Source of the DNA: Escherichia coli
Lineage (GTDB): Bacteria > Pseudomonadota > Gammaproteobacteria > Enterobacterales > Enterobacteriaceae
Reading direction: 5' to 3' (one strand)
DNA length: 64,000 nucleotides
NCBI GenBank assembly: GCA_002099625.1
Contig: GCA_002099625.1_4857.1
Part shown: in pieces, positions 1 through 64,000 of the stretch
Position numbering within the stretch: position 1 is the first letter of the stretch
How the letters are laid out: the number at the start of each line of letters is the position of its first letter
Made by a program: the position numbers and the translations under genes
The notes under the pieces: generated by a model
The model's database searches: none
What the model was told of the DNA's origin: nothing
What the model saw: the letters and a program-made list of their open reading frames with translations, nothing else

Positions 1-208
1 CACCGCCCGGACACAGTTCAGAACGCCCGTAGTTGACCACGGCAAACTCACCCTTCTCCACTGTCACGACTGGTTCATCTTTGTCGCTAAATTTTACAGG
101 TGCGTCGGTTTCCCACATCGGTTTATACTGCGGGAAGTCCTGAATGGTAAAGGCGTTTACTGGCGCAGTAACGCAGAGTATAAACACAGCTAATACAGCA
201 CGCATCAT
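1..208 (-). CDS. secreted or periplasmic protein with N-terminal Sec signal peptide (3' end lies outside window)
   Basis: Minus-strand ATG at 208 (tandem ATG ATG) with GAGGA about 6 nt upstream; translation MMRAVLAVFILCVTAPVNA/FT... has a hydrophobic core and AXA-type cleavage site; reading frame open to position 1. Not in ORF track because partial. Confidence 0.45.
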   Translation of the reverse strand, partial: MMRAVLAVFILCVTAPVNAFTIQDFPQYKPMWETDAPVKFSDKDEPVVTVEKGEFAVVNYGRSELCPGG

Positions 209-210
209 AT

Positions 211-687
211 CTAGTCCTCTTCCAGATAGGGTAGAAGCCAGTCCATTTTCTCCAAACGGTGAATCATGTTGCGAGTGTTTGGCGATACCTGTAAGGCATC
301 ATGGAACTGTTTTTTGAAGTGATGCCAGTGATAAGAGAAAGGTTTTGTTGGATAGCCCGCTTCCTTGAGAACTTCTTCCCACTCCAACCTCTGGATAAGG
401 TGCTCGTCGACCAAAACCTCAACTAAAGCCTTCCAGGCACTCCGACGAAAATGCCGGGACAACCGACGTTTTAAATCGGCATAACTTTTTCTTTTACTGG
501 ACCGTATTGCTGGTGATGTCTTACTGTGATGAAAAGAACGTCTCGTAAGATTCAGAATCTTAACAGGAGTGCCCCTAAGCGAACTGTCTGCAATATTCAG
601 TTCATGCTGAGGAACAAGCTCCACACGGCGGATGACGTTTATACGGGTTCCATCCGTATCTCGTGTTTCGTAAGCAACACGTATCAT
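211..687 (-). CDS. hypothetical basic (Arg/Lys-rich) protein
   Basis: 158-aa ORF, ATG start, tightly packed between neighbours; Arg/Lys-rich middle region. No recognisable motif. Confidence 0.4.
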   Translation of the reverse strand: MIRVAYETRDTDGTRINVIRRVELVPQHELNIADSSLRGTPVKILNLTRRSFHHSKTSPAIRSSKRKSYADLKRRLSRHFRRSAWKALVEVLVDEHLIQRLEWEEVLKEAGYPTKPFSYHWHHFKKQFHDALQVSPNTRNMIHRLEKMDWLLPYLEED

Positions 688-704
688 TATACACTCTCGC
701 TCGT

Positions 705-1190
705 TTAGACGAAATGACCTTCTGCCATCGAAAGAAAAATGGGAACGCTTTCGGCGTAATGTGTTAAAAGCTTTTCCTCCGGTGGCGTGTGTGACGAAAT
801 AACATTGTAGTTCGTCATACGAAAATACCGTTGGCCGTCAGCAGCAATATACCATCGGTCAATCTGGAAGCCTTGTTGGTGAAAGAATCCTAGCGCGGGA
901 ATGTTGGTCGGGTGAACACGACAGCTGACGTGTTTACGATCGGAGTTCTGCTGAAGATACTTAAGCATAAATCTGCCGACACCGCCCCGGCGCGATTCTT
1001 CGGGCACAACCATATAGACCAAATGGCCAGGTTCCCATGCCATGATTCCCCGCACGATATCATCCTCAACAAACATCGTGAGTTTAATAGGCTCCTCACG
1101 GATACTGTTTAAGTCGCGCACCCATTCAACCAGTTCAGGATAAACATTCGCGGGAATCTTATCCTCGACCACATTAATAACAAGCATCAC
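705..1190 (-). CDS. GNAT-family N-acetyltransferase-like protein
   Basis: 161-aa ORF; segment RRGGVGRFMLKYL fits the GNAT motif A pattern (R/Q-x-x-G-x-G/A) used for acetyl-CoA binding; ATGA overlap with upstream gene. Confidence 0.45.
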   Translation of the reverse strand: MMLVINVVEDKIPANVYPELVEWVRDLNSIREEPIKLTMFVEDDIVRGIMAWEPGHLVYMVVPEESRRGGVGRFMLKYLQQNSDRKHVSCRVHPTNIPALGFFHQQGFQIDRWYIAADGQRYFRMTNYNVISSHTPPEEKLLTHYAESVPIFLSMAEGHFV

Positions 1191-1825
1191 TTCTCTCCAC
1201 TAAGCAGGTATCTGGCTTCTGCCAATGACAGGGACGGTTTTAACAGCATGTGTAGCGGCAGGATTGTTGAACGGTGAAACTGTGCCGGTGTTTTTGCCAG
1301 GTGTTCCAGATAGCGATTGACCGACATTTCTTGCCAATCGATAGTAGGACGAACCCAACTTATCTGTAACCATTTCCCCAATGAGACGTCACGCTTACCG
1401 CGTGGCATAATTATACTTAACTTGTACCCGTGGTCAAACTGTCGCGGTGGATGACCCGGCACCCAAGGAACCTCGGGACCTAGCACATCTGTGAGAAACC
1501 CTTCTTTAATTAACACATTTCTGATGGTAGCGAATATCCGTCCTCGTTGCACGGTGATCTCTTTGACATGCGCCATGGCATTTAGTTTACGTTTGGTAAT
1601 CGCAGTAGAGAGTGCACTAACAAACTGCCCTTCAACATACGGCGCGTTCAAACAGCTACGAAACGGCACGACGTAAAACGCTTCCCACAACACTTCTTCA
1701 ACCGCCGACAATAACAACGCTTCTTTCTCAGCTGCAGTAAAATCCACAGACAACATTTTGGTAAACGAACCTAATATAGTGCTAAACGGTAGTAGTACAG
1801 ACCGTTGACGAAATTGTAATTGCAT
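1187..1825 (-). CDS. hypothetical protein
   Basis: 212-aa ORF on the dominant coding strand, tight packing; no motif recognised. Confidence 0.5.
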   Translation of the reverse strand: MQLQFRQRSVLLPFSTILGSFTKMLSVDFTAAEKEALLLSAVEEVLWEAFYVVPFRSCLNAPYVEGQFVSALSTAITKRKLNAMAHVKEITVQRGRIFATIRNVLIKEGFLTDVLGPEVPWVPGHPPRQFDHGYKLSIIMPRGKRDVSLGKWLQISWVRPTIDWQEMSVNRYLEHLAKTPAQFHRSTILPLHMLLKPSLSLAEARYLLSGEK

Positions 1826-1872
1826 TTTTATATTCCTTTTGGTCTTGCTTACACAGTAATTTACGTAGACGT

Positions 1873-1916
1873 AATAAAAAAAATAAGAAGCCTCTTCTCC
1901 CGGAGGAGAAGAGGGC
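1873..1916 (-). terminator. intrinsic terminator downstream of 1921..2493
   Basis: GC-rich hairpin GCCTCTTCTCC-cgga-GGAGAAGAGGGC (1890-1916) followed on the minus strand by a T-rich run (plus-strand A-run 1873-1889). Confidence 0.6.
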
Positions 1917-1920
1917 TTAA

Positions 1921-2493
1921 TTACTCTTTAGGTGCGGTAGTCTGTTGCTTCGCGTTGCTCTTATTCAGCTTATACTCAACGACTTTGGCACCAATGGCCA
2001 TCGAATTGTAAGCAAGCGTCTTAATCGGCCATGTAAAGAACACGGCCTGAGCAAACAAAGGTAAGAGCGCCACAATCAACACATCCGTCAATTCTTGCGG
2101 ATAGTGCAGGTGTGTATCCCAGGCCATTGCTGCGGAGACCAGTACGGTGGTAAGCACCAGTAAAGCGATAAGGACTTTCTGAGGACCTTTTAAATTCGGC
2201 CACAGGGTCAATAACGTTTCTTTGGCGAGCTTTTCATCCATACTCTCCACAGCTGCTTTCGCCTGCGATTCAAACGTCTTCGCCATATTCCCAACCTGTT
2301 CAAGAATCAGGGGGCGCAATGACGTAAGAATCACGTTAGCGGGTTTAGTAACATCAATTTCGACATCACTTCCCAAAGCGGTCTGAGCGGCTGCTTTTAG
2401 TCGGGTGCTCTCTTCCAGGCTTAATTTATTGGTGCCCGCCTGGATAAGAACATCCAACACATCCGTCGAGGCTTCTTGCAAAGACTGCGACAT
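1921..2493 (-). CDS. hypothetical integral membrane protein
   Basis: 190-aa ORF with two or more hydrophobic helices (LIALLVLTTVLVSAAMAW; VLIVALLPLFAQAVFFTWPI). Confidence 0.5.
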   Translation of the reverse strand: MSQSLQEASTDVLDVLIQAGTNKLSLEESTRLKAAAQTALGSDVEIDVTKPANVILTSLRPLILEQVGNMAKTFESQAKAAVESMDEKLAKETLLTLWPNLKGPQKVLIALLVLTTVLVSAAMAWDTHLHYPQELTDVLIVALLPLFAQAVFFTWPIKTLAYNSMAIGAKVVEYKLNKSNAKQQTTAPKE

Positions 2494-2495
2494 CG

Positions 2496-3146
2496 CTATT
2501 TCCTCCGGCGTCTTCCTTTCTGCTTACCGGCCTTAGCTTTAGGAACTTTAACCTTGGGCGGAAGGAGACTATTTAGGTTTAATAAGTTGACCCTGACGAA
2601 GATATTACCCACCGCCACGGCATCGATACTGTGTTCATCCAATACCGATAAGTCGCACCGGGTATGGTTCGCGTAGAGTTTGGTCACCGCTTGTTGCATA
2701 TGCGATTTATCTGTACCCTTTGCTTCCACACCAACGTACGACTTCACAATAATAGGATTAAACCCATGGAGATATTTTTCGGGAAACACGTCCCAAAGCG
2801 TTCGCCGCAACATCAGTTGCAATTCCACCCCAGATTCGTACGCTGAGAGCTTAGCTCTTCGCATGAACGGAGTTTCGGTAGCGACAAAAGTCGGCCTTGC
2901 CAGTTTTAAAAACTCACGAAAGCGTTCTTCTAATTCTACCAAACGCGCATCGCGTTTCCCTACGCACTCACCAAAAGAGCCATTGTGCGTAGGGTCCGCA
3001 ACATGAGCCGTGCCCGCCCAGACAACTTCACCTTGAGGTTGGCCAAATTCCCAGTCGATAACCGCCATCCCAAGATGGGCAGTACCGGGGTCAACAGCCG
3101 CAATCCTCACCATACTGTCGGGTAACCTCGGCTCAGGAATCAGCAT
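2496..3146 (-). CDS. ruvC: RuvC-like Holliday-junction resolvase with basic C-terminal tail
   Basis: N-terminal IAAVDPGTAHLGMAVID resembles the RuvC motif (I-x-G-I-DPG-S/T...G-x-G/A-VI); acidic ATETPF; C-terminal D-x-x-S-IDAVAVG resembles the RuvC D-x-x-DALAIA motif; tail PKVKVPKAKAGKQKGRRRRK. Confidence 0.6.
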   Translation of the reverse strand: MLIPEPRLPDSMVRIAAVDPGTAHLGMAVIDWEFGQPQGEVVWAGTAHVADPTHNGSFGECVGKRDARLVELEERFREFLKLARPTFVATETPFMRRAKLSAYESGVELQLMLRRTLWDVFPEKYLHGFNPIIVKSYVGVEAKGTDKSHMQQAVTKLYANHTRCDLSVLDEHSIDAVAVGNIFVRVNLLNLNSLLPPKVKVPKAKAGKQKGRRRRK

Positions 3147-4033
3147 CAGTTAGCTGTCCCTAAAAACCACGGTGCCGGCTGGCCGATACGGATGGTCAGT
3201 GACAGACGATCGTTGGTCTGTGCCAGGTTAGTGAACAGGGAGATGTAGTACAACGCCTGCACACCGATAGCTTCGTCGTAGCTGAACTGTGAACCGGTAG
3301 CCGACTCACCCGTTTCAGGGGTATCAACGCCAGAGCACAGCGCAATTTCAGAGATAATCGAACTGCGTGGCGTACCACGTAGAATCGCCGTCACGTTCAT
3401 GTATTCCTGAACATCAAACTCAGTCCATGGAATCACCAGGTCCGCGCCCGATTCAACATAACGACCGTCGGGGATCTCTACAGTGCCGTCATCGTCGTAA
3501 TCGTAGTCTGGGAGTTCTTTCGGTACCGGGTTCAGTTCCGCATCGGTATAGACGAAATCTTTGACGGTTTCAACACCGTTTTCGCGAGTGATATCCAGGT
3601 CAGTGGTCTTCACTGCGCGCATGTCGATACGTTTCAGATAATACGCCCAGTAATCCCGCGCGCCGATAGTTTCACGAGTACGGAAAGCGTACTGTTTACG
3701 TTGCTCATCAGATAAGTCATTATCCAATGTACGCAGTACCAATGGAACGCGCGAGAACATCCCTGACGTAATCGGGGATTTCGCGACAGGAACAACGTCT
3801 GCCACAACATCAGACTGATCAACGATGTGACCACGGTTACCCACGCACATGTATCCTAAATGCGGACGTGTAGCGCCATCGGGAACTTTCGAGGTCATGA
3901 GTTTATAAAACTCGTTCATCGTGGATTTCTGTGGGTACTGCACGTCAGCACCTGTCAATAACGCGGTCGTAAGTCGCATCGCGTTAAGAGTCACTGTTGA
4001 CAGTTTACCGTCGTAAACTTTGGTGTTAGCCAT
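3146..4033 (-). CDS. hypothetical protein
   Basis: 295-aa ORF, TAATG-type overlap with downstream gene; no motif recognised. Confidence 0.5.
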   Translation of the reverse strand: MANTKVYDGKLSTVTLNAMRLTTALLTGADVQYPQKSTMNEFYKLMTSKVPDGATRPHLGYMCVGNRGHIVDQSDVVADVVPVAKSPITSGMFSRVPLVLRTLDNDLSDEQRKQYAFRTRETIGARDYWAYYLKRIDMRAVKTTDLDITRENGVETVKDFVYTDAELNPVPKELPDYDYDDDGTVEIPDGRYVESGADLVIPWTEFDVQEYMNVTAILRGTPRSSIISEIALCSGVDTPETGESATGSQFSYDEAIGVQALYYISLFTNLAQTNDRLSLTIRIGQPAPWFLGTAN

Positions 4034-4553
4034 TTAAAAATTCTCCTGGGCGAAACCCGTCGAGTGCCCGTTTAGTTACCAGCTGCGCCAGCTTACGGGG
4101 AGTTGGGTCAACAAAAGTAATCGCAATCGTGCCTTTGAAAGATAGATGGTGCGGGATTAAGCGCGCCTCATACGATTCCATTTCCGGGGTAATCGGTTCA
4201 ACCATGATATCGTAGGTGTCAAGCTGGAGACCCAGCTCATCGACAATATACGGAACTAATTCATGGCTCCATTCTGCCGCACCCTTCGGGACTTCAACCG
4301 TTACGTCTTTAAGTAACTTGTTTAAGTCCGCACGAGTCAGGTAAAACTCTTGGGTGCCGTGTACCCCATTTACAAAGCGCGCCGCAACTTTAGACTCCAC
4401 ACCTTTAGCGCGTCGCTCTGCTTGGGTTAACGGCCACACCCCACGTGGGTTAAACTCGTAGTTATTTTCACTATACGATAACTTAAAAACGTAATTGATT
4501 CTCTCAACCAGAATCTGTTTCGGGGTTTTTGATAAATCTATACGGTATCCCAT
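4026..4553 (-). CDS. hypothetical protein
   Basis: 175-aa ORF on coding strand, short overlap with next gene. Confidence 0.5.
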   Translation of the reverse strand: MGYRIDLSKTPKQILVERINYVFKLSYSENNYEFNPRGVWPLTQAERRAKGVESKVAARFVNGVHGTQEFYLTRADLNKLLKDVTVEVPKGAAEWSHELVPYIVDELGLQLDTYDIMVEPITPEMESYEARLIPHHLSFKGTIAITFVDPTPRKLAQLVTKRALDGFRPGEFLNG

Positions 4554-4560
4554 AAGTCTC

Positions 4561-6744
4561 TCACTTTGGTAATTGGTCTAGCCGGAAGCCATCCATGTCA
4601 CGGTCGGCCACGCGCTCGGCAAGCGTCCACTCCTCAAATGACGTCCGCACACGGATAACATCAATAGGCGGCTGTACCATATCGATCACAACATCCTGCT
4701 CGACCTTCACGCGGATACCAGGGTAGACATTCATCCGCAACTTAATACGTTGCGGGATTGCCATTTCCTTTATCACGGGAGCGACAGGGATGGGCTTATC
4801 CGTCGTCATGAATGAACTACGGCTCACACGCTGCACGTCTGTCAGAGGGTAAATGATATTTGTTGTATCGGCAGCCTCTGCGAGAATATCATCCAGAATC
4901 GGGATGACTGGGTCGGTGACATCGTAGGTGTCAGAACCCATACGTGCGGCAAAATGGACAGTGTACGACGAGAGTTTCGTCATTAACCGCACCATCGCGC
5001 GTTGTATTTCAGCTTGTGAGACAGACGCACGTGTTTCCAGATTAGTGGCCACGTTTAAAGCGTCGGTGGCGATGTCCTGCCAGGTTTCCGCGGAGACTAA
5101 CTCGTAATCAAAACCAAACGTTTTGAAGAACTCGTCGTAATCGCGGTAAGGTAGGTCAAGATCGCACTTATAGTCACGGTAATGGTAGGTAAACAGCATT
5201 GTGCCGGCAGCACGGTCGGCTAGCTTGTGTCGATTATACGAGTAACGGTAACGACGACGCTTCTGCACCATGATTTCGCTGATTTCATCGTACAGCTCAT
5301 CTGCAGACATCAAATTGCCGATAACTTCATGATGCGTGTCCGTGTAATAGTTAATCAACGCATTAAAACGGCCGGGCCATGAGCTTGGCAGATGCTGCTC
5401 CATCTCATCAAAACCAACCCAGCGTTTGATTAGCACACCAAACACGTTCCACACCGGGATTTTATCCAGTGCTACACCCGAATAACCTTTGAAGCTCGCA
5501 TACAAGAACAGTGCCAGCAGCTCTTTTGAAGTGAGCTTTAGCGTGTCCCCGTTCGTTGGGTTAAGAATTTCGTGGTAAATGTTGTACTGTCCACGTGCCA
5601 CGATATGCATCCACTCGTTGAACAAGCCATGCATAAATTCCCAACGTTCGATGGCCTCTGGGTCAATCGCCGTTACCTCAACTAACTTCGTTGGCAGGTT
5701 CGGATACTGCGTCAAGCTCAAACGCCGATCGAGGTCTTCCTGATAGTCAGGTTCGTGCACTGGGTTATTGTACGCCAGATTGATTTCTTTCTGGATGATG
5801 TCAGTTGTGCTAACAATGTCCAGGTCACGACCCGAGTCACGTTCAGTATAGTTAAGCGATGACTGGTAGCCGATCGGGAGAGGTGTCAGGTCATCATCAC
5901 TGCCCGTCGTCGGGTCGTGAATCTGCTGGGCGACCTTATATCCAACAGCAGGCATACCCCAACCCGTCAGCAGGGTGTCAATCATCCAGGTAAAGATTTC
6001 TTCCTTACCAGAGTTACGTTCCCAGTAACGGATGTTGCGATACAGTGTGAATTTCTGCTTGAGGGTCAGGTACGGCATGAACTCGTGCAGTTCTTGGTGC
6101 GAAGCCAAGAACTCGGTCACGTAGTAGGAGTGCGTTTCGGTCGTAAACTGTAACCGTTTGCGGATGTACATGATAAGCCCCGGCCACACCGGGTACTGCT
6201 GCATGTAAAAGGCCAGTACGAAACAGTCGTTGTGAACTTTCCAGCCATCGGCCATGAACCGCACATGTGCCGCACGAATAAAGTTCTCAATATGTGTAAT
6301 TAACGACGTCTCCTGCGGTTCAACTAAAGCAGGATCGTAATACAAAATTGAGCAGTCATCGACACGTATCGCGTATGCAATATCAATCGGATTGAAAGTG
6401 CCTCGAATATATACTGCGTAGTCCGGATACTCGGCGATTAAGTCGTCGATATACTCCGGGTTAGAACGATATACGTTTGAGGTCTTTTTATGACGGGAGA
6501 GGTTCTGCGTCGTTAACTCTATCTGCTCTTGCGTGTCGAGTGACGTAATGTATATCGGCTTGTCGATTGCATGTCGTTTACCTGCTAAGTGTAGGTAATA
6601 CCGCCACGTCTCACGGTTCTCGGAAACGAAACCGCCGTTTTTGGTTATTGCCAGGTTCATCTGTTGTGCGATGCTCTCTGATTTGACAATCAGGGATTTC
6701 GCTAACTGGATAGCCTGGTCACGAAAAATGTTAAATCTCTGCAT
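4561..6744 (-). CDS. hypothetical large protein (727 aa)
   Basis: Long ORF; the track start at 6756 is a TTG, first in-frame ATG is at 6744 (MQRFNIFRDQ...). Start lies 11 bp from the divergent plus-strand start at 6756. Confidence 0.55.
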   Translation of the reverse strand: MQRFNIFRDQAIQLAKSLIVKSESIAQQMNLAITKNGGFVSENRETWRYYLHLAGKRHAIDKPIYITSLDTQEQIELTTQNLSRHKKTSNVYRSNPEYIDDLIAEYPDYAVYIRGTFNPIDIAYAIRVDDCSILYYDPALVEPQETSLITHIENFIRAAHVRFMADGWKVHNDCFVLAFYMQQYPVWPGLIMYIRKRLQFTTETHSYYVTEFLASHQELHEFMPYLTLKQKFTLYRNIRYWERNSGKEEIFTWMIDTLLTGWGMPAVGYKVAQQIHDPTTGSDDDLTPLPIGYQSSLNYTERDSGRDLDIVSTTDIIQKEINLAYNNPVHEPDYQEDLDRRLSLTQYPNLPTKLVEVTAIDPEAIERWEFMHGLFNEWMHIVARGQYNIYHEILNPTNGDTLKLTSKELLALFLYASFKGYSGVALDKIPVWNVFGVLIKRWVGFDEMEQHLPSSWPGRFNALINYYTDTHHEVIGNLMSADELYDEISEIMVQKRRRYRYSYNRHKLADRAAGTMLFTYHYRDYKCDLDLPYRDYDEFFKTFGFDYELVSAETWQDIATDALNVATNLETRASVSQAEIQRAMVRLMTKLSSYTVHFAARMGSDTYDVTDPVIPILDDILAEAADTTNIIYPLTDVQRVSRSSFMTTDKPIPVAPVIKEMAIPQRIKLRMNVYPGIRVKVEQDVVIDMVQPPIDVIRVRTSFEEWTLAERVADRDMDGFRLDQLPK

Positions 6745-6755
6745 CGGAGACCCCA

Positions 6756-9500
6756 ATGGAAGATATTAGTAAATTAACGGGCGACCCCGCGGTAGCTGCC
6801 ATACTGCGTAAGTCCACGAGCCCGTCGGCTCAGCAGCAACGCGGTAAGCGTGAAGATGGCGGCGTTACACCAACCCGTACAGAACTCACGGGCATTGCGA
6901 GTAGCCGCATTCGCACCGTTAAAAATGCCGAACGTATCTTTGATGCGCTCCCTGAGTTAGAGGTCATTGTTACCATCGCGACCTCCTCACTCCTGTCCAC
7001 AAAAGATTTGATTAACACCACGCTGATTTACGACAACGTGGCTGATATCCCGATCGACCTGCGTCAACAGTTGTTGGAACCTGTGCGTGAATTCCATGAC
7101 CACACGCGCCAGTTACCCAACAAACTGTATCAGTGGATTTACGATGCACTGAAATCCAAAGGCGCGAGCCCGGTGTTGCTGATTTCAGATACCGGATTCG
7201 ATGAACTCTTCGGCTTAAAGCCGTCTGTTGCAACCGAATCGTTGCGCCGTAGCCAATCTGACTTCTTTGAACGTCAGTTGGGTATCCTGGGCAAGATTGG
7301 CGGTGAAAACAAACCGAAGGTTGGTGTAGAAAGTATTCTGGGCCGTGCACGTGGCGCTGACAAGCCCACCAAGCCACAAACCATTAAACTTAACTTTGCA
7401 GCAGCCCCTAACAGTCCGTTTAAAGCAGACGGTATGTTAGCTTCCCTGGATATCGTTATCACCGACAACCCGCGTATTACCCTGCTACCAGAGGCTTATC
7501 GCCGTGTGGCACAGGAGAATGCTCGCACCGGCCTGTTCGGTCAGTTAGAGCAGTACGCATATGAACAACCTTCTACGCCGACAGGTGCGTCAGAGTATAA
7601 CGCTGACCAGTTCACAGACAGTGAACAAGAGAAGGCAAAACTCGGTTTAATCAACATCGGCGACCTCAACGAAGCGTACCAGAAAACGCCTGAGCAAAAG
7701 CTTTACGGCGAAGTACCGAAGATGAGTTTCTCCGATGCCAACAAAATCGAATACACGGAACGATTACTGCCAGCAGAGTCCACACTCCCGCTCGTTATCG
7801 GCGACGATGTTCGTAACCCCATAGGTTATCTGGCCATCGTTGACGAAATGGGTAACTTCATTAACTCGCGCTCCACACTTTACGGTGATGCGAACTTCAT
7901 GAACTACCTGAACAACGACGGTATGGTGGATTCAACAATCAACCGTGCGAATCTGGGGATGGGCAACACAACCCGAATCACACCAGACATTGCTAACCGC
8001 TTAACAGCGCGTTATGGTGAAATTGCTGAAGACCAGCTAACCAAAGCTCTGGGTGAGGCGTTGGGTGGTGCTGAGATTAGCATGACAGTAACCGAAACGT
8101 TCAGCCGTATCATGCTGGCGCGCCATCTGGCAAAACGTCATACGCAGGTTATCTATATTCCTGCGGAAAACCTTTGCTATTTTGCCACGGACTTTGATGA
8201 AGATGGTATCGGTGTATCTATTACCGAACGCTCGTTCGTTATCTCTACTGTCCGTATGGCGCTGTTGTTCGCTACCATGAACTCTGCGGTGTTGAACTCT
8301 GCACGTCACATGCAGTACGACATTGAGTTGGCACCAGATGACATGAACGGTCAGAAAACAATTGACCAGCTGAAAACAGACATCATGAACTCCTATAACC
8401 GTCGTCAACCGATGTGGGGGGACATGAACGACACCTGGGCAATGACGACAAACGCAGGTATTGCGTTTAACGTTATTGGTAACGACTACTACGGTAGTAC
8501 CAAAGTGTCTGTGTCGGACACTACGCCGGATTATAAATACCCGGATAAGGATTTCGACGAAGGTCTGTTACGACGTACTTGTCACATCGCAGGTGTTGAC
8601 CCTGACCTGGTAATGACCCCCGAGAACATCGAGTTTGCTTCACAGATCTTCTCTAAATCGTTACTGGTCACCCAGCAGGTTGTTAAGAAGCAAGAGATTC
8701 TCTCTAAGCCACTGACACGTTACGTAGTTAATGGGATGTTGGCCTCTCCGTCGTTGCAATCAGCGATGATTAAAATCATTGCAGAGTACATCAATGCTAA
8801 CGGCAATGGGATGACTACTGACCAGATTACGAAAAAGGTCTCTGAGTATCTGGCTGCGTTTATCAACGGTATGAAAGTAACCTTACCACCGCCAGACACC
8901 TCTGCAGCAGCTTCGCAGATGGAGCTGTTCGATAAACGTACGGAGTTCTTTGAGAAGCTGGCTGATCTGGTTGTAACGGATGACATTGCTGCGCAACTCC
9001 AGCAAGAAGGTATCTCGATGGACCCGAACGATCTGAAGACGATGATCAAATCCTTCTATACGCGCAACTGGCTGCGTAAACAAGGTATTGAAACCGACTT
9101 CTTCGATCTGGTTTACGACGATGATTCTCGTCAGGACAACATCACCATGATGACTGATGAAGCGATGGCTGCTTCGAAAACGCTGATTCAATTGGCGAAA
9201 CGTTTCACCGGGCGACTGGAAACGTTAGCGAAGAATGCCGACCTTGATCCTAACGATGCTTCCGGCGGATTCGGTGGTGGTTTTGATGCGGGCGGTGACA
9301 CCGGCGGTGGTGATGGGGATCTCGGCGGTGGGGGTGACGATGATTTAGACCTCGATCTCGATACGGATAACGGCACCGGTGGTGATAGTACAGAGGAAAC
9401 TACTGAGTCGACCGAAACCACGGAAACAACTACCGAGGGAACGGAAGGCACAGAAGGCGGTGAAGGAACTACCGACGACAACCCAGACAACGTCCTCTAA
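6756..9500 (+). CDS. hypothetical large protein (914 aa) with acidic Gly/Asp/Glu/Thr-rich low-complexity C-terminal tail; possibly virion-associated
   Basis: ATG with GGAGA 5 nt upstream; last ~75 aa are GGFGGGFDAGGDTGGGDGDLGGGGDDDLDLDLDTDNGTGGDSTEETTESTETTETTTEGTEGTEGGEGTTDDNPDNVL; followed by a strong bidirectional terminator. Confidence 0.6.
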   Translation: MEDISKLTGDPAVAAILRKSTSPSAQQQRGKREDGGVTPTRTELTGIASSRIRTVKNAERIFDALPELEVIVTIATSSLLSTKDLINTTLIYDNVADIPIDLRQQLLEPVREFHDHTRQLPNKLYQWIYDALKSKGASPVLLISDTGFDELFGLKPSVATESLRRSQSDFFERQLGILGKIGGENKPKVGVESILGRARGADKPTKPQTIKLNFAAAPNSPFKADGMLASLDIVITDNPRITLLPEAYRRVAQENARTGLFGQLEQYAYEQPSTPTGASEYNADQFTDSEQEKAKLGLINIGDLNEAYQKTPEQKLYGEVPKMSFSDANKIEYTERLLPAESTLPLVIGDDVRNPIGYLAIVDEMGNFINSRSTLYGDANFMNYLNNDGMVDSTINRANLGMGNTTRITPDIANRLTARYGEIAEDQLTKALGEALGGAEISMTVTETFSRIMLARHLAKRHTQVIYIPAENLCYFATDFDEDGIGVSITERSFVISTVRMALLFATMNSAVLNSARHMQYDIELAPDDMNGQKTIDQLKTDIMNSYNRRQPMWGDMNDTWAMTTNAGIAFNVIGNDYYGSTKVSVSDTTPDYKYPDKDFDEGLLRRTCHIAGVDPDLVMTPENIEFASQIFSKSLLVTQQVVKKQEILSKPLTRYVVNGMLASPSLQSAMIKIIAEYINANGNGMTTDQITKKVSEYLAAFINGMKVTLPPPDTSAAASQMELFDKRTEFFEKLADLVVTDDIAAQLQQEGISMDPNDLKTMIKSFYTRNWLRKQGIETDFFDLVYDDDSRQDNITMMTDEAMAASKTLIQLAKRFTGRLETLAKNADLDPNDASGGFGGGFDAGGDTGGGDGDLGGGGDDDLDLDLDTDNGTGGDSTEETTESTETTETTTEGTEGTEGGEGTTDDNPDNVL

Positions 9501-9562
9501 ACAAAAAAGAAAAAGAAATAAGGTTTACCTCTCCCTTCGGGGAGAGGTACCTTTTCTTTTTT
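9501..9562. terminator. bidirectional intrinsic terminator between convergent genes
   Basis: Hairpin TACCTCTCCC-ttcg-GGGAGAGGTA (9526-9549) flanked by an A-run upstream and CTTTTCTTTTTT downstream, so it has a U-tract on either strand. Confidence 0.7.
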
Positions 9563-9863
9563 AATCTTCTGTAGCAGCTTTGGGTTTATTAACCAGTTCG
9601 TCGAGCATGATACCAATCGCCAGAGGGTCGTTCTGGAAAGGTTCTAGCTTTTCCAATACCTTTGTATCCTTTGCTGCTTTTAACGCCTTCAGGAGGCCTT
9701 TACGGGCGTTATAGAAGATTTGCCAGCGACGTCCATGACTGATCGCTGTTTTGGCTTTGTGGAAGTCGGCTAAGAAAGCTTCAGTCGCTTTGTTTTCAGG
9801 TAACTCAAAGCGAAAACGCACACTACGCTCAAAATCCATGTTGACAACAATGAACTTTACCAT
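9561..9863 (-). CDS. hypothetical protein
   Basis: 100-aa ORF, ATG start with GAGG nearby; preceded by an AT-rich palindrome. Confidence 0.45.
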   Translation of the reverse strand: MVKFIVVNMDFERSVRFRFELPENKATEAFLADFHKAKTAISHGRRWQIFYNARKGLLKALKAAKDTKVLEKLEPFQNDPLAIGIMLDELVNKPKAATED

Positions 9864-9875
9864 GCTCGAACCTCA

Positions 9876-9894
9876 TTATAGAGCTACTCTATAA
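9876..9894. promoter_or_regulatory. perfect 8-bp-arm inverted repeat TTATAGAG-cta-CTCTATAA next to the RBS of 9561..9863
   Basis: Read directly; on the minus strand it reads TTATAGAGtagCTCTATAAtGAGGttcgagcATG, i.e. a hairpin or operator immediately 5' of the SD and containing a TATAAT hexamer. Confidence 0.4.
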
Positions 9895-9897
9895 TAA

Positions 9898-10164
9898 TTA
9901 CGCCAGCGTAATGTGGTACTTATCAATGTCAGGGAATCGCTCTTTGATCATCCCGCAGAACATATCTAGCACCGGATCAGTTTTTGCGGCCTTCTCCATC
10001 TCAGGAAAAACGCTACGCAGTGGCACGCCAGGGTTCTGCCCTGCCGTTTTCTTAAGCTCTTCTTTATACTTTGCCAACAGAGATTTAACCCCTGTTGTCT
10101 TCGGGAAGCCACACCCTGCGACCCCATCGTTTTCAAAATAGATTACTGCTTCAACACTAGACAT
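9898..10164 (-). CDS. hypothetical small protein
   Basis: Track ORF starts at a GTG (10182); in-frame ATG at 10164 (MSSVEAVIYFEND...) has GGAG about 9 nt upstream. Confidence 0.45.
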   Translation of the reverse strand: MSSVEAVIYFENDGVAGCGFPKTTGVKSLLAKYKEELKKTAGQNPGVPLRSVFPEMEKAAKTDPVLDMFCGMIKERFPDIDKYHITLA

Positions 10165-10184
10165 TTTAATACTCCATTTCACGG

Positions 10185-10222
10185 TAGAATAAAAAATAAT
10201 AATAGGAGACCCGAAGGTCTCC
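10185..10222 (-). terminator. intrinsic terminator downstream of 10230..11906
   Basis: Hairpin GGAGACC-cgaa-GGTCTCC (10205-10222) followed on the minus strand by a T-rich run (plus-strand GAATAAAAAATAATAATAG). Confidence 0.6.
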
Positions 10223-10229
10223 GTATTAC

Positions 10230-11906
10230 TTAGTACAACACTGGTGCAGTTTTCTCACCATTGCTCAGAAGCAGATAGGTGTGCTGCGGCAGCTGCATCA
10301 ATACAATTGCATGTGGCACGTTTTCCTGCACAGCTTCGTAGATAGATACAACAGGGTCTGCGGTATTGCCCAAAGACGCTACCGTAACCACATCATGCTT
10401 ATCAACGGAATGGTACATGCCTGGAATTACAATAGTGAACTGGCTCTGAATCAGATTAACTACTTTGCCGGAATCGCTCAGCTTAATAGTCAGTTTGCGC
10501 AGAGAGTTCGCCACCATCAAGAACAGGTCACGGAACCAGTCTTCATATTCACTGACGCCGTTGTCGCCAGCGGTTGCAGTGAACAGATCTTTTACGAAGA
10601 AATCAATATCGCTGATTTTGCGTTCGAAATCGATGGCTTTGAACTTCGGCACATCTTTACCGCGCTTAGTGCCCAGCGACAGCGCATTGTGTACCAAGAA
10701 CGTGATGTTCGCCAGGTACGCATTAGCAAAGCGAGAAATCTCACTGATAACCACTTCTGCTTCGCTGCTGTTCGCAATCGCATAATCGTGCAGTTCTTTC
10801 GTGTTCTTACGCAGTTCATCGATCGTACGTTTCACCTTAGCCATGATAGTTTCAACATCTTCTACCAGCGCCAGGCTGTCGAGATCGGATTTCAACGCGT
10901 CGTGCTTAGCAACAAATTGCTTCATGCGTTCGCACATATCAGTGTTAACACCGACCAGATACGCGCGATAACTATCCCGTGCACGCACAATCAGGTCAGC
11001 CCCGTCGTAGAAAACAACCTCTTCATTACCGTTAAAGATATCTTGCAACGGTGTAGCCCAATCACGCGTTTCCGCGTAAACAGATTGCTTAATGCGACTG
11101 TTAGCTTCCTTCGCTGGAATCGACATTTTAAGCTCGGGGGTTTTCAGCTCGTGAAGTGCGTAGTCTTCCATCAAATCAATCTCCTGCAGAATGTTGTTAA
11201 TTGGGCCATTGGTAGTGTCCTTCTCGGTTTCTTCTGTTGCGCCGAGTGGGGAAAGCACTGGGTTATTAACTGTAGCATTAGACACCGGCATTGGTTGTAC
11301 AGGCACCTGTGCTGGTTCAGGCTGGGGCTGTTGTGCTGTGGCTGGGACTACTTGCGCCGGTTGTGGGTTCAGGATAGGATCACTAACCAGGTTAAGACCT
11401 GCACCGCCAGCAATCACGGTTAGTGCCGCATCCGTGTTACCAATCTTAACGCCACCGGATGGCGCAGAAGACATGGTCAAGCCATCAGTAACACGCACAC
11501 CGCCAGAACTGTTACCGCCCAGTAACCCGCCTGCGTTGCTACCACCACCTAAACCACCACTGCCACCCAAACCGCCGGACTGCTGAGAACGAATTTCGGC
11601 AAGAATCTTACCGACTTGTTCCCAAGCATTAACCAGTTTGGTGTGACGATCGTCGTTATACGCGTCGCCTGCGTTATGCACCTGCTGATAGGCAGCTGCT
11701 TTATACGCATCGACTGCATATGCGATAACCTGTGCTTCACTACCCCCTTTGGATGCTGCCCATGCCGCAACATACGTCGCAATCTTTAACGCCTGATCTG
11801 GCGGAATGCTACGACTACGCATCACGTTATTCAACTGCGACAGTACCGCGTCCTGATCGAGGTGTTTAACGATGACGTTTTTGATTTGTTCAACAGTAAT
11901 GCTCAT
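10230..11906 (-). CDS. hypothetical two-domain protein with internal Gly-rich and Pro/Gln-rich linkers
   Basis: 558-aa ORF; internal SGGLGGSGGLGGGSNAGGLLGGNSSGG followed by PQPAQVVPATAQQPQPEPAQVPVQPMPV; AGGAG RBS upstream. Confidence 0.55.
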   Translation of the reverse strand: MSITVEQIKNVIVKHLDQDAVLSQLNNVMRSRSIPPDQALKIATYVAAWAASKGGSEAQVIAYAVDAYKAAAYQQVHNAGDAYNDDRHTKLVNAWEQVGKILAEIRSQQSGGLGGSGGLGGGSNAGGLLGGNSSGGVRVTDGLTMSSAPSGGVKIGNTDAALTVIAGGAGLNLVSDPILNPQPAQVVPATAQQPQPEPAQVPVQPMPVSNATVNNPVLSPLGATEETEKDTTNGPINNILQEIDLMEDYALHELKTPELKMSIPAKEANSRIKQSVYAETRDWATPLQDIFNGNEEVVFYDGADLIVRARDSYRAYLVGVNTDMCERMKQFVAKHDALKSDLDSLALVEDVETIMAKVKRTIDELRKNTKELHDYAIANSSEAEVVISEISRFANAYLANITFLVHNALSLGTKRGKDVPKFKAIDFERKISDIDFFVKDLFTATAGDNGVSEYEDWFRDLFLMVANSLRKLTIKLSDSGKVVNLIQSQFTIVIPGMYHSVDKHDVVTVASLGNTADPVVSIYEAVQENVPHAIVLMQLPQHTYLLLSNGEKTAPVLY

Positions 11907-11937
11907 TGTAAATAATACTCCTTAAGAGATGTAATAA

Positions 11938-13716
11938 TTAGCGGCCGATTTTAGCAATGTCTTCTTCGGTCGGTCTGATGTACGGGTCCAGTTTAGGATT
12001 CCGCATCATTACCAAACTTGGGTTGGTCTTCATGTACGGGTTGAGGATGTTCGCCTTAAACGGTGCCGACTTAGGAATATAATAGACGTTACCACATTCC
12101 AGATGCGACGCGGATGCGTGCTTAGTACGGTCGTTCAAGTTAACGGTCTTGCCTCCTTTCTTCGAACGCTTAGCATCGGTTTCGGTTTGACCGATGGCGT
12201 GCGTAGACACTGCCAATACCATTGATTCTGTAGAGGCATTGAAGAAACTGATACCGCCGTTGCTCGTAATGGTGCGCATCACCAGATTGAGCACGATCTG
12301 TTTGTTCAGTGCGTCTCGAATAGACTTCGCCGCTGTCTCTGGAGTCCGATGTTCCAACTGCCCCAGCTTCCAACGTATTTTCGAGATCGTTGTGGTAAAG
12401 CCACGTTGGCCCAACAGTAAGTAATCGGTTACCGTGAGACGTTTTCCGTACATAGACGGAATATCATCTTGTTTGGTAAGACGAGTACGCACCATCAGCT
12501 GCGTGGTATACCAGAGGAAATCAAACATATCCAAATCATCAGGGATGGACGGATCGTTTGCCATCAGCTCACCACGGAAGGTGCTGTTGACATAGCGTTC
12601 ACATTCCTGGAAGTGGCTGTCCATACTGCGACTCAGTTCGATATCCGAAGGCTTCAGTCCGCGAATACTGCGGCCCAACACTTCACGCCAAGACGCTGCA
12701 GAGTTGAGGTTTGCAATATCTTCGTCCATTGCCATTTCATTAATCTGTGTAAACAGCCCCGGCAGTGTTGGTGCACGACCGTTCTTACTGTTCTGTTTAC
12801 CTGCGTAATAGTGCGCCGCTTTGAAGAATGCGGCAGTCGCTACCAGCAACAGATGTTCGTTTTGATCCCAACGCCCTGCATCGGTGTTAGGCATATCTTC
12901 ACGTTTAACCAACAGCACGTACTGGATGGTCTTCGCGAGTTGTGGCTCACCGGATTGAATCACCACATACTTCGTTAAGTCCACATCACGTACTTTAATT
13001 GCTGGCCAAATCGCCACATCAACGCCCGCATAACGCTTCACGGCTTGTTTAAAGCCATAACGCCCAAAGAGCCAATACATCAGTGGCTTCTCATCGGTGT
13101 CGTGTCCAATCTGTCCGGTTGAGACAAACAGATTCGATGTACCTGGCAAGAACAGCTGCTCAGGGCGACCATTCACCAGAATCTTCGTTGGTTTCTTACA
13201 GAACTTGATCGACACCTTGCGAGTGAAGTCAAAGTTAATAAAGATACCACCATGCTCACGACATATACCAGGTTGATGGATTACAGGTGCTACGTGGTAC
13301 GTTGTACCATAGTAGTTCATTAAGCCGCCACGACGAATAAACGGCAGGCTCATTGGTCGTTGTACCGGGCGAGGATCACCTGGAACTCGGAACGAGGCCA
13401 TTACCATATACGTGTCAGTGGATGAGATGTTAATAATTGACCGGCCACGATTATTTCGTGAATTGTTATCCGACTTCGATAACTTAAAGATAAAAGCTTC
13501 AAACGGCGACATTTGGCGACAACCTAGTACCGTTAACCCTTCTGGTAATTTCGGGTTATCGATTTCATCATACGTCAACTCACGACGTAGAATGGTTGCC
13601 ACACGATCATGTATCCCATCTTTAGCTTGTGTGTACCCAACTCCTTCTGCAATTGCACGATTAAAAGGCACTATTTCGCCTGCCTCTTTAATCTTCCTAA
13701 TCGCATCTTTAAACAC
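11938..13716 (-). CDS. hypothetical protein (592 aa)
   Basis: Long ORF on coding strand; no motif recognised. Confidence 0.55.
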   Translation of the reverse strand: MFKDAIRKIKEAGEIVPFNRAIAEGVGYTQAKDGIHDRVATILRRELTYDEIDNPKLPEGLTVLGCRQMSPFEAFIFKLSKSDNNSRNNRGRSIINISSTDTYMVMASFRVPGDPRPVQRPMSLPFIRRGGLMNYYGTTYHVAPVIHQPGICREHGGIFINFDFTRKVSIKFCKKPTKILVNGRPEQLFLPGTSNLFVSTGQIGHDTDEKPLMYWLFGRYGFKQAVKRYAGVDVAIWPAIKVRDVDLTKYVVIQSGEPQLAKTIQYVLLVKREDMPNTDAGRWDQNEHLLLVATAAFFKAAHYYAGKQNSKNGRAPTLPGLFTQINEMAMDEDIANLNSAASWREVLGRSIRGLKPSDIELSRSMDSHFQECERYVNSTFRGELMANDPSIPDDLDMFDFLWYTTQLMVRTRLTKQDDIPSMYGKRLTVTDYLLLGQRGFTTTISKIRWKLGQLEHRTPETAAKSIRDALNKQIVLNLVMRTITSNGGISFFNASTESMVLAVSTHAIGQTETDAKRSKKGGKTVNLNDRTKHASASHLECGNVYYIPKSAPFKANILNPYMKTNPSLVMMRNPKLDPYIRPTEEDIAKIGR

Positions 13717-13727
13717 ACCGGCCTCCC

Positions 13728-14732
13728 TCAGAGAATCATCCCAACGAGTGCTACCCCTGCAGCCAAATACGCGGGAATGGATTTCAAGAACTCCGAGCTA
13801 TCTTTTCGCTGATAAGCTCGGGACTCGTATTGGTCTTTACGAACATCGGAACGCAACTTAAGCTCATTCGTCTGGATTGCGTTAAGGGTGTTAATCCTCT
13901 CCTTCTCCAGCGCCAGATTATTAAGTTGCGTACGATAATCGAGGTCTTGCCGATTCTTTTTCTCATCGAGATCTTGCAACTTGGCCTGATACGTGGCTTC
14001 CAGCTTCGCACGAACATCTCGCAACTCTGGAATGTTATCGAGCCACCGATAACGCCTCGCTTCATCTTCAGATGCAAACGCCCGGAACGGGGACATCGGG
14101 TCATCGAAAGCGTACATTATCATCTTACCCCCTTCGACACACTCCGCACCACCGATTACCATGTAAATACCCTCGTCGTAATACTTCGATCGAATCGGTT
14201 CGACTTCCAACATCGTTGTATAGAACCTCAGCCACTTTAAAGGTGCTGGGTCTTCGTACTTCTGCACAACTACCACGCCCAAGGCAAATTCTTTACGATC
14301 CCCTCCAGGCTTACCAATAACCTCAGAATCGAGTTTTACTGGTTGGGTAGAGAAAGCCATTCCTAGCTTCTTCAACACCACCAAGTCGCCTCGCATTAAT
14401 GCACCGATATCATCAACTACATACATCAGCGTTGTTTCGCCGTTCGTAGTTAATTCCTTACATATCTGCGCATACTGCTTTGGCGAATGTGCGTCGCGCA
14501 AACCAGATAGGTTAGCACCGTTCGCAAACACCGTATAGGTCACGTAAATAACAATCCCAAATTCCGCCGCTGTGGTGGACGACGGGGCTAAAACAAAATG
14601 CCCGCCACTGAGTTCAGTGACGTAAATGGGAAACCCGGTATTATTTTCGTACGTGATAGTCTTCGACACGGCACCACGGTGCATGGGCCGCTGGGTTAGC
14701 GTTGGCTGAACGTCTAAATCATAACGGTTCAT
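13728..14732 (-). CDS. hypothetical protein with coiled-coil region and C-terminal transmembrane anchor
   Basis: Track start at 14756 is a TTG; first ATG at 14732 (MNRYDL...). C-terminus ...FLKSIPAYLAAGVALVGMIL is hydrophobic; 15-mer promoter motif lies 39 nt upstream of the ATG. Confidence 0.5.
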   Translation of the reverse strand: MNRYDLDVQPTLTQRPMHRGAVSKTITYENNTGFPIYVTELSGGHFVLAPSSTTAAEFGIVIYVTYTVFANGANLSGLRDAHSPKQYAQICKELTTNGETTLMYVVDDIGALMRGDLVVLKKLGMAFSTQPVKLDSEVIGKPGGDRKEFALGVVVVQKYEDPAPLKWLRFYTTMLEVEPIRSKYYDEGIYMVIGGAECVEGGKMIMYAFDDPMSPFRAFASEDEARRYRWLDNIPELRDVRAKLEATYQAKLQDLDEKKNRQDLDYRTQLNNLALEKERINTLNAIQTNELKLRSDVRKDQYESRAYQRKDSSEFLKSIPAYLAAGVALVGMIL

Positions 14733-14771
14733 TGAGCATCCCAGTAATAATACCAAAAGAATTATTCACGT

Positions 14772-14786
14772 AGATAATATCTATCT
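14772..14786 (-). promoter_or_regulatory. conserved 15-mer AGATAATATCTATCT (copy 1 of 5), putative phage promoter
   Basis: Exact 15-mer shared with four other sites; 39 nt upstream of the ATG of 13728..14732 on the minus strand. Confidence 0.55.
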
Positions 14787-14837
14787 CAGATTACTTTGGG
14801 CACGGGTTCATACCCAGTGCCCGTAACGTAAAAAACT

Positions 14838-15536
14838 TTAGGGTATTAGGCGTTGGGCTATTTCGCGGAGTTGGTCGCGGGTTAAATCAGCCAACTTCTG
14901 GTCGCCGAAGCCCAACTTCAGACCCAGCTCGTATCCAGCTTGCGGATACGTGTTCGTGTTTGCTACTGAGAGGAGTGCATCGGCTATCTTTACCATCGTT
15001 AACTCGAGAGACGCATACGGGGCGGGGATCGGCTGATTCACGATTTGGTAATTATAACGCACTGCGGCGTTATCGTAGTCAAACTCCATCCTTCTGCCGA
15101 GAACGTTAAACGACTCCGCAGAATAACTACCAAATGGGTGATTGGCTTTTTCCCACAAATCTTTCCGTTCAGTAAACCCAGTCGCGAAGTTCTGACGTAT
15201 GGTGTCGAATATTTGCGTTGCCTGGCTAGGGTGTATATTTTTCAGCTCATTGTAGTCGTAGTCGGCGATGGAATATAGAGTGAACACAACACCGTTTATA
15301 TTTAACTGCGGATAATCCATCCGCAGACTATCATCACCTTGTAAATGAAGTTCCCACATCCTCACCCACTGCAATATCGCACTTACCGCATCGTGACTGA
15401 GATAAAAATTAGTAGGTTCTTCAGAATTTTCACGGAAGGGAACAGAGCATTCCGATGCAAAAAAGCCGGCTGCCATAAATCCTCTGCCGTCGAACATAGG
15501 CGCAACTAATCTTGATTTTTCTAAATTGATTACCAT
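14838..15536 (-). CDS. hypothetical protein
   Basis: 232-aa ORF, ATG with AAGGAGA RBS; promoter motif 40 nt upstream, terminator further upstream. Confidence 0.55.
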   Translation of the reverse strand: MVINLEKSRLVAPMFDGRGFMAAGFFASECSVPFRENSEEPTNFYLSHDAVSAILQWVRMWELHLQGDDSLRMDYPQLNINGVVFTLYSIADYDYNELKNIHPSQATQIFDTIRQNFATGFTERKDLWEKANHPFGSYSAESFNVLGRRMEFDYDNAAVRYNYQIVNQPIPAPYASLELTMVKIADALLSVANTNTYPQAGYELGLKLGFGDQKLADLTRDQLREIAQRLIP

Positions 15537-15576
15537 TACTGTCTCCTTAAGTTAAAACCGAACGACTCTCTCCCTA

Positions 15577-15591
15577 AGATAATATCTATCT
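15577..15591 (-). promoter_or_regulatory. conserved 15-mer AGATAATATCTATCT (copy 2 of 5), putative phage promoter
   Basis: Exact 15-mer; sits between the capsid-candidate terminator (15602-15640) and the start of 14838..15536, 40 nt from the ATG. Confidence 0.55.
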
Positions 15592-15601
15592 ATAAATTTT
15601 T

Positions 15602-15640
15602 AGAAAAAAAGAAAAAGCTTACTCCCCGAAGGGAGTAAGC
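15602..15640 (-). terminator. intrinsic terminator downstream of the major capsid candidate
   Basis: Hairpin GCTTACTCCC-cgaa-GGGAGTAAGC (15617-15640) followed on the minus strand by TTTTTCTTTTTTTCT. Confidence 0.7.
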
Positions 15641-15671
15641 TAATCTTAGGCAACGTAATCCTTACGGATTA

Positions 15672-17969
15672 TTAGCCGCCAGCGCCTTCACCGCCAGTAC
15701 CTGGCTGGGTACCGCCGCCAACATCACCAGCATTACCACCGTCAGTACCGCCGGTACCGTTGGAAGTAGTAGTGACGTTGAACGCCAGTTTCTCTTCCAC
15801 GAACTTGGTGATACCTTTAATCCAGATCAGACCAGTGATCGGGCAGTGGCAGATGTGCGCGTTACGAGGCTGTACTGCCAGCTCTTTGCTGGTAGCGCCG
15901 TTACGCTGGATGTTGATGTTGGTTACCATGATCGGAGACCAGAAGTGGTTACCCCAGTTCAGAACACAGTAAGAACCATCATCAGCGGTTGGAACTTTCA
16001 GAACCCACTGCAGGCGGCGAGTCCAGCTGCCGTCAGCTTCGTTCTTCACACGCCAGCGGTCATCGTTGGTGGTGATAACTTCGTACTCGTAGCGATCGCC
16101 CAGCAGACGCTGGTCACCCTGAACCAGCAGCAGCATTGCAGCAGTCGGTTCGTCAGTTGCGATAACAACTTTCGGCAGTGCGTTCGGGTCCGCAGTCAGC
16201 AGGCGCAGAGCCGGCATGAAGCGAGAGTCCTGGATAGCACGAGTTACCTGGTCACCGATACGCTGTACCAGACCCTGACGGGCGTTGATGAGCGCATCTT
16301 TGGTATCCAGAGACTGGATCACTTTGTCCACTTCGTAGTCGCTTTCGCTGTACCACGGAGCAACCCAGTGACGGCCCAGGCCGCGGATAGCAGGTTTGTC
16401 CCACGGAGTGATCATGGACGCAGCTGCGTTCTTAACCGCTTCGGTGTAAGACAGAGTCTGAGTGATAGCCAGCATTTCGTTACGGATGTTAACCGCAGAA
16501 ACGAGGTCGTCCAGACGTTCGGTGTCGTCGTATTCAACGCCAACCGGAGATTTGGTCATGATCGGAGAACCGTACTGCAGTTTGTAGTTCTCTTGTTCCC
16601 AAATCGGGTCGAGCAGAAGGCCCTGGGTTCTCCGGTTCTCGTTGGTACGAGTACCGTCGAAGCGCCAGCCCAGCAGCTCCAGTTTCAGGTTGTCGATGAT
16701 CACTTTACCGGTGCCGCTTTCGATATCAACAGCAGTACCAGTTGCGTCGTACAGACCTTCGATTTCCAGAGACGGTGCAGTCACGTCAACACGACCAGAG
16801 AACTGACCGTTGGTGAACAGAGACATGCTGATGTTCATGGAATAACGAATGGTGTAATCGTTCTGTGCCAGAGCGGCCAGTGCCGGGATTTCAGCACCTT
16901 TCCAGTCCAGAGACTTGGCGTTCAGGGAGAACACGGTGCGACGGAACTGCAGGACCAGCTCACGGCCATCACCTTCAGGAGGACGCTGGAAAGTAGCGAA
17001 CTGCATGTCGCGTACGTTCAGTTTGATCAGCGCACCATCTTTCGCTTCTTCGGTCGGCTTACGCACAGACAGCAGCAGGCTACCCAGCGCCGCACCCGGT
17101 GCGATTTCGTCGGTTTCATCGTAACCTTCCTGCACGATACCCGGATGGGCAGACAGCTGGAACAGGTTCAGACGACGTTCAGAGAAGCTCAGGTAGTTGG
17201 TCGGATACGCCGGCACACGACCCAGCTGAACGTTTTCGTTTTCGATGATGTCTTCGGATACGAAGAACTTCGCGTTCTCGCCGGTTTCCATCACGTAAGG
17301 AACGATACGGATAGCATCGTCCTGCAGGACTTTGTGGTTAGACAGCGCGTTATGCAGCGGCTGACGGTTGTCTTCAACCACGTCTTTGGTCAGCAGGGCG
17401 TTCAGGATACCACGAGTTACAGTAGTAACTTTGGTACGAACGGTGATGCCGACGTCGTTGGTGTCCACAGTGATGGTCGGGAACAGGGTTTCTGCAAACT
17501 TGGATTGAGTTTCCAGAGCACGCACGTTCAGCGTCCAGGTCAGACCCAGGTTTTTGTCCAGGTCTTTGTTGGTGTAGTATTCGGTTGCGACCAGCGGAGT
17601 TTTACCGTAGTCAGCAGCCAGAGATGCTGCACCGGAAATAGCGATCGGCATGTAGCTGGCATATTCCGGCTTCGCGCTCTCAGCAGCAACACGGGTCATG
17701 AAGTCATCTTCGTGACCGGCAGCAGCCAGAATCATCGCAGAAGCAACCTGAGCAGCGTGGCTCATGGTTTTGCCAGGGTTTACAGCTTCGTAGTGCTGCT
17801 GAGCAGTGTCACGCAGGTTGGTGAAGCCGGCAGCATTTTTACGTACAGATTCGCCAACGGCTACGGTTTGCCATACGTCATTAGCGGAAGAGCCTGCCTT
17901 GGCAGCAGCGACCAGAGCATTGCCCTGCTGAACCAGCTGGTCCAGACTAGCGATACGGGTATCTTTCAT
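15672..17969 (-). CDS. putative major capsid protein (765 aa) with Ala-rich propeptide-like N-terminus and Gly-rich C-terminal tail; tail sheath is the alternative
   Basis: Strongly host-like codon bias (CTG, CGT, GGT, AAC dominate), own strong terminator, size in the range of phiKZ-type capsid proteins; N-terminal ~130 aa contain several S/A/G-x-E sites (AGHE, VGE, VATE). No homology search done. Confidence 0.45.
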   Translation of the reverse strand: MKDTRIASLDQLVQQGNALVAAAKAGSSANDVWQTVAVGESVRKNAAGFTNLRDTAQQHYEAVNPGKTMSHAAQVASAMILAAAGHEDDFMTRVAAESAKPEYASYMPIAISGAASLAADYGKTPLVATEYYTNKDLDKNLGLTWTLNVRALETQSKFAETLFPTITVDTNDVGITVRTKVTTVTRGILNALLTKDVVEDNRQPLHNALSNHKVLQDDAIRIVPYVMETGENAKFFVSEDIIENENVQLGRVPAYPTNYLSFSERRLNLFQLSAHPGIVQEGYDETDEIAPGAALGSLLLSVRKPTEEAKDGALIKLNVRDMQFATFQRPPEGDGRELVLQFRRTVFSLNAKSLDWKGAEIPALAALAQNDYTIRYSMNISMSLFTNGQFSGRVDVTAPSLEIEGLYDATGTAVDIESGTGKVIIDNLKLELLGWRFDGTRTNENRRTQGLLLDPIWEQENYKLQYGSPIMTKSPVGVEYDDTERLDDLVSAVNIRNEMLAITQTLSYTEAVKNAAASMITPWDKPAIRGLGRHWVAPWYSESDYEVDKVIQSLDTKDALINARQGLVQRIGDQVTRAIQDSRFMPALRLLTADPNALPKVVIATDEPTAAMLLLVQGDQRLLGDRYEYEVITTNDDRWRVKNEADGSWTRRLQWVLKVPTADDGSYCVLNWGNHFWSPIMVTNINIQRNGATSKELAVQPRNAHICHCPITGLIWIKGITKFVEEKLAFNVTTTSNGTGGTDGGNAGDVGGGTQPGTGGEGAGG

Positions 17970-17981
17970 TTCAAGTTTACC

Positions 17982-18506
17982 TTATTTAGATAAATGACAT
18001 GCGTACAACTGCGTCAGCACTTCGTGCGCAGCAAACTGCGTCGACGTACTGAACGTATCATCCACGACACGAGTCTTGGGACGCATATATTTAAAAAGTT
18101 CTGCGCAGAACATCTTTTTCGCAGCGTGGTCTTCACTTAAAGAAAAACCCGGTCCGGATTTAGCTTCTGCAAAAGACGCCACAACAACATCGCCACGTTG
18201 TGAGAACACCCAACGTAAACGACCGTCGAATGATTCCCCATATAAATCAGCAAGGGTTTCATTCGTACCTTTCTCAACCAGGTTTAAGACCTGGTCATAA
18301 TAAAGAGTCGGAAGTGCAGGTGGTGCCATAATCGATTTATAAATCGAAATAGGGTCACTCACTGGCAGTATGATGGAACTAAAGCCCGACGAGCAGTCAT
18401 ATAACCAGTTAAAGAAGCTTGCTTGGAGTTCCTCCAACTTTTTAACGCCAGCCCCTTTATCTATGTTAGATTGAACTTCCCACGGTGGACTAAAACGAAT
18501 TTGCAT
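17982..18506 (-). CDS. hypothetical protein
   Basis: Track ORF extends to 18560 and overlaps the divergent plus gene; the ATG at 18506 (MQIRFSPPWEV...) with GGAG about 10 nt upstream is the likelier start. Confidence 0.45.
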   Translation of the reverse strand: MQIRFSPPWEVQSNIDKGAGVKKLEELQASFFNWLYDCSSGFSSIILPVSDPISIYKSIMAPPALPTLYYDQVLNLVEKGTNETLADLYGESFDGRLRWVFSQRGDVVVASFAEAKSGPGFSLSEDHAAKKMFCAELFKYMRPKTRVVDDTFSTSTQFAAHEVLTQLYACHLSK

Positions 18507-18520
18507 TTTAAGGATGCTCC

Positions 18521-20083
18521 ATGAATAGTAAAATGATGTTGATAACCGCCTTAGCCGCACTGTATACAGAATCTATGCTGACGGACCCTAGCAAGGATCA
18601 TGATGTCATAAGAAAAGTTCTGATGCAGATCAAGCTTCCGGAATATGCGGAAGATGGCGAAGAGCGCTTTGCACTCATCGAGATCAAGGACATTATCACA
18701 TCTATCATAGACGGCGGCATGGAATACGACCACGCGAGCGTTATGAAGCGCTTGAAGCTGGCCACCACTCAAGTACGTCCTCTATACGATACGATTACCA
18801 AATTCCTCGAAGACGATTTGCCCGAGGAAGAAGACAAACGTACCGAGCATCTTAATCGACAACTGTCTCAATATTATTTCCAATTACGTCAATGTTTACA
18901 GAGCGTCGAACTCAAAACAAAAATGGGTCGCGCGTTCGGAGCATTGAATGGAACTGAGACACGTGTTGATCTGAACACCGCAGTGCTCGAACTCAAAGAG
19001 GCGCTATCTACGTTCGGTGAACGCTCTCATAATAAGATTCCATCACTGGTTGGTGAGCTGGTTACGGATAATCGTGCTCCGTTTGTTAAAGTGTTCGACT
19101 CGATTAACAAGAAAGCAGCAGGTAATGGTTTGCAGACGGGCTGGAAAGCCATTAACCAAATGCTCGGTTGTAACAAAGGGATTACCGAAGAACTGTGGCT
19201 AATGCCGGCGTTACCTTTTAACTGTAAGTCTTTGTTCAGTCTCTTACTGAGCTTGTCGATTCCTATCTTCAACACGCCTGAGAAAGTAATGGCGGATGTG
19301 AAGGGCACACTGCAACCAATTATTCTTGACTTGAGTTTAGAAAACGAACTCGACGTTAACTTAGCTTACGGCTATCAAGCACTGTACGGTCATTTTGAAG
19401 GACAAGTTCCACAGATGACCATTGCCCAAGATGCGACCGCTGAAGAGAAGTTAGCACACACAACAGCAATGTCTGATTACCTCTGTGGTAAGATTCGCGC
19501 AAACGGTTGGGACTACGTTTTCCAAAAGCACACCAACTCCGATTTTAAAGTGCACTACATCAACGACCTTATTCTCGACTTACGTCGTCGCGGTTATCAT
19601 GTTGTTGGCATTCGCGCAGACTACTTAGGCACAATCAGCAAAGCAGGACACGGCAACGGTATTGCCGGGAGTGATATCAAAGAAATTTATCGTATTGCTC
19701 GTAACATCCAAGTGGTACGCAACCGTGGGTTCTTAATTGCCCCACACCAGATTTCCCCAGAAGGTAAGCGCTTAAAAGCGTTAGACCCGGTAGGTTTCTG
19801 TAAGAACTTACCTGGTCGTGGTCTTTACGATAGTTGTTCGAGCCTTGATAACGAGGCCGATGGTGAAATGTATTTTAACAAGCGTGTGGTCAACGGCCAT
19901 AGCTTCTTAGAAGTTCAACGCGGTAAGCACCGCACCATTATCGATACTAAAGAATCTTATCACTACACAGTGATACCTTTCCAGGATGTTGGCATCCTGC
20001 CTTGGGATTGTGATAAAGAAGAAACCGTAACAGCGTCGTCTATCAACTTCTTCACCGGTGGAATGGGTGATGATTTGTTCTAA
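18521..20083 (+). CDS. hypothetical protein (520 aa)
   Basis: ATG with AAGGA 6 nt upstream; lone plus-strand gene in a minus-strand block; followed by GC-rich hairpins. Confidence 0.55.
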   Translation: MNSKMMLITALAALYTESMLTDPSKDHDVIRKVLMQIKLPEYAEDGEERFALIEIKDIITSIIDGGMEYDHASVMKRLKLATTQVRPLYDTITKFLEDDLPEEEDKRTEHLNRQLSQYYFQLRQCLQSVELKTKMGRAFGALNGTETRVDLNTAVLELKEALSTFGERSHNKIPSLVGELVTDNRAPFVKVFDSINKKAAGNGLQTGWKAINQMLGCNKGITEELWLMPALPFNCKSLFSLLLSLSIPIFNTPEKVMADVKGTLQPIILDLSLENELDVNLAYGYQALYGHFEGQVPQMTIAQDATAEEKLAHTTAMSDYLCGKIRANGWDYVFQKHTNSDFKVHYINDLILDLRRRGYHVVGIRADYLGTISKAGHGNGIAGSDIKEIYRIARNIQVVRNRGFLIAPHQISPEGKRLKALDPVGFCKNLPGRGLYDSCSSLDNEADGEMYFNKRVVNGHSFLEVQRGKHRTIIDTKESYHYTVIPFQDVGILPWDCDKEETVTASSINFFTGGMGDDLF

Positions 20084-20216
20084 CGAACACTGGGGAGCTT
20101 AGGCTCCCCTACGGGCAGTTTATGCGTCCTGCCAAGATCAAAAAAAAATACGACGAACTATTTATATGCATGGAATTACCCGAGTGTTCCAGCACTCGGG
20201 TAAGAGTTATTTCATG

Positions 20217-20363
20217 TTAACTTTTGTTTAGTAGTATTTCACCTCCTAAACCCTTGATACGACGAACAGTGTTCTGCTTGGGCGCAGTCAACTGTTGTAC
20301 ACGTTGGTTGAATTGGGTTTGCTTAACGTAATAGTTAAGTATTTGCGAACGTAGTTGTTCCAT
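20217..20363 (-). CDS. small Gln-rich protein (48 aa), paralogue 1 of a tandem pair
   Basis: ATG at 20363 with AAGGAGG RBS; MEQLRSQILNYYVKQTQFNQRVQQLTAPKQNTVRRIKGLGGEILLNKS; followed by hairpin CCCGAGTG-ttccag-CACTCGGG (20179-20200). Track ORF is a longer upstream extension. Confidence 0.4.
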   Translation of the reverse strand: MEQLRSQILNYYVKQTQFNQRVQQLTAPKQNTVRRIKGLGGEILLNKS

Positions 20364-20476
20364 GTAGTGCCTCCTTAGGCAGGTTGTTAATATATCGCTG
20401 CGCTGTGGTGGTACACAATGCACCGATATACTGTCACGGGAGTTAAAAGGGGTGCTCGAACACCCCTGGTTAGTGT

Positions 20477-20632
20477 TACTTCTTATTGAAGATGATGTCA
20501 CCTCCTAGTCCTTTAATGGTACGGGTGGAAGTCTGCGTTGGGCGGCTAACCTCTTGCAGACGTTGTTGAAAAGCGACTTGTTTCAGCTGTTGCTGACGCA
20601 GTTGTTGCATAAAGGTATTCATGTTAACCTCT
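20477..20632 (-). CDS. small Gln-rich protein (51 aa), paralogue 2 of a tandem pair
   Basis: ATG at 20632 with GAGG RBS; MNTFMQQLRQQQLKQVAFQQRLQEVSRPTQTSTRTIKGLGGDIIFNKK; shares the C-terminal motif R-x-IKGLGG(D/E)I with paralogue 1; followed by hairpin AGGGGTG-ctcgaa-CACCCCT (20448-20467). Confidence 0.4.
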
Positions 20633-20648
20633 AAGTGGATGTGAATAA

Positions 20649-20688
20649 GCTCTCTCCTTCGGGAGAGAGCGCCTTTTATTTTCTTTTC
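20649..20688 (+). terminator. plus-strand-oriented hairpin plus T-tract with no plus-strand gene upstream
   Basis: GCTCTCTCC-ttcg-GGAGAGAGC (20649-20670) followed by GCCTTTTATTTTCTTTTCGG on the plus strand; sits back-to-back with the minus terminator at 20691-20729. Confidence 0.4.
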
Positions 20689-20690
20689 GG

Positions 20691-20729
20691 AAAATAAATA
20701 TAAAACCCTCTTACCCGAAGGTAAGAGGG
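20691..20729 (-). terminator. intrinsic terminator downstream of 20736..21596
   Basis: Hairpin CCCTCTTAC-ccgaag-GTAAGAGGG (20706-20729) followed on the minus strand by TTTTATATTTATTTT. Confidence 0.6.
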
Positions 20730-20735
20730 GTACTA

Positions 20736-21596
20736 CTACGGTTTATAATCAACTTCGTTGATCTTGCCGCAAGCCGGACAAGCAATGTTCATTGTCTGCG
20801 AAGTATAGCGATGGGTTCTCGGTACTGTAGCGACATGGTTGCGGTTACAGCCGGAACACGTCCAGCCAACCACTGGTGCCTTCGATTGTTTCTGGGCAGG
20901 TGTGTCTTCTTTTAACAATGCGACTACCGCGTGAAATTTACGAAGCTCTGCGTTAACATGCGCTTCCCAGTCGGCGTCCAAACGCGCCGTGAACCAACGT
21001 TGAATCTTCTGGCCAAGTCCGTCTTGATTTTCTTCTTCATGGGACATCACAAACTTGAGATTTGCACGACCCCATTGCACGACGTTCTCTACTTTAATCC
21101 CGTCTACGGTGTCGCTGATTGGCGTATAGTTAAAAGTTGGATAGGTGAGATAACAAGCTTCAGCTGTTGCAAAGACAGTATTGCCTTCAAACAGTGCCAT
21201 GGCCTCATCGCCCTTAGCATCCTTCTGTGCGGCTTCCAATCGTGGGCAATGGAAACCTTCAAGTTGCTGGATTTTGGTCGTTAGCACATTGATACCCTGT
21301 AGCACGGCAATGCGCTTTTTGCTGTCTGTGATCGTCGCCATTACCTTGCACAACGCGCGCGAGATAGCGCTATACATTGACGTTTTGCGGTTTTCATCGA
21401 GGAAACGCTCTTGCTGCTCCAGGTCGTAAGAAGACAGGCCGTAGCTCTGCCCTTCGACCAACACGACATAAGTACGACGTTTGTCGCGGTCCAGCTGGAC
21501 AATGGCCGCATCGGTTAACGGATCGCTAGCCAATACTTCGTGGTTGGGAGGTAGGGGGAAATCCGAACTTTTGATAAAATCAGTAATGCTGTACAT
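20736..21596 (-). CDS. hypothetical protein with C-terminal zinc-ribbon (four Cys)
   Basis: 286-aa ORF; C-terminus CSGCNRNH...CPACGKINEV is a C-x2-C...C-x2-C pattern; AAGGA RBS. Confidence 0.55.
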   Translation of the reverse strand: MYSITDFIKSSDFPLPPNHEVLASDPLTDAAIVQLDRDKRRTYVVLVEGQSYGLSSYDLEQQERFLDENRKTSMYSAISRALCKVMATITDSKKRIAVLQGINVLTTKIQQLEGFHCPRLEAAQKDAKGDEAMALFEGNTVFATAEACYLTYPTFNYTPISDTVDGIKVENVVQWGRANLKFVMSHEEENQDGLGQKIQRWFTARLDADWEAHVNAELRKFHAVVALLKEDTPAQKQSKAPVVGWTCSGCNRNHVATVPRTHRYTSQTMNIACPACGKINEVDYKP

Positions 21597-21599
21597 TTT

Positions 21600-22022
21600 T
21601 TAGTCCTTAAGAGAGTTAATAAAGTCATCTAAACTAATATCACGGAATGGGAAGTAAACACCTTCAAGCGGAATCGTGTAGTGTTCACTAATGGCACGTT
21701 GCCAATCCAGAACAGTTGCAGGGTAGTTCACAACCTCAAAGTTAGGATGCGTGATTGGCGGAATTGCGTTGTAAACATAGCCGTTAATATTTTTCGATGG
21801 GAACGCTGCACGGAACTTCGGCTCCATGTAGAACATTTCTTCTTTTACTTCCTGGCCTTCCCAGAAACGATAGCCACCCTTACCGTCAGGAATATAAATC
21901 GCCTTGTCACGGGGTATAGGGGAATCCTTGGATAGCGGAACAAATCGCCCGTACTGGTCAAGAACCATCCAGTCAGTGTCATTCTTTAAATACTTTTGGA
22001 GCTTCTCATTAATCATTTTCAT
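21600..22022 (-). CDS. hypothetical protein
   Basis: Track ORF extends to 22097 across a terminator hairpin; the ATG at 22022 (MKMINEKLQKY...) with AAGGA RBS is the likelier start. Confidence 0.45.
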   Translation of the reverse strand: MKMINEKLQKYLKNDTDWMVLDQYGRFVPLSKDSPIPRDKAIYIPDGKGGYRFWEGQEVKEEMFYMEPKFRAAFPSKNINGYVYNAIPPITHPNFEVVNYPATVLDWQRAISEHYTIPLEGVYFPFRDISLDDFINSLKD

Positions 22023-22033
22023 GTTCCTTAGGC

Positions 22034-22061
22034 AAAAAATAATACCACCCGTAGGTGGTAT
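22034..22061 (-). terminator. intrinsic terminator downstream of 22075..22263
   Basis: Hairpin TACCACC-cgta-GGTGGTA (22043-22060) followed on the minus strand by TATTATTTTTTGCC. Confidence 0.5.
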
Positions 22062-22074
22062 TAAATTATCTATA

Positions 22075-22263
22075 CTACTTCTTCCCGAGTTCCCCACGGA
22101 ACTTCGCCAGCTCTTCTTTCCAGTCCGGCTTCGGTAGTGCGCTTTTCGGCCCCACGATAAACGTACGTTCTGAGGTTTGCGGATTCACCTCTACTGTTTC
22201 GTTATCTTCCACTTCGCGAAGCACGATTCCGTTTTTACCATCGTAATTAACTAAAACGCCCAT
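22075..22263 (-). CDS. hypothetical small protein (62 aa)
   Basis: ORF in a chain of TAATG-overlapping small genes. Confidence 0.35.
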   Translation of the reverse strand: MGVLVNYDGKNGIVLREVEDNETVEVNPQTSERTFIVGPKSALPKPDWKEELAKFRGELGKK

Positions 22264-22445
22264 TAGTAAATCTCCTGCTGCATTGGAAACACATTACCTG
22301 TCGGTGAGACGAGTAAGACTTGCGCGGTAACGTGAACAATTTCTTCTTCGTCCTGATGACGAACACCGTTAGTGAGATTATCCCACTCACGTTTAACACG
22401 AGGGTGAGATAAGAACTCGGCAAACTGCGTATCAGAAAAGTCCAT
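22263..22445 (-). CDS. hypothetical small acidic protein (60 aa)
   Basis: ATG at 22445 shares a TAATG overlap with the stop of the upstream mini-gene; MDFSDTQFAEFLSHPRVKREWDN... Confidence 0.35.
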   Translation of the reverse strand: MDFSDTQFAEFLSHPRVKREWDNLTNGVRHQDEEEIVHVTAQVLLVSPTGNVFPMQQEIY

Positions 22446-22588
22446 TAGCCGCGACCTGTGCACATGGCAACAGAGTTACCGTTATCGATGCATTTGTTGT
22501 AATCTTGAGTTACAGTGATAGACAGTACCGCGAAAGCAACAACAGCAACGATTGCGAAGATGGCACGTTTATGGTTACGAGTTAACAT
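22445..22588 (-). CDS. small single-pass membrane protein (47 aa), below the ORF-track size cutoff
   Basis: ATG at 22588 with AGGAG 8 nt upstream; MLTRNHKRAIFAIVAVVAFAVLSITVTQDYNKCIDNGNSVAMCTGRG; first gene after the 24-bp promoter motif. Confidence 0.4.
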   Translation of the reverse strand: MLTRNHKRAIFAIVAVVAFAVLSITVTQDYNKCIDNGNSVAMCTGRG

Positions 22589-22640
22589 GGTAATACTCCT
22601 TTAGCTTAATAGTCGATTGAGTTGATAGATTGTCTTCTAT

Positions 22641-22664
22641 CACCTAGGTAATATATATCTGAAA
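22641..22664 (-). promoter_or_regulatory. conserved element CACCTAGGTAATATATATCTGAAA (copy 1 of 2), putative phage promoter
   Basis: 24/24 identity with 31146-31169 and similar over ~40 bp; about 50 nt upstream of the ATG at 22588; minus-strand reading contains TATATATTAC. Confidence 0.5.
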
Positions 22665-22695
22665 TTATTTTTATTCAGAGTACACCCTCTATAAC

Positions 22696-22725
22696 GCTCT
22701 CAAACGCGTTTTGAGAGCTTTTATC
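22696..22725 (+). terminator. perfect 9-bp-stem hairpin with downstream TTTT on the plus strand, in an intergenic regulatory island
   Basis: GCTCTCAAA-cgcgt-TTTGAGAGC (22696-22718) followed by TTTTATCAC; no plus-strand gene upstream, so it may be an RNA structure or a binding-site palindrome rather than a terminator. Confidence 0.35.
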
Positions 22726-22727
22726 AC

Positions 22728-22786
22728 TTTAGAGGGTCGTTCTACCGTTAGAGTGGCTTTAGAAGGTTGTGTGTGCGTTTAGAGGG
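22728..22786. repeat. four imperfect direct repeats of TTAGAG(G/T)G-like units
   Basis: TTTAGAGGG (22728-22736), GTTAGAGTGG (22747-22756), TTTAGAAGG (22758-22766), TTTAGAGGG (22778-22786), spaced 11-20 bp. Confidence 0.45.
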
Positions 22787-22823
22787 CTAAAATAAAGAGA
22801 CCTGGTCTCACAAGGAGACCAGG
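22786..22823 (-). terminator. intrinsic terminator downstream of 22831..23628
   Basis: Hairpin CCTGGTCTC-acaag-GAGACCAGG (22801-22823) followed on the minus strand by TCTCTTTATTTTAGC. Confidence 0.6.
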
Positions 22824-22830
22824 CACACTT

Positions 22831-23628
22831 TTACATCAAATCCAGGCTCTGAGAGACCGCAACTTCCGGTTCACTGATGCCGCTGGTCACTGACAATGTA
22901 AAGCGACGATCGTTAATCACTTCAACTGCCTCGCTCGCACGCAGTGAATACTTATCGGCGATTGGCAGTACACTGTTATCGTTCTGTGGCGGCAGAATCT
23001 GTGCCGGGAACGGAATGTACGAGTTGAAAGTGATATACGGACCGACTTGCATCATCGGGAACACTTCGTTCACGTTATTCGACATCCCTTCATCCGAAGA
23101 GATAACGGAGTGACGCAGACAGGCACGCAAGCCAACGGTGTACTCCGGATCGCGCGATTCGCCGATCAGTGCGAAACGGAACACGTTGAAATCGTAGTCG
23201 TCTGCAGCGAAGTGTTCTGGCAGGATACGCTGTACGTATTCAGGGTAAGTGGTCACGTCACCCGGAATAACATTCACGGCGAGTTTCTGTGCCAGGAAAT
23301 ACGCATTCGCGAAACCGTACTGCCCCGCCAGCGCAGCTGATATCGGTGCAGTGGTTACGCAGTGCAGGAACAAGTGATAACCCAGCCCGCCTTTATCTTC
23401 GATTGCCAGGTCCTTCTTACTCTGCACACCGTCAGCAGTATAAATAACTGCCACTGTTTTATCCAACGTTGATGCCATGACAAAATCCAACTGCACCTCA
23501 CCGCTTTGCGGCAGTACCTTAACCAGGCGATCCCAGAGCTTGGTCGGTTTGGTGAAGTTAGCGGCTTCGTACGCATCAATGTCGAGAACAGTTTGGCCGG
23601 TCATGCGAAAGGTGTGAATCGCTTTCAT
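22831..23628 (-). CDS. hypothetical protein
   Basis: 265-aa ORF on coding strand. Confidence 0.55.
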   Translation of the reverse strand: MKAIHTFRMTGQTVLDIDAYEAANFTKPTKLWDRLVKVLPQSGEVQLDFVMASTLDKTVAVIYTADGVQSKKDLAIEDKGGLGYHLFLHCVTTAPISAALAGQYGFANAYFLAQKLAVNVIPGDVTTYPEYVQRILPEHFAADDYDFNVFRFALIGESRDPEYTVGLRACLRHSVISSDEGMSNNVNEVFPMMQVGPYITFNSYIPFPAQILPPQNDNSVLPIADKYSLRASEAVEVINDRRFTLSVTSGISEPEVAVSQSLDLM

Positions 23629-23671
23629 TGCAATATTTTCCTTAAGGTTACTTACGGGTCATACTAGATGA

Positions 23672-24985
23672 CTAAGCTGTAAATTTTTCATCTTTGAGCC
23701 AAAGACTCAGTTGTGATTGGGTGTTATAGCGTCCTGATGCCATCGTTTGACCGTCGACAGCAGACTGGAACACTTCACCCACCAACGTGCCGTAGCGGGT
23801 ATAGACCCCATACTCGTTGGCAAAAACGTATTTTACTGGCATACCGGGATATAGGATGCCGTGCGTTGATCGGTTCCAGGTTGTTTGCACAATCGTACCC
23901 AGACCCATCTCCAGTTTAGACCGCTGTGGTTTATCGGTATCGCTAAAGTGCTTATCAGGATCGATTGGTGCGTTAACCACACCACCTGGATACGCAGCAG
24001 GGTCGGCCTGTGCCACAAATTTATCAGGTGTGGTCATACTGATGTCGCCAGGCGTAAATGAACTACTACGCCCATCCAACACACGTACAGACCCTACCCG
24101 GTAACCCGTACCCTGGTTAAGCGCGGCCTGGTCACGGTATTCCAAACTACTGGTGTCGCCGCCACAAATCAGATAGATAACATTACCCGCGATATCGGTG
24201 GTGCGGTCAATGTGAGCAGCCTGTTCACGAGGCAAGTTATAAATGACCAGTTTAGGCTTCGTTGTGTTATTAAACTTCAACGAGTCCCAAGGTCGATACA
24301 GATACCATCGTTGTAGGTATTGGAAGACCCCAATACCTTTGCTGTAAACACCGTAATGGTTCTGCAGATAATCAAACACGCTTAAGAAGTCTTCGGAGTC
24401 TGGTATAACGATGTCCCGATATGCCTGCTGTTCTTCTTCATCGTATTCAATCCCTTTCAACTGCCCCTCTGCAGCCACCCCTTCCGGCAACGTATCCGCC
24501 AATATCGAGCGAGCCACTGTTAACCCATCTGTTTCGTGGTAGATGCCGCCCACTTGACGATTACGCAGGAACCACATCGACTCATCCATCAGCTCCAATG
24601 TTACCAATGCGATAGATTTCTCATCAGACTGACTCAAGAACATCGTCGGTGATTCCGCGTTGTGGTCGCGGTTATTTATCACGATGCCGCGGTAGTTAAA
24701 GACCCCTGCGATTTTCTGTCCACGACGCAGTAACAGCTTTACCTTCAAATCCCCTTCTGCGGACGATGTGATCATTCGCATGTGGCTGTAGGGGATAGCC
24801 AAGGTGAGATGTGTCAATAAACAGATATCACGCGTAAAGTGACCGGTGTGAATGATAGACAGCATCTTCAACACCGTCACTGGGGCACCGTGCACCGTGA
24901 GGAATATCCCGTAGTCGATAGCCGGTAACCCCCGAGCATTAGCGATGTGACCGTTCGCCATCTGTTGTAACCGACCAAACGACAT
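23672..24985 (-). CDS. hypothetical protein (437 aa)
   Basis: Long ORF on coding strand; no motif recognised. Confidence 0.55.
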   Translation of the reverse strand: MSFGRLQQMANGHIANARGLPAIDYGIFLTVHGAPVTVLKMLSIIHTGHFTRDICLLTHLTLAIPYSHMRMITSSAEGDLKVKLLLRRGQKIAGVFNYRGIVINNRDHNAESPTMFLSQSDEKSIALVTLELMDESMWFLRNRQVGGIYHETDGLTVARSILADTLPEGVAAEGQLKGIEYDEEEQQAYRDIVIPDSEDFLSVFDYLQNHYGVYSKGIGVFQYLQRWYLYRPWDSLKFNNTTKPKLVIYNLPREQAAHIDRTTDIAGNVIYLICGGDTSSLEYRDQAALNQGTGYRVGSVRVLDGRSSSFTPGDISMTTPDKFVAQADPAAYPGGVVNAPIDPDKHFSDTDKPQRSKLEMGLGTIVQTTWNRSTHGILYPGMPVKYVFANEYGVYTRYGTLVGEVFQSAVDGQTMASGRYNTQSQLSLWLKDEKFTA

Positions 24986-25524
24986 TAGCGACCTCCTCGG
25001 GCTCTATAAGCGTACTCAATACGTTTCATAATCGTATCATTAAAACGGTGGAGTTTAGACTCCAGGCGGACCTGTCCAAATAACGACTGAACACAGTCCG
25101 CCATCGTTGCGGTGGGTTTCTTGAAATACCCGTAGCGGTTAGCCACAGGAAACAGTTTCGAAGCCAGCACATTGAACTGACGCAACCCTTCGATAGGGAC
25201 TTCCCGGTAAATCAGCGTCGGGTTCTCCAGATAGTTCAGCCAGTCCGCAAGGTGTTCCATAATCCACCCGTACACTTTAATCCCGTCATGCGGGTCGTGT
25301 ACATCCAACGCACCACCTGTCGCTAAATACTCGGCAGCTTCTGAGGGGTGCAGATAGATAGGCTTCATGTTCAGTAACAACGCTTGTCGTTTCTTCGGGT
25401 CTTCTGGCAAGAACAATCCGTGTTCCTGACTGGCGTAGGTTGTGATGGTTGCGTATTCCGGTACCCGGAAGAACACCCACGCTTTAAACAGCATAAATGC
25501 TGCACTGCGCTTCTTCTCCGACAT
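24985..25524 (-). CDS. hypothetical protein
   Basis: 179-aa ORF, overlap-coupled to neighbours. Confidence 0.5.
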   Translation of the reverse strand: MSEKKRSAAFMLFKAWVFFRVPEYATITTYASQEHGLFLPEDPKKRQALLLNMKPIYLHPSEAAEYLATGGALDVHDPHDGIKVYGWIMEHLADWLNYLENPTLIYREVPIEGLRQFNVLASKLFPVANRYGYFKKPTATMADCVQSLFGQVRLESKLHRFNDTIMKRIEYAYRARGGR

Positions 25525-25526
25525 TA

Positions 25527-26882
25527 CTACCTCGCGTATTTCAAAATCACGTAGACCATCGGGACGTAATAGAACTGACTGTCCTTCGGTAAAGCCAGCA
25601 CCAATTCTGCTAAACGCGCAGCCACTTCACTAGGTACTGGTTGTTTGTTCAGATACAGGTACAAACAATGCTCCAGAACCGAGCTATACGAGCCGCTATA
25701 GAACGTTTCGCTTAACAGGTAGGGTTTATACGTCAACGGCAGAAAAGCCACCATATCCTCGCCTGCGTTGCCCTGATACTCAGGGAACATAACCGGTTCG
25801 AATGCTTCGAACTCTGGCCACTCCCCATCGTACGTTGCCAACTGACGAATCTGTGATGTAAAGTAACGCGTTGAACTGAACTGTGACCATGCGATGGTGT
25901 TGCGGGTCTGCATCGTTCTGAACGTGCGCGGGTTAACTGCGCTGCATTCTTTCTCGACGTAAGGTAGCAGTTCTGGCTGTTGATTTAACAACACCGTGAA
26001 CAGCGTTTCGATATCTTGCACGGGTTTCGGCGGGTGCGGGTAAATACGGATATCTTTACCAACGGTTCGAAGACCGATACCCTTCACAAACATCGCCAAG
26101 AAGACGTCGTAGTAGCCGCCTGCCTTTAACCCGTCGAGTTTCCAGTCGCGTGGATAAGCAAGGGTTTCTAAACTGGTATCGTAGAAGCGACGGACAAACG
26201 TCGTCTCAATGTCCTTAATGCGGTCTCCCAGCTCCAGGAACGTACGATATTCGTTGGGGGTCAGTAAGGTATCACCACCGGTCCACGCACGCTCACGGAC
26301 GTAATGGAGCGTTCTGACGGTACACAGACGAATCGTCTCTGCAATCTGCGGCGTAATCTCGTACAACATCGTGTAACGTATTTGATACGTTGCAATTTTG
26401 TTGTTCGACATTCGGGTAACGGTAGTGATGTTAAACAGTCCGTGTCGATGATCACCTATTGGGGCAACGAAGAAGTCTCCTTCATTCGGTGTAATCGATG
26501 CTACCAAGGTCGACGTCCCGGTCAGTTCGAAAGTCTTACGTTGTTCGTCCTGCGTACGGTCGAGCGGTGCGTTAACACGTAATGACAGATTAACAATCTT
26601 AAGCAGCTGTTGCGTAGGGCTGTCATTCTGAGTATCGAACATCGTCTTCGGATCGTTACGACCCGACAACGCGTGATAAAAATCAACCGGCCATTCAGAA
26701 CCTTCGTTGTATTGCAGGAGATACTGTTTCGGAATCCTGTCGAAGTCCGTTACCGTGGTGCGGGTTGGAATCGTTACCAAGTTGCTGGCTTCTTTCACCC
26801 CGTCCTGCGGTTTATTGATAATCGGAATTTCAGGTTCAACAGGAACGAATTTAGTATCACCCCTCTTGTTCGCCTTGAGCAT
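25527..26882 (-). CDS. hypothetical protein (451 aa)
   Basis: Long ORF on coding strand. Confidence 0.55.
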   Translation of the reverse strand: MLKANKRGDTKFVPVEPEIPIINKPQDGVKEASNLVTIPTRTTVTDFDRIPKQYLLQYNEGSEWPVDFYHALSGRNDPKTMFDTQNDSPTQQLLKIVNLSLRVNAPLDRTQDEQRKTFELTGTSTLVASITPNEGDFFVAPIGDHRHGLFNITTVTRMSNNKIATYQIRYTMLYEITPQIAETIRLCTVRTLHYVRERAWTGGDTLLTPNEYRTFLELGDRIKDIETTFVRRFYDTSLETLAYPRDWKLDGLKAGGYYDVFLAMFVKGIGLRTVGKDIRIYPHPPKPVQDIETLFTVLLNQQPELLPYVEKECSAVNPRTFRTMQTRNTIAWSQFSSTRYFTSQIRQLATYDGEWPEFEAFEPVMFPEYQGNAGEDMVAFLPLTYKPYLLSETFYSGSYSSVLEHCLYLYLNKQPVPSEVAARLAELVLALPKDSQFYYVPMVYVILKYAR

Positions 26883-28359
26883 TATCGGCTCCTCTGATGG
26901 CTATAATCGTGGTATTAAATTGCGTCAACAGGACACGGCGATAGAACTTCGTGATTTCATCAATCACACTTGGTGGTAACACAGGTTTATCCCACCACCA
27001 ATCCGGGCAATCCCAATCTGGGAATAACCACTCAATAAGCACTTTTGCCGCTTTTGGATAAAGATGCAGTGGCCATAAGTCCAGATTACGCCAGTCGTGT
27101 ATTGCCGACTCTGTTAAGTAGTACGCTTTCTCGACATGAACTTCACGGTTACGTAGCGAGAAGACACCGTTTTCCCAATGGTAGAAACGTGGTTCAATGA
27201 TTTGACCGTTCTCGAACAACTCCATACGGATAATGCCCGTCTGACCTGTCGGGTCTATCGTGCGGCAGTGTTCAATATAAGGAACCACCTCAGCGTTCCA
27301 AACATACGGCAGGTCGTCAATGCTACAAACTTCAGGATCGGTCATGTTTTCTTCACCGAATGCTACATCGGTGCCGAACACATGCAGAAGCTTTGCTTTT
27401 AGCGGCGAGTGTGTACGTTCAAACTGTTCTGTCGGTGACAGCAGATACGGTAGGCGTAAGAACTGGCGAGATTCATTAATCCACCAAGTACCGTCAAGGT
27501 TCTTTTGCTGTTGGTGACGTTGCACGCCCTCTTCATTACTCACAAACGGTGGGTCTATCTCAGGCCACCATTCATCAGGCAACGGTGTCTGGTTGATGAT
27601 GTACGGGTAGGTAATCACCACCTCTTCGGGTCGCTGATATGAGAAGCGTATAACGAAGCTGGTCTCGTAATGGTTTTCGTCGTTATCCCAGGTAGGAGAG
27701 ATAACATCGTAAACCGTCTCGATACGGGTTGGTGCGTAGCGTACCGCTAAGACATTCTGACCACCGGCGACATTACCTGTGGTGAAAACGTCTGGTGTGA
27801 AGTGCGCCTTTAGATAATCTTTAAAGTCGTCGTACTTCGGCACACGTGTCCCTGCGGCGATATAGCATTCGTTCAATAGCTTAAGCGCGGGCTTTGGAAT
27901 CAGGTAGTACGCTTCGGATTCCGTCATGGTCGAATAGCGACCCATGTCGATAAGTGAATCCAGGCGGTTCGCCCAACGTAACAATTCGTCGCGTGATGGG
28001 CCGACACGCCGGAGCGTGATGGTCACGTTATACATTACGCGGACAGGAGCAGCGCGTACTTGGTCTTCGGGATTATGGAAGAATGGAATCTCTGCCGCTA
28101 ACCCAACTTGACGGTTAATGCGTGCGCGTTCATCACGTTCTTCTTCCACTTCGACGTAGACACGGTTCGGTGCTGAATAGTCCACCGGTGTCTCATCGCC
28201 GAGCGTAGAGCCTGGCTGATGGGCGGTGTTGAAGCTATCCGTGAAAACAACACTGGCACGTTCAATACCAGATTCGTTTAGCACACGTTCTACGACGCCG
28301 TCGACCACAGCTTTGCGCATGGTCTTGTCCAACGACGGAATTTCAAAATACTGTTGCAT
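26857..28359 (-). CDS. hypothetical protein (500 aa)
   Basis: Long ORF on coding strand; Trp-rich N-terminal region. Confidence 0.55.
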   Translation of the reverse strand: MQQYFEIPSLDKTMRKAVVDGVVERVLNESGIERASVVFTDSFNTAHQPGSTLGDETPVDYSAPNRVYVEVEEERDERARINRQVGLAAEIPFFHNPEDQVRAAPVRVMYNVTITLRRVGPSRDELLRWANRLDSLIDMGRYSTMTESEAYYLIPKPALKLLNECYIAAGTRVPKYDDFKDYLKAHFTPDVFTTGNVAGGQNVLAVRYAPTRIETVYDVISPTWDNDENHYETSFVIRFSYQRPEEVVITYPYIINQTPLPDEWWPEIDPPFVSNEEGVQRHQQQKNLDGTWWINESRQFLRLPYLLSPTEQFERTHSPLKAKLLHVFGTDVAFGEENMTDPEVCSIDDLPYVWNAEVVPYIEHCRTIDPTGQTGIIRMELFENGQIIEPRFYHWENGVFSLRNREVHVEKAYYLTESAIHDWRNLDLWPLHLYPKAAKVLIEWLFPDWDCPDWWWDKPVLPPSVIDEITKFYRRVLLTQFNTTIIAIRGADNAQGEQEG

Positions 28360-28395
28360 TAGCTGTCCCTCGTTGTAGTCATATCACTGGCCTAA

Positions 28396-28430
28396 AACGC
28401 AAAAAAAAGAAAGGGAGCCGAAACTCCCTT
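28396..28430 (-). terminator. intrinsic terminator downstream of 28437..28766
   Basis: Hairpin AAGGGAG-ccgaaa-CTCCCTT (28411-28430) followed on the minus strand by TCTTTTTTTTGCGTTTT. Confidence 0.65.
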
Positions 28431-28436
28431 CGTGTT

Positions 28437-28766
28437 TTAGTGGGCCAGCCAAGCTAGCTGCCACTTCTTACATTTTATTCCGCTGTGTCCAACCGGATTG
28501 CGGATAATGTCCATCGTTTTCCCGACAACGAATTCAATCATCTTGTCTGATAGCATTTTACCCATCGCGATAGAGAGGGCCGTAACCTGATCAGGGTCAT
28601 CGATGTACGCATAGACCGGCTCATTACTGCCGAAGATAAGATAGAAGGAACCCTCGCAGGCCACGATTGAGGTCAGTGGCACGATGCACCCGGTATACAC
28701 TCTCGCCAGTTCAGCCGCTTTTGGGGTTACTTCCATTACGTAACCCTTAACAGATTTCTTTTCCAC
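28437..28766 (-). CDS. hypothetical protein
   Basis: 109-aa ORF immediately downstream of the DHFR gene. Confidence 0.5.
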   Translation of the reverse strand: MEKKSVKGYVMEVTPKAAELARVYTGCIVPLTSIVACEGSFYLIFGSNEPVYAYIDDPDQVTALSIAMGKMLSDKMIEFVVGKTMDIIRNPVGHSGIKCKKWQLAWLAH

Positions 28767-28767
28767 T

Positions 28768-29319
28768 TTAAACTCCAGCGATACGATTTAAAATTTGATA
28801 CGTCCAACGGTGCGTGTGTTTCTGGCCGTCGGGTAAATGGGTCATGGTGTAGTCGACTTGAAAAACATCTCTGTCGATTTCTGGGAAGAAAGCATCGGCA
28901 CCTTCAACAGCGATGTCAATACGCGATAGATAGATACGATCCACTCGAGCGAGGGTTTGATGATAAATTGATGCGCCACCAATAATCATCACCTCTTGCT
29001 CTTTCCCGGTATCTTTCTCAATACGTTCCAGAGCTTTGATAGCTAAGTCAATACTCGTGTGATACGTCACCAAACGCATGTCCGTGTGTTCTTCCCGGCC
29101 ACTAATATAAGCTTCTGGGTTACGAGTAACGATTAAGTTACCGCGGTTAGGCAAAGGACGACAACCTAACGATTCCCAGGTCTTACTACCCATGATAACG
29201 TTCTTCCCTGTGGTAATTGCCTTAAAGTTAGCCAGGTCGGCAGGCAGACGCCACGGCAGTTCATTGTTTTTACCGATGGCATTGTTGCGGTCCATCGCGA
29301 CGATAATAGAGAGTTTCAC
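28768..29319 (-). CDS. folA: dihydrofolate reductase
   Basis: 183 aa; IVAMDRNNAIGKNNELPWRLPADLANFK... and VIMGSKTWESLGCRPLPNRGNLIVTR... match the canonical DHFR N-terminal half (compare E. coli FolA [32 protein letters not shown]...[21 protein letters not shown]), plus MIIGGASIYHQTLARVDRIYLSRID. Confidence 0.85.
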   Translation of the reverse strand: MKLSIIVAMDRNNAIGKNNELPWRLPADLANFKAITTGKNVIMGSKTWESLGCRPLPNRGNLIVTRNPEAYISGREEHTDMRLVTYHTSIDLAIKALERIEKDTGKEQEVMIIGGASIYHQTLARVDRIYLSRIDIAVEGADAFFPEIDRDVFQVDYTMTHLPDGQKHTHRWTYQILNRIAGV

Positions 29320-29687
29320 GGTTTGCTCCTACGGGCTTTAGATAATTCTTTCATTGCGTGGCGTAAATGGCGACTAAATTCAAGACGGCTATACGAGAAT
29401 GTCACCGGATAGTCCAGAATCACCGACAGTGATACCGTTCTGGCATCCACATCGACCAACAGACTGTTCGTACAGCAACCTGCAAACATCCCACCACCAA
29501 CCAACGGCCTCTTAAGCCTAATAGTTAGCGTGCCAAGCCATTCCCTGTCGCCGAGCAGCAACAAGGCCTCTGCCAGGTCTTCTTCAACTATCGCTAGACA
29601 GTATTCGTCATCTCGTACACGGAGGCGAATCTGCGGTTCTACGTTTGCGGTTTCTGGCATCATCTCAAATTTAAATTTATCGGTCAT
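29316..29687 (-). CDS. hypothetical protein
   Basis: 123-aa ORF, ATGA-coupled to the DHFR gene. Confidence 0.5.
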   Translation of the reverse strand: MTDKFKFEMMPETANVEPQIRLRVRDDEYCLAIVEEDLAEALLLLGDREWLGTLTIRLKRPLVGGGMFAGCCTNSLLVDVDARTVSLSVILDYPVTFSYSRLEFSRHLRHAMKELSKARRSKP

Positions 29688-29693
29688 CTCACA

Positions 29694-29727
29694 ATCCCAA
29701 AAAAGAAGGTGGCTTGTTAGGCCACCT
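29694..29727 (-). terminator. intrinsic terminator downstream of 29735..30280
   Basis: Hairpin AAGGTGGC-ttgttag-GCCACCTT (29705-29727) followed on the minus strand by CTTTTTTGG. Confidence 0.55.
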
Positions 29728-29734
29728 TATTAAA

Positions 29735-30280
29735 TCATTGAACCATACGCTGCGCGTCGTAAGACGGTGCGAGGTTCACAACACGACCATGTAGAGTTTG
29801 CTCTGCTTCGTCTAACAGGTCATCGCGTACGAGCGTCTGGCGAATGTAAAGCGTTGCCCGTATCCCCTCAGCGCTGTAAGGCGCGGTGACCATTTTGGTC
29901 TGGTAACCTTCAATCGTCACCGGAACACGCTCGCCATTACGACGAACAAAATGCTCCAGCTTACCGTAATCGTGACTGCAGACTTTAGACATGTCAGACA
30001 ATCCCGCATCGATTAAGTATTTCCAAAGACTGACGATGCCTTCTGAGCAATGTTTGTTAAGTTCACCTTCGACGACAAACTCGTACCCACCGTACGTTAG
30101 AATGTGCGTGCCTGCTGAACGACGGTCACATTCTAAAATGAACACGCCCAGACCAATCATAACCGGACGTGGGATTGTCATGACACTGGTACTAAATTGC
30201 AGCGTAGTAACCTCATCCCAAAGGGGCGATGATTTGTCGTTGCTTACACTAATAACATCTTTGAGATTGACACGTTTCAT
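29735..30280 (-). CDS. hypothetical protein
   Basis: 181-aa ORF on coding strand. Confidence 0.5.
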   Translation of the reverse strand: MKRVNLKDVISVSNDKSSPLWDEVTTLQFSTSVMTIPRPVMIGLGVFILECDRRSAGTHILTYGGYEFVVEGELNKHCSEGIVSLWKYLIDAGLSDMSKVCSHDYGKLEHFVRRNGERVPVTIEGYQTKMVTAPYSAEGIRATLYIRQTLVRDDLLDEAEQTLHGRVVNLAPSYDAQRMVQ

Positions 30281-30338
30281 TATAAATACTCCTTACGATT
30301 AATGGTCGATTACATACGGTTTCAGGCTAACGTAATAT

Positions 30339-31100
30339 TTACGCTGCTGGTTCTTCAGCGGTTTTCACTTCAACTGGTTTCATCAACGAGTTCGCACAGT
30401 CGAAGATAGCATCCAGGAAACCACGGAACGGCTTCATGGCTTCACGCTGGGCGTTCTGACGTTCTTCTTCAATTGCTTCTTCTTGCGCCTGAATTTCTTC
30501 AGCAGTCAGCTCTGGGTGTTCCGTCATGCTTTCTGCCAGGGTCATCACTTTCGGCTGCGCATTCAGAATCGGAATACGGCGGATGACCTTGGTGATATTC
30601 CCGAGCTTCATGCCACCCAGCATGGTATCGAACAGCGTACCGAAATCTTGCAGTGGGTCTTCGCTGATTTCCAGTACCGCCGGAGTCGCAACCAGACCAA
30701 AGGCAATGACCAATTCAACGGCAGTGTCAGTGACGTGCGCAGCGAACGGGGTGTCTTCCATCTGCAGGTAATTGTTGCCATTATAGGTCACCGGAATGAA
30801 TTTGATTTCTTCCCCTTTCTTCAGTCGCAGTGTATCGACTGCGGCTTTGTACTGAACTTCGTACAGTTCCGGTTTAACACCGTCAACGTTATCCAGTGTA
30901 AAGAGCAGGTCACCAACCGCCATACGGCGCGGCAGTTTGCGTTTGTTGATTTCGCGCAGCCAGACTTGTAAGCCGGTGAATTGAATTGGGGACAGTCTAA
31001 TTTTAAAGCCGTTGGTTGCTTGCAGGATAGCACCGTCGTCTTCGCTACGTTCGATAGAGCCATTAGCCAGAGTAAGCAGATTGATAGTTTTCATTTTCAT
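30339..31100 (-). CDS. hypothetical protein
   Basis: 253-aa ORF; first gene downstream of the second copy of the 24-bp promoter motif. Confidence 0.5.
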   Translation of the reverse strand: MKMKTINLLTLANGSIERSEDDGAILQATNGFKIRLSPIQFTGLQVWLREINKRKLPRRMAVGDLLFTLDNVDGVKPELYEVQYKAAVDTLRLKKGEEIKFIPVTYNGNNYLQMEDTPFAAHVTDTAVELVIAFGLVATPAVLEISEDPLQDFGTLFDTMLGGMKLGNITKVIRRIPILNAQPKVMTLAESMTEHPELTAEEIQAQEEAIEEERQNAQREAMKPFRGFLDAIFDCANSLMKPVEVKTAEEPAA

Positions 31101-31145
31101 ATTCCTTAAGTAATGGTCAGTTAGTAAAGCAAATCATTGTTTGCT

Positions 31146-31169
31146 CACCTAGGTAATATATATCTGAAA
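31146..31169 (-). promoter_or_regulatory. conserved element CACCTAGGTAATATATATCTGAAA (copy 2 of 2), putative phage promoter
   Basis: 24/24 identity with 22641-22664; lies between the terminator 31187-31227 and the ATG at 31100, about 45 nt upstream. Confidence 0.5.
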
Positions 31170-31186
31170 ATTATTGTAATCGGAGA

Positions 31187-31227
31187 CAAAAAAAGAAGAG
31201 GTAAATCCCCCACCGAAGTGGGGGATT
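31187..31227 (-). terminator. intrinsic terminator downstream of tandem paralogue A
   Basis: Hairpin AATCCCCC-accgaagt-GGGGGATT (31204-31227) followed on the minus strand by TACCTCTTCTTTTTTTGTC. Confidence 0.65.
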
Positions 31228-31238
31228 CGCCAGTCTAA

Positions 31239-32498
31239 TTACTTAGACTTTTCATACGCACCGATACCAGCGCTGATGTAGCCGTTAACGCCGGCGATCA
31301 GGTTTTTCTGGCCAGTTGCAACGCAACGTTCGGTCCAGGAGATGTACTGGTTCGCAACGGTGATTGCACGACGCGCAACACGGACGTTGGAAGTCAGTTC
31401 AGCATTGTCATCGATCTTCACGCCGTCGATACGTTTCAGCAGCGCCTCAATAGCCCGCTCGTACGATTCTTGAGCCTGGTTATTTTTGTGGTACGCTTTC
31501 ACGTTCTCTTCGACTGCTTTACCCAGCTGGTTGAAGAACGCAACCAGAGAAGACAGCGTCTGAGCAGACGGAGTAGAAACAGATTTTTCTACGCTGCCTT
31601 CAGCATCGATAACGGTGAAGGAAGCTTCCAGGTCATCCCCGTTCACTTTCACGTCAGCTTTACCGATCTGGTTACCCAGCAGTTGAACTTCGCCCGCTTT
31701 GCCTGCAGTGGCTTTGTTAACCGCTGCTGCGAAGCCGCTGTTCAGTTTGCCGCCTTCAACTGCGCTGACCATGCTGGTTGCAGCTTTGACCACTGCATCC
31801 TGCTCGCCGTAGATGCTGCCGATAGTAGACAGAACACCTTTCAGTGCATTGATGTCGTCACCAACAAACTTACCACCGGTGGTCAGGTTCTTAATGAACC
31901 CACCGCTAATGGTGTCTTTCTTCTGCTTGCCCAGGCCACGCAGAGCCGCGTCATATTTCTTAGCGCGCGCCTGAATGGATTTACCCTGGTTGCTGAACTT
32001 GAGCCAGCGATCTTTGATTTTACGGCCTTGTTCTTTCAGCCAGTCGAAGATACGCTGCAGGAACGCTTTGATGTCGTCCCACAGTGATTCGCGAGCAACC
32101 TGACGGCGTTTACGTGCGCCGTAAGATTCCTGCGCAACGCTTACGCGGTGATCAAATGCCCAACGTTTACGGATAGATTCCTGCGCAACGTCCAGCTGCT
32201 CAGCAGCTTCGTCAGGCATATCTTCTTCCACTTCCATTGGCTCTTCGCCATCTTCGCCTTCACCGTCAGCGGCGGCTTCAGCAGCATCAACTGCATCCAG
32301 CTGTGCATCAGTTTCGTCACCGTCTTCTGCCAGCACGTCTGCTTCTGCGTCCAGCTGGTCGATCGGTTTGGTGTCATGCTCGATGTCAGCCAGAGTACCT
32401 TCCACGGACTCAGCCGGCAGCTCGATACCATCTGGAACGACAGTGCCTGCGCCTTCGACAGATTCACGAGCGAGTTTACTTTTTACAAAGTTTGCCAT
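31239..32498 (-). CDS. abundant alpha-helical Ala/Lys-rich protein, tandem paralogue A (419 aa); candidate internal head or scaffold-like virion protein
   Basis: Strong codon bias; N-terminal 15 aa (MANFVKSKLARESVE) and C-terminal AGIGAYEKSK identical to the neighbouring gene; acidic N-terminal ~105 aa ending VAQE then basic SIRKRWA. Confidence 0.6.
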   Translation of the reverse strand: MANFVKSKLARESVEGAGTVVPDGIELPAESVEGTLADIEHDTKPIDQLDAEADVLAEDGDETDAQLDAVDAAEAAADGEGEDGEEPMEVEEDMPDEAAEQLDVAQESIRKRWAFDHRVSVAQESYGARKRRQVARESLWDDIKAFLQRIFDWLKEQGRKIKDRWLKFSNQGKSIQARAKKYDAALRGLGKQKKDTISGGFIKNLTTGGKFVGDDINALKGVLSTIGSIYGEQDAVVKAATSMVSAVEGGKLNSGFAAAVNKATAGKAGEVQLLGNQIGKADVKVNGDDLEASFTVIDAEGSVEKSVSTPSAQTLSSLVAFFNQLGKAVEENVKAYHKNNQAQESYERAIEALLKRIDGVKIDDNAELTSNVRVARRAITVANQYISWTERCVATGQKNLIAGVNGYISAGIGAYEKSK

Positions 32499-32575
32499 CT
32501 TTTTCTATCCTCTAGGCGGTACGCCGTGTACCGCCATTAATGATTTGTCAACTGACGTTCAGTACGTAAAGCGGA

Positions 32576-33853
32576 TTAAGCTTTAGACTTTTCGTACGCG
32601 CCAATACCAGCACCGATGTAGCCGTTCAGGCCGCTGATAACAGTGTTACCAACGTGAGCCACAGCACGGTTCAGAGTCTGGTAGTTACGCACAGCCTGGT
32701 CAGCCGCAGTGCGTGCATTACGCAGCGCTTCCCACTCGCCTTCGTCGTTGGATTTTTTCAGAGCGGCAGCAGCTTTGGCAGCAGCCTCTTCCAGTTTCTC
32801 AACGTCAGCGTCGTAGCTGCGGAAGTCTTGCAGGACTTTCTCGAAGCCTTTACCGATAACGTCCAGGGCAGACGCAGCAGATGCCAGTGCAGAAATAGCC
32901 GGAGTAGCGATTTCTTTCGTTTCAGAAACGTCACCCGTCGACAGGAAGGCCACTGCGGTGAATTCCTGACCGCCTGCCAGAGTTTTGCTGCCGGTCTGTA
33001 CATAGGCGTTGCCTGGCAGTGCCAGAACTTTCTGACCGCCTTCGCCGTCTTCGAATTGCGGCAGTGCGCGCAGTTTCTTCGCAGCGGTACCAAACAGGGC
33101 AACGTCAACAGCGCCTTTAGCAGCGGTTGCGGTACCGTCTGAAGTTTTGGTGATCGCTACAGCAGAGTCAGCCGCCTGAGAGGACAGCTTGTTGATGGCA
33201 TCTTTCGCTTTACCGCCGGTCAGCTCTTTCGCGATAGCGATAGAGTTGGCCACATCGAATTCACCTTCGATAGACAGTTTGCTAATAAAGCCACCAGAAA
33301 TGTTTTCTTTCTTCTGTTTGCCGAGCTTACGCAGCATCTCCTGGTAAGCTTTCGCACGTTTCTGCGCGGACTTACCAACGTTGATGTACTTCAGTTTCAG
33401 CTCTTTCGCTTTCGCGATAACTGCTTTACACAGTTCAACGAAGCGTTCGAACAGATCTTTCAGGGTTTCTTTCCAGCCTTCCTGAGCTGCTTTGGTCATG
33501 CCACGGCCGCGACGATAAGATTCGCGTGCCAGTTTGGTACGATCGATAGCCCAACGCTTACGGATAGATTCCTGCGCCACTTCGGTGTGAGCGATGGCTT
33601 CTTCAGGCATCTCTTCACCGTTTTCGATTTTTTCGTCAGCAGCGTCGATAGCAGCTTCGGTACGCTCGGTATCAGCAGCCAGGGTTTCCTGGTCACCATC
33701 GAGCTGTTCCAGCTGACCGTCGATAGACGCAACTTCTGCCAGCTGAACGTCGATGTTCTCTTCTGCCGGTTCAACGTTGCTCAGACCGTCGATTACGTCG
33801 CCGGTAGCTTCAACGGACTCGCGGGCGAGTTTACTTTTTACAAAGTTTGCCAT
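32576..33853 (-). CDS. abundant alpha-helical Ala/Lys-rich protein, tandem paralogue B (425 aa)
   Basis: Same N- and C-terminal peptides as paralogue A; shared internal blocks AQESIRKRWA, LGKQKK-x-x-ISGGFI, GLNGYI-x-AGIGAYEKSK; codon-biased. Confidence 0.6.
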   Translation of the reverse strand: MANFVKSKLARESVEATGDVIDGLSNVEPAEENIDVQLAEVASIDGQLEQLDGDQETLAADTERTEAAIDAADEKIENGEEMPEEAIAHTEVAQESIRKRWAIDRTKLARESYRRGRGMTKAAQEGWKETLKDLFERFVELCKAVIAKAKELKLKYINVGKSAQKRAKAYQEMLRKLGKQKKENISGGFISKLSIEGEFDVANSIAIAKELTGGKAKDAINKLSSQAADSAVAITKTSDGTATAAKGAVDVALFGTAAKKLRALPQFEDGEGGQKVLALPGNAYVQTGSKTLAGGQEFTAVAFLSTGDVSETKEIATPAISALASAASALDVIGKGFEKVLQDFRSYDADVEKLEEAAAKAAAALKKSNDEGEWEALRNARTAADQAVRNYQTLNRAVAHVGNTVISGLNGYIGAGIGAYEKSKA

Positions 33854-33886
33854 TTGTTTCGGTTCCTTTGGTTATAACCCAATTAC

Positions 33887-33920
33887 ACGCCCCTAGATAA
33901 GGGGCCCCCTTAGGGACGTG
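33887..33920. promoter_or_regulatory. nested dyad symmetry (CACGCCCCTA ... TAGGGACGTG enclosing TAAGGGG-c-CCCCTTA) between 33910..34467 and paralogue B
   Basis: Read directly; overlaps the stop codon of the upstream gene and lies about 35 nt upstream of the paralogue B start; no U-tract on the minus strand. Confidence 0.35.
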
Positions 33921-34467
33921 CGATTTTTAAAAACACTGCTAACGACGAGATCATATCGGATAACCCGTTCGGACGTGTCAACCAACGTGCCAGCAGTTCG
34001 TGGTCTGCATAAGATAATAGACGCCGGTCAGGCGTGTACGTCTGATGCGCAGTTCCCATACGGCGAACTTGCCCACTACGACCGTAAGCCGCAGCAAGAA
34101 GTCGTGAGCCCAGAGAACCAGTTCGCTCTACTTGCTTAGTAGAGTGGATATCGTTCATGTACGATACCAGAAGAACGGACCACTGTCCTGTTGACACTGT
34201 ACGGCGTTTACCGTCAAGTATGAACGATGCAGTTTCGTTATAGAACGTATTAAACGTAAAACCGACCTGCGGATATTCGTCATATAATACTTGTTGGACA
34301 GAGTCAGCGCCCATCATGCGGAAATACGGCAACACAACGGCTGCAGCTTCCAGGGTTTCATGTATCAGTTCGTCGTCATGAACCAGCACGGGGTTTTGGG
34401 TCAGTTTCGCCATGTAGTTTTTAATCAACTTCTCGGCGAGGTTAAAATTCTGGTCATTGTCAAACAT
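33910..34467 (-). CDS. hypothetical protein
   Basis: 185-aa ORF on coding strand. Confidence 0.5.
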   Translation of the reverse strand: MFDNDQNFNLAEKLIKNYMAKLTQNPVLVHDDELIHETLEAAAVVLPYFRMMGADSVQQVLYDEYPQVGFTFNTFYNETASFILDGKRRTVSTGQWSVLLVSYMNDIHSTKQVERTGSLGSRLLAAAYGRSGQVRRMGTAHQTYTPDRRLLSYADHELLARWLTRPNGLSDMISSLAVFLKIARP

Positions 34468-34490
34468 GAGACTCTCCTGATAATACGGTC

Positions 34491-35423
34491 TTAGACCAGA
34501 CCGTATTTTTTCTCCAGACGTTCACGTTTGTACTTGAGTTCCATCAAACGCTTTTCGTGCGCTTCGATGAGTTTCTCAATGTGCACGTCCCCTTCACCGG
34601 CAGCCAGTTGTTTCTTGTACAACAGAATACGCAGCTCAGTCGCTTTCGCGGCTTCCACGCACTCGTCGTAACGATCCATTTGCCATTCTGCAATGTTCAG
34701 ACGCACGCGGTAAATAATCGACAGCGGGAACGGAACGGAGGACATACCCAGTGGGTCAGTGGTGTTCGAACCGAACTGCTGAACCAATTGGCTATATGTC
34801 TCTTCGTCAAACACCGCTTCAGGTATCTCAGCGTAGTCTGCTTTCAGTTTGGTAATGGGGGTTGCCAGGACGCGCACCGCAATACAGAAAGACGTCTTAC
34901 GAGTTTGCAGATACTGAAGGTCTTTCGGACCGATTCCCTTCACTGCAATGTTCGAGTCTTGTACAGCGGCAATCTCTTCGGCCGTGATGTAGTTAATCAG
35001 GGTGCTAGCGTAACCGACGAAGAATTCGATCATATCCAGCAACTGCAACACGGTTTGTTTGTTGAACGTTAGAGATGATGTCACTAACGTCTTCCCGATG
35101 TCGCGGTCGATACACTGCTCCAGGAAAGGTCGCAGCGCCTGTACGTTCTGCATAGACGCGATGACGTACTCCAGCATACTTGCGTTACGTAACCCTTTAA
35201 CTTCCAAACCGGAGCTATGCAGGTACTTAACGATTTCAGTAGAAAGGTCAGCAACAGGCTTCGCTTTAAATGGCTTACCCTGGATACTTCCTACCAGTTC
35301 CTGGAGGTTCTGGAACTGTGGCTCTAACGCAGCAATCGAGTCGCAGTTAGATGACAGTTGGTTTTTTAAGTTCGTGGCTTCGAAGCTCGGCAGCAACATC
35401 GCCAACATATTCGGAATCGGCAT
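34491..35423 (-). CDS. hypothetical protein
   Basis: Track ORF starts at 35468 and overlaps the upstream gene by 35 nt; the ATG at 35423 (MPIPNMLAML...) just after the upstream stop is the likelier start. Confidence 0.5.
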   Translation of the reverse strand: MPIPNMLAMLLPSFEATNLKNQLSSNCDSIAALEPQFQNLQELVGSIQGKPFKAKPVADLSTEIVKYLHSSGLEVKGLRNASMLEYVIASMQNVQALRPFLEQCIDRDIGKTLVTSSLTFNKQTVLQLLDMIEFFVGYASTLINYITAEEIAAVQDSNIAVKGIGPKDLQYLQTRKTSFCIAVRVLATPITKLKADYAEIPEAVFDEETYSQLVQQFGSNTTDPLGMSSVPFPLSIIYRVRLNIAEWQMDRYDECVEAAKATELRILLYKKQLAAGEGDVHIEKLIEAHEKRLMELKYKRERLEKKYGLV

Positions 35424-35433
35424 TCTTTTCCCC

Positions 35434-36552
35434 TTACAGTACCGGATTCGCGCCGACGCGATAGGCATCGATGATTTTGTTTACATCGCCGCTACCGGAC
35501 TTCGCCTTGCTAAAGTCTGATTTGTCGAGTTCTTGAGACCCGGTCTGACCACGCGTATAAATGGTTACACGGTTCCAGGTCTGGTCGACAACCACGTAGT
35601 AAACAGTCAGGGTGTCTTTGAACACACGCTGGCGGATATTGTAATCATCGAAGTCACCGCCCAGCTGAGCAGTCAGATCGTCGATAGTTTCTTGAGAAAC
35701 CACCATAACCGAAGACGCGTTGTTGATGGATGGGCTCAGCGTCAGCAGGCCAGACAGCCAGTTGGCGTTTTTCTTTTCCATCATCTTACGGTAATAACCG
35801 GACTTATCACGGAAGCGGTTCTTACGGTATTCTTCAATGAGGTCATTACACAGCGCGATATCTTTCGCGTAGCTGAGAGAACCGACCTTCGCACGCAGCA
35901 CACGTTCCCAGAAGGTTTTGGTTTGATCGCTGAACGCAATGAGCGTTTTCATTTCGTCGGTCGGCAGAGACTTCACATCAAGACGCAGACGCATCGGCAG
36001 CTCGACTTTATTACCGTCACGTTCGAAGGTAACAGAGAACACTTTACCGTTGGACAGACCTTCTTGATCATGCAGGAGCTTCAGCGTGTTGTTCGGCAGC
36101 ACAGAACCTGCGGACGATTCAGTCGCTACTTTGTTATCGGATTTCTGGCGACGGGATTCACCGACCGCAAGCCCGATTTTATCGTATGACGGCAGCGCGT
36201 GACGGGAGGACTCGCCGATTGCGAAAGACGCTAAGCGAGAACCCGAACGTGCAGCCGCGTCGAGGGCATTACGACGGGTGCTAACCTGGTCAAGCGTACC
36301 AAGGATATCAACCTCAGGAACACCTACCAGAATTGAGATGGCGGTAAGTTGGTTGCCCGCGAGCAGGATTTGGATTTTCTCCAGAATACCTGGCAGGTAA
36401 TCTAAGCCCAACAGACTTTGTTCAACCAGCGTGGTGTGCTCGTTGTACAGCACAGAGTTGAATTCTTCCGTCGATTCCGCCCGCTGGCGAAGCAGCATGG
36501 GAAACTTAGAAAGAAAGGAGACGAGCGATGTCTCAAATGTTTTTTCTGCCAT
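35434..36552 (-). CDS. hypothetical protein (372 aa)
   Basis: ATG at 36552 with GGAG on the minus strand inside the palindrome CTCCGGAG shared with the divergent plus-strand gene. Confidence 0.55.
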   Translation of the reverse strand: MAEKTFETSLVSFLSKFPMLLRQRAESTEEFNSVLYNEHTTLVEQSLLGLDYLPGILEKIQILLAGNQLTAISILVGVPEVDILGTLDQVSTRRNALDAAARSGSRLASFAIGESSRHALPSYDKIGLAVGESRRQKSDNKVATESSAGSVLPNNTLKLLHDQEGLSNGKVFSVTFERDGNKVELPMRLRLDVKSLPTDEMKTLIAFSDQTKTFWERVLRAKVGSLSYAKDIALCNDLIEEYRKNRFRDKSGYYRKMMEKKNANWLSGLLTLSPSINNASSVMVVSQETIDDLTAQLGGDFDDYNIRQRVFKDTLTVYYVVVDQTWNRVTIYTRGQTGSQELDKSDFSKAKSGSGDVNKIIDAYRVGANPVL

Positions 36553-36574
36553 TTTTAACTAAACTCCGGAGTTA

Positions 36575-37837
36575 ATGATGAGTAACGAGACCGATAAGAA
36601 CGATCCGGGGTATGACCCGAATACCGACTACGACAATTCGTATCAAAACCCGAATAATATCGATGCAGTACCATCGGTCGCCGACTACTTTGACCGTCGA
36701 CTGTCCGATGCGAAACCCACCACGGCGTACAACGTTAATGATGAGTTATCGGGTTGGAATGACCGTATCCGTCTTACGTTAGGTTTGGGTCTGGCTGCGC
36801 AGCGTGTGACCAACCCCTACATGGGGTTCAACCATATGATGGCGTCGAACCCGACGCCTGTTAACCGTGAGTACGGTGGCCTAACCTTCATTACCCGCCC
36901 TGACTTCAACTTGTGCTTTGACAACATTGCCAACTCGCGCAAGATGTCGAACATGGCTTCTCAGCCGAAATCGTCACTCGACTATTCCATTCTGGCAGCG
37001 TTAGACCCAGATTTTGAATTGGGGTTCTCTGATTCACCGATGGAAGATGGACGAAGAAAGAACCGTTTGGGCACGCCATTCATGAAGGACATTATGTTTG
37101 ACAATCTTCAGGCATTCATACCATTGCTGAGTACGCAGATGCTGAGCCTCTCGGGGATGCCTGACCAGTCTGTCGATAACTGGATGTCTGAAGAAGGTTT
37201 AATGCGCGAACAGTGGGGTATGGTTGACTCCACACATGAAATCAATAACCAGTACAGCATGTCAATGTCGCTGAACAACCCATACGGCAACCCTATCATG
37301 CGAATGATGGGCGTGTGGCTGGAATATATGTCCGGCATTAAGATGGGTAAGTTCAAACCGAAGATGCGTAATTCCATCCAACGTCGCATTGACTACCAGT
37401 CGAGGATGTACGGGTTTAAATACGACGCGCTCGGAAACATCACTCGTTTCTGGACAGCGTGTGTTTGTTGGCCAATGAACGATAACGCCGGTCAAATGGC
37501 GAATGTCGATAACACCAAGCCTCAATTAAATGACGACACCACAATTAACCTCAACTGGCAATGCATCGGGGCGCGCTTCGATGACCCATTGTACATGGAG
37601 ATGTTCAACTTGACGGTGTCTATGTTTAACCCGGATATGATGCCGCAACCAGGGAGCGTTGCAGCGGGCAACTTTATCCCGATTGCTGAAGACCAGCTTG
37701 TGCCGATTGCACCACAGCTACTACCGCTGTTCAACTACTACGGCTATCCGCACATCGACTCCCTGCGTCGTAAACTGACCTGGTATGTTTATCAGGCAGA
37801 TTACCAATTCATCCTTAAACGAGCGGGCTTACTGTAA
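36575..37837 (+). CDS. hypothetical protein (420 aa)
   Basis: ATG at 36575 with GGAG 10 nt upstream; only 22 bp separate it from the divergent minus-strand start. Confidence 0.55.
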   Translation: MMSNETDKNDPGYDPNTDYDNSYQNPNNIDAVPSVADYFDRRLSDAKPTTAYNVNDELSGWNDRIRLTLGLGLAAQRVTNPYMGFNHMMASNPTPVNREYGGLTFITRPDFNLCFDNIANSRKMSNMASQPKSSLDYSILAALDPDFELGFSDSPMEDGRRKNRLGTPFMKDIMFDNLQAFIPLLSTQMLSLSGMPDQSVDNWMSEEGLMREQWGMVDSTHEINNQYSMSMSLNNPYGNPIMRMMGVWLEYMSGIKMGKFKPKMRNSIQRRIDYQSRMYGFKYDALGNITRFWTACVCWPMNDNAGQMANVDNTKPQLNDDTTINLNWQCIGARFDDPLYMEMFNLTVSMFNPDMMPQPGSVAAGNFIPIAEDQLVPIAPQLLPLFNYYGYPHIDSLRRKLTWYVYQADYQFILKRAGLL

Positions 37838-40797
37838 TGACTACGAAAACGTACGACGCATTATCGAAAGACTTGCTACTGATGGCACATAACCCATCAG
37901 CAATGCAGTCATTAATGCTGAACCAGCTCCAAGACGTGCAGGACGCCGACGGGCAAATCCTGCTACGTGACCCGACCGACCCGGTGGTCTACATGACCGA
38001 AGTCGGAATTACGATGGGTCACACGATTATCCAGGGCGATCGGGACACCATTCCGAAAATGTTCCCCTCTATGGCACAAACTCACGACGATCTGTTTCGC
38101 CATATGTCTGACGTGGATTATGTCGATGTTTTTGCCCAGCCATCACAAGCGACCTTACTGTTGCTTCTAGATGTCGACTCTCTATTAGCGAAGGCGATGC
38201 CGTTAAACGTGGCAGGTATTCGTAAAGTCGTGATTCCACGGGATACCGTCTTTACTGTTTCAGGTTACAACTTTGCCATTCAGTATCCCATCGAAATTCG
38301 AGTGCTGCCGTATGGTACCGTTGATAATCCAGCCTTCCAGGTCTTGTGGATTACCGAAACCCAGTCACCGATATCGCCCGTAACCACTAACGCGTTGGAC
38401 TGGGAACTGACAAGTGTTCCTAGCACACCGTCGCAGATACTGGCTATCCGTATTCCGGTGATGCAGTACAGTGTAAAGGACGAGAACGATACGTTGTTGG
38501 GGCAGAACACGTTTGTGATGACGCGCACGTTCACCAACAAGTTCTTCTACGCACGGGTGTGGAATAAACCGTCCAATTCAAACACCTGGACAGAAATCCA
38601 CCACACGCACAGTCGTGACGTTTACGATCCAAACACACCTACGGCGCTGATTCAAGTCGTTAACCAATCCATTCGCTGTACGATACCGTCTATCTACATG
38701 GCGAAGAACCTGGTAAGTGGTGAAATCCGCATGGACGTATATACGACCATCGGGCCACTCGACCTCGACGTTTCTGCATTTCCGGCGGACGAATACACCT
38801 TCTCATTGCGCGACTTGAACGGTGAATACGACGCGGGATACATCAATCCGTTGAAATCATTCTCCATCAAAATGTTGGTTGCGGAAGAAGGCAGTTACGC
38901 CACCGGGGGGCGTACACAACTTTCGTTTGATGAGCTGCGTGACCGTGTGGTAAACAATGCAGTGGGGATTCGCAAACTGCCAGTAACAGAGAAACAGTTA
39001 GAAGCCACGGTATCGGATTACGGCCTGACCTTGTCCAAGCCGAACGATTACGTAACTGGGCGTACTTACTTCCTGACTGCGCCGATGCCGGAGTCCACGT
39101 TATCTAAAGTGAGTTCCCCTATCGGGACCATCACCGCCCCGCTGTACTTTAGCTGGGATGAACTGGTGAAACTGCCGACGGTCCGTATTAACGGCAACCG
39201 TTTGACGATTGAGCCGGATACGCTGTATCGCTTCACGGATACCAGTCTGCAAATCGATGCGGAGATGACCATCCTTGCGAAGACCATGCGTAAAGAAGAT
39301 TTGGTTAACGCGGGTAACACTAACCGTTACCTGTTCACGCCGTTCCATTACGTGGTGGACATTAACAACAAATCTTGCGATGTTCGTATTTACCAACTCG
39401 ATAAACCGCAGTTGAACTCAAAACGTTTCGTTAGCACCAACGTGACAACGGAGCTGAGTGTTGTCACTGCAGATTATCAGATTGAGAAAACGAGCGAAGG
39501 TTATATCCTGCGCACTGTGACTAAGTCAGAACCGCCATACCAGGCGTTAAGTGATGACCAAGTCTTTGCACAGATTTCCTTCTCGCCACGCAACGCAGAC
39601 GGTAAGTTGGCGTACATCAACGGCACCTTAGTGGGTCGTCAAGGTTCGGAGCGTGTATGGGAATTCTTGTTGAAAACCAATCTCGATGTTGACCGTAACG
39701 ATGAGCTGATTATCAACAACACCCGAATCACCACCGAAGTGGATGTGGACACACCTGCACCGTTGTTAACCGAGTATAACGTGTTCTACGGCTGTACGGG
39801 TTACTACCCCGGTAATTACGAACGCGCTGAAATGGATACAATGATTGTACCGCCTGCACGCGATGGTATTGGGATTACTCATGAGATTTTCAAAATCGAG
39901 CTGGGTAAAGCCATGTCCTATTACTGGCGAAAAGCACGTGCAGTAACAGACAGCATCAACTACGAATACTACCAGAAGGATGTTCTGGCGTATTGGGAAA
40001 AGGATGTTATTAAAACCAAAGACGATGGTGTAACGCCTGAGTATACGTACGACCCTAATGCTGTTCCACCGTTGCAAATCACGTACCTGCATCGCAAAGG
40101 CGATCCGAAAATAGACCCGGCCACCGGTGAACAAGAAATCGCACACCACGTTGGGGAGCAAATCTTCGACGGGAACGGTCAGCCTATTATTGCGAAGCCG
40201 CGCAGTATTAAGTTCCGTAGTGAAATGGCTGTCTTTGATGCCCGTTATAAGTTCGCAACCACGAAAGCGGTTAAAACGTACCTTGATAGCGTAATTGACA
40301 ACATCATCAACTATGTTACGGTGGTACTGCCTAATCTGAAACCGCTGCTGTTGGAGCAAACTGAAGGCTTCTTTGTTCCTATCACCACGATGGGTTATAT
40401 CGACGTACGTACCGAAGACGGGGTTGTGTCACCACTGCCTGCTGAAAACCAGTTCACTGTCAAATATTACCTCACGGCAGCGAACCGCGCAAACAGCGAG
40501 CTTCTGGCACAAATCCGGAAACGGACTTCGCAAGTCATTAACGATTATCTGTCAACACATCTGACCGTTTCAGCAACCGAGATTGGTAATGCGCTACGCA
40601 CCACGCTTAACGATGCCATTATCGGTGTTGAACTCGACGACATGGGGCCAGATAAAGACCTGCGACTGTTCACTGTCATCACCGAAGCGGCACGTGCCAC
40701 GATTGGTAAGAAGCTCGATATCGAAGCCAATGGCGACATCGGTTTGAAAGATGACATCGTACTGTCGTACAACCGTCACGATACCGAAAAAGAATAA
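37837..40797 (+). CDS. hypothetical large protein (986 aa), possibly virion structural
   Basis: Long ORF ATGA-coupled to the upstream gene; followed by a strong bidirectional terminator; no motif recognised. Confidence 0.6.
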   Translation: MTTKTYDALSKDLLLMAHNPSAMQSLMLNQLQDVQDADGQILLRDPTDPVVYMTEVGITMGHTIIQGDRDTIPKMFPSMAQTHDDLFRHMSDVDYVDVFAQPSQATLLLLLDVDSLLAKAMPLNVAGIRKVVIPRDTVFTVSGYNFAIQYPIEIRVLPYGTVDNPAFQVLWITETQSPISPVTTNALDWELTSVPSTPSQILAIRIPVMQYSVKDENDTLLGQNTFVMTRTFTNKFFYARVWNKPSNSNTWTEIHHTHSRDVYDPNTPTALIQVVNQSIRCTIPSIYMAKNLVSGEIRMDVYTTIGPLDLDVSAFPADEYTFSLRDLNGEYDAGYINPLKSFSIKMLVAEEGSYATGGRTQLSFDELRDRVVNNAVGIRKLPVTEKQLEATVSDYGLTLSKPNDYVTGRTYFLTAPMPESTLSKVSSPIGTITAPLYFSWDELVKLPTVRINGNRLTIEPDTLYRFTDTSLQIDAEMTILAKTMRKEDLVNAGNTNRYLFTPFHYVVDINNKSCDVRIYQLDKPQLNSKRFVSTNVTTELSVVTADYQIEKTSEGYILRTVTKSEPPYQALSDDQVFAQISFSPRNADGKLAYINGTLVGRQGSERVWEFLLKTNLDVDRNDELIINNTRITTEVDVDTPAPLLTEYNVFYGCTGYYPGNYERAEMDTMIVPPARDGIGITHEIFKIELGKAMSYYWRKARAVTDSINYEYYQKDVLAYWEKDVIKTKDDGVTPEYTYDPNAVPPLQITYLHRKGDPKIDPATGEQEIAHHVGEQIFDGNGQPIIAKPRSIKFRSEMAVFDARYKFATTKAVKTYLDSVIDNIINYVTVVLPNLKPLLLEQTEGFFVPITTMGYIDVRTEDGVVSPLPAENQFTVKYYLTAANRANSELLAQIRKRTSQVINDYLSTHLTVSATEIGNALRTTLNDAIIGVELDDMGPDKDLRLFTVITEAARATIGKKLDIEANGDIGLKDDIVLSYNRHDTEKE

Positions 40798-40843
40798 AAA
40801 GCACTACCCTCTCCTTCGGGAGAGGGTAGCCTTTTATTTTATT
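40793..40843. terminator. bidirectional intrinsic terminator between convergent genes
   Basis: Hairpin CTACCCTCTCC-ttcg-GGAGAGGGTAG (40804-40829) with CTTTTATTTTATTC downstream and an A-run upstream. Confidence 0.7.
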
Positions 40844-42572
40844 CGCCGTCAAGCATGTTTTTGCGATTATTGCCTTTCACCAACGGGTTACGTTTGGCCA
40901 GGTTCAGTATCGTCTGCAGTGTAGCGGCAGCACCGCAACAACGACGCACCAACGACAGGTTACGTCGCAAGCCGACGAAGAGGTCTTCATCCCCGTCTGG
41001 GGAGAATAACACCATCGAGAGTTCACGACCGTCGGTACGCAGGCCAGAAGGCTGATTAAGCTCATTCATGATGACTTCGCTAATCAGGTTAACGTATTCA
41101 ACGTTATCCTTGGTTGCTTTCTGGAACTGCTCCAACACTTTAATCGTGTTGTTAACCGCCTTATCCAGCGCACTGTAACGATTCAGGTTAGTCGCAGCGG
41201 TGTCGTTGGTAAAGCCTTGTTTACCTAACGTTACCACTACAGCCAGCAACTCACGTTCGTCACCAACCGATAACGTGCCTGCCTGGCGCATTTGCTCTAA
41301 GCACTCGCGTCCCAAGAACGCAGATGCTTGTGCGTTGACCAATACCTTACCAGGCACGAAGTCCACACCATCATCATGACCCACTAAACCACGAACTTTG
41401 TTTTCTGGGATAACGACCAAAGGTGCAGTAGCGTATTCGAATCCTTTGCGGGAAACGTCGCTGATGATGAAGTTCATCGTGGTGTTCAGCTGCGCTAACG
41501 CCTGACCGAAAATAAGCGCGGTGTCGTGTGCTGCTTTGTTAACTTGCTTACCGTTGTGCGTGGTGGTTGAACCTTGCTGATTCTTAAAACCTTCGGCGAC
41601 GCTTGGGTCAATCATCGCTTTAAAGGCACTCTGGAGCGAGCCAAAGTAGCCGATAAGTTCGCTGGCAACATTCGACATCTGATGGAAGTTCAACAGGTTC
41701 GGAATACGCACACCGGCTTCGCGAGCAGACTTCGGTAACGCCTGCCAGGCTTTCTTACCCACTTCAATCGGGTAGATACCGTACGTCACGTTATGTTGTA
41801 ACAGGGTATCTAACAGATCGTGAATAACCTGCTGGCTTGACTGACGTTTCTTAGTGTAGCCTTTGAACAACTCAGTGAACGGCGAACGACCCAGTGCGCT
41901 GCTCAAGTCGTTCAGATACTCTTCCGCGTTCATGTTCGTAAACACTTCGTCGGCCATCGCGATAGCCAAGTTCAGGTTTTCCAGGTCACGACCTTTCAGA
42001 CCCTTAGAGGCTTCGATGTATGCATCTTTCACTGCGCTGATTTTCAGCTGACCGATGATAGTGTTTTCGGTCTGGGAGAAACTCTCTGCTTTTTCGCCGA
42101 CTTTCTCAGCGTAACCTTCGCCGTCGAATTCGCCATTACCAGCAAACCCGTTACCATTGCTGATAATCCAACCGATGATTTTGATAATCGCGGTCATGAT
42201 TAACACAACCAATCCCACTTTACCTGCATTTGCCCAGGATTCGAGCGCAACAATAGTCTCTTTCTGGTGCGTGCGGGTATAGTTCGAGGTCAGGATTTTG
42301 CGAACGGCTTCGGGAATTGTACCTGGGCGAGAAGATTCAACCGCGACGGCGACATCTTTCGACAGACCTGCGCGACGAACTTCGTCAAGAATCGCTTCAA
42401 TTTGCAGAATCAGTCGAGAGCCGTAGATTAAGTCGGCTTCGTTGCGTTGCATGTACAGATTGAGCTGGTTGACAGAATCAATACGCTCGGCCATACGTGA
42501 ACGCAGGACTTCACCGATCTCCCCCAAACGCCATTTGGGGTGGGTGGCGTTACCTGTCATTTCCATGCTCAT
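40839..42572 (-). CDS. hypothetical protein with one predicted transmembrane helix (577 aa)
   Basis: Long ORF; hydrophobic segment VGLVVLIMTAIIKIIGWII. Confidence 0.55.
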   Translation of the reverse strand: MSMEMTGNATHPKWRLGEIGEVLRSRMAERIDSVNQLNLYMQRNEADLIYGSRLILQIEAILDEVRRAGLSKDVAVAVESSRPGTIPEAVRKILTSNYTRTHQKETIVALESWANAGKVGLVVLIMTAIIKIIGWIISNGNGFAGNGEFDGEGYAEKVGEKAESFSQTENTIIGQLKISAVKDAYIEASKGLKGRDLENLNLAIAMADEVFTNMNAEEYLNDLSSALGRSPFTELFKGYTKKRQSSQQVIHDLLDTLLQHNVTYGIYPIEVGKKAWQALPKSAREAGVRIPNLLNFHQMSNVASELIGYFGSLQSAFKAMIDPSVAEGFKNQQGSTTTHNGKQVNKAAHDTALIFGQALAQLNTTMNFIISDVSRKGFEYATAPLVVIPENKVRGLVGHDDGVDFVPGKVLVNAQASAFLGRECLEQMRQAGTLSVGDERELLAVVVTLGKQGFTNDTAATNLNRYSALDKAVNNTIKVLEQFQKATKDNVEYVNLISEVIMNELNQPSGLRTDGRELSMVLFSPDGDEDLFVGLRRNLSLVRRCCGAAATLQTILNLAKRNPLVKGNNRKNMLDGE

Positions 42573-43012
42573 GAAATTTGCCCTTTCAATTCTGCCATGT
42601 AGAAACCAACCACTTCCATAAAGCGGCTAATCCACAGACCGACGGTTTCCCAGATATCTTCCCCGAGTGCCTGGTTGAAAATCTCACGAACTGAGAAACT
42701 TTCCAGAGCTTTAGCGCCACCATACACGTTGCAGTAACGATTGCAGTACAGACCCACGGTCATGTCCTCAATCACGCCCAAATCAACACAGTACAGCTCG
42801 TTAACGTCAGAGACGATGTTACGCATTACCGGACGTAAAAACGTCCCAGCGGCCTCTGCAGCGCCATATTGGCCATTATCAGCCAGTACCGCGTTATACG
42901 CCAGTGAGAAAGCAACCAGGCCGGTCAAAGCACGTTGGGCGTGTACACCTTTCCCTTCGTTGGTACGTTTGAAATCCAGTACCAGGTTATTTAAAGAAAC
43001 TTTATGCGTCAT
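42569..43012 (-). CDS. hypothetical protein
   Basis: 147-aa ORF, ATGA-coupled. Confidence 0.5.
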   Translation of the reverse strand: MTHKVSLNNLVLDFKRTNEGKGVHAQRALTGLVAFSLAYNAVLADNGQYGAAEAAGTFLRPVMRNIVSDVNELYCVDLGVIEDMTVGLYCNRYCNVYGGAKALESFSVREIFNQALGEDIWETVGLWISRFMEVVGFYMAELKGQIS

Positions 43013-43027
43013 GTTAAGTACCCTTAC

Positions 43028-44380
43028 TTAGGAAGAAGTCGCCTGACTAAGCTTCGCAGAAGCCACACGCAGGTCATTAGAAAGATAGCGTTCCATCGTA
43101 CGCTGATAATCCACCCCAGCACGTTCACGACGACCACCAGGGGTCAACGTTTTCATGATGAAGCTAAAGACGTTGTCTTTGTCTTTCACGGTTTTCAGTA
43201 ATTCGTCGATAGACGCAATGCCCTGCAGAATACGTTTACGATGTTCGTTCGCTTCTTTCGTGGTGCTACCTTTTAAGGTGTTCAGCTCCTCCACTAAGTT
43301 ACGACGCATCGTCTCAAAACGTTCCTGCGGCGGATCGTAGATGGTGTTGCGTGGGTCGTTCACAATCAGGCCGAACGCGACTGAGATAGTCGTGAAGAAC
43401 AGGCCGACTGGGTTGGACGATGCCACAATCAGCAGCGAAACGTTAAGCATTTCCAGCATCAGATGCACACCGTAGTTCATGTACGACGCGTTCCGGCAGA
43501 GATAGAATTGAGACGTTTCGATTTTGTACAGGGCTGACGCCAGGTACGGGGCTGCACCAAAGCGAGCTGCGAAGTCATCTGCAGCACGTTCCCAGGTACG
43601 GTTAGCGAACCCTTCCGAACCGGTAACAAACGGACGCTCAAGCAGAATGTCTGTCACCAGATGCATGTAGATGTTCTCTTTAGACATCTCTTTGCAGATA
43701 GTTTCCGGCTGATTCACTTTGGTGTTCAGCATACGTTCAACGTCTTTTACGACTTTCAAACGCACAGTCGGGTCTTCGGTTTGCATCATGCGGTTCGCTG
43801 CAGCATCCGCAATCAGGTTCGTTACTACCGTACGCATCAAGGTACGGAAATAGTAATAGACGTGGCCGACTTCATGTAGAATAATCGCCGCGACTTCTAA
43901 ATCCGTTAACTCGATACCGGTCAGTAGTTTCGGGGTCAGCCAAAGTGGGGACGGCACCTTGCTGAGTTCGCCTGAAAGCTTCGCATTTTTATCGTCGAAC
44001 TCGCCGTTCAGCTCGTTCTCTTTTAAGAACTTACTGTAGACATCCAGGTCGGTGTTGCCCTGCACCATCTTGCGTTGCAGGTCGGCGATGATTGGGTTGT
44101 TCGCGTCGAGCTTCGGTGGCTCCACACCCGCAAACACAACGTCCGCCACACCTAAGTCGGACCCGTTACGAGGCAGGACTGTAATACCGTTGTTGTCAAA
44201 GACCCAGGCAGCAATACCAGAACTCTGATAACCCGCTGGCGAGAAGTCGCCCGCATCACGGAACTTACGTACCACTTCCGCCAAAGAGGCGAGTTTCTTT
44301 TTATCTTGGAATCCGATGGACTCCGAGGCCACGGCTTTCGCGTCGGCCAACGAGGTTATGTGCTTTTGCCAGTGTCCCAT
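43028..44380 (-). CDS. HExxH zinc-metallopeptidase-like protein
   Basis: 450-aa ORF containing AAIILHEVGHVYYY (HExxH in a hydrophobic helix context); the third zinc ligand was not identified. Confidence 0.45.
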   Translation of the reverse strand: MGHWQKHITSLADAKAVASESIGFQDKKKLASLAEVVRKFRDAGDFSPAGYQSSGIAAWVFDNNGITVLPRNGSDLGVADVVFAGVEPPKLDANNPIIADLQRKMVQGNTDLDVYSKFLKENELNGEFDDKNAKLSGELSKVPSPLWLTPKLLTGIELTDLEVAAIILHEVGHVYYYFRTLMRTVVTNLIADAAANRMMQTEDPTVRLKVVKDVERMLNTKVNQPETICKEMSKENIYMHLVTDILLERPFVTGSEGFANRTWERAADDFAARFGAAPYLASALYKIETSQFYLCRNASYMNYGVHLMLEMLNVSLLIVASSNPVGLFFTTISVAFGLIVNDPRNTIYDPPQERFETMRRNLVEELNTLKGSTTKEANEHRKRILQGIASIDELLKTVKDKDNVFSFIMKTLTPGGRRERAGVDYQRTMERYLSNDLRVASAKLSQATSS

Positions 44381-44450
44381 TTAGACGTTCCTTTTAGAAA
44401 ATACGTTACCCACAAATCAGTATAGCAGACACCATATTTGAGAGTAGACC

Positions 44451-46235
44451 ATGGAAATCAATACCTATTACGCACCCGAGGATGTCATCGCTAAAGAGTG
44501 CAAGCACGTCGCTTATGCGACGGACGAAGAAAAAGAAAATGACTTTGTCCTCATCAAAGAGGTCATCCATACTAAGGATGGCAGGCTTATCCCGCGCTTG
44601 GTAATGCGTGAGAATTTAAAGCGTCCGGTGTACGTTACCCGTGAAGAATATCGTAACCACCAGGAGAAAAAAGAGTTCGAAGAAAAAGGAAAATGTCAAG
44701 AACTCTGGACTACTGATGCGCAGATGGCGAAGACGTTGCAGATGGGTTTAGGTGCGCGTTTCCCTGACCCGAAAAAGAACCTGCGGCGTGTTTGTACTAG
44801 CCCGTACGTTTATTGGGCCGACTTACCGATTACCAGCTGGATTAAACAGAAATACTTAAAACGCTGGCCGAACAACATCAGTCCTAACCGTCTTTGCGTA
44901 TACGACGTGGAGACCAACGAAAAGGACGGCACGAAGGAACCCTGGATCGTGTCATTTATCTTAGATGATGAAATCCATTTCTTTGGTGCTAAGAACTATA
45001 TGGACCGTATCGGTAAAAACGCGGAAGAAGTCATTCTCAAAAAAGCACAGGAACTGTTAAGCAAAATCGAGTTCGACGAGAAAGACAAAAAGACTGGCGA
45101 GAAGGTGACAAAGACCAAAGACATTATCAGTGGTTATAAAATCTTCACCTATACCTGCGCTACAGCAGGGCAGTGTATCGTCAGGATGTTCGAAGAGATT
45201 CATCCGCGTCTTCCTGATTTGCTGGTCGCATGGAACCACCAGTTCGATATTTCACGCATGTTAGAAACCTTGCAGAAAGAAGGTATCGATCCGCTGGGTG
45301 TCTTTAACCATCCGGATGTGCCGGAGAAATACCGTCGTCTGTGGTTTAAAGAAGACCAGGCGAACAAAAAGACGGAATCCAAGTCACTCACCAAAGCACC
45401 GTCTCAACAGTGGCACGTACTCTACTGTACTGCGTCTTTCTACTGTGTGGATGCCATGGTGCTGTTTCGTTCGTTGCGTGTCCACGAAGGGCAACGTCCT
45501 TCGTACAAGTTATCTGCCATACTGTACACCGAACTCGGTTTACACAAACTCGACATTCCTGGACTGCCGTATGAAGATAACCTGCAATGGCACATAAAAG
45601 CACAACGGGACTACCCTGCCGAATATGCCGTATACAACATGATGGATAACTTGTTAATCGTGTTGCTGGATAAGAAGACGAACGACCTGTCTTCAGCAAT
45701 ATCCATTCTGGCAGGTTTCTCAATGTACGATATCTTCCCGTCGCTACCAAAACGTATCTGCGTGGCCTTTACCTATTATCTGTATGACAAAGGATACGTC
45801 ATCGGTTCCGTAGGGTCTGCAATGCGTAACGATTACGATGAAGAGGTTATCGGTACAGACGGTTGGATTGTTACCCTGACGGCATGTATGAATGCTGAGA
45901 ACGGTCTGAATAACATTCTGGAGGAGATTGACGAATATTACTCTGCGTTCCGTGGTCAAACTGCGGATGCGGACTTAACCCAGGCTTACCCATCGGCCAC
46001 AAACATGATGAACCAGTCTCGTGAGACCACACTCATTGAGCTGCTATCCATCAATGGGGTTAGTGAAGAGATTCGACGTCGCACGGGCGTCAACTTAACT
46101 GCTGGGCGAGTTAATGCCATGGAAATAGCGACAGACTTCTTCTGCTTACCGGACAAAGACACTGTCCTGTCTACGTTCTTACGTAAGCAAGGGGAAGTAG
46201 TGACAGAGCCTATGGAGTACATCTGCGGGTTCTAA
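44451..46235 (+). CDS. DnaQ-like 3'-5' exonuclease domain protein, probable N-terminal fragment of a split family-B DNA polymerase
   Basis: Exo I LCVYDVETNE (D-x-E), Exo II AWNHQFDISRM (N-x2-3-FD), Exo III YAVYNMMDNL (Y-x3-D) in the correct order and spacing; no clear polymerase motifs A/B/C in this 594-aa ORF. Confidence 0.6.
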   Translation: MEINTYYAPEDVIAKECKHVAYATDEEKENDFVLIKEVIHTKDGRLIPRLVMRENLKRPVYVTREEYRNHQEKKEFEEKGKCQELWTTDAQMAKTLQMGLGARFPDPKKNLRRVCTSPYVYWADLPITSWIKQKYLKRWPNNISPNRLCVYDVETNEKDGTKEPWIVSFILDDEIHFFGAKNYMDRIGKNAEEVILKKAQELLSKIEFDEKDKKTGEKVTKTKDIISGYKIFTYTCATAGQCIVRMFEEIHPRLPDLLVAWNHQFDISRMLETLQKEGIDPLGVFNHPDVPEKYRRLWFKEDQANKKTESKSLTKAPSQQWHVLYCTASFYCVDAMVLFRSLRVHEGQRPSYKLSAILYTELGLHKLDIPGLPYEDNLQWHIKAQRDYPAEYAVYNMMDNLLIVLLDKKTNDLSSAISILAGFSMYDIFPSLPKRICVAFTYYLYDKGYVIGSVGSAMRNDYDEEVIGTDGWIVTLTACMNAENGLNNILEEIDEYYSAFRGQTADADLTQAYPSATNMMNQSRETTLIELLSINGVSEEIRRRTGVNLTAGRVNAMEIATDFFCLPDKDTVLSTFLRKQGEVVTEPMEYICGF

Positions 46236-46287
46236 AACAAAAAAAAGAAAGGCCTCTCTACCCTAGGGTAGAGAGGTACTTTTATTT
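46236..46287. terminator. bidirectional intrinsic terminator between convergent genes
   Basis: Hairpin CCTCTCTACC-ctag-GGTAGAGAGG (46253-46276) with TACTTTTATTT downstream and AAAACAAAAAAAAGAAA upstream. Confidence 0.7.
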
Positions 46288-46786
46288 AGCCGCCGAAGGC
46301 GTGCATAACCAGCGAACGCAGGTCCGGGTCGTTCAAGCGACGGGCCAGGCGGTCAACGTCGTTGGTATCACGGAAACGGCCTTTATCGGCGCAACGTGCG
46401 TAACGAATCAGCATGTTAATAAAGATAACGAAGACTTCACGTTCGTCACGATTCGGGAAGTTCTCACTGATACGGTTATTAGCAGCCGGTGCGTAGAAAA
46501 TACCGTTACGGTGCTTATTAGCCGCTTCTACAAAGGCGTAGAAACCATCCAGGAAGGCCTGACCGCGCAGTTTAAACAGCTCACGGAAAGAGTGATGCAG
46601 CTTATTATACGCATCTTTCTCAGCCTGGGTACCAGATGGTTTACGTGGGCCGGCATTGTTACCTGCTTCATCGAGCATCGTGGTGATCAGTTTAACACGA
46701 TATTGGTCGTCGTTGCTGTAAGAAGCGCTATCACGGACCACGCCTTCTGTACGCGGGTCAAGGGTAGTAGTGTCTTTCTTAGTCAT
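46286..46786 (-). CDS. hypothetical protein
   Basis: Track ORF starts at 46861 and overlaps the upstream gene by 62 nt; the ATG at 46786 (MTKKDTTTLDPRT...) is the likelier start. Confidence 0.45.
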   Translation of the reverse strand: MTKKDTTTLDPRTEGVVRDSASYSNDDQYRVKLITTMLDEAGNNAGPRKPSGTQAEKDAYNKLHHSFRELFKLRGQAFLDGFYAFVEAANKHRNGIFYAPAANNRISENFPNRDEREVFVIFINMLIRYARCADKGRFRDTNDVDRLARRLNDPDLRSLVMHAFGG

Positions 46787-46799
46787 GAGGAAACAATCC

Positions 46800-48098
46800 T
46801 TAGGTGATGTGGAATTTAGGGATGTACTCTTTAACCACGGTTTCACGACCGTGCATCGCACCCATTGCAGTGGTCATAACGTTCGAGAAGCCGGAAGAGA
46901 TATCCGCAGCGATTGCCCGTGGCTCTTCTGCTTTGTGTGCAGAGGCGCACGCCGCACAACAGTCTACGTGACCTTGCTGACATAAGATGGGTCGGCGGAG
47001 TCGAACAACTTTACCAAATTGAGTTTTCAAATACTCTTCAGTAAGTTGGGTAACTTTACCGTTAATCATCGCGTTCATGCCAACATAACGCTTGTAGTTA
47101 TACTGGTTAATTACAAGTGCATGTGTCAGTTTTGTCCCGCAATCTCCAGGCACGATTTTGTGGTTCTGGAAGATCATCTGGATGATACGTACTTGCTCCC
47201 CGCCCTTGGCAGTTTCTGCACCACGCATGAAGGAACCTTCTCGCGTATCATTGAATTTCTCTACCAGATACTTCATCCCGGTCTGATCAACTTCCATCAG
47301 ACTCGTTGGGATTAAGGTAAAATCTGCCCCTTCTTTAAAAGCGGTCTGAATACCGTACATCAGCATCAGCTTACGGCGACGCATACGCGCTTTAGGCGAG
47401 CTGTAGAACTCAACGGACTGGTCGCCACTCAACCACTCTTTATCAAGTTCGTCGAGAGCTTTTTCAATCATAACGATAACCGCAGGGTTATCCAGCTCGT
47501 CTTTATGCTTCAACAGCAACGCATCACGTACCTTATACGCGTCAGGATGCGTTGTAAGGCTTCTAATAGTACCGGTTGGGGCTATCCCACGACACAACGG
47601 GGCAAGCTCGTGTAGACCCCCTACAAAGCGTCCTATCATGTATGGTCGAATCGCGTCTTCGTTGTCTGGATCGGTGTCATCATATTCCACACAACGTTCG
47701 TACATCTCTTTACGGTAGGCTAGCGGGTCACGAGACTCTGCCAGATACGGGAGACGGGTACCGAAAGCGTAATAGATAGCAATCCAGTTAAAGACATAGC
47801 GACCCACGGTAGTCGGAATAGGACCAGCTAAACCTGGGTACATCTCAGGACGCAATTCAAACTGCTCTTCCGGCACGAACAGCTCTTCATCTTTTTTGCA
47901 CCCTTCAATCGGCACCCACTTGGTTTCTTCGTTTTCCCAGTAATGGGGCAAGCCGTCAATGTAGTTCAGGTCGTATTGCTCAGGTGGCTCACCTTTTTCA
48001 TTAAAGATAGCCACGTTGAAAACCGCAATACGCCACACCAGTCTACGCCAAGCTTCTGCTTTACACGCAGCGACCAGATAATCAATCTTGTTCATCAT
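46800..48098 (-). CDS. hypothetical protein with Cys-rich C-terminal cluster (432 aa)
   Basis: Long ORF; C-terminal CQQGHVDCCAACASAHK suggests a metal-binding site. Confidence 0.55.
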   Translation of the reverse strand: MMNKIDYLVAACKAEAWRRLVWRIAVFNVAIFNEKGEPPEQYDLNYIDGLPHYWENEETKWVPIEGCKKDEELFVPEEQFELRPEMYPGLAGPIPTTVGRYVFNWIAIYYAFGTRLPYLAESRDPLAYRKEMYERCVEYDDTDPDNEDAIRPYMIGRFVGGLHELAPLCRGIAPTGTIRSLTTHPDAYKVRDALLLKHKDELDNPAVIVMIEKALDELDKEWLSGDQSVEFYSSPKARMRRRKLMLMYGIQTAFKEGADFTLIPTSLMEVDQTGMKYLVEKFNDTREGSFMRGAETAKGGEQVRIIQMIFQNHKIVPGDCGTKLTHALVINQYNYKRYVGMNAMINGKVTQLTEEYLKTQFGKVVRLRRPILCQQGHVDCCAACASAHKAEEPRAIAADISSGFSNVMTTAMGAMHGRETVVKEYIPKFHIT

Positions 48099-48966
48099 CT
48101 ACCTCCGCGTCCCCACTAGCGTATATGACTTTCAACGCTTCCAATCCTTTCCGCAAGATTTCTCCAGGCGGGACGTTGTCGACGTTCAACAGGGCAAGGT
48201 TCTTTTCTAAGTCACCGTAAGCCCCGTCAAACTCCGCATGAGGAATAATCGATAAGCCCACTGCATACATTGTCAGCAAATCAATTTCGCTAATGTCTTC
48301 TACGCGAAACTCTAACGACTGCTGCACTACCGTTAAGTCTGGCTCAGCAGGCAGATTCATAAAGACAAACGCTGACGGGTTCTCAGGGAACAACCGCAAG
48401 TAAGTGACGATACGCTCTTGGCGCACATCATCGCTGTTTCGTTTCTGGCTTTCCAACGACTCTGCTGCTAAGAAGTTTTCCATCACGGTAAGCACGCGTG
48501 GACTTACAACAGTAATCAGGTCTTCAAAGTGCAGGTTTTCGTCACCGTAAACATAACGACACATGTTCTCCAGGATATACTCTGGTGTCTCACCAGAGGA
48601 GACGATCCCGTAAAGAGCGTCGCTATCTTCAAACTCTTCGAAGGCTTCCAACACACCGTGAAGGATACGTACGGTTTCTTTCGGTTTCTGGAAGACGATT
48701 TGTGGATTAAGTCCGATACCGAGGCGGTTGCCTAATCCAACCGCTACCTTCACGATAATGGATTCCAGACGGACAGTTTCGTCCGCGGGGTCAGACAACG
48801 GGTTGCTATAAACATCGGATAACGCCACATCGTAACCGTAATCCATACCGAGCGTCACTAAATCTAGCATCGGTGCTGCACGACCTTCGTGACGGTTGAC
48901 TGTCAATACAGCCGCATAGTCGGTATAAATATCAATCATGGCTCTGTTCCATAGTGAAAAGGGCAT
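48082..48966 (-). CDS. hypothetical protein
   Basis: 294-aa ORF on coding strand. Confidence 0.5.
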   Translation of the reverse strand: MPFSLWNRAMIDIYTDYAAVLTVNRHEGRAAPMLDLVTLGMDYGYDVALSDVYSNPLSDPADETVRLESIIVKVAVGLGNRLGIGLNPQIVFQKPKETVRILHGVLEAFEEFEDSDALYGIVSSGETPEYILENMCRYVYGDENLHFEDLITVVSPRVLTVMENFLAAESLESQKRNSDDVRQERIVTYLRLFPENPSAFVFMNLPAEPDLTVVQQSLEFRVEDISEIDLLTMYAVGLSIIPHAEFDGAYGDLEKNLALLNVDNVPPGEILRKGLEALKVIYASGDAEVDDEQD

Positions 48967-48979
48967 TCATACCAAGGCG

Positions 48980-49010
48980 AATAAAAAAAGAAAACGGGGC
49001 CGAAGCCCCG
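48980..49010 (-). terminator. intrinsic terminator downstream of 49019..49390
   Basis: Hairpin CGGGGC-cgaa-GCCCCG (48995-49010) followed on the minus strand by TTTTCTTTTTTTATTCGCC. Confidence 0.6.
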
Positions 49011-49018
49011 AATTTCTA

Positions 49019-49390
49019 TTAATGTCCCGTCAGATCTTTCTCCAGCTCCTTTAACGCACGTTCACCTGCCACCTGTTCGCCGGCTTTGGCGATAATCGCT
49101 TTGCGACGACGGATGTTGTCGAGCATCAGGAGTATCTGCCAGCGAGGGCGGTCGAGGAACTCGTCTATCGACATCCGGTAGTTTTCACCGACCTCTTCAC
49201 GTAAGTAAGTGGCGTACCAGATATCGTAAAGACTACCGTATACCGGGTTTTCAAAATCCGACAACCCTACCTGATGGTCGCCGGTATTAAGAGCCAGTGT
49301 ACGGTCATACGCTTCCAGAAGCTCGTTATGGGCTTCCTGATACGTAATAGGACGTGTGCTACGCTGCTTGAAGAGAGAGGTGGTATCCAT
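49019..49390 (-). CDS. hypothetical protein
   Basis: 123-aa ORF. Confidence 0.5.
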   Translation of the reverse strand: MDTTSLFKQRSTRPITYQEAHNELLEAYDRTLALNTGDHQVGLSDFENPVYGSLYDIWYATYLREEVGENYRMSIDEFLDRPRWQILLMLDNIRRRKAIIAKAGEQVAGERALKELEKDLTGH

Positions 49391-49434
49391 CTTGAGCGTT
49401 GTGATGATTTGCTCGGACGGAACGTCTTCCTGGT

Positions 49435-51405
49435 CTAGCCAATATCGGCGTATTGATCCAGCAAGAATTTCTGAATCTCGGACACCACTCGAGAGAGCAC
49501 GAAAAAAACCCTGTCCGGTGAGATGGTAACAATACCACGATACAGACCGTCTTTCTCGCCGTGTGTTTTACCGCACGCCGGGCAGCGTTTACCCATGTAA
49601 CCGAATACCGCTAAACGTGTACGTTCGTTGTATTCAGCAATTGCGTTTTCAAACTGGCCAACGTAGATACGGTCGGAAGACAGCTCTTCTAGCATCTCAA
49701 CGATTTTCGCTGTGTCGGTTTCAGTTTGTGGGATAACCTGCATTTCACCGTTTACTTCACGTTGCTCGTTAACAGTGATAGATTTCACCATGTGAGCATA
49801 GCGCGTTAAGCGACGGGCTTCCGCAGTTAAACGCATATGGGATTCACGTTCACGCTCGGTAGCAAATTCAGACAGCGCTGCCGTAGTTGACGCGTTAACA
49901 TCTTCAATCCACTTCTCAGTGGAGTCAAAGAAGCTACCCAGGGTAGAACGGCCAAATTCAACACGCACGTCGTGGTATTCAAATACCGAGGATGGGTCAA
50001 CCTGATGCGCCGCGATATATTCGCGCTGTTCAGCAATGGAAATCACTGGACGCTCAGTACCGCGTTGACGTGCCCACAGTTGTTTCTGCAGGTCGCTAAA
50101 CAGACCGGAACCGAAACGGATACAGCGTGCGATATTCAGCTTCACATCTTCCTGCTGAGTACAACCGTCCTCACCGCACATCAGCGTCCATGGAATACCA
50201 GACGGCCATTTCGCTTGCAGCGGACCCAGAATTACCAGCCAGTAGTCAGCCAGATCAATGGTATCCAACAGCACAGTACGCAGATCGTTACCCGCGCAGT
50301 CGATGGTTGCTTCAGTAACAAACTGAAGTGCGAATTCAACCATGTGACGCATGTACACACCAGAAGACGACGACAGCATCAAACCGTAGGTCTGCATACC
50401 GATGGTCGCAGTTTCCAGTGTGAGGCGCATGTCGAAGTCACAAAGGTCACGTTCATGCGGTGCGCGGAAGCCCACGTAGATACCTGTGGCCGGCAACCAA
50501 ACCATATTCGGAATACCCGACTTACGTACACGGCGCAAAGCAGCCAGCGCGCCAGTGTGCATATTGTCACGCGGTGCAATAGCACCAGAAGCCTTACCGT
50601 CCGGCAACATCACACGCTGTTCCCAAGCGGTGTCGCCACGGTCCAGTGCACCCGCGAATGCTGGTACGCCGTCCTGTAGACGTGGCGGGGTCATGTTCAA
50701 AGCACGATAGATGTCGTCGTATACCTGTTGCTGTTCAGGGCTTTCGAATAGCAGCCGGCCGTCTTTCGGTGAACGTTTAATATTACCGAGGAACTTTTGC
50801 AGGGAGTCTGCAATGATGTTAGGGTCTTGTTTCAGACCAATCAACATCTTCGACTGTGTCAGAATACGATCAGCTTCGTCTTCACCCATTTCGGCAGTTT
50901 CAGCTAAATGGGTATTACCGAAGTTAATCTCACGCACCTGTTGTTGTTCCGGAACCTTCGGTGCTGCATCTTCCATTTCTTTTACAGCCGGCTGGGCCGG
51001 TGCAACCGCTTCCGGAGCTTTTGGCTGCGGAGCAGGTTCTACCGCAGGCGCTTTCTCTACTACCGGTTCCGGGGCACGATGTAGGTGCTCCTGCACCTGT
51101 TCAGCAAAAGTCTGAGGTGCCGGTGGTACAGGCGCAGCAGGTTCAGGCAACGCCTCTTCTACAAACGTCGGACGCTCAAGCTTAGGCTCAGGACGATGAT
51201 AGTGTTGGTGATAAACTTCTTCTGCACGGGCAAAAGAAAAATCGGGATTGGCTTGTTTAATAGCCATGATGATTGCATCCGAGGTCGCGTCATCAGGCAC
51301 GGTCGGAAGAATCATCTCTTGTTGGGTAGCAGCCGCCACAGGGGCTGGCTGGTCGGGATTAGGGCGACGGGCATTACCCGGACGCTGATCTTGGATCTCA
51401 GACAT
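49435..51405 (-). CDS. hypothetical protein with Pro/Ala-rich N-terminal linker and C-terminal CxxC motif (656 aa)
   Basis: N-terminal PAAPVPPAPQ...APAVEPAPQPKAPEAVAPAQPAV; C-terminal KRCPACGKTHGE. Confidence 0.55.
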   Translation of the reverse strand: MSEIQDQRPGNARRPNPDQPAPVAAATQQEMILPTVPDDATSDAIIMAIKQANPDFSFARAEEVYHQHYHRPEPKLERPTFVEEALPEPAAPVPPAPQTFAEQVQEHLHRAPEPVVEKAPAVEPAPQPKAPEAVAPAQPAVKEMEDAAPKVPEQQQVREINFGNTHLAETAEMGEDEADRILTQSKMLIGLKQDPNIIADSLQKFLGNIKRSPKDGRLLFESPEQQQVYDDIYRALNMTPPRLQDGVPAFAGALDRGDTAWEQRVMLPDGKASGAIAPRDNMHTGALAALRRVRKSGIPNMVWLPATGIYVGFRAPHERDLCDFDMRLTLETATIGMQTYGLMLSSSSGVYMRHMVEFALQFVTEATIDCAGNDLRTVLLDTIDLADYWLVILGPLQAKWPSGIPWTLMCGEDGCTQQEDVKLNIARCIRFGSGLFSDLQKQLWARQRGTERPVISIAEQREYIAAHQVDPSSVFEYHDVRVEFGRSTLGSFFDSTEKWIEDVNASTTAALSEFATERERESHMRLTAEARRLTRYAHMVKSITVNEQREVNGEMQVIPQTETDTAKIVEMLEELSSDRIYVGQFENAIAEYNERTRLAVFGYMGKRCPACGKTHGEKDGLYRGIVTISPDRVFFVLSRVVSEIQKFLLDQYADIG

Positions 51406-52060
51406 TAGCCGCTTCCTCGGTTTCTACTACAACGTCGTTGTGATCGACGATGGCGTTTTTAGGGAGTTCTTTCGAATTATTAGCCAAAGCTTCGGCCAAC
51501 AGAACTTCGGCTTGTTCCACGGTATGACCGTTATTCAGCGCCTGCTTCACGAACTTCACTTTCGCGTTATACGTGGAGAAGATTTCGATACTGGTGCCCT
51601 GAATATCCATCGCAAGCATGTTTGCCCGCTGGTCAATCAGGGACAGTTCGGTGTGGTCGACGTGGAACTGGTCTTTGATTTCTTTCCACGTTTTGCTGTT
51701 ATCGTTCAGCATGTCAAACACCGGCACCGCCTTAGCGTCTGCCTCAACAATCAGTTTACCGAACAGCTCTTTGCCCTGTTGGCACATGCCAAGGAAAGCC
51801 GCCTGTGCTTCATCCAGCGCTTTCAATGTGAAAGCTTTCAGCTCTTCGTGCGCAATGGCTTCAGTTACTTCACGCTCCCGATCGATTTTGCCTGACAGGA
51901 ATTCGGTACTTTCGATAAACACAGCTTGTTTTTTCAACACAGACTGCATCATCGCCTTGACGAAATCGCGTGCGTCTTTACGTGGGTTATAAGCGGGTTT
52001 CTTTTTGCGACGACTCATCGTAATAATCCTTTTGAAATTAGGGGTTGGGTGTATACACAA
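51398..52060 (-). CDS. hypothetical protein with basic N-terminus
   Basis: 220-aa ORF; MSRRKKKPAYNPRK... Confidence 0.5.
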   Translation of the reverse strand: MCIHPTPNFKRIITMSRRKKKPAYNPRKDARDFVKAMMQSVLKKQAVFIESTEFLSGKIDREREVTEAIAHEELKAFTLKALDEAQAAFLGMCQQGKELFGKLIVEADAKAVPVFDMLNDNSKTWKEIKDQFHVDHTELSLIDQRANMLAMDIQGTSIEIFSTYNAKVKFVKQALNNGHTVEQAEVLLAEALANNSKELPKNAIVDHNDVVVETEEAANV

Positions 52061-52078
52061 TATACACCCAAAACGTGA

Positions 52079-52462
52079 TTAACTTGCATCGTGTGGAACA
52101 GTCACCCAATCGTGCCATTTTTCAGAGTAAAGCCGATAAGCCATCTTTGGATTCTGATCGACGCTACCGGCCGGGTTCTCATTCCACAACACGTACGTAT
52201 ATAACTCGTACGACGAAGTGTTACGGATACTTGACGTGCGGGTGACGTAGTACGTCAACCCGCGTTGGTTAAGGAACAGGCCGCTGTAATGTTCAGTGAC
52301 CATGTAGTAGTGAAACGCCTGGTTGATAGTGGCGTCGGTGCAGAGTTTCTTAGCGACGTCTTCTACGCCGGGATACGCCTTTAGAATGTTTTCGAGAAAA
52401 CTTGCTAAAGTCATTCCGATGTAGGGTGGCAGCGGCTCTGCTGGACGCGGCGGAGTGAGCAT
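52079..52462 (-). CDS. hypothetical protein
   Basis: 127-aa ORF; overlaps the 3' end of the helicase ORF in another frame, so the exact start is uncertain. Confidence 0.35.
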   Translation of the reverse strand: MLTPPRPAEPLPPYIGMTLASFLENILKAYPGVEDVAKKLCTDATINQAFHYYMVTEHYSGLFLNQRGLTYYVTRTSSIRNTSSYELYTYVLWNENPAGSVDQNPKMAYRLYSEKWHDWVTVPHDAS

Positions 52463-54056
52463 GTGATTTCCTTACAACGTAGGGGGATGTCGCGATACGG
52501 AACGACAATACGACATCCTTGAGTGATTTCTGGCGGGCATTCAGGTAATTGCAATGCTTCGGTACGTTATACGCATGGAATAACCACACCGTTGGGTCTA
52601 TTTCACCCCATTCGTTGTGGAGAATCTTACGTGGACGACCGGCCATCTGTTCGTTCAGTTGCTGGTCTTCTACCGGGGTTGAAATGTACATGTGTACCAA
52701 CCCAGGTTTATCGACCGCAGTCCCCGCTTTCCCCGGTGTGGAGATAGAGAAGTCTGCTTGGATAAAGTCGTCATACGAATCGCCTGCATTATATTTCGCC
52801 ACCATCAACGGATGGAATACAGGGTCACGCGATAACTTATCTTTCACATACTCGGTAAAGAACTCACACATCGCTACCGTAGCAAAGAGTATCAAACATT
52901 TTTGGCCAGGTTGATACCGTTTAAGGAACGATTTCTCAACCACATCCCAGATCATGTTCGCGTATTCTAAATGCAAGTTCTCTTTAATCAGCTTCCCTTC
53001 GAAGAGTTTGTGGTTATACGGCGTCATCTTCGACGCCCACCACGCAAACTTCTTATCATCCAGTCGATAGTACAACGCCTTCACGTCAACCACCGGAATG
53101 ATTGGAATACTGATTCGGTACTCCATTGGGAAACGTTCTAAATACCGCTCCGCGATAAAGGCTTTACTGCTACCCGGCTTAAGGGTTGCAGACATCTCTA
53201 TCGATGCCGGAGGGTTCAACATTATACCAGCCATGTAAACGAGGTGAAAATGCTCGTGCACCTCATCCATCGCCACCAGACCCACACCCAGAACATCATA
53301 AAACGTATCCAGGTCCACAGGGTTAGTCGCAGCAGTGTTAATGTACTCCTTCAGGAAACGCTGTAGAGAGACCGTGGGGAGGATTATTACCTTAATACCA
53401 CGACTATCTAACTCTCCCGACTTACCCATCTCCAGCGCGTCGTAAATCGCCTGTACGCCTGTACAAACTAACACCTCGTCACGAAGTATACGAAGTCCTG
53501 TTTCATCATCACAGACGTCAAACAGCCATTTGGGAACGTACGACGGACGGTGAATCAATGCGGTACGGGTTCCCCGTTTAACCATCGACTTCATACACGA
53601 CTTCGTCTTCCCACGACCTGTCTGAATGGCGAAGATTGTCTGTGGTCGGTTTGGATCGGACGCTGCATCCACAACCTCGTTCTGATAGTAGAAACGCGAC
53701 TCCGGATCGCTTTCTACCATCGAGAAGCCGTAGTTATCAAATGTACAGCAGTAAGGTGTTCCTCGCTCAGGATGGTGCTCTGTCAGCTTGTACTGAAAAG
53801 CATATTCAATTGCTGCTCGTTGGAGGATATGTTTAATCTTCTCAGCGAACACTTTATGGAAAATGAACGTCCTTAAAGACGGAATGTGGGCGTAGTACGC
53901 GTCACCGCGTTCCGTAGTTATTCGTCCATGTTGCTTGCCCATCTTTGGGGCGTGCATATTCTCTTCGGCCCACGCGAGTATGGCCCTTTCAGCCTGGCGG
54001 ATAGGGACTTCAACCCGTACCCCCATACTCGTGTAAGTCATTTGAATTTCTACCAT
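52350..54056 (-). CDS. superfamily-2 DExH-box helicase
   Basis: Walker A AIQTGRGKTKS; Walker B/DExH LVAMDEVHEH; motif III MSATLK; motif VI-like QMAGRPRK. Track start at 54113 translates the terminator hairpin; the ATG at 54056 (MVEIQMTYTS...) is the likelier start. Confidence 0.7.
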   Translation of the reverse strand: MVEIQMTYTSMGVRVEVPIRQAERAILAWAEENMHAPKMGKQHGRITTERGDAYYAHIPSLRTFIFHKVFAEKIKHILQRAAIEYAFQYKLTEHHPERGTPYCCTFDNYGFSMVESDPESRFYYQNEVVDAASDPNRPQTIFAIQTGRGKTKSCMKSMVKRGTRTALIHRPSYVPKWLFDVCDDETGLRILRDEVLVCTGVQAIYDALEMGKSGELDSRGIKVIILPTVSLQRFLKEYINTAATNPVDLDTFYDVLGVGLVAMDEVHEHFHLVYMAGIMLNPPASIEMSATLKPGSSKAFIAERYLERFPMEYRISIPIIPVVDVKALYYRLDDKKFAWWASKMTPYNHKLFEGKLIKENLHLEYANMIWDVVEKSFLKRYQPGQKCLILFATVAMCEFFTEYVKDKLSRDPVFHPLMVAKYNAGDSYDDFIQADFSISTPGKAGTAVDKPGLVHMYISTPVEDQQLNEQMAGRPRKILHNEWGEIDPTVWLFHAYNVPKHCNYLNARQKSLKDVVLSFRIATSPYVVRKSHAHSAASSRAAATLHRNDFSKFSRKHSKGVSRRRRRR

Positions 54057-54070
54057 GCTGCCCCTCTTCG

Positions 54071-54099
54071 CACAAAAAAAGAGGGGCGCAAGGCCCCTC
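54071..54099 (-). terminator. intrinsic terminator downstream of 54103..56208, overlapping the helicase RBS
   Basis: Hairpin GAGGGGC-gcaa-GGCCCCTC (54081-54099) followed on the minus strand by TTTTTTTGTG; the downstream CGAAGAGGGG can alternatively pair with the 3' arm. Confidence 0.55.
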
Positions 54100-54102
54100 G
54101 GT

Positions 54103-56208
54103 TTACAACTCAATTACCACAGCGGCTCCTAGGTCATCGTACAACGATGCCGGGATTTTGTACTCGGTATAAAAACCAACGCGATCGATATTCCCCTGCT
54201 GTCCTTCAAACAACAACATCGGAATTGCCGAGCGCAAACTAATGAGCGTGTTGTGATCGACAAACCGTTTCCCGGTGGCATTAGTAGAATCCTCACTGTC
54301 AAATCCTACTGCCGGGAACGGATTGGTTGGCGACTCTACACGAGATATCGCCAACATAATCGCAATATGCGTCATCGGTATACCACTCAGCTTACGCTGG
54401 ATATACTTAAACGTGTCCATCAACGCATAAGTACACTGTTTCTCTGTAGCACCACCCATCTCAACCAACGTCACTGGTTTCACACGACCTTGTTTCTTGT
54501 TCAGCTTCACAGTCGATGCCGTGTTGATGATTTCCACAATGTCTTCGTTCTTATCGGCAGCAATCGAACGGAGCTTGGTTTCTAAGCCGGCTACGAACTC
54601 TGCCATCGATTCAGAACGGTTGGTGTAGACCAGGACCGGGTGTTTCGGGTTCCATCCTTTTAAGGGGATTTCTACTGTCTTCTTCTCGATACGAATGTTC
54701 GCTCGTTGTTTCAAGAAGTAGTGCAGGAACGGTTTAGAGAAGTTCCCACAAACACCCATTCGCACATCGATAGAATCCGCAGCGATTATCTGCCCATCTT
54801 CTAAACGACGTTGGAAAGTTAAGTCGGTGATTTCTGGTAATGCCGTTTCATCAATTGCATCGAGATCTTCATGATACGCAATCTGGCTCAGCTCCGAATA
54901 AATTTTGTCGGTAACAACCAACTCGTATTCTGACCAATTCCCACGCTGTGGTTTTGGCAGCAAGCACAACCCTTTCAGAGAGTTATGTTTGTATTCGGTC
55001 ATATACTCACGCATACGTGGGGTGAGTACCAGGTTGAGCAGATAACGCAAGAAGTCAAGGTGCTTGGTAGAGAGAATTCCCTGTGTACCCTTTTCCGAGA
55101 TGGACGTGGACGCCAGGTGACCTGGTGACGTACCTTCAGAGAGGTTATAAATCAAATCCCCCATACAGGTCGCACAGATGGACTGATTCGCCATCTCTTT
55201 ACAGGTCATGGCACTACGGAAGACCAGCGGTTTGCCAACCAGGTCTGCGTATCCACCTTTCTCAAATCTCAACCACGGACCATTATCGCCTTCTAAACGA
55301 TAACGCATCCCCACCATCGCTTTATAGGCACGCTCATCCAGCTGCGTATCCTTAAACGTGTAGCGGTGTGCGTGAGTTGTACCGCAGTCGTCGTACGTGA
55401 AATACATCAGTACGTTTGCTGCCAACTGCAGTTTACGTGAGGCGTATTCTGCTTCGGCAATCTTGTCAGTGTTGTACAAGTGGGAACGTGAAGTTGCACC
55501 GGATTCTTTCAAACGCGAAATAACCGAGTGCATTCCGGTAAAGAAGCCTTCCCACACCTGATTGGTGTATACACGTGAGTCAATTTCTGACGTTTTACCA
55601 CGCACGAAGGCTTGCAGTACCTGGTTCATCTTCACAGTACCGTCCAGTACCGACATCACGACCGGGTTATACCGTAGCGCAGGGTCTTTGAAGATTTTCT
55701 CGATAAGCTTGTACGCTTCTTCAACCATATCCTGACCATCTTCATCGTAGCCAGTAGGGTATTGCACTTCCCACTGACGGATGAGTTCGAAGTTCGGGTG
55801 GTCGTAGATCTCCATCATCGTATCAAAGTCGATTGTCGTACAATAGGACAGCAAGTTCTTCACTGTCATGTTGAACGCATCGGCGTAGACATGTTGACTC
55901 AGGATATAACGCGTTTCAGCAAGGTCGACACCTGCTTTACGGGCCAGTACCGCTGCTTCCGACATAAAGTCCAGATGCAGGTCATCTGTTGCTACCTGAC
56001 CTGGACGATACGCCATGGTCGATGGAGTGGGCACCTGCGGATACAGACGCGACACACCCCAATACGGCCAGCTGAGTTTGATGTGGCGACTAGACATTTC
56101 CAACGACTTACCATCGTCGAATGTCACGTAATAACGCCCGCGTAGTTTCCACACCTGATCAGAGTTAAGCATACGCAAATCACGTACGTGTACAGAACGA
56201 CCCGCCAT
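54103..56208 (-). CDS. hypothetical large protein (701 aa); possible RNA polymerase beta-prime-like C-terminal fragment
   Basis: TAATG overlap with the RNAP beta fragment gene; EKGTQGILSTKH weakly resembles the beta-prime trigger-loop motif GTQLTMRTFH. The RNAP assignment is tentative and the NADFDGD motif is absent. Confidence 0.5.
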   Translation of the reverse strand: MAGRSVHVRDLRMLNSDQVWKLRGRYYVTFDDGKSLEMSSRHIKLSWPYWGVSRLYPQVPTPSTMAYRPGQVATDDLHLDFMSEAAVLARKAGVDLAETRYILSQHVYADAFNMTVKNLLSYCTTIDFDTMMEIYDHPNFELIRQWEVQYPTGYDEDGQDMVEEAYKLIEKIFKDPALRYNPVVMSVLDGTVKMNQVLQAFVRGKTSEIDSRVYTNQVWEGFFTGMHSVISRLKESGATSRSHLYNTDKIAEAEYASRKLQLAANVLMYFTYDDCGTTHAHRYTFKDTQLDERAYKAMVGMRYRLEGDNGPWLRFEKGGYADLVGKPLVFRSAMTCKEMANQSICATCMGDLIYNLSEGTSPGHLASTSISEKGTQGILSTKHLDFLRYLLNLVLTPRMREYMTEYKHNSLKGLCLLPKPQRGNWSEYELVVTDKIYSELSQIAYHEDLDAIDETALPEITDLTFQRRLEDGQIIAADSIDVRMGVCGNFSKPFLHYFLKQRANIRIEKKTVEIPLKGWNPKHPVLVYTNRSESMAEFVAGLETKLRSIAADKNEDIVEIINTASTVKLNKKQGRVKPVTLVEMGGATEKQCTYALMDTFKYIQRKLSGIPMTHIAIMLAISRVESPTNPFPAVGFDSEDSTNATGKRFVDHNTLISLRSAIPMLLFEGQQGNIDRVGFYTEYKIPASLYDDLGAAVVIEL

Positions 56209-58445
56209 TATTTATCCTCCCGAATTGGACGCACTAATTCAAAACCTTCACAGCGATGGATGTTACGTATCATCCTGTCAATCTGCGAATCACCCATTGG
56301 TAGTTTCTTACGATCGACCAGCACCCCTGGATTGGTTGGTGTTGGCGAGTTATACAGCCCCGTTACGATCGCACGGTGTACCGCTGGGTTATTAGCGCGG
56401 TCATGAGTTTCGGGGAAGTTGCCCGGACCAAAGCCGTCGGTAAGACGCTGCTCGGAAGGACCACCCCACTTCAACCCTTTCAGGTTAATCGGATATGAAC
56501 CACGTCCTTGGTTGGATGCATCAATACAACCCAAATAGTTCGTGTACATCGACGAGATACTGGAGAACTCACGACCGGTTTTATCCAGGCGCAGAGTCTC
56601 TACCATGCCGACGTAGAACTGGTTCTTCGTCCACTCTTTCTCACCCTGATAGTTAGTAATCAGTAGCTTAGACTTGCGTGGTGCATACTCGCCTAGAGCA
56701 CGGCAGATTTCTACCTGGGTGGCATTCAATTCGTGGGGAAGCCAGATACGAATCGTGAAGTCGTAAATCTCTTTAAAGAGTTCCAGACGTGACCCAGTAT
56801 CCGGGTGACTGGCATTGAGATAGAATGTCCAGCGTGGGTTATAGCGATCGATATAGTCCATCAGGATTTCCCAGGCTTCATCAACCTGGTTGGCGGCAAG
56901 TAATGGTTTCAACCGCATCTTCAACTGCTCGGATGCAGCAGACCAATACATGTGGAACAGCGCAGCATAAGTCGAACGACGAATTACGGCGTTCATGGAA
57001 CGAATGACATGCACACGTTCTCCGAACTCGTTAATCGGCATTTCTTCATCAGGCCGCACTGCGCCCACGATACCTTTTGTACCTGAACGGTCGGTGATTT
57101 TCGATGAGACGGTAACTGGGATTGGATAACGTACCACGATGCGTATCGTGTAACTACCAATTGGGTCCCAGAGACCACGCTGAACCGGCTGCGCCAGTTT
57201 GTTCAACACGTTCTTATCAGCAGAACGGTTATACTCGCCTTTGCGCATGGCTTCATCGTATTCACGACCAATCTCTTCACGGAAGTCGTTATAGACTTCA
57301 TACGTCTCAGAACAGAACGCCTTGTCGAGAATCTCAAACGCTTTCGGTGACCAGACAATATTCTTGTCCTTGGACATCGCAAAATAGAACCGCACGATAT
57401 CATTGTAAAAACGTTTCAAAGCGTTCGCGTAGTGATCTAACTCGCGTTTGTTCTCTTCGGTACATGCGATATTGTTAACACCACGATCGCATTTGGTTTC
57501 GTCCCGCCATACCTGAATATCAACGACACGAGAACCAGTACGTTCCATCTTTTCAAAGTCGCCAGCCTGACGCGCTTTGTAATGCTCAGGGTCGGCATCA
57601 ACATACTCACAACGGTCGAAGTGCGGAGAGATATGTTGTGTTTCGCCCACGTGTGAGTCAATAGCCGCCCACAGCTTATCGAAACGACGCGCGGCTATAA
57701 CCAACCCATCATCGCGAATTGCCTGTCCTTTATTGGGCAGGTACTGTGGTCGACGAACGCCATCAATACCCGTTGTCCCATACGTATCAAGCAGGTACTC
57801 GTCGTCGCGCAAGGTAAAGTCGATTGCACGCAAACCATAAGCGTGCATCGCCTTCGCTGCAGTTTCGGAGATGGTGTACGAGTCCTCGATAATGTCCGGG
57901 TGCGACATTGTCACAGTGTGCAGGTTGACCCCATCGACAAACTCACCGTCTTTCTGTGCCGGCAGCACGGTAAGCATTTCATCTTTTTCCAGGTGCTGAG
58001 TCTGCCCGCGCAGCAACGCCTGAAGTTTCCCAGTAGCCTCTTTCTTAGACGAGAAAATGTTATCGTGGTTGGTGTAATACTTGATATCGATTACATCAAT
58101 CATCACTTTGCGCTGGTTGGTTAAATCTGCGCGCGTGAAGAAGATAACATGTTGGAGCGGATCGTGATCCCCTTCACGACCATAGCGTGCAAAAACAGCT
58201 GCACGAGTAACACCTTCTTTGGTTGTGTAACTGCACACGGTACCACTATCTTCCACGATATCGTTAAAACAATAATCGTGGTAGTTCACATCAGCGCCGG
58301 TAAAATGGATAGTCGGGTCTGGATTGTCCAGTGGTACCGCCGACTTCATATGTCCACCCACCATTGAGGCACGTGCCCCAGATACGCCAGTGATATTCAC
58401 CTCACGGTCAGCAACGCTTGACATGAGTTCGACTGGTGTTTTCAT
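56208..58445 (-). CDS. multisubunit RNA polymerase beta subunit, C-terminal fragment (745 aa)
   Basis: DRSGTKGIVGAVRPDEEMPINEFGERVHVI aligns with the conserved bacterial RpoB block [30 protein letters not shown]; downstream LKGLKWGGPSEQR resembles LGGKAQFGGQR. ATG with AAGGAG RBS; promoter 15-mer 30 nt upstream. Confidence 0.65.
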   Translation of the reverse strand: MKTPVELMSSVADREVNITGVSGARASMVGGHMKSAVPLDNPDPTIHFTGADVNYHDYCFNDIVEDSGTVCSYTTKEGVTRAAVFARYGREGDHDPLQHVIFFTRADLTNQRKVMIDVIDIKYYTNHDNIFSSKKEATGKLQALLRGQTQHLEKDEMLTVLPAQKDGEFVDGVNLHTVTMSHPDIIEDSYTISETAAKAMHAYGLRAIDFTLRDDEYLLDTYGTTGIDGVRRPQYLPNKGQAIRDDGLVIAARRFDKLWAAIDSHVGETQHISPHFDRCEYVDADPEHYKARQAGDFEKMERTGSRVVDIQVWRDETKCDRGVNNIACTEENKRELDHYANALKRFYNDIVRFYFAMSKDKNIVWSPKAFEILDKAFCSETYEVYNDFREEIGREYDEAMRKGEYNRSADKNVLNKLAQPVQRGLWDPIGSYTIRIVVRYPIPVTVSSKITDRSGTKGIVGAVRPDEEMPINEFGERVHVIRSMNAVIRRSTYAALFHMYWSAASEQLKMRLKPLLAANQVDEAWEILMDYIDRYNPRWTFYLNASHPDTGSRLELFKEIYDFTIRIWLPHELNATQVEICRALGEYAPRKSKLLITNYQGEKEWTKNQFYVGMVETLRLDKTGREFSSISSMYTNYLGCIDASNQGRGSYPINLKGLKWGGPSEQRLTDGFGPGNFPETHDRANNPAVHRAIVTGLYNSPTPTNPGVLVDRKKLPMGDSQIDRMIRNIHRCEGFELVRPIREDK

Positions 58446-58475
58446 TCGTAAATGCTCCTTTTGGTTACCTCGGTA

Positions 58476-58490
58476 AGATAATATCTATCT
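58476..58490 (-). promoter_or_regulatory. conserved 15-mer AGATAATATCTATCT (copy 3 of 5), in a 66-bp divergent intergenic region
   Basis: Exact 15-mer; 30 nt from the minus-strand ATG at 58445 and 21 nt from the plus-strand ATG at 58512, so it could serve either gene. Confidence 0.55.
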
Positions 58491-58511
58491 GTTTTATTTT
58501 AAGGAGAGACG

Positions 58512-58835
58512 ATGCTAGATAAATTTGCTACCTTATCCGAAATAATACCTTCGCCTGATTCGACCAAGTATAAGGTGTTGCATGACTATACAGACTTCCT
58601 TCGCAAACACCCAGATACTACAGAAGAAGTTGTTGACCCAAAATATGCCTACCCAGAGGTACACAGTTTCTACGCGTACTGTCGTCTCAAACAGTACGAT
58701 AATAGTATTATTTATCCGATGATGTTAATGAACGGAATTTCTACTCCGTTTGATTTCACGCCAGAGATAAGGACCTTATTGGTTCCTAGTGTCGGTGTGG
58801 TAAGTAACATCTTATCGACTATCGTAGAATCTTGA
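58512..58835 (+). CDS. hypothetical small protein (107 aa), visibly more AT-rich than its neighbours
   Basis: ATG with AAGGAGAG RBS; lone plus-strand gene; lower GC and different codon usage by eye. Confidence 0.5.
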   Translation: MLDKFATLSEIIPSPDSTKYKVLHDYTDFLRKHPDTTEEVVDPKYAYPEVHSFYAYCRLKQYDNSIIYPMMLMNGISTPFDFTPEIRTLLVPSVGVVSNILSTIVES

Positions 58836-58866
58836 AAAAAAGAAGGGACGCCCAGTCCCTTCTTTC
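58834..58866. terminator. terminator hairpin between convergent genes
   Basis: Hairpin GAAGGGAC-gccca-GTCCCTTC (58842-58862) with an A-run upstream (U-tract for the minus strand) and a weak TTTCT downstream. Confidence 0.5.
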
Positions 58867-58872
58867 TAACGC

Positions 58873-60240
58873 TTAACGTAAATTAGCTGATGAGAATGGT
58901 AGGTTGCCTAAACTGCTGCTACTTCCGCCACCTAAACCACCCAGACCACCTAACACGTCACTACTCCCTCCTAAGAGGTTGGTGCTACCGCCGCCCAACT
59001 GCGTGCTACCCCCCAAGAGATTATTACTACTTCCCAGCAAACCAGAACCCAGACCACTTTCTTTCGTCACCGCATTACCACGCAGCGCCTCACCGAGAGA
59101 CAGTTCTTTAATTGTCCCTTTCGGTAAATGGCCGTTGTTCTCACGCAGCGCTTCCTGAATCTTCGGTGCTAACGCATTGAAGCTATTAGCTGAAGACGCC
59201 TGTTGCGCTTTCTTCGCACGGAAATAGTTTACCGGATCGTTGAGATCAAGATTTTCCTGCGGAGCTTGTTGAGAAGCTAAAGCAACGACCGGCTTTGTGC
59301 CGGCAGGTGTACGCCCGATACGGAAATCCGTTGCGGTGGTGTCTGTTGCCTGATCGGTGCGTGGGCCGGTATTATACGGCAGAGTTTGGATAACGTTATC
59401 ATAAACGCTCATGTTATCCAGTTGGCCAATCCATTCTTCTTCTAACGGACGCAGTGGAGTGTGGTCACGCAGACCACGAACCACTTGATTGTAGTTGGTC
59501 ACGTATTGTGCCCAACCGCGTGCCAAAGAACCGAAGTACGGACGCGGATCGTTAGAACCCGTAACCGAAGGATACCAACCAAACACTGCAGTGAGCAGGT
59601 TAAAGATAATGACCTTATCCTGCTTACGCTGGAGCTTGGCACCGAAGAATGTTGCCGTACCATCCAGCGACTCTTCTTCAAACATGTGTTTGTAGTTCGC
59701 CACACGGATATATTTGATACCTTCAATGGTCATATCGCTGGAGATGAAGATACTGGTGATCTTTGTCTTTTTATCTTCTTCCAGCAACCCGTAAACGTAG
59801 TTCTTCACTGCGTGCCAGCTCTGAACCAGTTTCTTATCCATCGTTGGATCTTTCAGGTCAGCACAAACCACATCGCTTAAAAACTTCTTGTACGCTGCCA
59901 GACGGATATTTTTTCCTTCGGCTGCTGTTTCCAAAATCGCATCGATTAACTCGAAGCTTTTCAGGAAGAGGTTCGCGTTGATGGCTTTCTTCAGGAAACG
60001 AATCGTTCCAGATTCGCCAGCCAGTACCGATTCACACAGTGGGTGGAACGCATGACATTCACTACCTTCGTCATCTTCCAACCCACGCTTAATCATCGCT
60101 GCAGTTGGAAGCACCAAGCGGCGCTTCACTTTGTTGTAGGTGAACATTGCCGGATGACCATCATCGATAGTCAGCATGTCACCTTCGAATCCGTATCCGA
60201 GCGAGGTCAGAAACGAACGGTAGAATTCAATCAATTTCAT
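58873..60240 (-). CDS. hypothetical protein with Gly/Leu/Ser-rich low-complexity C-terminal tail (455 aa)
   Basis: C-terminal ~60 aa GLGSGLLGSSNNLLGGSTQLGGGSTNLLGGSSDVLGGLGGLGGGSSSSLGNL... Confidence 0.55.
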   Translation of the reverse strand: MKLIEFYRSFLTSLGYGFEGDMLTIDDGHPAMFTYNKVKRRLVLPTAAMIKRGLEDDEGSECHAFHPLCESVLAGESGTIRFLKKAINANLFLKSFELIDAILETAAEGKNIRLAAYKKFLSDVVCADLKDPTMDKKLVQSWHAVKNYVYGLLEEDKKTKITSIFISSDMTIEGIKYIRVANYKHMFEEESLDGTATFFGAKLQRKQDKVIIFNLLTAVFGWYPSVTGSNDPRPYFGSLARGWAQYVTNYNQVVRGLRDHTPLRPLEEEWIGQLDNMSVYDNVIQTLPYNTGPRTDQATDTTATDFRIGRTPAGTKPVVALASQQAPQENLDLNDPVNYFRAKKAQQASSANSFNALAPKIQEALRENNGHLPKGTIKELSLGEALRGNAVTKESGLGSGLLGSSNNLLGGSTQLGGGSTNLLGGSSDVLGGLGGLGGGSSSSLGNLPFSSANLR

Positions 60241-60252
60241 GGTTAATAATCC

Positions 60253-61953
60253 TTAATCAATGAGACCGTTGCCGAGTCCGTTTCCGCCTATACCGCCTAA
60301 GCCACCACCCAGGTCAAGACCTCCAAGAGGATCTAAGCCACCTGTGTTAGTTGGAATGTTAGATAGCATTCGACCCCGGCCTTGGCCTTTCTCGAATTCT
60401 GTATAACCTTCTTCCACGGCTTTCAACAGCGTTGCGGTGTTCTGTGCCAGCTCACCAACGTATTTGAGATCGGTGGTGTTGCCGGTATGGAGACGGAATT
60501 GCATAAACGACGCGTAGGTGTAATATTCCAGCGGTTCGTCGTCGACACGGATTTCAATACGAGTAACGGTCCCCAACAATGCGGTGACCAGCATGTGGCA
60601 GCGAATATGGTTATGTTTAGTAACCTGAACCATCGCTTCTTTCATGTTCTGCAAGAAACGACGACCTAATGCAGCAGGTAACTGATGGTGCGTGATGCTG
60701 CTGACTGAGTTAGGAATAACTTCCAACGTAGGCTCTATCATGATATCTGTGTTGCGGTTATCAAAGACAAAGCTCACTTCACCAATCAGGTTACGTGACA
60801 TAATCGGCCCGATAGACATAGCCAGATCATACGCAACTAGACTACCCTGCGTGGAGAAGCCATTACGTCCAATCCAGTGGTCGGTTTGGTTAACCAGCCC
60901 TGCACCCAACCCACGGCGACTTGCCAGCGCCAGCGATTCACGGATACATTCATCCAACCGCATTGGGTTGACAATCGCATTACGCAAATCAGCCAAACGG
61001 AACGTCGCCTTACTGGTTGCTTTCCAACCGCCAGATACATCAGACATCCCGTTCTGGAGTGCTTGACGCATCGCAGCAATCAGTTCGTGGTTGCTGTAGT
61101 TACGGATAACACCACGCTGCTTCAATTCAGATTCAACGCCGATGGAGTTATTACCTGCAAAGAAGCTTTCCACGCTACCGAGTTCGGTATCTACCCCAGA
61201 GCTTGCCAGATACGCATTACTGATGGCAGATACGTAGTTTTCTGGACGCTGGAGTTGGGATACCATCAACTGTGGTGCAGAGCTACTGGTTGCGGATAGC
61301 ACAGAGTCGCTCGTTGGGACGAACTTCTCACCGCTATTCATTTCAATACGTTTTACCATGTCCGCTGCTTTCGCGATCGAAATGATATCTACCGTACTTT
61401 CTGTTTGACCTTCAACAGACAGCGCTTTCGATAAAACGTAGTTATCCAGTAGACGGAATGAGTCTGGGTTCAATGTTTTGCCGCCCAGGGCATCGTGTGT
61501 ATACGTTGCCTGTAAGCCGTAGATGTCGTTAATGTACAACACCATATCGTCCGGCAGCAGGCTACCCAGGCTGGTTTCTGCCTGACTGGTATAACCGGAT
61601 ACGATGTATTGCGTTTCCTGAGTGCGTGTTGCATTCAGAGGTTTAGCAATAAACACCGCCACGAAGTTAAAGATACCGGTATCACGTGATTCCCATTGGA
61701 ACTGTACAGGACGATTGTCATCATCGGACACGTTGATGAATGGACGCTCAAAACCATTCTGGGTGCCATCGAAGCCCACGATGGCAGATAATGCTTCTTG
61801 ATACTGCTGTGTTCCCACAGCTTTTTCCCCGCCCAGTTCAACCGCTGCTGCTAAGTCATCCAGTGCACCCGTCGATGCGTTAAAGCCGATGCGGCGACGA
61901 ACTTGCTCTGGAACATCGTAGACCGGATACATCAGTAGATTTACAAGCTGCAT
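60253..61953 (-). CDS. hypothetical protein with Gly/Leu-rich C-terminal tail (566 aa)
   Basis: C-terminus GGLDPLGGLDLGGGLGGIGGNGLGNGLID; adjacent to another Gly-tailed protein. Confidence 0.55.
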   Translation of the reverse strand: MQLVNLLMYPVYDVPEQVRRRIGFNASTGALDDLAAAVELGGEKAVGTQQYQEALSAIVGFDGTQNGFERPFINVSDDDNRPVQFQWESRDTGIFNFVAVFIAKPLNATRTQETQYIVSGYTSQAETSLGSLLPDDMVLYINDIYGLQATYTHDALGGKTLNPDSFRLLDNYVLSKALSVEGQTESTVDIISIAKAADMVKRIEMNSGEKFVPTSDSVLSATSSSAPQLMVSQLQRPENYVSAISNAYLASSGVDTELGSVESFFAGNNSIGVESELKQRGVIRNYSNHELIAAMRQALQNGMSDVSGGWKATSKATFRLADLRNAIVNPMRLDECIRESLALASRRGLGAGLVNQTDHWIGRNGFSTQGSLVAYDLAMSIGPIMSRNLIGEVSFVFDNRNTDIMIEPTLEVIPNSVSSITHHQLPAALGRRFLQNMKEAMVQVTKHNHIRCHMLVTALLGTVTRIEIRVDDEPLEYYTYASFMQFRLHTGNTTDLKYVGELAQNTATLLKAVEEGYTEFEKGQGRGRMLSNIPTNTGGLDPLGGLDLGGGLGGIGGNGLGNGLID

Positions 61954-61965
61954 TTTAAATACTCC

Positions 61966-63600
61966 TTAAGAATTAAACCATTCAACTTCTTCTAACTTGC
62001 GACGTGCATTCAACACCATAAACTCCGCCAGGCTATTGTGCAGTGACAAGTGAGGTATATAGTTTGGCTGATCCGTCTCACACTTCAGCAGCGCAGCTGC
62101 TTCTGGTGTAGCCCTGAGATGGAACAGATACGGGTTGATGTGATCCTTGTGTAACAAGGTCAGTGATTCCCGTGGTGTAGATTGCGGTTCGAGATTACGC
62201 GGGTTGCGATACTCCTGAAGATAATATCTATCTAAATCTGCTTTGAGTTCAGATCGAATTGGGTCGGCTGCATAACCGGCAGACATCTCAGAACGCACCA
62301 TATTGCAACTTAACAGTTGCGCAACGTCATACATTCCATAATTGAGATAAGTTGCCTGTGCCAACGCCATACCGTAGCGAAACGCTTCTGGCCCACATTC
62401 AGTATACGTCTTATAATGCGCGCTACGATGGAGTGCTAATGCGACTAACCATTCGTGCAACGTATAGACAGGACCGTCATGTGTTGCCAGTTGCGAATCA
62501 ATCAATAACTTAACATCTGCTGGAGCGGCATTATCCAGACGCATTGTTTTCAAGAAAGAGCGGTATTCTTTAAATACGTACTCGGTACGGACGTATTCTT
62601 TCATCTGTGCAGGAGAACGTGCCTGCACCAAATCCATGGCGTTTATCTTACCCTTTTCGCCATTGAATACCACACTTTCCGGATGCGCTTTTAACAGCAC
62701 CGGCTGGTTAGAGATTTTGTTTGCAAAACCTGTTTCAATCTCTTGTTTAACCAGAAAATACATGCCGGTGACGATATTGTTGTTAACCATGATTTCAACC
62801 GGTAATTCACCACCGACTTCACGGACAGCCAACAATTTAATAATAGCATACGCCAGGATATAATCTTCCATCATATCCGTGCCATAGCCCCGCACCGTAG
62901 CCAGTACCGACAAACTGGTGCTGTTCGTACCTTTGTTTGCCAGTTCTTTTTCTACCTTTTCCATCACTGTCTGTAGGAACCCACGCAGTTTCGGAATAGC
63001 AGGTAAAGACATGACTTCCGTGTCTTGAAGCATCTCCAGACAGTATGTCAGATTGTACACCATTTTCCGGTGTGTTTCGATTGGCAAGTTCTTACCTATC
63101 GGGAACGTCCCCATGGTGAGGAACACCGGAATATACGGTTTAATCATCAGAACCAGTATCAACAACTCGTAATAGTCCGGACGAATGTACGTCATCGCTT
63201 CCGGATAATTACTGTTCATTTCATCGTGCGTATCTTCCATGTTCTGCGGAATCCACAGCTTATCGATGGGATACAGCTTACGATACACTTCGGCCTTGTG
63301 GAACTTCGCAATCGTCTGCACAATCTTCGGCATGTGCTTACGCTGCGTTTCCGTCGATTCGTTTGCCAGCTCGTCCAGCATCAGATACGCCATGAACAGT
63401 TCATCTTGTTCGTCTGGCGTTAAATAATCCCACACGCGTTGTAATTCCATGAAGAGAATGTTGTCGCGTGCAATCTGTTTACCTTTAACAGTGATGTAGT
63501 CGGGTGCGTTGTTATCCTTCCGATAACGTAAGCCAATAAATGTGACCTCTTGACCGTGATGCTCGATTGTCATCCGGTCTTTAATCTTCGTAATTTTCAT
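61966..63600 (-). CDS. hypothetical protein (544 aa)
   Basis: ATG with GGAG RBS; promoter 15-mer 34 nt upstream; one further 15-mer copy is embedded in its 3' coding region. Confidence 0.55.
   Translation of the reverse strand: MKITKIKDRMTIEHHGQEVTFIGLRYRKDNNAPDYITVKGKQIARDNILFMELQRVWDYLTPDEQDELFMAYLMLDELANESTETQRKHMPKIVQTIAKFHKAEVYRKLYPIDKLWIPQNMEDTHDEMNSNYPEAMTYIRPDYYELLILVLMIKPYIPVFLTMGTFPIGKNLPIETHRKMVYNLTYCLEMLQDTEVMSLPAIPKLRGFLQTVMEKVEKELANKGTNSTSLSVLATVRGYGTDMMEDYILAYAIIKLLAVREVGGELPVEIMVNNNIVTGMYFLVKQEIETGFANKISNQPVLLKAHPESVVFNGEKGKINAMDLVQARSPAQMKEYVRTEYVFKEYRSFLKTMRLDNAAPADVKLLIDSQLATHDGPVYTLHEWLVALALHRSAHYKTYTECGPEAFRYGMALAQATYLNYGMYDVAQLLSCNMVRSEMSAGYAADPIRSELKADLDRYYLQEYRNPRNLEPQSTPRESLTLLHKDHINPYLFHLRATPEAAALLKCETDQPNYIPHLSLHNSLAEFMVLNARRKLEEVEWFNS
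62219..62233 (-). promoter_or_regulatory. conserved 15-mer AGATAATATCTATCT (copy 4 of 5), embedded in coding sequence
   Basis: Exact 15-mer inside 61966..63600 (encoding DRYYLQ), about 265 nt upstream of the start of 60253..61953; candidate internal promoter. Confidence 0.4.
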
Positions 63601-63634
63601 TATAGTTGAACTCCGCGAATAGTCGATTGCACTG

Positions 63635-63649
63635 AGATAATATCTATCT
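63635..63649 (-). promoter_or_regulatory. conserved 15-mer AGATAATATCTATCT (copy 5 of 5), putative phage promoter
   Basis: Exact 15-mer 34 nt upstream of the ATG at 63600. Confidence 0.55.
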
Positions 63650-63696
63650 CAATCTTCTTACAGTGTGTGTTGCAGGACCACGCATAAGCGTTAATA

Positions 63697-63735
63697 GCCC
63701 AAGGTTTCCCTTGGGCGTATTTTTTATTTTGTTTC
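63697..63735 (+). terminator. hairpin plus T-tract oriented for the plus strand, located just past the stop of a minus-strand gene
   Basis: GCCCAAGG-tttc-CCTTGGGC (63697-63716) followed on the plus strand by GTATTTTTTATTTTGTTTC; on the minus strand it is preceded by an A-tract and lacks a U-tract. Confidence 0.45.
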
Positions 63736-64000
63736 TTAGAGGAATTCGTCGTAAGAATCAGTGGTTGCTGGAGGTGCAGATTGTTGCTGTTGATAACCGC
63801 CGCTACGCTGACCGCCACCCTGGCCACCGCCGTATCCGCCACGACCGAAGCTACCACCACCTTGCTGGAATTCACGCGGCTTATATTTCTCTTCCAGGTT
63901 CTGTAAGAACTTCTCGAAGTTAGTGATAAACGCACGTGCACAGCGCTCAGCAAGTTCTAAATCAGAAACCTGCTGGCCGTCGCGGAAAATACGGAAACCT
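63736..64000 (-). CDS. protein with Gly/Gln-rich RGG/YGG-type tail and acidic C-terminal tip (N-terminus outside window)
   Basis: Frame read by hand: ...NLEEKYKPREFQQGGGSFGRGGYGGGQGGGQRSGGYQQQQSAPPATTDSYDEFL-stop. Differs from the track ORF 63600..63953, which runs across the promoter and hairpin in another frame. Confidence 0.45.
   Translation of the reverse strand, partial: GFRIFRDGQQVSDLELAERCARAFITNFEKFLQNLEEKYKPREFQQGGGSFGRGGYGGGQGGGQRSGGYQQQQSAPPATTDSYDEFL

Follow-up and report, generated by a model that had tools for sequence, protein, structure and literature searches.

Periplasmic superinfection-exclusion proteins are known in other phages, T4 Sp/spackle being an example, and small exported phage proteins often turn out to be lysis factors as well. 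Among acetyltransferases of the GNAT superfamily, a motif B tyrosine frequently, but not universally, acts as the general acid. For gp88 of phage SPN3US, the described GNAT protein closest to the locus presented here, the authors of the crystal structure reportedly found no broad activity, and a conserved C-terminal tail is said to provide the swapped helix of the dimer. The structure is available as PDB 7DQG, "Putative acetyltransferase" (SPN3US_0088, YP_009153382), and was published as that of a complex with acetyl-CoA (Ki et al., J Microbiol 2022, pmid 35781628). The YfjS and YafY proteins (PF20494) of the E. coli cryptic prophages CP4-57 and CP4-6 carry a small exported domain. Overproduction of YafY activates Cpx, an effect that only one other E. 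coli lipoprotein shares (PMC6538781).

The window, a DNA stretch of 64,000 nucleotides, can be assigned, by nucleotide comparison, to an SPN3US-like, nucleus-forming jumbo phage of the giant Salmonella phage type; positions 1-4100 share 95.6-97.6% nucleotide identity with SPN3US and its published relatives. The window opens with the downstream end of a minus-strand operon of four genes, the homologs of gp87, gp88, gp89, and gp90. The first gene of the operon, the gp87 homolog (1187..1825, 212 aa), is followed by the gp88 homolog, a GNAT N-acetyltransferase (705..1187, 160 aa), by the gp89 homolog (211..687, a conserved hypothetical protein of 158 aa), and by the gp90 homolog, which starts at position 208 and is truncated by the window edge. 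The gp87 stop and the gp88 start overlap as TGATG at position 1187, the gaps between gp88 and gp89 and between gp89 and gp90 measure 17 and 2 nt, respectively, and a Shine-Dalgarno sequence lies upstream of each start. An intrinsic-terminator-like hairpin on the minus strand (1891..1914), with a 10-bp stem that includes six GC pairs and with a T-rich tail, stands directly after the gp86 stop and delimits the gp87-gp90 transcription unit on its upstream side. The same hairpin is found in SPN3US, where a second terminator hairpin, in the part corresponding to sequence beyond the window, occurs right after the gp90 stop (L001 5811-5788). The overlap, the short gaps, the Shine-Dalgarno sequences, the flanking terminator hairpins, and the conserved gene order together identify gp87-88-89-90, at the level of sequence, as a single tightly packed operon. 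A scan for sigma-70 promoters gave matches no more frequent than in shuffled sequence, and neither Rfam nor a tRNA scan gave a match anywhere in the window. HMM searches of all ORFs of at least 50 codons in the 64-kb window detected no paralog of gp88, gp89, or gp90. The plus-strand ORFs in 1-1190, none longer than 66 aa and all overlapping conserved minus-strand genes, were judged spurious.

Homologs of gp88 and gp90 were detected by tblastn in 64-73 phage genomes, and the differences from SPN3US in both genes are mostly synonymous, so that neither is a chance ORF. Among the matches listed, the phages belong only to the SPN3US-like jumbo clade and infect Salmonella, Erwinia, Escherichia, Cronobacter, and Proteus. 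The order GNAT-gp89-gp90 is retained in Erwinia phages at 44-62% amino acid identity. The original prediction had placed a gene for a small signal-peptide protein and a gene for a GNAT acetyltransferase side by side at the start of the window. Both proteins were found, each on the minus strand, but the conserved gp89 ORF separates their genes. The proposal that the first ORF had to be completed with upstream sequence was also mistaken, as its N-terminus is complete within the window and it is the last 60 aa, at the C-terminus, that are missing. Although both proteins are real, neither is new, the genes having been annotated in dozens of published SPN3US-like genomes, and their presence carries little weight as a discovery.

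The GNAT assignment of the ORF at 705..1190, also part of that prediction, was borne out by profile searches. The ORF scored above the Pfam cut-offs for PF00583 (25.9 bits against 20.7) and PF13673 (24.1 bits against 23.6), slightly below that for PF13508 (26.1 bits against 27), and fell into the PHROG acetyltransferase family phrog_7861 (E 1.4e-78). Two starts are available, a GTG (705..1190) and an ATG (705..1187). Of these, the ATG at 1187 is more probably the true start, as GGAGAG lies 5 nt upstream of it and it overlaps the preceding stop in TGATG; the SPN3US annotation also uses the equivalent ATG. The protein is identical to chain A of 7DQG at 159 of 160 positions (E 2.4e-108), and SPN3US gp88 occupies the equivalent genomic position with the same neighbouring genes. 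The single substitution, H158 in the window for Q in 7DQG, is not expected to alter function. The sequence marks gp88 as a small GNAT-fold enzyme of the cytoplasm, essentially the 7DQG protein, and as such an acetyltransferase that is already known, with a crystal structure in the PDB.

Motif A, which binds the pyrophosphate of acetyl-CoA and has the consensus (R/Q)-x-x-G-x-(G/A), reads R66-R-G-G69-V-G71 in gp88; in an alignment of 19 sequences (A1), neither R66 nor G69 varies, and G or A occupies position 71. This motif, as R-x-x-G-x-G/A, and the GNAT fold are shared with the YjaB, RimI, and Naa-type enzymes, and YjaB, RimI, and Naa/ARD1 are the best, though distant, relatives of gp88 in the PDB and NCBIfam other than itself. 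The NCBIfam equivalog cut-offs were not reached for RimI (TIGR01575, 22.7 against 86.4) or PRK10562 (NF007853, 25.8 against 125), and gp88 differs from the YjaB/RimI/Naa type in having an additional conserved C-terminal tail, TPxEE...VPIFLSMA. A further difference lies in motif B (A-x-x-[LF]-Y-x3-G-F), where Phe102 of gp88 aligns with Tyr117, the general acid of YjaB. Position 102 is F in 18 of the 19 homologs in alignment A1 and M in the remaining one, and the near-invariant replacement of the canonical tyrosine suggests that the chemistry or the acceptor of gp88 is atypical; judged from the sequence, the change could also mean weak or no catalysis. The nearest relatives of gp88, distant as they are, include RimI and the Naa-type protein acetyltransferases, and gp88 would acetylate one specific amine, in all likelihood a lysine or the N-terminus of a protein.

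Free spermidine would be a different acceptor. Two GNATs of related Erwinia jumbo phages, phiEaH2 YP_007237670 and Caitlin YP_009292176, led to N-acetylspermidine formation in E. coli (PMC9992855), and gp88 could by analogy be an N-acetyltransferase of spermidine or polyamines and reduce the level of free spermidine at an early stage of infection. This is quite unlikely, for the active enzymes, of 154 and 155 aa, have the size of gp95, whereas the gp88-type protein of those same phages has 159 aa (P0021, Caitlin). The gp95-type GNAT is likewise small and is present in genomes that also encode gp88 (in SPN3US it lies seven genes from gp88, outside the stretch covered by the window), but it belongs to a different length class and shows no detectable similarity to gp88 by BLASTP. 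The SpeG and PaiA models of NCBIfam do not match gp88, PaiA gives a weak match for gp95, and SPN3US gp95 was itself negative in the spermidine acetyltransferase assay. The published assays concern gp95-type proteins, unrelated in sequence to gp88, and spermidine acetylation by gp88 was rejected on this ground. Jumbo phages of the SPN3US-like clade thus encode two unrelated GNATs, and the gp88 type is not the one shown to acetylate spermidine in the Erwinia-phage relatives.

The ORF at 208..1 on the minus strand encodes the gp90 homolog (phrog_5248, unknown function), of which 69 of 129 aa, the full length in relatives, lie inside the window; over these 69 aa it is identical to the protein P0030. 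Its translation begins with MMRAVLAVFILCVTAPVNA (aa 1-19, 152..208, minus strand) and continues with FTIQD at the start of the mature part, whose first 50 aa (1..151, minus strand) are predicted to be periplasmic. The positively charged n-region, MMR, precedes a 10-residue core, AVLAVFILCV (mean Kyte-Doolittle value 3.36), and a c-region V-N-A with small residues at -3 and -1, the predicted signal peptidase I site lying between VNA and F. Each of the 10 family members examined keeps this architecture, as do bacterial homologs, and homologs at 43-68% identity retain its properties despite divergence of the signal-peptide sequence itself. The small exported protein predicted at the window start is upheld by these features: gp90 begins with what n/h/c-region analysis identifies as a Sec-type signal peptide for signal peptidase I, and it would be exported to the periplasm with cleavage after Ala19.

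It is unlikely that gp90 stays in the inner membrane, whether lipid-anchored like YfjS and YafY or held by an uncleaved signal anchor. YafY and YfjS, distant relatives of gp90 (see below), are indeed inner-membrane lipoproteins, and in the Salmonella phages the hydrophobic core of gp90 includes a cysteine, Cys12. This cysteine is preceded by F-I-L, with L, I, or V at -1 across homologs and hence no small residue there, so that the lipobox [LVI][ASTVI][GAS]C is lacking and a lipoprotein assignment was rejected. The diverged homologs P0033, P0034, and P0039 moreover lack Cys12, whereas all three keep an AxA site followed by F.

Only three columns, Cys66, Gly69, and Cys89, are invariant among 21 gp90 family members. 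Cys66 falls inside the window and its partner Cys89 beyond it, and two invariant cysteines in the mature part are consistent with a periplasmic disulfide. The AlphaFold2 model of a full-length homolog (pLDDT 83.6) has seven beta-strands, and gp90 would accordingly fold as an all-beta domain of about 110 aa held by a Cys66-Cys89 disulfide. A PDB fold search with the model gave no match (best E 0.13, TM below 0.31), as did a PDB sequence-profile search with the family alignment (A4), and a fold search of BFVD returned only uncharacterised Erwinia jumbo-phage proteins. Homologs with a signal peptide were found in the bacteria Serratia and Yersinia. That of Serratia sits on a CP4-like island together with an integrase fragment, Antirestrict, RadC, and CbtA, and the island resembles CP4-6 in its YafX (72%) and YkfG (61%).

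Comparison by hhalign linked the gp90 family to YafY with a probability of 79% (score 36.8) and to YfjS with one of 88% (score 40.8), against a mean score of 11.8 (sd 2.3, maximum 18.9) in 200 shuffled controls. The shared motif is C-x-x-G-x-[FY]-Y-L-V-[ND]-x3-K-T-x-Q-P...C, with both cysteines aligned. Like gp90, YfjS and YafY are small exported domains; they differ in being lipid-anchored, where gp90 has a signal peptidase I signal and no lipobox, and identity is about 18%. SPN3US gp90 does not reach the PF20494 cut-off (12.4 bits against 27, E 0.17), and the best E value among 21 gp90 relatives is 0.044. The evidence supports gp90 as a remote relative of YfjS/YafY by sequence profile, not as a PF20494 family member; the island setting of the Serratia homolog agrees with this, and gp90 would probably be a soluble protein related to the YfjS/YafY domain that CP4-type prophage islands encode. 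The link of gp90 to the Serratia and Yersinia homologs and to YfjS/YafY is one modest new point of this analysis. It ties a jumbo-phage gene to an uncharacterised family for which activation of Cpx by the overproduced protein is the one phenotype known, and so offers a cheap and concrete hypothesis.

The best guess for the role of gp90, drawn from its predicted localisation, its faster divergence, and its distant homology to proteins of unassigned function, is that of an envelope-directed accessory protein, which might act in superinfection exclusion or modulate an envelope component or stress pathway. T4 Sp/spackle-type proteins offer an analogy, being small and Sec-exported as predicted for gp90, with which they showed no sequence or fold similarity in the PDB and BFVD fold searches. 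A part in lysis, as a periplasmic antiholin, a spanin-like accessory, or a regulator of the endolysin, would also suit a small exported phage protein, proteins of this kind being frequently lysis factors. It is nevertheless very unlikely, given an operon devoid of endolysin, holin, or spanin signatures in Pfam and PHROG and a protein that has neither a lipobox nor a C-terminal transmembrane segment. The fold matches of gp90, all uncharacterised jumbo-phage proteins, also speak against lysis, as does the presence of its bacterial homologs on a CP4-like island rather than in lysis cassettes.

The accessory, host-directed roles originally suggested for the GNAT and gp90 are plausible as hypotheses. 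In a published CoreGenes table, gp88 and gp89 are common to PhiEaH2 and CR5 and lack a counterpart in phiKZ, while gp90 does not appear (PMC5105663 supplement). A genetic system exists for SPN3US (PMC5105663). Accessory rather than core functions fit the restriction to the clade, the lack of a phiKZ homolog, and the absence of gp90 from the CoreGenes list. For gp90, this reading also fits its bacterial relatives on a mobile island and its divergence: the gp90 fragment, with 90% nucleotide identity to SPN3US compared with about 97% for gp88 and gp89, is among the most diverged segments relative to that phage.

Their common operon, with an order conserved through the clade, might suggest that gp90 and the GNAT work together as a single system in which the acetyltransferase modifies gp90 or a target common to both. 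This is very unlikely: the predicted compartments differ, the GNAT having no export signal, CR5, Phobos, and Derbicus are among the GNAT tblastn matches listed and not among the gp90 matches listed, and gp88 and gp89, but not gp90, belong to the shared CoreGenes set. With one protein predicted in the cytoplasm and the other in the periplasm, their pairing reflects membership of an operon and not a demonstrated system; the two would be co-expressed without acting as two components. Taken as a whole, the preferred account, that of a jumbo-phage operon in which gp88 is a specific acetyltransferase and gp90 a periplasmic, envelope-directed relative of YfjS/YafY, linked to it by co-expression only, has a somewhat better than even chance of being correct.

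A more far-reaching version would make gp90 a soluble, phage-adapted YfjS/YafY domain that hits a periplasmic envelope sensor or surface structure (Cpx-type signalling or a block to entry of a second phage), while gp88 acetylates one dedicated host or phage protein and both form, with gp87 and gp89, a conserved host-takeover cassette. It is speculative and rather unlikely; if true, it would give the orphan YfjS/YafY family a first function.

The two remaining operon proteins bear on another possible partnership of gp88. The gp87 homolog (phrog_8034, unknown function) gave no match in Pfam, PDB, or PADLOC, the last of which, as a defence-system search, matched none of the four operon proteins. 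The translational coupling of gp88 to gp87 through the TGATG overlap and the co-conservation of gp88 and gp89 through the clade would agree with a toxin-antitoxin-like pair of the TacT/AtaT type, in which a GNAT acetylating charged tRNA is neutralised by one of these small neighbours. Such a pair is most improbable: no DUF1778/RHH antitoxin match, nor any other in Pfam, was obtained for gp87 or gp89, PADLOC was negative for it, the PDB fold search with gp89 gave no match, and the operon of a strictly lytic phage is an unusual place for a toxin-antitoxin pair. The gp89 protein also had no PDB sequence match; it belongs to phrog_9187 (E 1.5e-75) and its 13 homologs are restricted to the clade. 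Its AlphaFold2 model (pLDDT 75.8) shows an N-terminal beta-sheet and a C-terminal helical bundle joined by a basic linker, with residues 52-60 of the linker at pLDDT below 50.

Positions 1-4100 of the window align with 23 full-length phage records, at nucleotide identities of 95.6-97.6%. Salmonella phage 1252 and Proteus phage 7 match best, and SPN3US, the type phage of the genus Seoulvirus, stands at 95.6%; all are jumbo phages of 240 kb. Genes were identified by mapping onto the SPN3US annotation and are named here after the SPN3US products. All lie on the minus strand, and the geometry of the original prediction needs correcting in this respect. They encode homologs of gp84 (virion structural protein, 3146..4033), gp85 (RuvC-like protein, 2496..3146), gp86 (hypothetical, 1921..2493), gp87 (hypothetical, 1187..1825), gp88 (putative acetyltransferase, 705..1187), gp89 (hypothetical, 158 aa, 211..687) and gp90 (hypothetical, 129 aa, 1..208, cut off by the window edge after its first 69 codons). 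Departure from SPN3US is uneven: gp86 and the gp90 fragment each keep 90% nucleotide identity, the latter with non-synonymous changes in 6 of its 69 codons, against about 97% for gp84, gp85, gp88 and gp89.

The gp85 homolog is assigned to RuvC-like resolvases by PHROGs (phrog_159, E 2.8e-38), barely touches the Pfam RuvC model (E 0.035) and is a predicted divergent jumbo-phage resolvase. The CoreGenes supplement (PMC5105663) gives phiKZ ORF140 as the homolog in the row directly above gene 86, a row that may be the gp85 gene.

The genes for gp87, gp88, gp89 and gp90 most likely form a single four-gene transcription unit, because they are tightly spaced (a 1-nt overlap, then gaps of 17 and 2 nt), have a Shine-Dalgarno sequence ahead of each start and are flanked by hairpins. 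An intrinsic-terminator-like hairpin with a 10-bp stem and a T-rich tail follows gp86 (1914-1891, minus strand), and in SPN3US a second strong hairpin, also with a 10-bp stem, lies immediately 3' of the gp90 stop (L001 5811-5788, minus strand); of the two, only the upstream one falls within the window. The order GNAT-gp89-gp90 is retained in Erwinia phages despite protein identities of merely 44-62%.

The proposed GNAT acetyltransferase was borne out. The 160-aa gp88 homolog scores above the gathering values of PF00583 (25.9 vs 20.7) and PF13673 (24.1 vs 23.6) and matches the PHROG acetyltransferase family phrog_7861 (E 1.4e-78). Its end had been placed at a GTG at 1190; translation more plausibly begins with the ATG at 1187, since GGAGAG lies 5 nt upstream, the codon overlaps the gp87 stop (TGATG) and the SPN3US annotation agrees. 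A PDB sequence search returned chain A of 7DQG, the SPN3US gp88 entry titled 'Putative acetyltransferase' (E 2.4e-108), which agrees with the window protein at 159 of 160 positions. Motif A is conserved (R66-x-x-G69-x-G/A71). Where E. coli YjaB has Tyr117, its general acid, gp88 has Phe102 (codon 882-884, minus strand); 18 of 19 homologs carry Phe at this position, an atypical active site for a GNAT. Beyond the GNAT core, the family alignment contains a strongly conserved tail, TPxEE...VPIFLSMA. This tail fits the dimer exchanging its C-terminal helix that the gp88 structure study is said to describe; the substrate range was reportedly very narrow. PMC12328618 cites that structure paper in connection with SPN3US.

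After 7DQG, the next relatives of gp88 are YjaB, RimI and archaeal and eukaryotic N-terminal acetyltransferases. All scores against equivalog models of these types fall far under threshold, so subfamily assignment is impossible; acetylation of a single specific protein is one tentative possibility. SPN3US encodes a second GNAT, gp95 (154 aa, YP_009153389 in its annotation), which lacks a PDB entry of its own. Erwinia phage GNATs from phiEaH2 (154 aa) and Caitlin (155 aa) made N-acetylspermidine, and SPN3US YP_009153389 yielded none (PNAS 2023, PMC9992855). A role for gp88 as the spermidine acetyltransferase of these phages was considered and rejected: the assayed proteins are of the gp95 type, gp88 has zero BLASTP similarity to gp95, and Caitlin's gp88-type protein (159 aa) is distinct from its 155-aa spermidine-active GNAT. 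In SPN3US, gp95 (L001 2514-2978, minus strand) lies outside the region covered by the window, seven genes downstream of gp88, and adjoins a gene annotated 'internal head protein'.

The GNAT and the signal-peptide protein had been described as neighbours; they are separated by gp89, a conserved ORF overlooked at that stage. It is predicted to comprise a beta N-domain, a basic central linker and a helical C-domain, whose helical region is invariant (HWH.FK.Q, WL.PY). Searches of gp89 by sequence and by fold gave no Pfam or PDB match.

The small signal-peptide protein itself also held up. Upstream sequence, thought necessary to complete this ORF, is not needed: the window contains the whole N-terminus, and what lies beyond its edge is the last 60 residues at the C-terminal end. 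From 208, the minus strand translates as MMRAVLAVFILCVTAPVNA followed, after the predicted cut, by FTIQDFPQYKP... A basic n-region precedes a hydrophobic core (mean Kyte-Doolittle 3.4 across 10 residues), and V-N-A precedes the cut. In homologs at 43-68% identity the signal sequence has diverged (THA, ALA or TAA before the Phe) while the n/h/c architecture and Ala at -1 are retained, and a signal peptide also opens all more distant bacterial relatives. This comparative evidence is the strongest, and conservation of architecture over diverged sequence argues that the signal peptide is functional; gp90 is probably exported, with cleavage after Ala19. Cys12 was rejected as a lipobox cysteine, -1 being L/I/V and the Cys missing from diverged members.

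Close homologs of gp90, which falls in phrog_5248 (unknown function), are few and confined to the SPN3US-like clade. It was found by tblastn in 64 phage records, the matches listed being SPN3US-like phages of Salmonella, Erwinia, Escherichia and Proteus. A confident AlphaFold model (pLDDT 83.6, pTM 0.75) was obtained for a full-length homolog (P0030) whose first 69 residues are the same as those encoded in the window; it has seven beta-strands beyond the signal peptide. No PDB structure matched this fold (best E 0.13), and in BFVD it matched only uncharacterised proteins from other Erwinia jumbo phages. A profile search across 1.84 billion representative proteins gave 22 matches, including small proteins from Serratia and Yersinia assemblies; Yersinia intermedia carries a homolog. 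Only Cys66, Gly69 and Cys89 are invariant among 21 family members, a pattern expected of a periplasmic disulfide-stabilised domain, and gp90 is likely to form such a disulfide.

Both gp88 and gp90 were already known: many genomes carry annotations for them, and a crystal structure exists for the GNAT. The sole new angle here is a link from gp90 to the YfjS/YafY lipoproteins of the E. coli cryptic prophages CP4-57 and CP4-6. The Pfam match of gp90 to their domain, PF20494, is weak (E 0.17; best E among relatives 0.044), and it is strengthened by hhalign of the gp90 profile against YfjS (probability 88%, score 40.8) and YafY (79%, 36.8). Scores for 200 shuffles of YafY, used as a control, averaged 11.8 (sd 2.3) and peaked at 18.9. 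Both cysteines align, together with a core C-x-x-G-x-[FY]-Y-L-V-[ND]-x3-K-T-x-Q-P. From these comparisons gp90 would be, with moderate confidence, a remote soluble relative of the YfjS/YafY domain and not a member of the Pfam family.

The Serratia proteamaculans homolog (L004 6001-6372, from JAEHSL010000004.1) sits on a CP4-like integrative island. An integrase fragment lies at one end, glycosyltransferase and Wzy_C genes lie upstream of the homolog, and an antirestriction gene (Antirestrict), RadC, the CbtA toxin and DUF4942 lie downstream; YafX (72% identity) and YkfG (61%) are shared with CP4-6. Of 90 E. coli lipoproteins tested by overproduction, just two activate the Cpx envelope stress response, and the uncharacterised YafY is one of them (PMC6538781). 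It is conceivable that gp90 acts at the envelope, either in exclusion or in stress signalling. An accessory host-interaction role for gp88 and gp90 is a reasonable hypothesis. Nothing points to the two acting jointly beyond co-expression: their predicted compartments differ, and CR5, Phobos and Derbicus are among the GNAT matches listed and not among the gp90 matches listed.

Across the whole window (1-64000) there were no tRNA genes and no Rfam families at the gathering threshold. In the SPFM records LR5359xx (SPFM1, 7, 8, 9, 10, 12 and 15), tblastn matches to gp88 and gp90 come in 3-7 pieces, and the lengths annotated for the proteins are unusual (112-186 aa); frameshifts or misassembly in the deposited genomes seem a likelier cause than biology.

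Follow-up and report, generated by a model that had tools for sequence, protein, structure and literature searches.

How do two divergent genes obtain their promoters when their start codons lie almost back to back? The question is raised by three gene pairs, gp82/portal gp81 (J1), gp74/helicase gp73 (J2) and gp50/gp49 (J3), in the 64,000-nt stretch of DNA analysed here (the window). This DNA belongs to an SPN3US-like jumbo phage of Salmonella (Seoulvirus, phiKZ-related, with its own RNA polymerases), and its sequence identity to SPN3US-like phages is 97-99%. The SPN3US annotation lists several RNA polymerase beta-like subunit genes, two of which lie in the window (54103-58445, per annotation alone). 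Use of the phage's own polymerases is established for phiKZ and, to judge from the homologous genes, probably holds for SPN3US. No Rfam families were found in the window.

Geometry and conservation of the three junctions

The near back-to-back starts at 6744/6756, 18506/18521 and 36552/36575 were read directly from the sequence, in agreement with the SPN3US annotation. The original prediction gave gaps of 11-22 bp, which holds for J1 (11 nt) and J2 (14 nt). The J3 gap is 25 nt rather than 22, because the gp49 start shared across genera is the second ATG (36578..36580, plus strand), which encodes the invariant Met, residue 2 of the window protein. The first ATG, in frame at 36575, is limited to Seoulvirus and one other lineage. 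The GenBank/RefSeq annotation of SPN3US likewise gives 11, 14 and 25 nt. Among the 17 annotated divergent gaps of the whole SPN3US genome (11, 14, 25, 29, 57 and on up to 280 nt; median 70), J1-J3 are thus the three tightest.

We compared the gaps across at least five genera, in 17-21 related genomes that amount to about 6-8 independent lineages. With starts set by conservation, the gap is 11-15 nt in 17/17 loci at J1, 11-14 nt in 19/19 at J2 and 20-29 nt in 21/21 at J3. Since these lengths are kept while identity of the flanking proteins drops to 53-68%, the tightness goes beyond chance. The six starts are themselves supported by the comparison with related phages: protein conservation begins at the annotated Met, the first codons vary only synonymously, and upstream of each gene there is an in-frame stop or no alternative start in several lineages.

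All three gaps contain little besides two Shine-Dalgarno (SD) sites, one per strand, and each of the six starts is preceded by a conserved SD at 6-11 nt. At J1 the gp82 start (ATG, read as CAT on the plus strand; 6742..6744, 17/17 loci) is followed by the 11-nt gap CGGAGACCCCA (6745..6755, read directly) and the portal start (6756..6758, plus; M1, K6 and D10 invariant). The gap holds the portal SD GGAG (6746-6749, plus) and the gp82 SD GGGG(T), the complement of CCCC at 6751-6754 (minus), and each SD adjoins the start codon of the opposite gene. The core CGGAGACCCC(A/G) is found in 14/17 loci and is replaced by TGGAGACAACTCCGG in the Derbicus-like lineage. At J2 the gp74 start (CAT on plus; 18504..18506, 19/19) and the start of the DnaB-like helicase (18521..18523, plus; M1, N2, K4 and M6-A12 invariant) are separated by the 14-nt gap TTTAAGGATGCTCC (18507..18520, read directly), within which are the helicase SD AAGGA (18510-18514, plus) and the gp74 SD GGAGC (complement of 18516-18520, minus); AAGG(A/T)TGCTCC is kept in 19/19 loci. 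The two SD sites interlock at both J1 and J2, and each therefore doubles as spacer of the other gene's ribosome-binding site.

The J3 gap (36553..36577) follows the gp50 start (CAT on plus; 36550..36552, 21/21). A palindrome here had been proposed as a shared SD that supplies GGAG to both strands. Both strands are indeed given GGAG, but by adjacent half-sites and not by shared bases: CTCCGGAG at 36564-36571 consists of two adjoining SD half-sites, CTCC and GGAG, one per strand. It is present in 20/21 loci, the remaining one having CCCCGGAG.

Invariant TATG inside the flanking genes

The claim that no promoter fits between the starts needed checking because phiKZ-type late promoters require little beyond TATG and have no upstream consensus (Ceyssens 2014; Yakunina 2015, PMC4666361). 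All four TATG bases are required in the phiKZ late promoter, with transcription beginning at the G both in vivo and with purified enzyme; TATG is necessary, not sufficient. The phiKZ middle promoters carry AAanTTACc at -24, are A/T-rich and often have TATG at the start site. TATG was absent from all six gap strands of J1-J3 in the window, and sigma-70-like matches around the junctions occurred at chance level only. The core of the claim is upheld: gaps of 11-25 nt filled by two SD sites do not accommodate both promoters between the divergent starts.

It had also been proposed that each promoter lies inside the partner's coding region. An invariant CATA, that is an antisense TATG, is found in all six ORFs flanking J1-J3 (17-21 genomes). 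By a synonymous-diversity test that ignores phylogeny, the site coincides with or adjoins the region of strongest synonymous constraint in four of these ORFs (helicase, portal, gp49 and gp50); gp82 and gp74 show weaker constraint and offer weaker promoter evidence. No other 4-mer is invariant as often in the flanking ORFs as CATA (8/164), which is missing among the invariant 4-mers of the control ORFs MCP, gp48, gp51 and gp83 (0/138), a distribution with a chance of (164/302)^8, or about 0.008, by simple arithmetic. Six further control ORFs (about 11 kb) contained no invariant CATA. The controls cover about 19 kb in all: about 5.4 kb was compared across 15-21 genomes and 11.3 kb across 6-7, with MCP and gp48 in both sets.

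Genome-wide significance of TATG was judged by proxy, as selection against stray copies. Both TATG (176 observed vs 282 expected, z -9.1; 0.62 of the synonymous-shuffle expectation) and CATA (58 vs 109, z -6.1; 0.53) are depleted in ORFs, and no depletion was seen for 4-mers of the same composition. The extended motif TTTTCTTATGA was not enriched in the window (19 matches vs 18.9 expected, at most 2 mismatches), and a regular-expression scan for middle promoters gave modest enrichment (7 matches vs 2.7 expected).

Two further junctions allow comparison. J4, between gp45 and DNA polymerase gp44, has a 70-nt gap (44381..44450) that contains a middle-type promoter for gp44, with ATACG followed by TATAG at 44421-44425. 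The invariant antisense TATG that would serve gp45 is inside gp44 (44568-44571). No invariant CATA occurs in gp45 itself, the promoter of its partner gp44 being in the gap. A fourth tight junction, gp239/gp240, lies outside the window and has invariant CATA in both ORFs, the gp240 site being about 1.3 kb from the partner start.

Predicted promoters and transcript overlap

The back-to-back starts are genuine and kept by evolution in a compact jumbo-phage genome, and we consider it probable that promoters for the phage polymerases are embedded antisense in the neighbour's ORF. Phage RNA polymerases would initiate at TATG-type promoters within the neighbour's coding sequence, antisense to the neighbour. 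Promoters embedded in this way would face each other, and the two mRNAs would therefore carry complementary 5' leaders over both ribosome-binding sites. Extensive antisense transcription across J1-J3 is the prediction.

J2 is the clearest case. For the helicase we predict a middle-type promoter, TTTTTAAC-N15-TATG (18439..18465, plus), inside gp74 codons 14-23, with an mRNA start at G18465 and a 56-nt leader. Its TATG is present in 19/19 genomes, the match to TTTTTTAC(A/G)-N14-TATG is perfect in the Derbicus-like lineage, and the site is similar to the middle promoter of phiKZ, with AAanTTACc at -24. The match of this site to a middle-type motif that is otherwise intergenic, being conserved upstream of four other genes, argues for a promoter within the partner ORF. 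By synonymous constraint the gp74 TATG ranks 12 of 73 windows, a statistically weak result because background diversity in gp74 is low.

In the opposite direction, the gp74-gp75 (major capsid) unit begins with gp74, which encodes a head protein. A late-type promoter for this unit, TTTTCTTATGAC on the minus strand (18607..18610), is predicted within helicase codons 29-30, with a start site at 18607 and a 101-nt leader. The helicase codons GTC ATA AGA have no synonymous variation in 16-19 of 19 genomes, unlike the variable codons around them; the site lies within a 9-nt invariant run and is the lowest window of the helicase gene (1 of 277). Further inside the helicase ORF, 522 nt upstream of gp74, the nearly invariant codons CAT AAT AAG ATT contain another invariant antisense TATG, AATCTTATTATG (19028..19031, minus; 19/19). 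With the middle-type site in gp74 driving the helicase and the late-type site in the helicase driving gp74 and the major capsid protein, the J2 transcripts would overlap by about 143 nt.

At J3, the gp50 ORF contains an invariant antisense TATG, ATCGTATGA (36185..36188, plus; 21/21 genomes), and G36188 is the predicted start of the gp49-gp48 mRNA, with a 390-nt leader. The gp50 codons TCA TAC GAT are invariant in 21/21 despite the availability of six Ser codons, and no other window of gp50 has lower synonymous diversity (1 of 204). In the gp49 ORF, invariant antisense TATGs are found at 36833..36836 and 37117-37120 (both minus, 21/21 genomes), and position 36833 is the predicted gp50 mRNA start, with a 281-nt leader. 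The first of these sites adjoins the lowest synonymous-diversity window of gp49 and the second lies inside the second-lowest; the A of the gp49-embedded TATG is retained even at a Met to Arg change, where AGA or AGG is used and never CGN. The predicted overlap at J3 would be about 650 nt.

The gp82 ORF of J1 carries an invariant TATG antisense to gp82 (6489..6492, plus; CATA in 17/17 genomes), from which the portal mRNA is predicted to start at G6492 with a 264-nt leader. Its context, (G/A)GT(T/C)TT(C/T)TTATG, resembles the gp74 site, and it is under moderate synonymous constraint, ranking 7th lowest among 235 windows. The invariant antisense TATG in the portal ORF (7558..7561, minus; 17/17 genomes) is the portal gene's lowest synonymous-diversity window (1 of 328), and its CA is retained even at an Ala to Ser change (GCA to TCA). 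It lies 814 nt upstream of the gp82 start and is a candidate for either a long-leader gp82 promoter or an antisense RNA start. The J1 transcripts would overlap by up to about 1.07 kb.

The predicted leaders of 264, 281, 390 and 814 nt complicate the embedded-promoter reading, as they are far above the 31-40 nt of most phiKZ 5' leaders. An alternative is that the genes are served by distant promoters and read-through only, the TATGs reflecting selection on the protein or on RNA or DNA structure, or marking where regulatory antisense RNAs distinct from the neighbour's mRNA begin. The large distances from TATG to partner (814 nt for the portal site and about 1.3 kb for gp240), the insufficiency of TATG alone as a promoter in phiKZ, and the production of some defined antisense RNAs by phiKZ all favour it. 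So does a conserved terminator-like hairpin ahead of gp49. This hairpin, GAGACG-AGCGA-TGTCTC (36518..36534, plus), occupies gp50 codons 7-12, precedes the gp49 start by 44-60 nt, and was scored as terminator-like in a terminator scan; a transcript from the predicted gp49 start site would pass through it before reaching gp49. In the hairpin 85% of cells are paired, vs at most 47% with the structure slid. Covariation among GC, AU and CG is seen at one pair, and G-U pairs number 6 on the plus strand vs 1 on the minus. Against distant promoters, invariant TATG is absent from about 19 kb of control ORFs and present in every ORF upstream of a promoter-less divergent neighbour, and the constraint falls on synonymous positions and outlasts amino-acid replacements in portal and gp49. 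Moreover, no terminator-like sites lie between the J1 and J2 TATGs and their partner genes except one directly upstream of the helicase promoter, and the J2 leaders of 56 and 101 nt are of ordinary length. We regard distant promoters as an unlikely explanation.

It is quite improbable that the junctions, and the J3 palindrome AACTCCGGAGTT in particular, are an operator for a dimeric regulator or a hairpin controlling both genes. The phage does encode an HTH DNA-binding protein, and the palindrome reaches 2-5 nt past CTCCGGAG in most lineages, giving AACTCCGGAGTT in the window and up to 18 nt in Machinavirus relatives (18 nt in Caitlin); its flanks show one symmetric change, AA..TT to TA..TA. 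That change is a single event in one clade, however, and flanks of A and T alone pair by chance about half the time. Two SDs with A/T-rich spacers of 6-11 nt must be neighbours in a gap of 20-29 nt, J1 and J2 are not palindromic, and a J3 hairpin would have only 4-7 pairs, mostly A-U. Because CTCCGGAG occurs once in the 64 kb, there is no regulon for such a protein to control.

A very improbable explanation is that the start codons were mis-called and the true starts lie downstream, with ordinary intergenic promoter space. All six starts are computational annotations, and published mass spectrometry moved one nearby start, that of gp47. Virion mass spectrometry detected gp81, gp82, gp49, gp50 and gp74, and none of these five starts was reassigned. 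The masses of gp81, gp82 (a virion protein detected at 84.4 kDa), gp49 and gp50 (a head protein whose 127-residue propeptide is cleaved later, at ATE-127) match the annotated lengths, while gp74 is listed at 12.9 kDa vs about 20 kDa predicted from its 174 aa. GenBank is discordant for Derbicus, where the annotation leaves 69 nt between the J1 starts and makes the J3 genes overlap by 18 nt, but the Derbicus sequence itself carries the conserved CAT-15 nt-ATG and CAT-21 nt-ATG junctions. Met5 and Met6 of the helicase lie just downstream of the annotated start, but their use would widen the J2 gap to only 26-29 nt. Conserved amino acids with synonymous variation from codon 2 of each gene, and the SD 6-11 nt upstream of each, also stand against mis-called starts. 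In gp82 the amino acids of codons 2-8 are kept amid synonymous variation, and helicase N2 and K4 vary only synonymously. An upstream alternative start is absent in several lineages for gp82 and in 14/15 distinct lineages for the helicase; gp74 has an in-frame stop directly upstream in three loci, and the portal gene has 7 open upstream codons without an alternative start in Seoulvirus/Erskinevirus.

Leaderless or very short-leader mRNAs that start within the gaps and avoid antisense overlap, conceivable since phiKZ late promoters lack an upstream consensus and a very short gap could hold a start site, have next to no likelihood: leaderless mRNAs were rejected on the conserved SDs of all six genes and none has been detected in phiKZ, the SDs reach the opposite start codon and leave at most 1-4 nt upstream at J1 and J2, every window gap lacks TATG, and a polymerase starting inside the gap would still have its footprint over the neighbour's ORF.

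Relation to known divergent systems

We see in the arrangement no new kind of system but a compact version of the "divergent excludon", in which divergent transcription units overlap. Divergent excludons are described in Listeria, E. coli and S. aureus, with short divergent gaps and overlapping transcripts (PMC12288877); their transcripts must overlap because the intergenic distances are short. Like them, the phage pairs are divergent neighbours in a syntenically conserved gene pairing, for which interference and double-stranded RNA would be expected. They differ in gap length, 11-25 nt vs a mean of about 95 nt in E. coli excludons (PMC12288877), and in an overlap that, judged from the geometry and predicted starts, would be forced and not conditional. 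The predicted promoters are ORF-embedded and serve phage multisubunit RNA polymerases, in a phage whose phiKZ-like relatives build a nucleus-like compartment.

The candidate sites share with phiKZ promoters the TATG at the presumed start and, in the middle class, a T-rich ...TTAC about 16 nt upstream. The helicase/small-head-protein/major-capsid gene order is also common to both phages and the helicase is an orthologue, although sequence similarity between gp74 and phiKZ gp119 was not detectable. The mapped phiKZ promoter P119L, however, lies in a 211-nt intergenic region and gives a 47-nt leader, whereas J2 has a 14-nt gap, a candidate site inside the helicase ORF and a 101-nt leader.

Coliphage 186 pR/pL likewise has facing promoters with a short overlap (143 nt predicted at J2 and 144 nt at J4), and one partner, here the capsid unit, is expected to be much stronger. 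The 186 promoters form a host-polymerase lysis/lysogeny switch under repressor control, whereas the SPN3US-like phage is virulent, both units are part of its lytic programme and their predicted promoters lie inside coding sequence. Divergent pairs of the araC-araBAD type resemble the phage pairs in orientation and possible co-regulation, but share 100-300 nt of regulatory DNA with both promoters; the phage gaps hold only two ribosome-binding sites.

The facing promoters might act on each other by promoter occlusion or polymerase collision, and RNA pairing could mask both ribosome-binding sites; both effects are speculative. If embedded promoters are used, expression of the paired units could be coupled or opposed, with the helicase, to speculate, shut off as late capsid transcription rises. 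The junctions would offer a tidy, testable case of extreme genome compaction.

Geometry and start codons of the divergent junctions

The window is 97–99% identical to the SPN3US-like jumbo phages of Salmonella, Escherichia and Proteus (Seoulvirus) and corresponds to SPN3US coordinates ~23–88 kb in antiparallel orientation. Direct reading of the sequence placed the three closely spaced divergent junctions exactly where the original prediction had put them, at 6744/6756 (J1), 18506/18521 (J2) and 36552/36575 (J3). J1 separates gp82 (minus strand, a virion protein) from gp81 (plus strand, the portal), J2 separates gp74 (minus strand, a head protein) from gp73 (plus strand, a DnaB-like helicase), and J3 separates gp50 (minus strand, a head protein) from gp49 (plus strand, a virion protein, followed by gp48). 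The gaps in SPN3US records are 11, 14 and 25 nt, respectively, and the major capsid gene gp75 begins 12 nt after gp74. Two further divergent junctions in the window are wider, at 70 nt (J4, gp45/gp44 DNA polymerase) and 66 nt. J1–J3 are the three tightest of the 17 annotated divergent gaps in the whole SPN3US genome (11, 14, 25, 29, 57, 63, 66, 67, 70, 72, 76, 98, 124, 163, 180, 206 and 280 nt). A fourth tight junction, gp239/gp240, lies outside the window (L070 23326–23360; a 29-nt gap, 23–32 nt in relatives) and separates a 259-kDa tail protein from a virion polymerase subunit with a GTG start. In phiKZ, the gp128/portal junction is 35 nt.

Start codons were evaluated against seven annotated relatives plus 17–21 loci per junction from IMG/VR, a set that represents few independent lineages. 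Protein conservation begins at the annotated methionine (helicase M1, N2, K4 and M6–A12 are invariant), and changes in the early codons are all synonymous, the pattern expected of translated DNA. Several lineages per gene carry an upstream in-frame stop or lack any possible upstream start, and a conserved Shine-Dalgarno (SD) site lies 6–11 nt upstream of each start. With the starts supported by this set, the gap is 11–15 nt at J1 (17/17 loci), 11–14 nt at J2 (19/19) and 20–29 nt at J3 (21/21). At J3, however, the ATG conserved as the start of gp49 is the second of the two, at 36578. In the annotation of Erwinia phage Derbicus (RefSeq NC_048173), the two genes lie 69 nt apart at J1 and overlap by 18 nt at J3. 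The conserved CAT-15 nt-ATG (J1) and CAT-21 nt-ATG (J3) are present in the Derbicus sequence itself, and the gap and overlap are therefore annotation errors; the starts of the portal, gp79, gp51 and gp52 orthologues (41717–41787 and 14398–14415) appear mis-set. The start-codon annotation of at least one relative in RefSeq is thereby corrected.

Published virion proteomics detected gp74, gp81, gp82, gp49 and gp50, with masses of gp81, gp82, gp49 and gp50 that fit the annotated lengths; that work moved the start of gp47 and of none of these proteins. Long N-terminal propeptides are lost from gp81 and gp50, so their N-termini are invisible in virion samples. Separately, gp74 is listed at 12.9 kDa in Supplementary Table 1 (PMC5694885) versus ~20 kDa predicted from its 174-codon ORF (window 17982–18506), which may reflect a typographical error, processing or a different gene model.

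Contents of the gaps

Every gap consists essentially of two ribosome-binding sites. The sites cross over at J1 (cGGAGaCCCCa) and J2 (AAGGAtGCTCC), where each SD abuts the start codon of its partner gene and also provides that gene's spacer. At J3 the SDs adjoin each other (CTCC|GGAG), and their A/T-rich spacers measure 11 and 6 nt. Packing two optimal sites into ~25 nt necessarily produces the palindromic shape of J3. The palindrome reaches 12–18 nt, has A/T-only flanks and shows a symmetric change in one clade; it may act as an operator or hairpin, although the sequence does not require such a role. A repeated operator CTCCGGAG was ruled out, as it occurs once in the window. A small upstream ORF ending at the gp49 start in the window (36530–36574) was dropped because it is not conserved in relatives, and the window holds no Rfam families.

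No TATG occurs on any of the six gap strands in the window. Matches to sigma-70-like promoters around the junctions are at chance level only, as are intrinsic terminators apart from small hairpins at J2 and J3. In phiKZ, 5′ leaders are mostly 31–40 nt and no leaderless mRNAs were seen. Both a shared intergenic promoter region and leaderless mRNAs fail as accounts of J1–J3. Because intergenic space is absent, the promoters must sit in coding sequence, and the comparative evidence largely bears out the original expectation that each lies within the ORF of its neighbor or far upstream.

TATG-type signals inside the flanking genes

SPN3US is phiKZ-related and its annotation includes several RNA-polymerase beta-like genes; our literature search found no SPN3US transcriptome paper. 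Infection by phiKZ does not need the host polymerase. Its AT-rich early promoters are served by the virion polymerase and its late promoters by the non-virion polymerase, with TATG as the sole late consensus and transcription starting at the G. Middle promoters carry an additional AAanTTACc near −24. TATG alone is insufficient for a phiKZ promoter, and according to reviews of transcription in jumbo phages, bioinformatics cannot predict middle and late promoters, and the late determinants beyond the short TATG motif are unclear.

Phylogenetic footprinting of the clade's intergenic regions gave two motif classes. The 15-mer AGATAGATATTATCT occurs in five exact copies (14772–14786, 15577–15591, 58476–58490, 62219–62233 and 63635–63649) and two near copies with two mismatches (22646–22660 and 31151–31165), all on the minus strand, a count reached in 0 of 100 shuffles; with up to three mismatches there are 9 matches versus 1.3 expected. 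It lies upstream of several genes, among them those for polymerase subunits at the divergent junction of 66 nt, is kept in relatives, and is probably the early (virion polymerase) promoter class of the clade. The second class, TTTTTTAC(A/G)-N14-15-TATG, precedes four genes in conserved form, occurs as a TATAG variant in the gp44 gap, and matches the phiKZ middle class. A regex scan for this middle-type motif showed modest enrichment (7 matches versus 2.7 expected), and the footprinting is the stronger evidence. An extended late motif, TTTTCTTATGA, found at the gp74 site and at the portal site in relatives, matched 19 times in the window versus 18.9 expected; it is unenriched and so is not put forward as a consensus. 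The TATG in the J4 gap was ruled out as a gp45 promoter, since it is absent in SPAsTU.

Within window ORFs, TATG and its complement CATA were at 0.62 and 0.53 of the expectation from synonymous shuffles, among the most depleted 4-mers, and 4-mers of the same composition showed no depletion. This suggests that TATG acts as a signal in either orientation. The most depleted 4-mer in these ORFs was GATC (137 observed versus 285 expected), suggesting pressure from host Dam or restriction systems, and SD-like words (GAGG, GGAG and AGGA) and A/T homopolymer runs were also depleted.

All ORFs flanking J1–J3 contain invariant CATA (an antisense TATG). Among the 164 invariant 4-mers of these six ORFs it is the most frequent, with 8 occurrences versus 0–2 for 4-mers of the same composition. 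None of the 138 invariant 4-mers of the capsid gene, gp48, gp51 and gp83 is CATA, and six additional control ORFs (~11 kb) have no invariant CATA. At J4, a single invariant CATA is found in gp44, 188 nt upstream of gp45 and with a predicted start at 44568 (minus strand). None is found in gp45, and the promoter of its partner gp44 lies in the J4 gap. Outside the window, the gp239 and gp240 ORFs each contain exactly one invariant antisense TATG. In the portal gene and in gp49 the motif outlasts amino-acid change (Ala to Ser with CA kept, and Met to Arg via AGR, respectively).

The strongest case for embedded facing promoters, on this comparative sequence evidence, is J2. A candidate helicase promoter of middle-type architecture lies at 18439–18465 (plus strand) within gp74 codons 14–23, is kept in 19 genomes and is perfect in one lineage. 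On the other side, helicase codons 29–31, GTC ATA AGA (minus-strand TCTTATGAC), show zero synonymous variation with the adjacent codons free, and are the most constrained window of the helicase gene. The transcripts would overlap by 143 nt (18465–18607), with predicted leaders of ordinary length (56 and 101 nt). The orthologous helicase and the same gene order are found in phiKZ, where the counterpart of J2 is a 211-nt gap with an experimentally mapped late promoter, P119L. In the SPN3US clade this intergenic region has collapsed and a putative signal appears inside the helicase gene. Orthology of gp74 and phiKZ gp119 was rejected, as similarity is undetectable, and gp119 is kept as a positional counterpart only.

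Other elements were observed inside gp74. A small, partly conserved hairpin, TTGGAGTTCCTCCAA followed by CTTTTT (18423–18437, plus strand), immediately precedes the predicted helicase promoter and might insulate it from antisense read-through. An invariant sense-strand TATG (TTATATGGG; 18239–18242, minus strand) precedes the major capsid start by 270 nt and may give the capsid gene an internal promoter of its own. The palindrome AGTTCTGCGCAGAAC(T) at 18097–18111, ~130 nt upstream of the same start, does not vary across 19 genomes, and none of the six genes examined has a longer invariant run; it may form an RNA hairpin or serve as a binding site preceding the capsid gene.

The case is weaker for J1 and J3, given their long leaders, the distance of the portal site and a hairpin before gp49. 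The invariant CATA sites are at 6489–6492 in gp82, 7558–7561 in the portal gene, 36185–36188 in gp50, and 36833–36836 and 37117–37120 in gp49. Those of portal, gp49 and gp50 coincide with or adjoin the windows of lowest synonymous diversity in their genes, and the gp82 window ranks 7th of 235. The portal CATATG (7558–7563, codons 268–269) is the most synonymously constrained spot of the 914-codon gene and is kept through the Ala-to-Ser change. It lies 814 nt from gp82 and is a candidate promoter, antisense RNA start or something else. A nearer minus-strand TATG (6800–6803, 56-nt leader) was rejected as the gp82 promoter because it is lineage-specific and absent outside Seoulvirus. The J3 hairpin, GAGACG-AGCGA-TGTCTC (36518–36534, gp50 codons 7–12), separates gp49 from its predicted transcription start. 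It is conserved, has one covarying pair and G-U pairs biased to the plus strand, is flagged as terminator-like by the scan, and may be a leader element of the gp49 mRNA or an attenuator.

Predicted facing promoters and their possible regulatory role

On the simplest reading, a TATG-type promoter within the neighboring gene would drive each member of a pair, so that the two promoters face each other. Beyond J2, the predicted overlaps are 144 nt at J4, ~650 nt at J3 (36188–36833) and up to 1.07 kb at J1 (6492–7558), and either leader would be complementary to the SD and start codon of the partner mRNA. Speculatively, late capsid transcription could occlude the helicase promoter, with the ribosome-binding sites mutually masked.

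Divergent excludons are functionally the closest known system, being short-gap divergent pairs with overlapping 5′ regions; in the phage the overlap is predicted from sequence. The E. coli core set comprises 16 excludons, and excludon gaps average ~95 nt (PMC12288877). Face-to-face promoter pairs in coliphage 186 also resemble the arrangement predicted for J1–J3. Unlike in either system, the gaps at J1–J3 are so small that overlap is obligatory, and the predicted promoters, those of a non-canonical phage polymerase, lie within coding sequence. Divergent overlap as such is already known, and the arrangement at J1–J3 would be a further, well-conserved instance.

Our tentative proposal, which we consider possible but rather unlikely, is that SPN3US-like phages share a conserved set of obligate divergent overlaps holding promoters of their non-canonical RNA polymerase as islands within ORFs of an otherwise TATG-purged genome, and that facing transcription and complementary leaders, which would span both ribosome-binding sites, act as built-in regulators. 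An example would be a middle-to-late switch, with firing of the capsid unit silencing the helicase. At the portal and gp49/gp50 junctions the same regulation would balance the output of head-assembly genes. If the predictions fail, the junctions are still an extreme but ordinary form of genome compaction.

J1–J3 are natural experiments in which purifying selection on synonymous sites exposes promoters held in coding sequence. They yield about ten single-nucleotide start-site predictions and a TATG-avoidance signal, measured over the window's ORFs and taken as genome-wide. These results are of moderate value to specialists because the predictions are precise and testable where promoters are hard to predict. 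They also suggest a simple mechanism by which occlusion and leader pairing would turn off a replication gene at the onset of capsid synthesis. If the tentative proposal holds, a synonymous-constraint scan would be a general means of mapping hard-to-predict promoters and of learning which determinants besides TATG define them.

Follow-up and report, generated by a model that had tools for sequence, protein, structure and literature searches.

The window, that is, the whole stretch of 64,000 nucleotides analysed here, is 95–97% identical to the Salmonella jumbo phage SPN3US and its relatives (Seoulvirus). At the locus of interest a short A+T-rich dyad lies directly in front of a 100-aa gene on the minus strand, which corresponds to SPN3US 77607–77909 and is gp80 in the original numbering; window position 9889 is equivalent to SPN3US 77581. 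Upstream of the dyad the minus strand carries, in order, two early-type promoter motifs, gp76, gp77, gp78, an intrinsic terminator and an 88-aa gene (Table 1). Gp77 is an N-terminal fragment of the beta subunit of the non-virion RNA polymerase (nvRNAP), and gp78 of SPN3US is an essential, non-virion protein for which a regulatory function has been proposed (PMC5105663). The terminator 3' of the gp78-like gene is conserved in all of the lineages described below.

Table 1. Coordinates of the features at the dyad locus
Feature	Position in window	Strand	Remarks
Conserved motif ATTATTATAGA, core TA[T/A]TATAG	9888..9898	-	5' arm region of dyad
5' arm of perfect palindrome, ATTATAGAG	9887..9895	-	sequence
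Loop/spacer TAG	9884..9886	-	stop codon of the upstream ORF in pEa29/SPAsTU
3' arm, CTCTATAAT	9875..9883	-	CTATA core 7 nt after TATAG in four lineages; absent in Machinavirus
Maximal predicted RNA hairpin, 11-bp stem including U.G and U-A pairs with the Shine-Dalgarno	9873..9897	-	MFE structure, z = -2.2
Putative transcription start, G of TATAG	9889..9889	-	by analogy with phiKZ and from N14 coupling
Shine-Dalgarno GAGG of 100-aa gene	9871..9874	-	invariant in all orthologs
100-aa gene (SPN3US gp80 / ACQ60_gp186; phrog_10389, function unknown)	9561..9863	-	ORF
88-aa upstream gene (gp79-like, phrog_26703), stop codon 9900..9898	9898..10164	-	ORF
Intrinsic terminator 3' of 558-aa gene (gp78-like), 5' of two small genes	10205..10222	-	terminator scan
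Bidirectional intrinsic terminator between 100-aa gene and convergent portal gene	9526..9549	both	terminator scan

Two of the neighboring proteins deserve mention in their own right. The 558-aa homolog of SPN3US gp78 (10230–11906, minus strand) contains a long Gly/Ser- and Pro/Gln-rich low-complexity segment, and its gene directly follows that for the nvRNAP beta N-terminal fragment; it may be the fifth nvRNAP subunit, a candidate equivalent of phiKZ gp68. The portal protein ends in a long acidic tail of low complexity, rich in Gly, Asp, Thr and Glu (9250–9500, plus strand). At its other end the portal gene is separated from its divergent neighbor by only about 11 nt (window 6745–6756; SPN3US 80715/80727), and the promoters must therefore sit inside each other's coding sequence.

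The 100-aa protein possesses conserved basic residues, and its AF2 model is a beta-alpha fold with a pLDDT of 83.5. Searched against the PDB, this model gave no HTH- or RHH-like, other nucleic-acid-binding, or otherwise informative match. In BFVD it matches an 88-aa phage protein (A0A8E7L441; TM 0.76–0.85, rmsd 1.6, 18% identity), and the modelled structures suggest that the 100-aa protein and one neighboring 88-aa small protein may be structural paralogues.

On the minus (coding) strand positions 9894..9876 read 5'-TTATAGAG-TAG-CTCTATAA-3', with 8-bp arms at 9894..9887 and 9883..9876, and are followed by a T (9875), GAGG (9874..9871), 7 nt and the ATG (9863..9861), which gives a dyad-to-ATG distance of 12 nt. 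The first-pass annotation had described a perfect palindrome with 8-bp arms ending one nucleotide before this GAGG. Its geometry is exact and the 8-bp arms are correct, but the perfect dyad extends one pair further, as 9+3+9 (ATTATAGAG/CTCTATAAT, 9895..9875), and the range assigned to it, 9866–9897, also takes in the Shine-Dalgarno (SD) and spacer. The order on the minus strand is thus GCG TAA (9900..9898) TT-ATTATAGAG-TAG-CTCTATAAT-GAGG-TTCGAGC-ATG, and the first A of the motif ATTATTATAGA is the final base of the upstream TAA stop codon. As RNA the stem would grow to 11 bp, the G and A of GAGG entering into U.G and U-A pairs. TATAAT hexamers, one of which the first-pass annotation had pointed out, are present inside the arms on both strands, at 9890–9895 (plus) and 9880..9875 (minus).

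The palindrome by itself is not beyond chance. Two perfect 8-bp stems with a 3-nt loop occur in the window versus a mean of 1.35 in dinucleotide shuffles, 75% of which contain at least one. Exact or near copies of this particular dyad number one versus 0.15 expected, with no other copy within the window. Fold z-scores are -2.2 for RNA in a 56-nt context and -4.9 for DNA over 35 nt. The many other perfect inverted repeats of the window are G+C-rich intrinsic terminators, while the dyad is A+T-rich and lacks a T-run. We rejected an intrinsic terminator here: the A+T-rich stem is followed by TGAGGTTCG, and the terminator scan reports the true neighboring terminators and not the dyad. Rfam covariance models gave no match overlapping 9866–9897, even at E <= 10. 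An element at 22694..22668 (minus), TTATAGAG-GGTGTA-CTCTGAATAA, has TTATAGAG...CTCT in common with the dyad and pairs over only 4–5 bp; it is located directly 3' of a terminator-like hairpin and 5' of an early-type promoter.

Conservation across related phages

Orthologous loci were gathered from GenBank phages, IMG/VR, metagenomes and Logan/ENA contigs. They fall into about seven lineages whose proteins are 40–78% identical to the 100-aa protein of the window: the SPN3US type; pEa29, SPAsTU and L031; Erskinevirus (Asesino, phiEaH2); an uncultured 220-kb group (L022–L025, L032); and Machinavirus-like lineages in three groups (pEa4/Caitlin/L034, Machina/pEa6, and L027 with L033). A metagenome scan for further lineages returned only those already collected.

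It is conservation in these diverged relatives that raises the dyad above chance and marks it as functional. The core of the 5' arm, TA(T/A)TATAG, is invariant in 12 to 18 orthologous loci from the roughly seven lineages, usually in the form TTATTATAGA, and upstream of the ATG this core and the SD are the only blocks common to all lineages. Across the same lineages only 2 of 88 third-codon positions of the 100-aa gene are invariant, that is, silent sites are saturated, and strong purifying selection thus acts on the motif. Between SPN3US and Machina the ATTATTATAGA region is the sole shared block of at least 8 nt upstream of the gene. The first-pass annotation had reasoned that a unique and unconserved dyad would speak against a function; the dyad is unique in the genome, but it is strongly conserved at the orthologous locus. 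What that annotation missed is that the conserved part is the 5' arm, which from its sequence looks like a phage RNA polymerase initiator motif.

The motif stays with the 100-aa gene whatever precedes it, be this a gene from any of three unrelated small-protein families or the gp78 terminator itself. The stop codon of the upstream ORF may precede the motif, fall within it or lie in the hairpin loop, and the reading frame differs. Since the motif is kept despite exchanged neighbors and frames, a coding explanation can be ruled out. Its distance from the ATG also varies (23–34 nt after TATAGA), which is easier to reconcile with a promoter than with a fixed RNA fold.

The 3' arm has a narrower distribution. 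In four lineages, whose silent sites are 27–56% identical, CTATA(A/G)(T/C)GAGG follows TATAG at a fixed spacing of 7 nt, with variable central nucleotides (AGTAGCT, ACTAGCT, CCGCCCA or CTGCCCA); it is absent in the Machinavirus-like groups. Among the hairpin-bearing sequences 7 of the 11 stem pairs never vary, one alternates between U-A and U.G, and three are lost by mismatch in some; compensatory changes, with both sides of a pair altered, number zero. Outside this locus the element does not recur. In IMG/VR the full architecture, TTATTATAG-N7-CTATA-NN-GAGG, matches 7 orthologous loci only, and up to 2 mismatches the 240-kb SPN3US genome holds no other convincing copy of ATTATTATAGA; a repeated element was accordingly rejected.

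Between the gp78 terminator and the TTATTATAG motif is a slot (window 9898–10164, minus strand; L002–L013, L030–L035) that holds differing small genes. They belong to three unrelated families, found alone or combined, one of which carries Pfam PF21825 "Sequestin"; Erskinevirus has none. From its sequence content the slot, with the terminator on one side and the motif on the other, resembles a hotspot of cassette exchange.

Predicted Shine-Dalgarno accessibility

We compared the predicted probability that the SD is unpaired in read-through RNA (110 nt upstream) with that in RNA beginning at the G of TATAG (Table 2).

Table 2. Predicted probability that the Shine-Dalgarno is unpaired in the two RNA forms
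Source	Read-through RNA	RNA from TATAG start
Window	0.50	0.71
pEa29	0.01	0.54
L031	0.00	0.60
phiEaH2	0.05	0.55
Asesino	0.05	0.29
L022	0.01	0.32
Machina	0.00	0.73
pEa6	0.03	0.69
L027	0.16	0.78
L033	0.29	0.71
pEa4/Caitlin/L034 (open in both)	0.99–1.00	0.99

As a base rate, 5.5% of 182 SPN3US genes show a value of <= 0.05 for the long RNA together with >= 0.29 for the short one. The recurrence of SD sequestration has a binomial p-value of 3e-4, a figure that overstates the support, the hairpin-sharing lineages not being independent. The predicted pairing partner of the SD differs by lineage (GGCCUU, AGC.GC, CCCC, ACCUUCA or CUCAUUAC) and is found in every case at TATAG or 5' of it. The motif of the pEa4 group is itself predicted to pair with codons 4–8 of the gene.

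For the window the effect is smaller. Occlusion of the SD is partial, with two of its four bases in the stem, and with a rank of 43 of 269 for pairedness the structure of the translation initiation region is nothing out of the ordinary. The RNA hairpin which the first-pass annotation had placed against the SD is indeed predicted and even overlaps the first two SD bases; its effect is however modest in the window and the stem shows no covariation, so that this RNA reading is supported in part.

Putative promoter classes of SPN3US

Phages of this kind transcribe with their own RNA polymerases (PMC7598289). We found no transcription start site or promoter data for SPN3US-like phages in the literature, nor a published early-promoter consensus for SPN3US, and promoter classes were derived from k-mer enrichment upstream of SPN3US genes. 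The early class comprises about 25 copies of AAAnnnTTTCAGATAKATATTAYCTnAGGTGAGA in SPN3US. This motif of about 28 nt, AAAnnnTTTCAGATA(G/T)ATATTA(C/T)CTnAGGTGAGA, is mostly found after terminators and before gene clusters; its copies in the window, all on the minus strand, are at 15589..15577, 14784..14772, 22658..22646, 31163..31151, 58488..58476, 62231..62219 and 63647..63635. It is conserved at orthologous sites in Erwinia phage Machina and is presumably the early (virion RNA polymerase) promoter of this phage group. With a position weight matrix built from some 20 genomic copies, the best score near the dyad is -22.8, versus 17–41 for members of the class, and an early (vRNAP-type) promoter was rejected for this site.

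The second class is bipartite. T[TC]ACG-N14-TATG occurs at 19 sites in SPN3US versus about 2 at other spacings, and T[TC]ACG-N14-TATAG at 5 versus about 0.6, which makes for a very sharp peak in spacing; the sites are mostly just upstream of genes. In the window the pattern is present on the minus strand at 30335, 24057, 14831, 9079 and 4494, the last two inside coding sequence and that at 9079 antisense to the portal gene. Because TATAG replaces TATG at N14 from T[TC]ACG, TATAG would be a used variant of the start motif in SPN3US. The dyad locus cannot be counted as a member of this class, having TTACG at N13 in the window, TTACA in SPN3US and no box elsewhere, nor as a phiKZ-type late TATG as such, since the site reads TATAG.

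A third class, lacking the box, is (A)GTATGA. TATGA is enriched 2.7-fold near starts versus controls of the same composition. Also pertinent to TAT(A)G as a start motif, TATAGGAGG is conserved upstream of the DprA-like gene in SPN3US and Machina, and 4 of the 12 genomic copies of TATTAT(A)G lie 33–65 nt upstream of starts. TATAG itself shows no enrichment upstream of SPN3US genes (13/199 versus a 4.8% baseline), and neither TATAG nor TTATAGA is significantly enriched upstream of genes relative to same-composition controls.

Phage phiKZ has an AT-rich early consensus, and its nvRNAP promoters are marked by AAanTTACc as a middle box at about -24 and by T(-3)ATG(+1) as the late motif (PMC4666361, PMC7598289, PMC7618050). 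The classes of SPN3US match this scheme, and by this analogy TAT(A)G probably acts as an initiator element in SPN3US, comparable to the TATG of phiKZ.

A candidate promoter within a hairpin, its alternatives and known parallels

Judging from sequence and folding, the dyad is most likely an ordinary kind of phage gene control. The reading we favor, to which we would assign a probability of about 0.4, is that of a promoter embedded in the 5' strand of a hairpin occluding the ribosome binding site (RBS), as in gene e of T4. The dyad would then be a gene-specific cis-regulatory element of the 100-aa gene with two halves performing different jobs. The 5' arm would provide an initiator-type promoter core, TATTATAG, with a TAT(A)G start motif for the phage's own non-virion RNA polymerase, and transcripts arising there would have their 5' end at G 9889 or an adjacent base, with 26 nt of open leader. 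RNA reading through from the early nvRNAP operon upstream and from the 88-aa gene would instead carry both arms and fold a 9–11 bp hairpin reaching into the SD; in the relatives further pairing would lengthen this hairpin and bury the whole SD. Read-through RNA would be poorly translated, and RNA from the internal promoter well translated. We infer the start at 9889, the choice of polymerase and the difference in translation between the two RNA forms largely by analogy.

The combination of one invariant arm, changing partners, variable spacing, independence of neighbors and relief of the SD fits a promoter joined to RBS masking. In particular, if the 5' strand is constrained as a promoter, one would expect it to stay invariant while its partners change. 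An upstream supply of RNA could come from the two early-type motifs and the nvRNAP-beta/gp78 operon, but the terminator at 10222..10205 intervenes. Several points argue against the model. The motif is TATAG, whereas the phiKZ definition is TATG; a -24-type box is not conserved at the locus; the genome holds the extended motif only once, unusually for a promoter class; and TATAG is not enriched upstream of genes. On the RNA side, the SD of the window is only half occluded within an initiation region of ordinary structure, the SD of the pEa4/Caitlin lineage is open in both RNA forms, and the stem has no compensatory base changes.

The best of the competing explanations, itself improbable, dispenses with an internal promoter. 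The hairpin and its lineage-specific extensions would mask the SD purely as RNA, either in coupling to the upstream ORF or as an attenuator, and the AU-rich 5' arm might be a protein or RNase site. The upstream stop codon is well placed for coupling: in the window it precedes the 5' arm by 0–3 nt, pEa29/SPAsTU have it in the loop, and in Machina-type phages it falls within the motif. A ribosome terminating there would therefore unfold the structure. SD sequestration in the read-through RNA of most lineages fits as well, as does the A-to-G change in the 3' arm, which keeps a U.G pair and is neutral at the RNA level only. Furthermore, the space between the terminator and the first small gene is too short for a promoter, which implies that read-through expression occurs at the locus. 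Structure does not however explain an invariant arm with changing partners and no compensatory changes, occlusion in the window is weak, and in Erskinevirus and L022-type phages no ORF ends near the hairpin, the terminator alone preceding it, so coupling is not general.

It seems rather unlikely that the 5' motif alone is functional and that its palindromic partner in SPN3US-like phages is a historical accident. Chance alone would be expected to yield such palindromes in 64 kb, Machinavirus has no 3' arm, covariation is lacking and the effect on SD accessibility in the window is weak, all of which would suit an accident. It would not account for the persistence of the CTATA core and its spacing in four lineages of such low silent-site identity, nor for the recurrence of SD sequestration with different partners.

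We are more doubtful still of a DNA operator, in which the half-sites of TATAG-N7-CTATA would be contacted by a dimeric regulator of the phage, perhaps the 100-aa protein itself, that represses or activates this gene. The half-sites and the exact 7-nt spacing are kept in four lineages around a variable center, the element is unique in the genome and locus-specific in IMG/VR, as expected of an autoregulatory site, and the 100-aa protein has its conserved basic residues. Machinavirus lineages however retain only one half-site, and A/G and T/C changes, tolerable as RNA wobble pairs, disrupt the outer symmetry. The AF2 model of the 100-aa protein lacks a nucleic-acid-binding match in the PDB, and the analysis yielded no candidate for the binding protein. 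The operator-like DNA dyad with TATAAT envisaged in the first-pass annotation thus fared poorly: it has no sigma-70 promoter, its hexamer is TATAAC or TATAGT in relatives, and no dimeric regulator could be tied to it.

A long shot, too, is that TATTATAG-N7-CTATA is a gene-specific control site of a new type, acting as a DNA dyad or an extruded hairpin read by the jumbo-phage transcription machinery or by the 100-aa protein, and tying expression of that protein to the adjacent nvRNAP subunit operon. If so, it would supply the first sequence determinants beyond TATG for nvRNAP promoter choice.

A host sigma-70 promoter, suggested by the perfect TATAAT on both strands, can practically be dismissed: a start about 7 nt after the sense-strand hexamer would fall 3' of the SD, the hexamer is not conserved, positions 9300–10400 contain no -35/-10 pair with 16–18 nt spacing (1.2 expected in shuffles), and phiKZ-related phages are independent of host RNA polymerase (PMC7598289, PMC4666361).

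Four known systems invite comparison. The hairpin promoters of N4 are recognized by a single-subunit virion RNA polymerase and have 5–7 bp stems (PMC4496689). The dyad resembles them in being a DNA inverted repeat with a 3-nt loop near a transcription unit of a phage that carries its own virion polymerase, but the SPN3US annotation includes only beta/beta'-like multisubunit RNA polymerase genes, and the stem is 9 bp, single-copy and not at early genes.

The phage of the window belongs to the same clade as phiKZ and has vRNAP and nvRNAP genes. A short start motif overlapping the presumed start is shared, and the T[TC]ACG of SPN3US 14 nt upstream of TATG/TATAG mirrors the middle/late architecture of phiKZ. 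The differences are that the locus has TATAG and not TATG, that an invariant TTAT precedes it, and that no upstream box is conserved there. It is recognized as an open question what, apart from the 4-nt TATG, defines an nvRNAP promoter in phiKZ-like jumbo phages (PMC4666361, PMC7618050). A concrete test template for this question is provided by the 9-nt start-site-like motif, which does not vary between genera at this single locus, has a built-in RNA hairpin and adjoins the nvRNAP/gp78 operon; the T[TC]ACG-N14-TAT(A)G pattern seen throughout the genome provides another.

In polycistronic mRNAs stem-loops masking an RBS bring about translational coupling. The likeness lies in the upstream stop at or in the stem, where a terminating ribosome would open the next SD. 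Unlike such stem-loops, the hairpin is kept in Erskinevirus and L022-type phages lacking a nearby ORF end, and one of its arms is invariant in sequence.

The T4 genes e (lysozyme), soc, 49 and I-TevI have a late promoter within the 5' strand of an RBS-occluding hairpin (PMC3014915). As in gene e, the 3' strand of the dyad reaches the SD and a conserved promoter-like element is found in the 5' strand; long RNAs are predicted to fold and internally started ones cannot, and the gene lies downstream of a presumed earlier transcription unit. The element would differ in having a TAT(A)G initiator for a multisubunit phage RNA polymerase in place of the gp55-dependent TATAAATA of T4, and in a predicted occlusion which in the window covers only 2 of the 4 SD bases. 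Should the T4-like model be false, the dyad would be an ordinary leader hairpin of a gene of unknown function. Should it be true, we would be dealing with a known regulatory design, placed here on the start motif of a non-canonical jumbo-phage RNA polymerase, and timing by a promoter within an RBS hairpin would have arisen independently in nucleus-forming phages with a wholly different polymerase.
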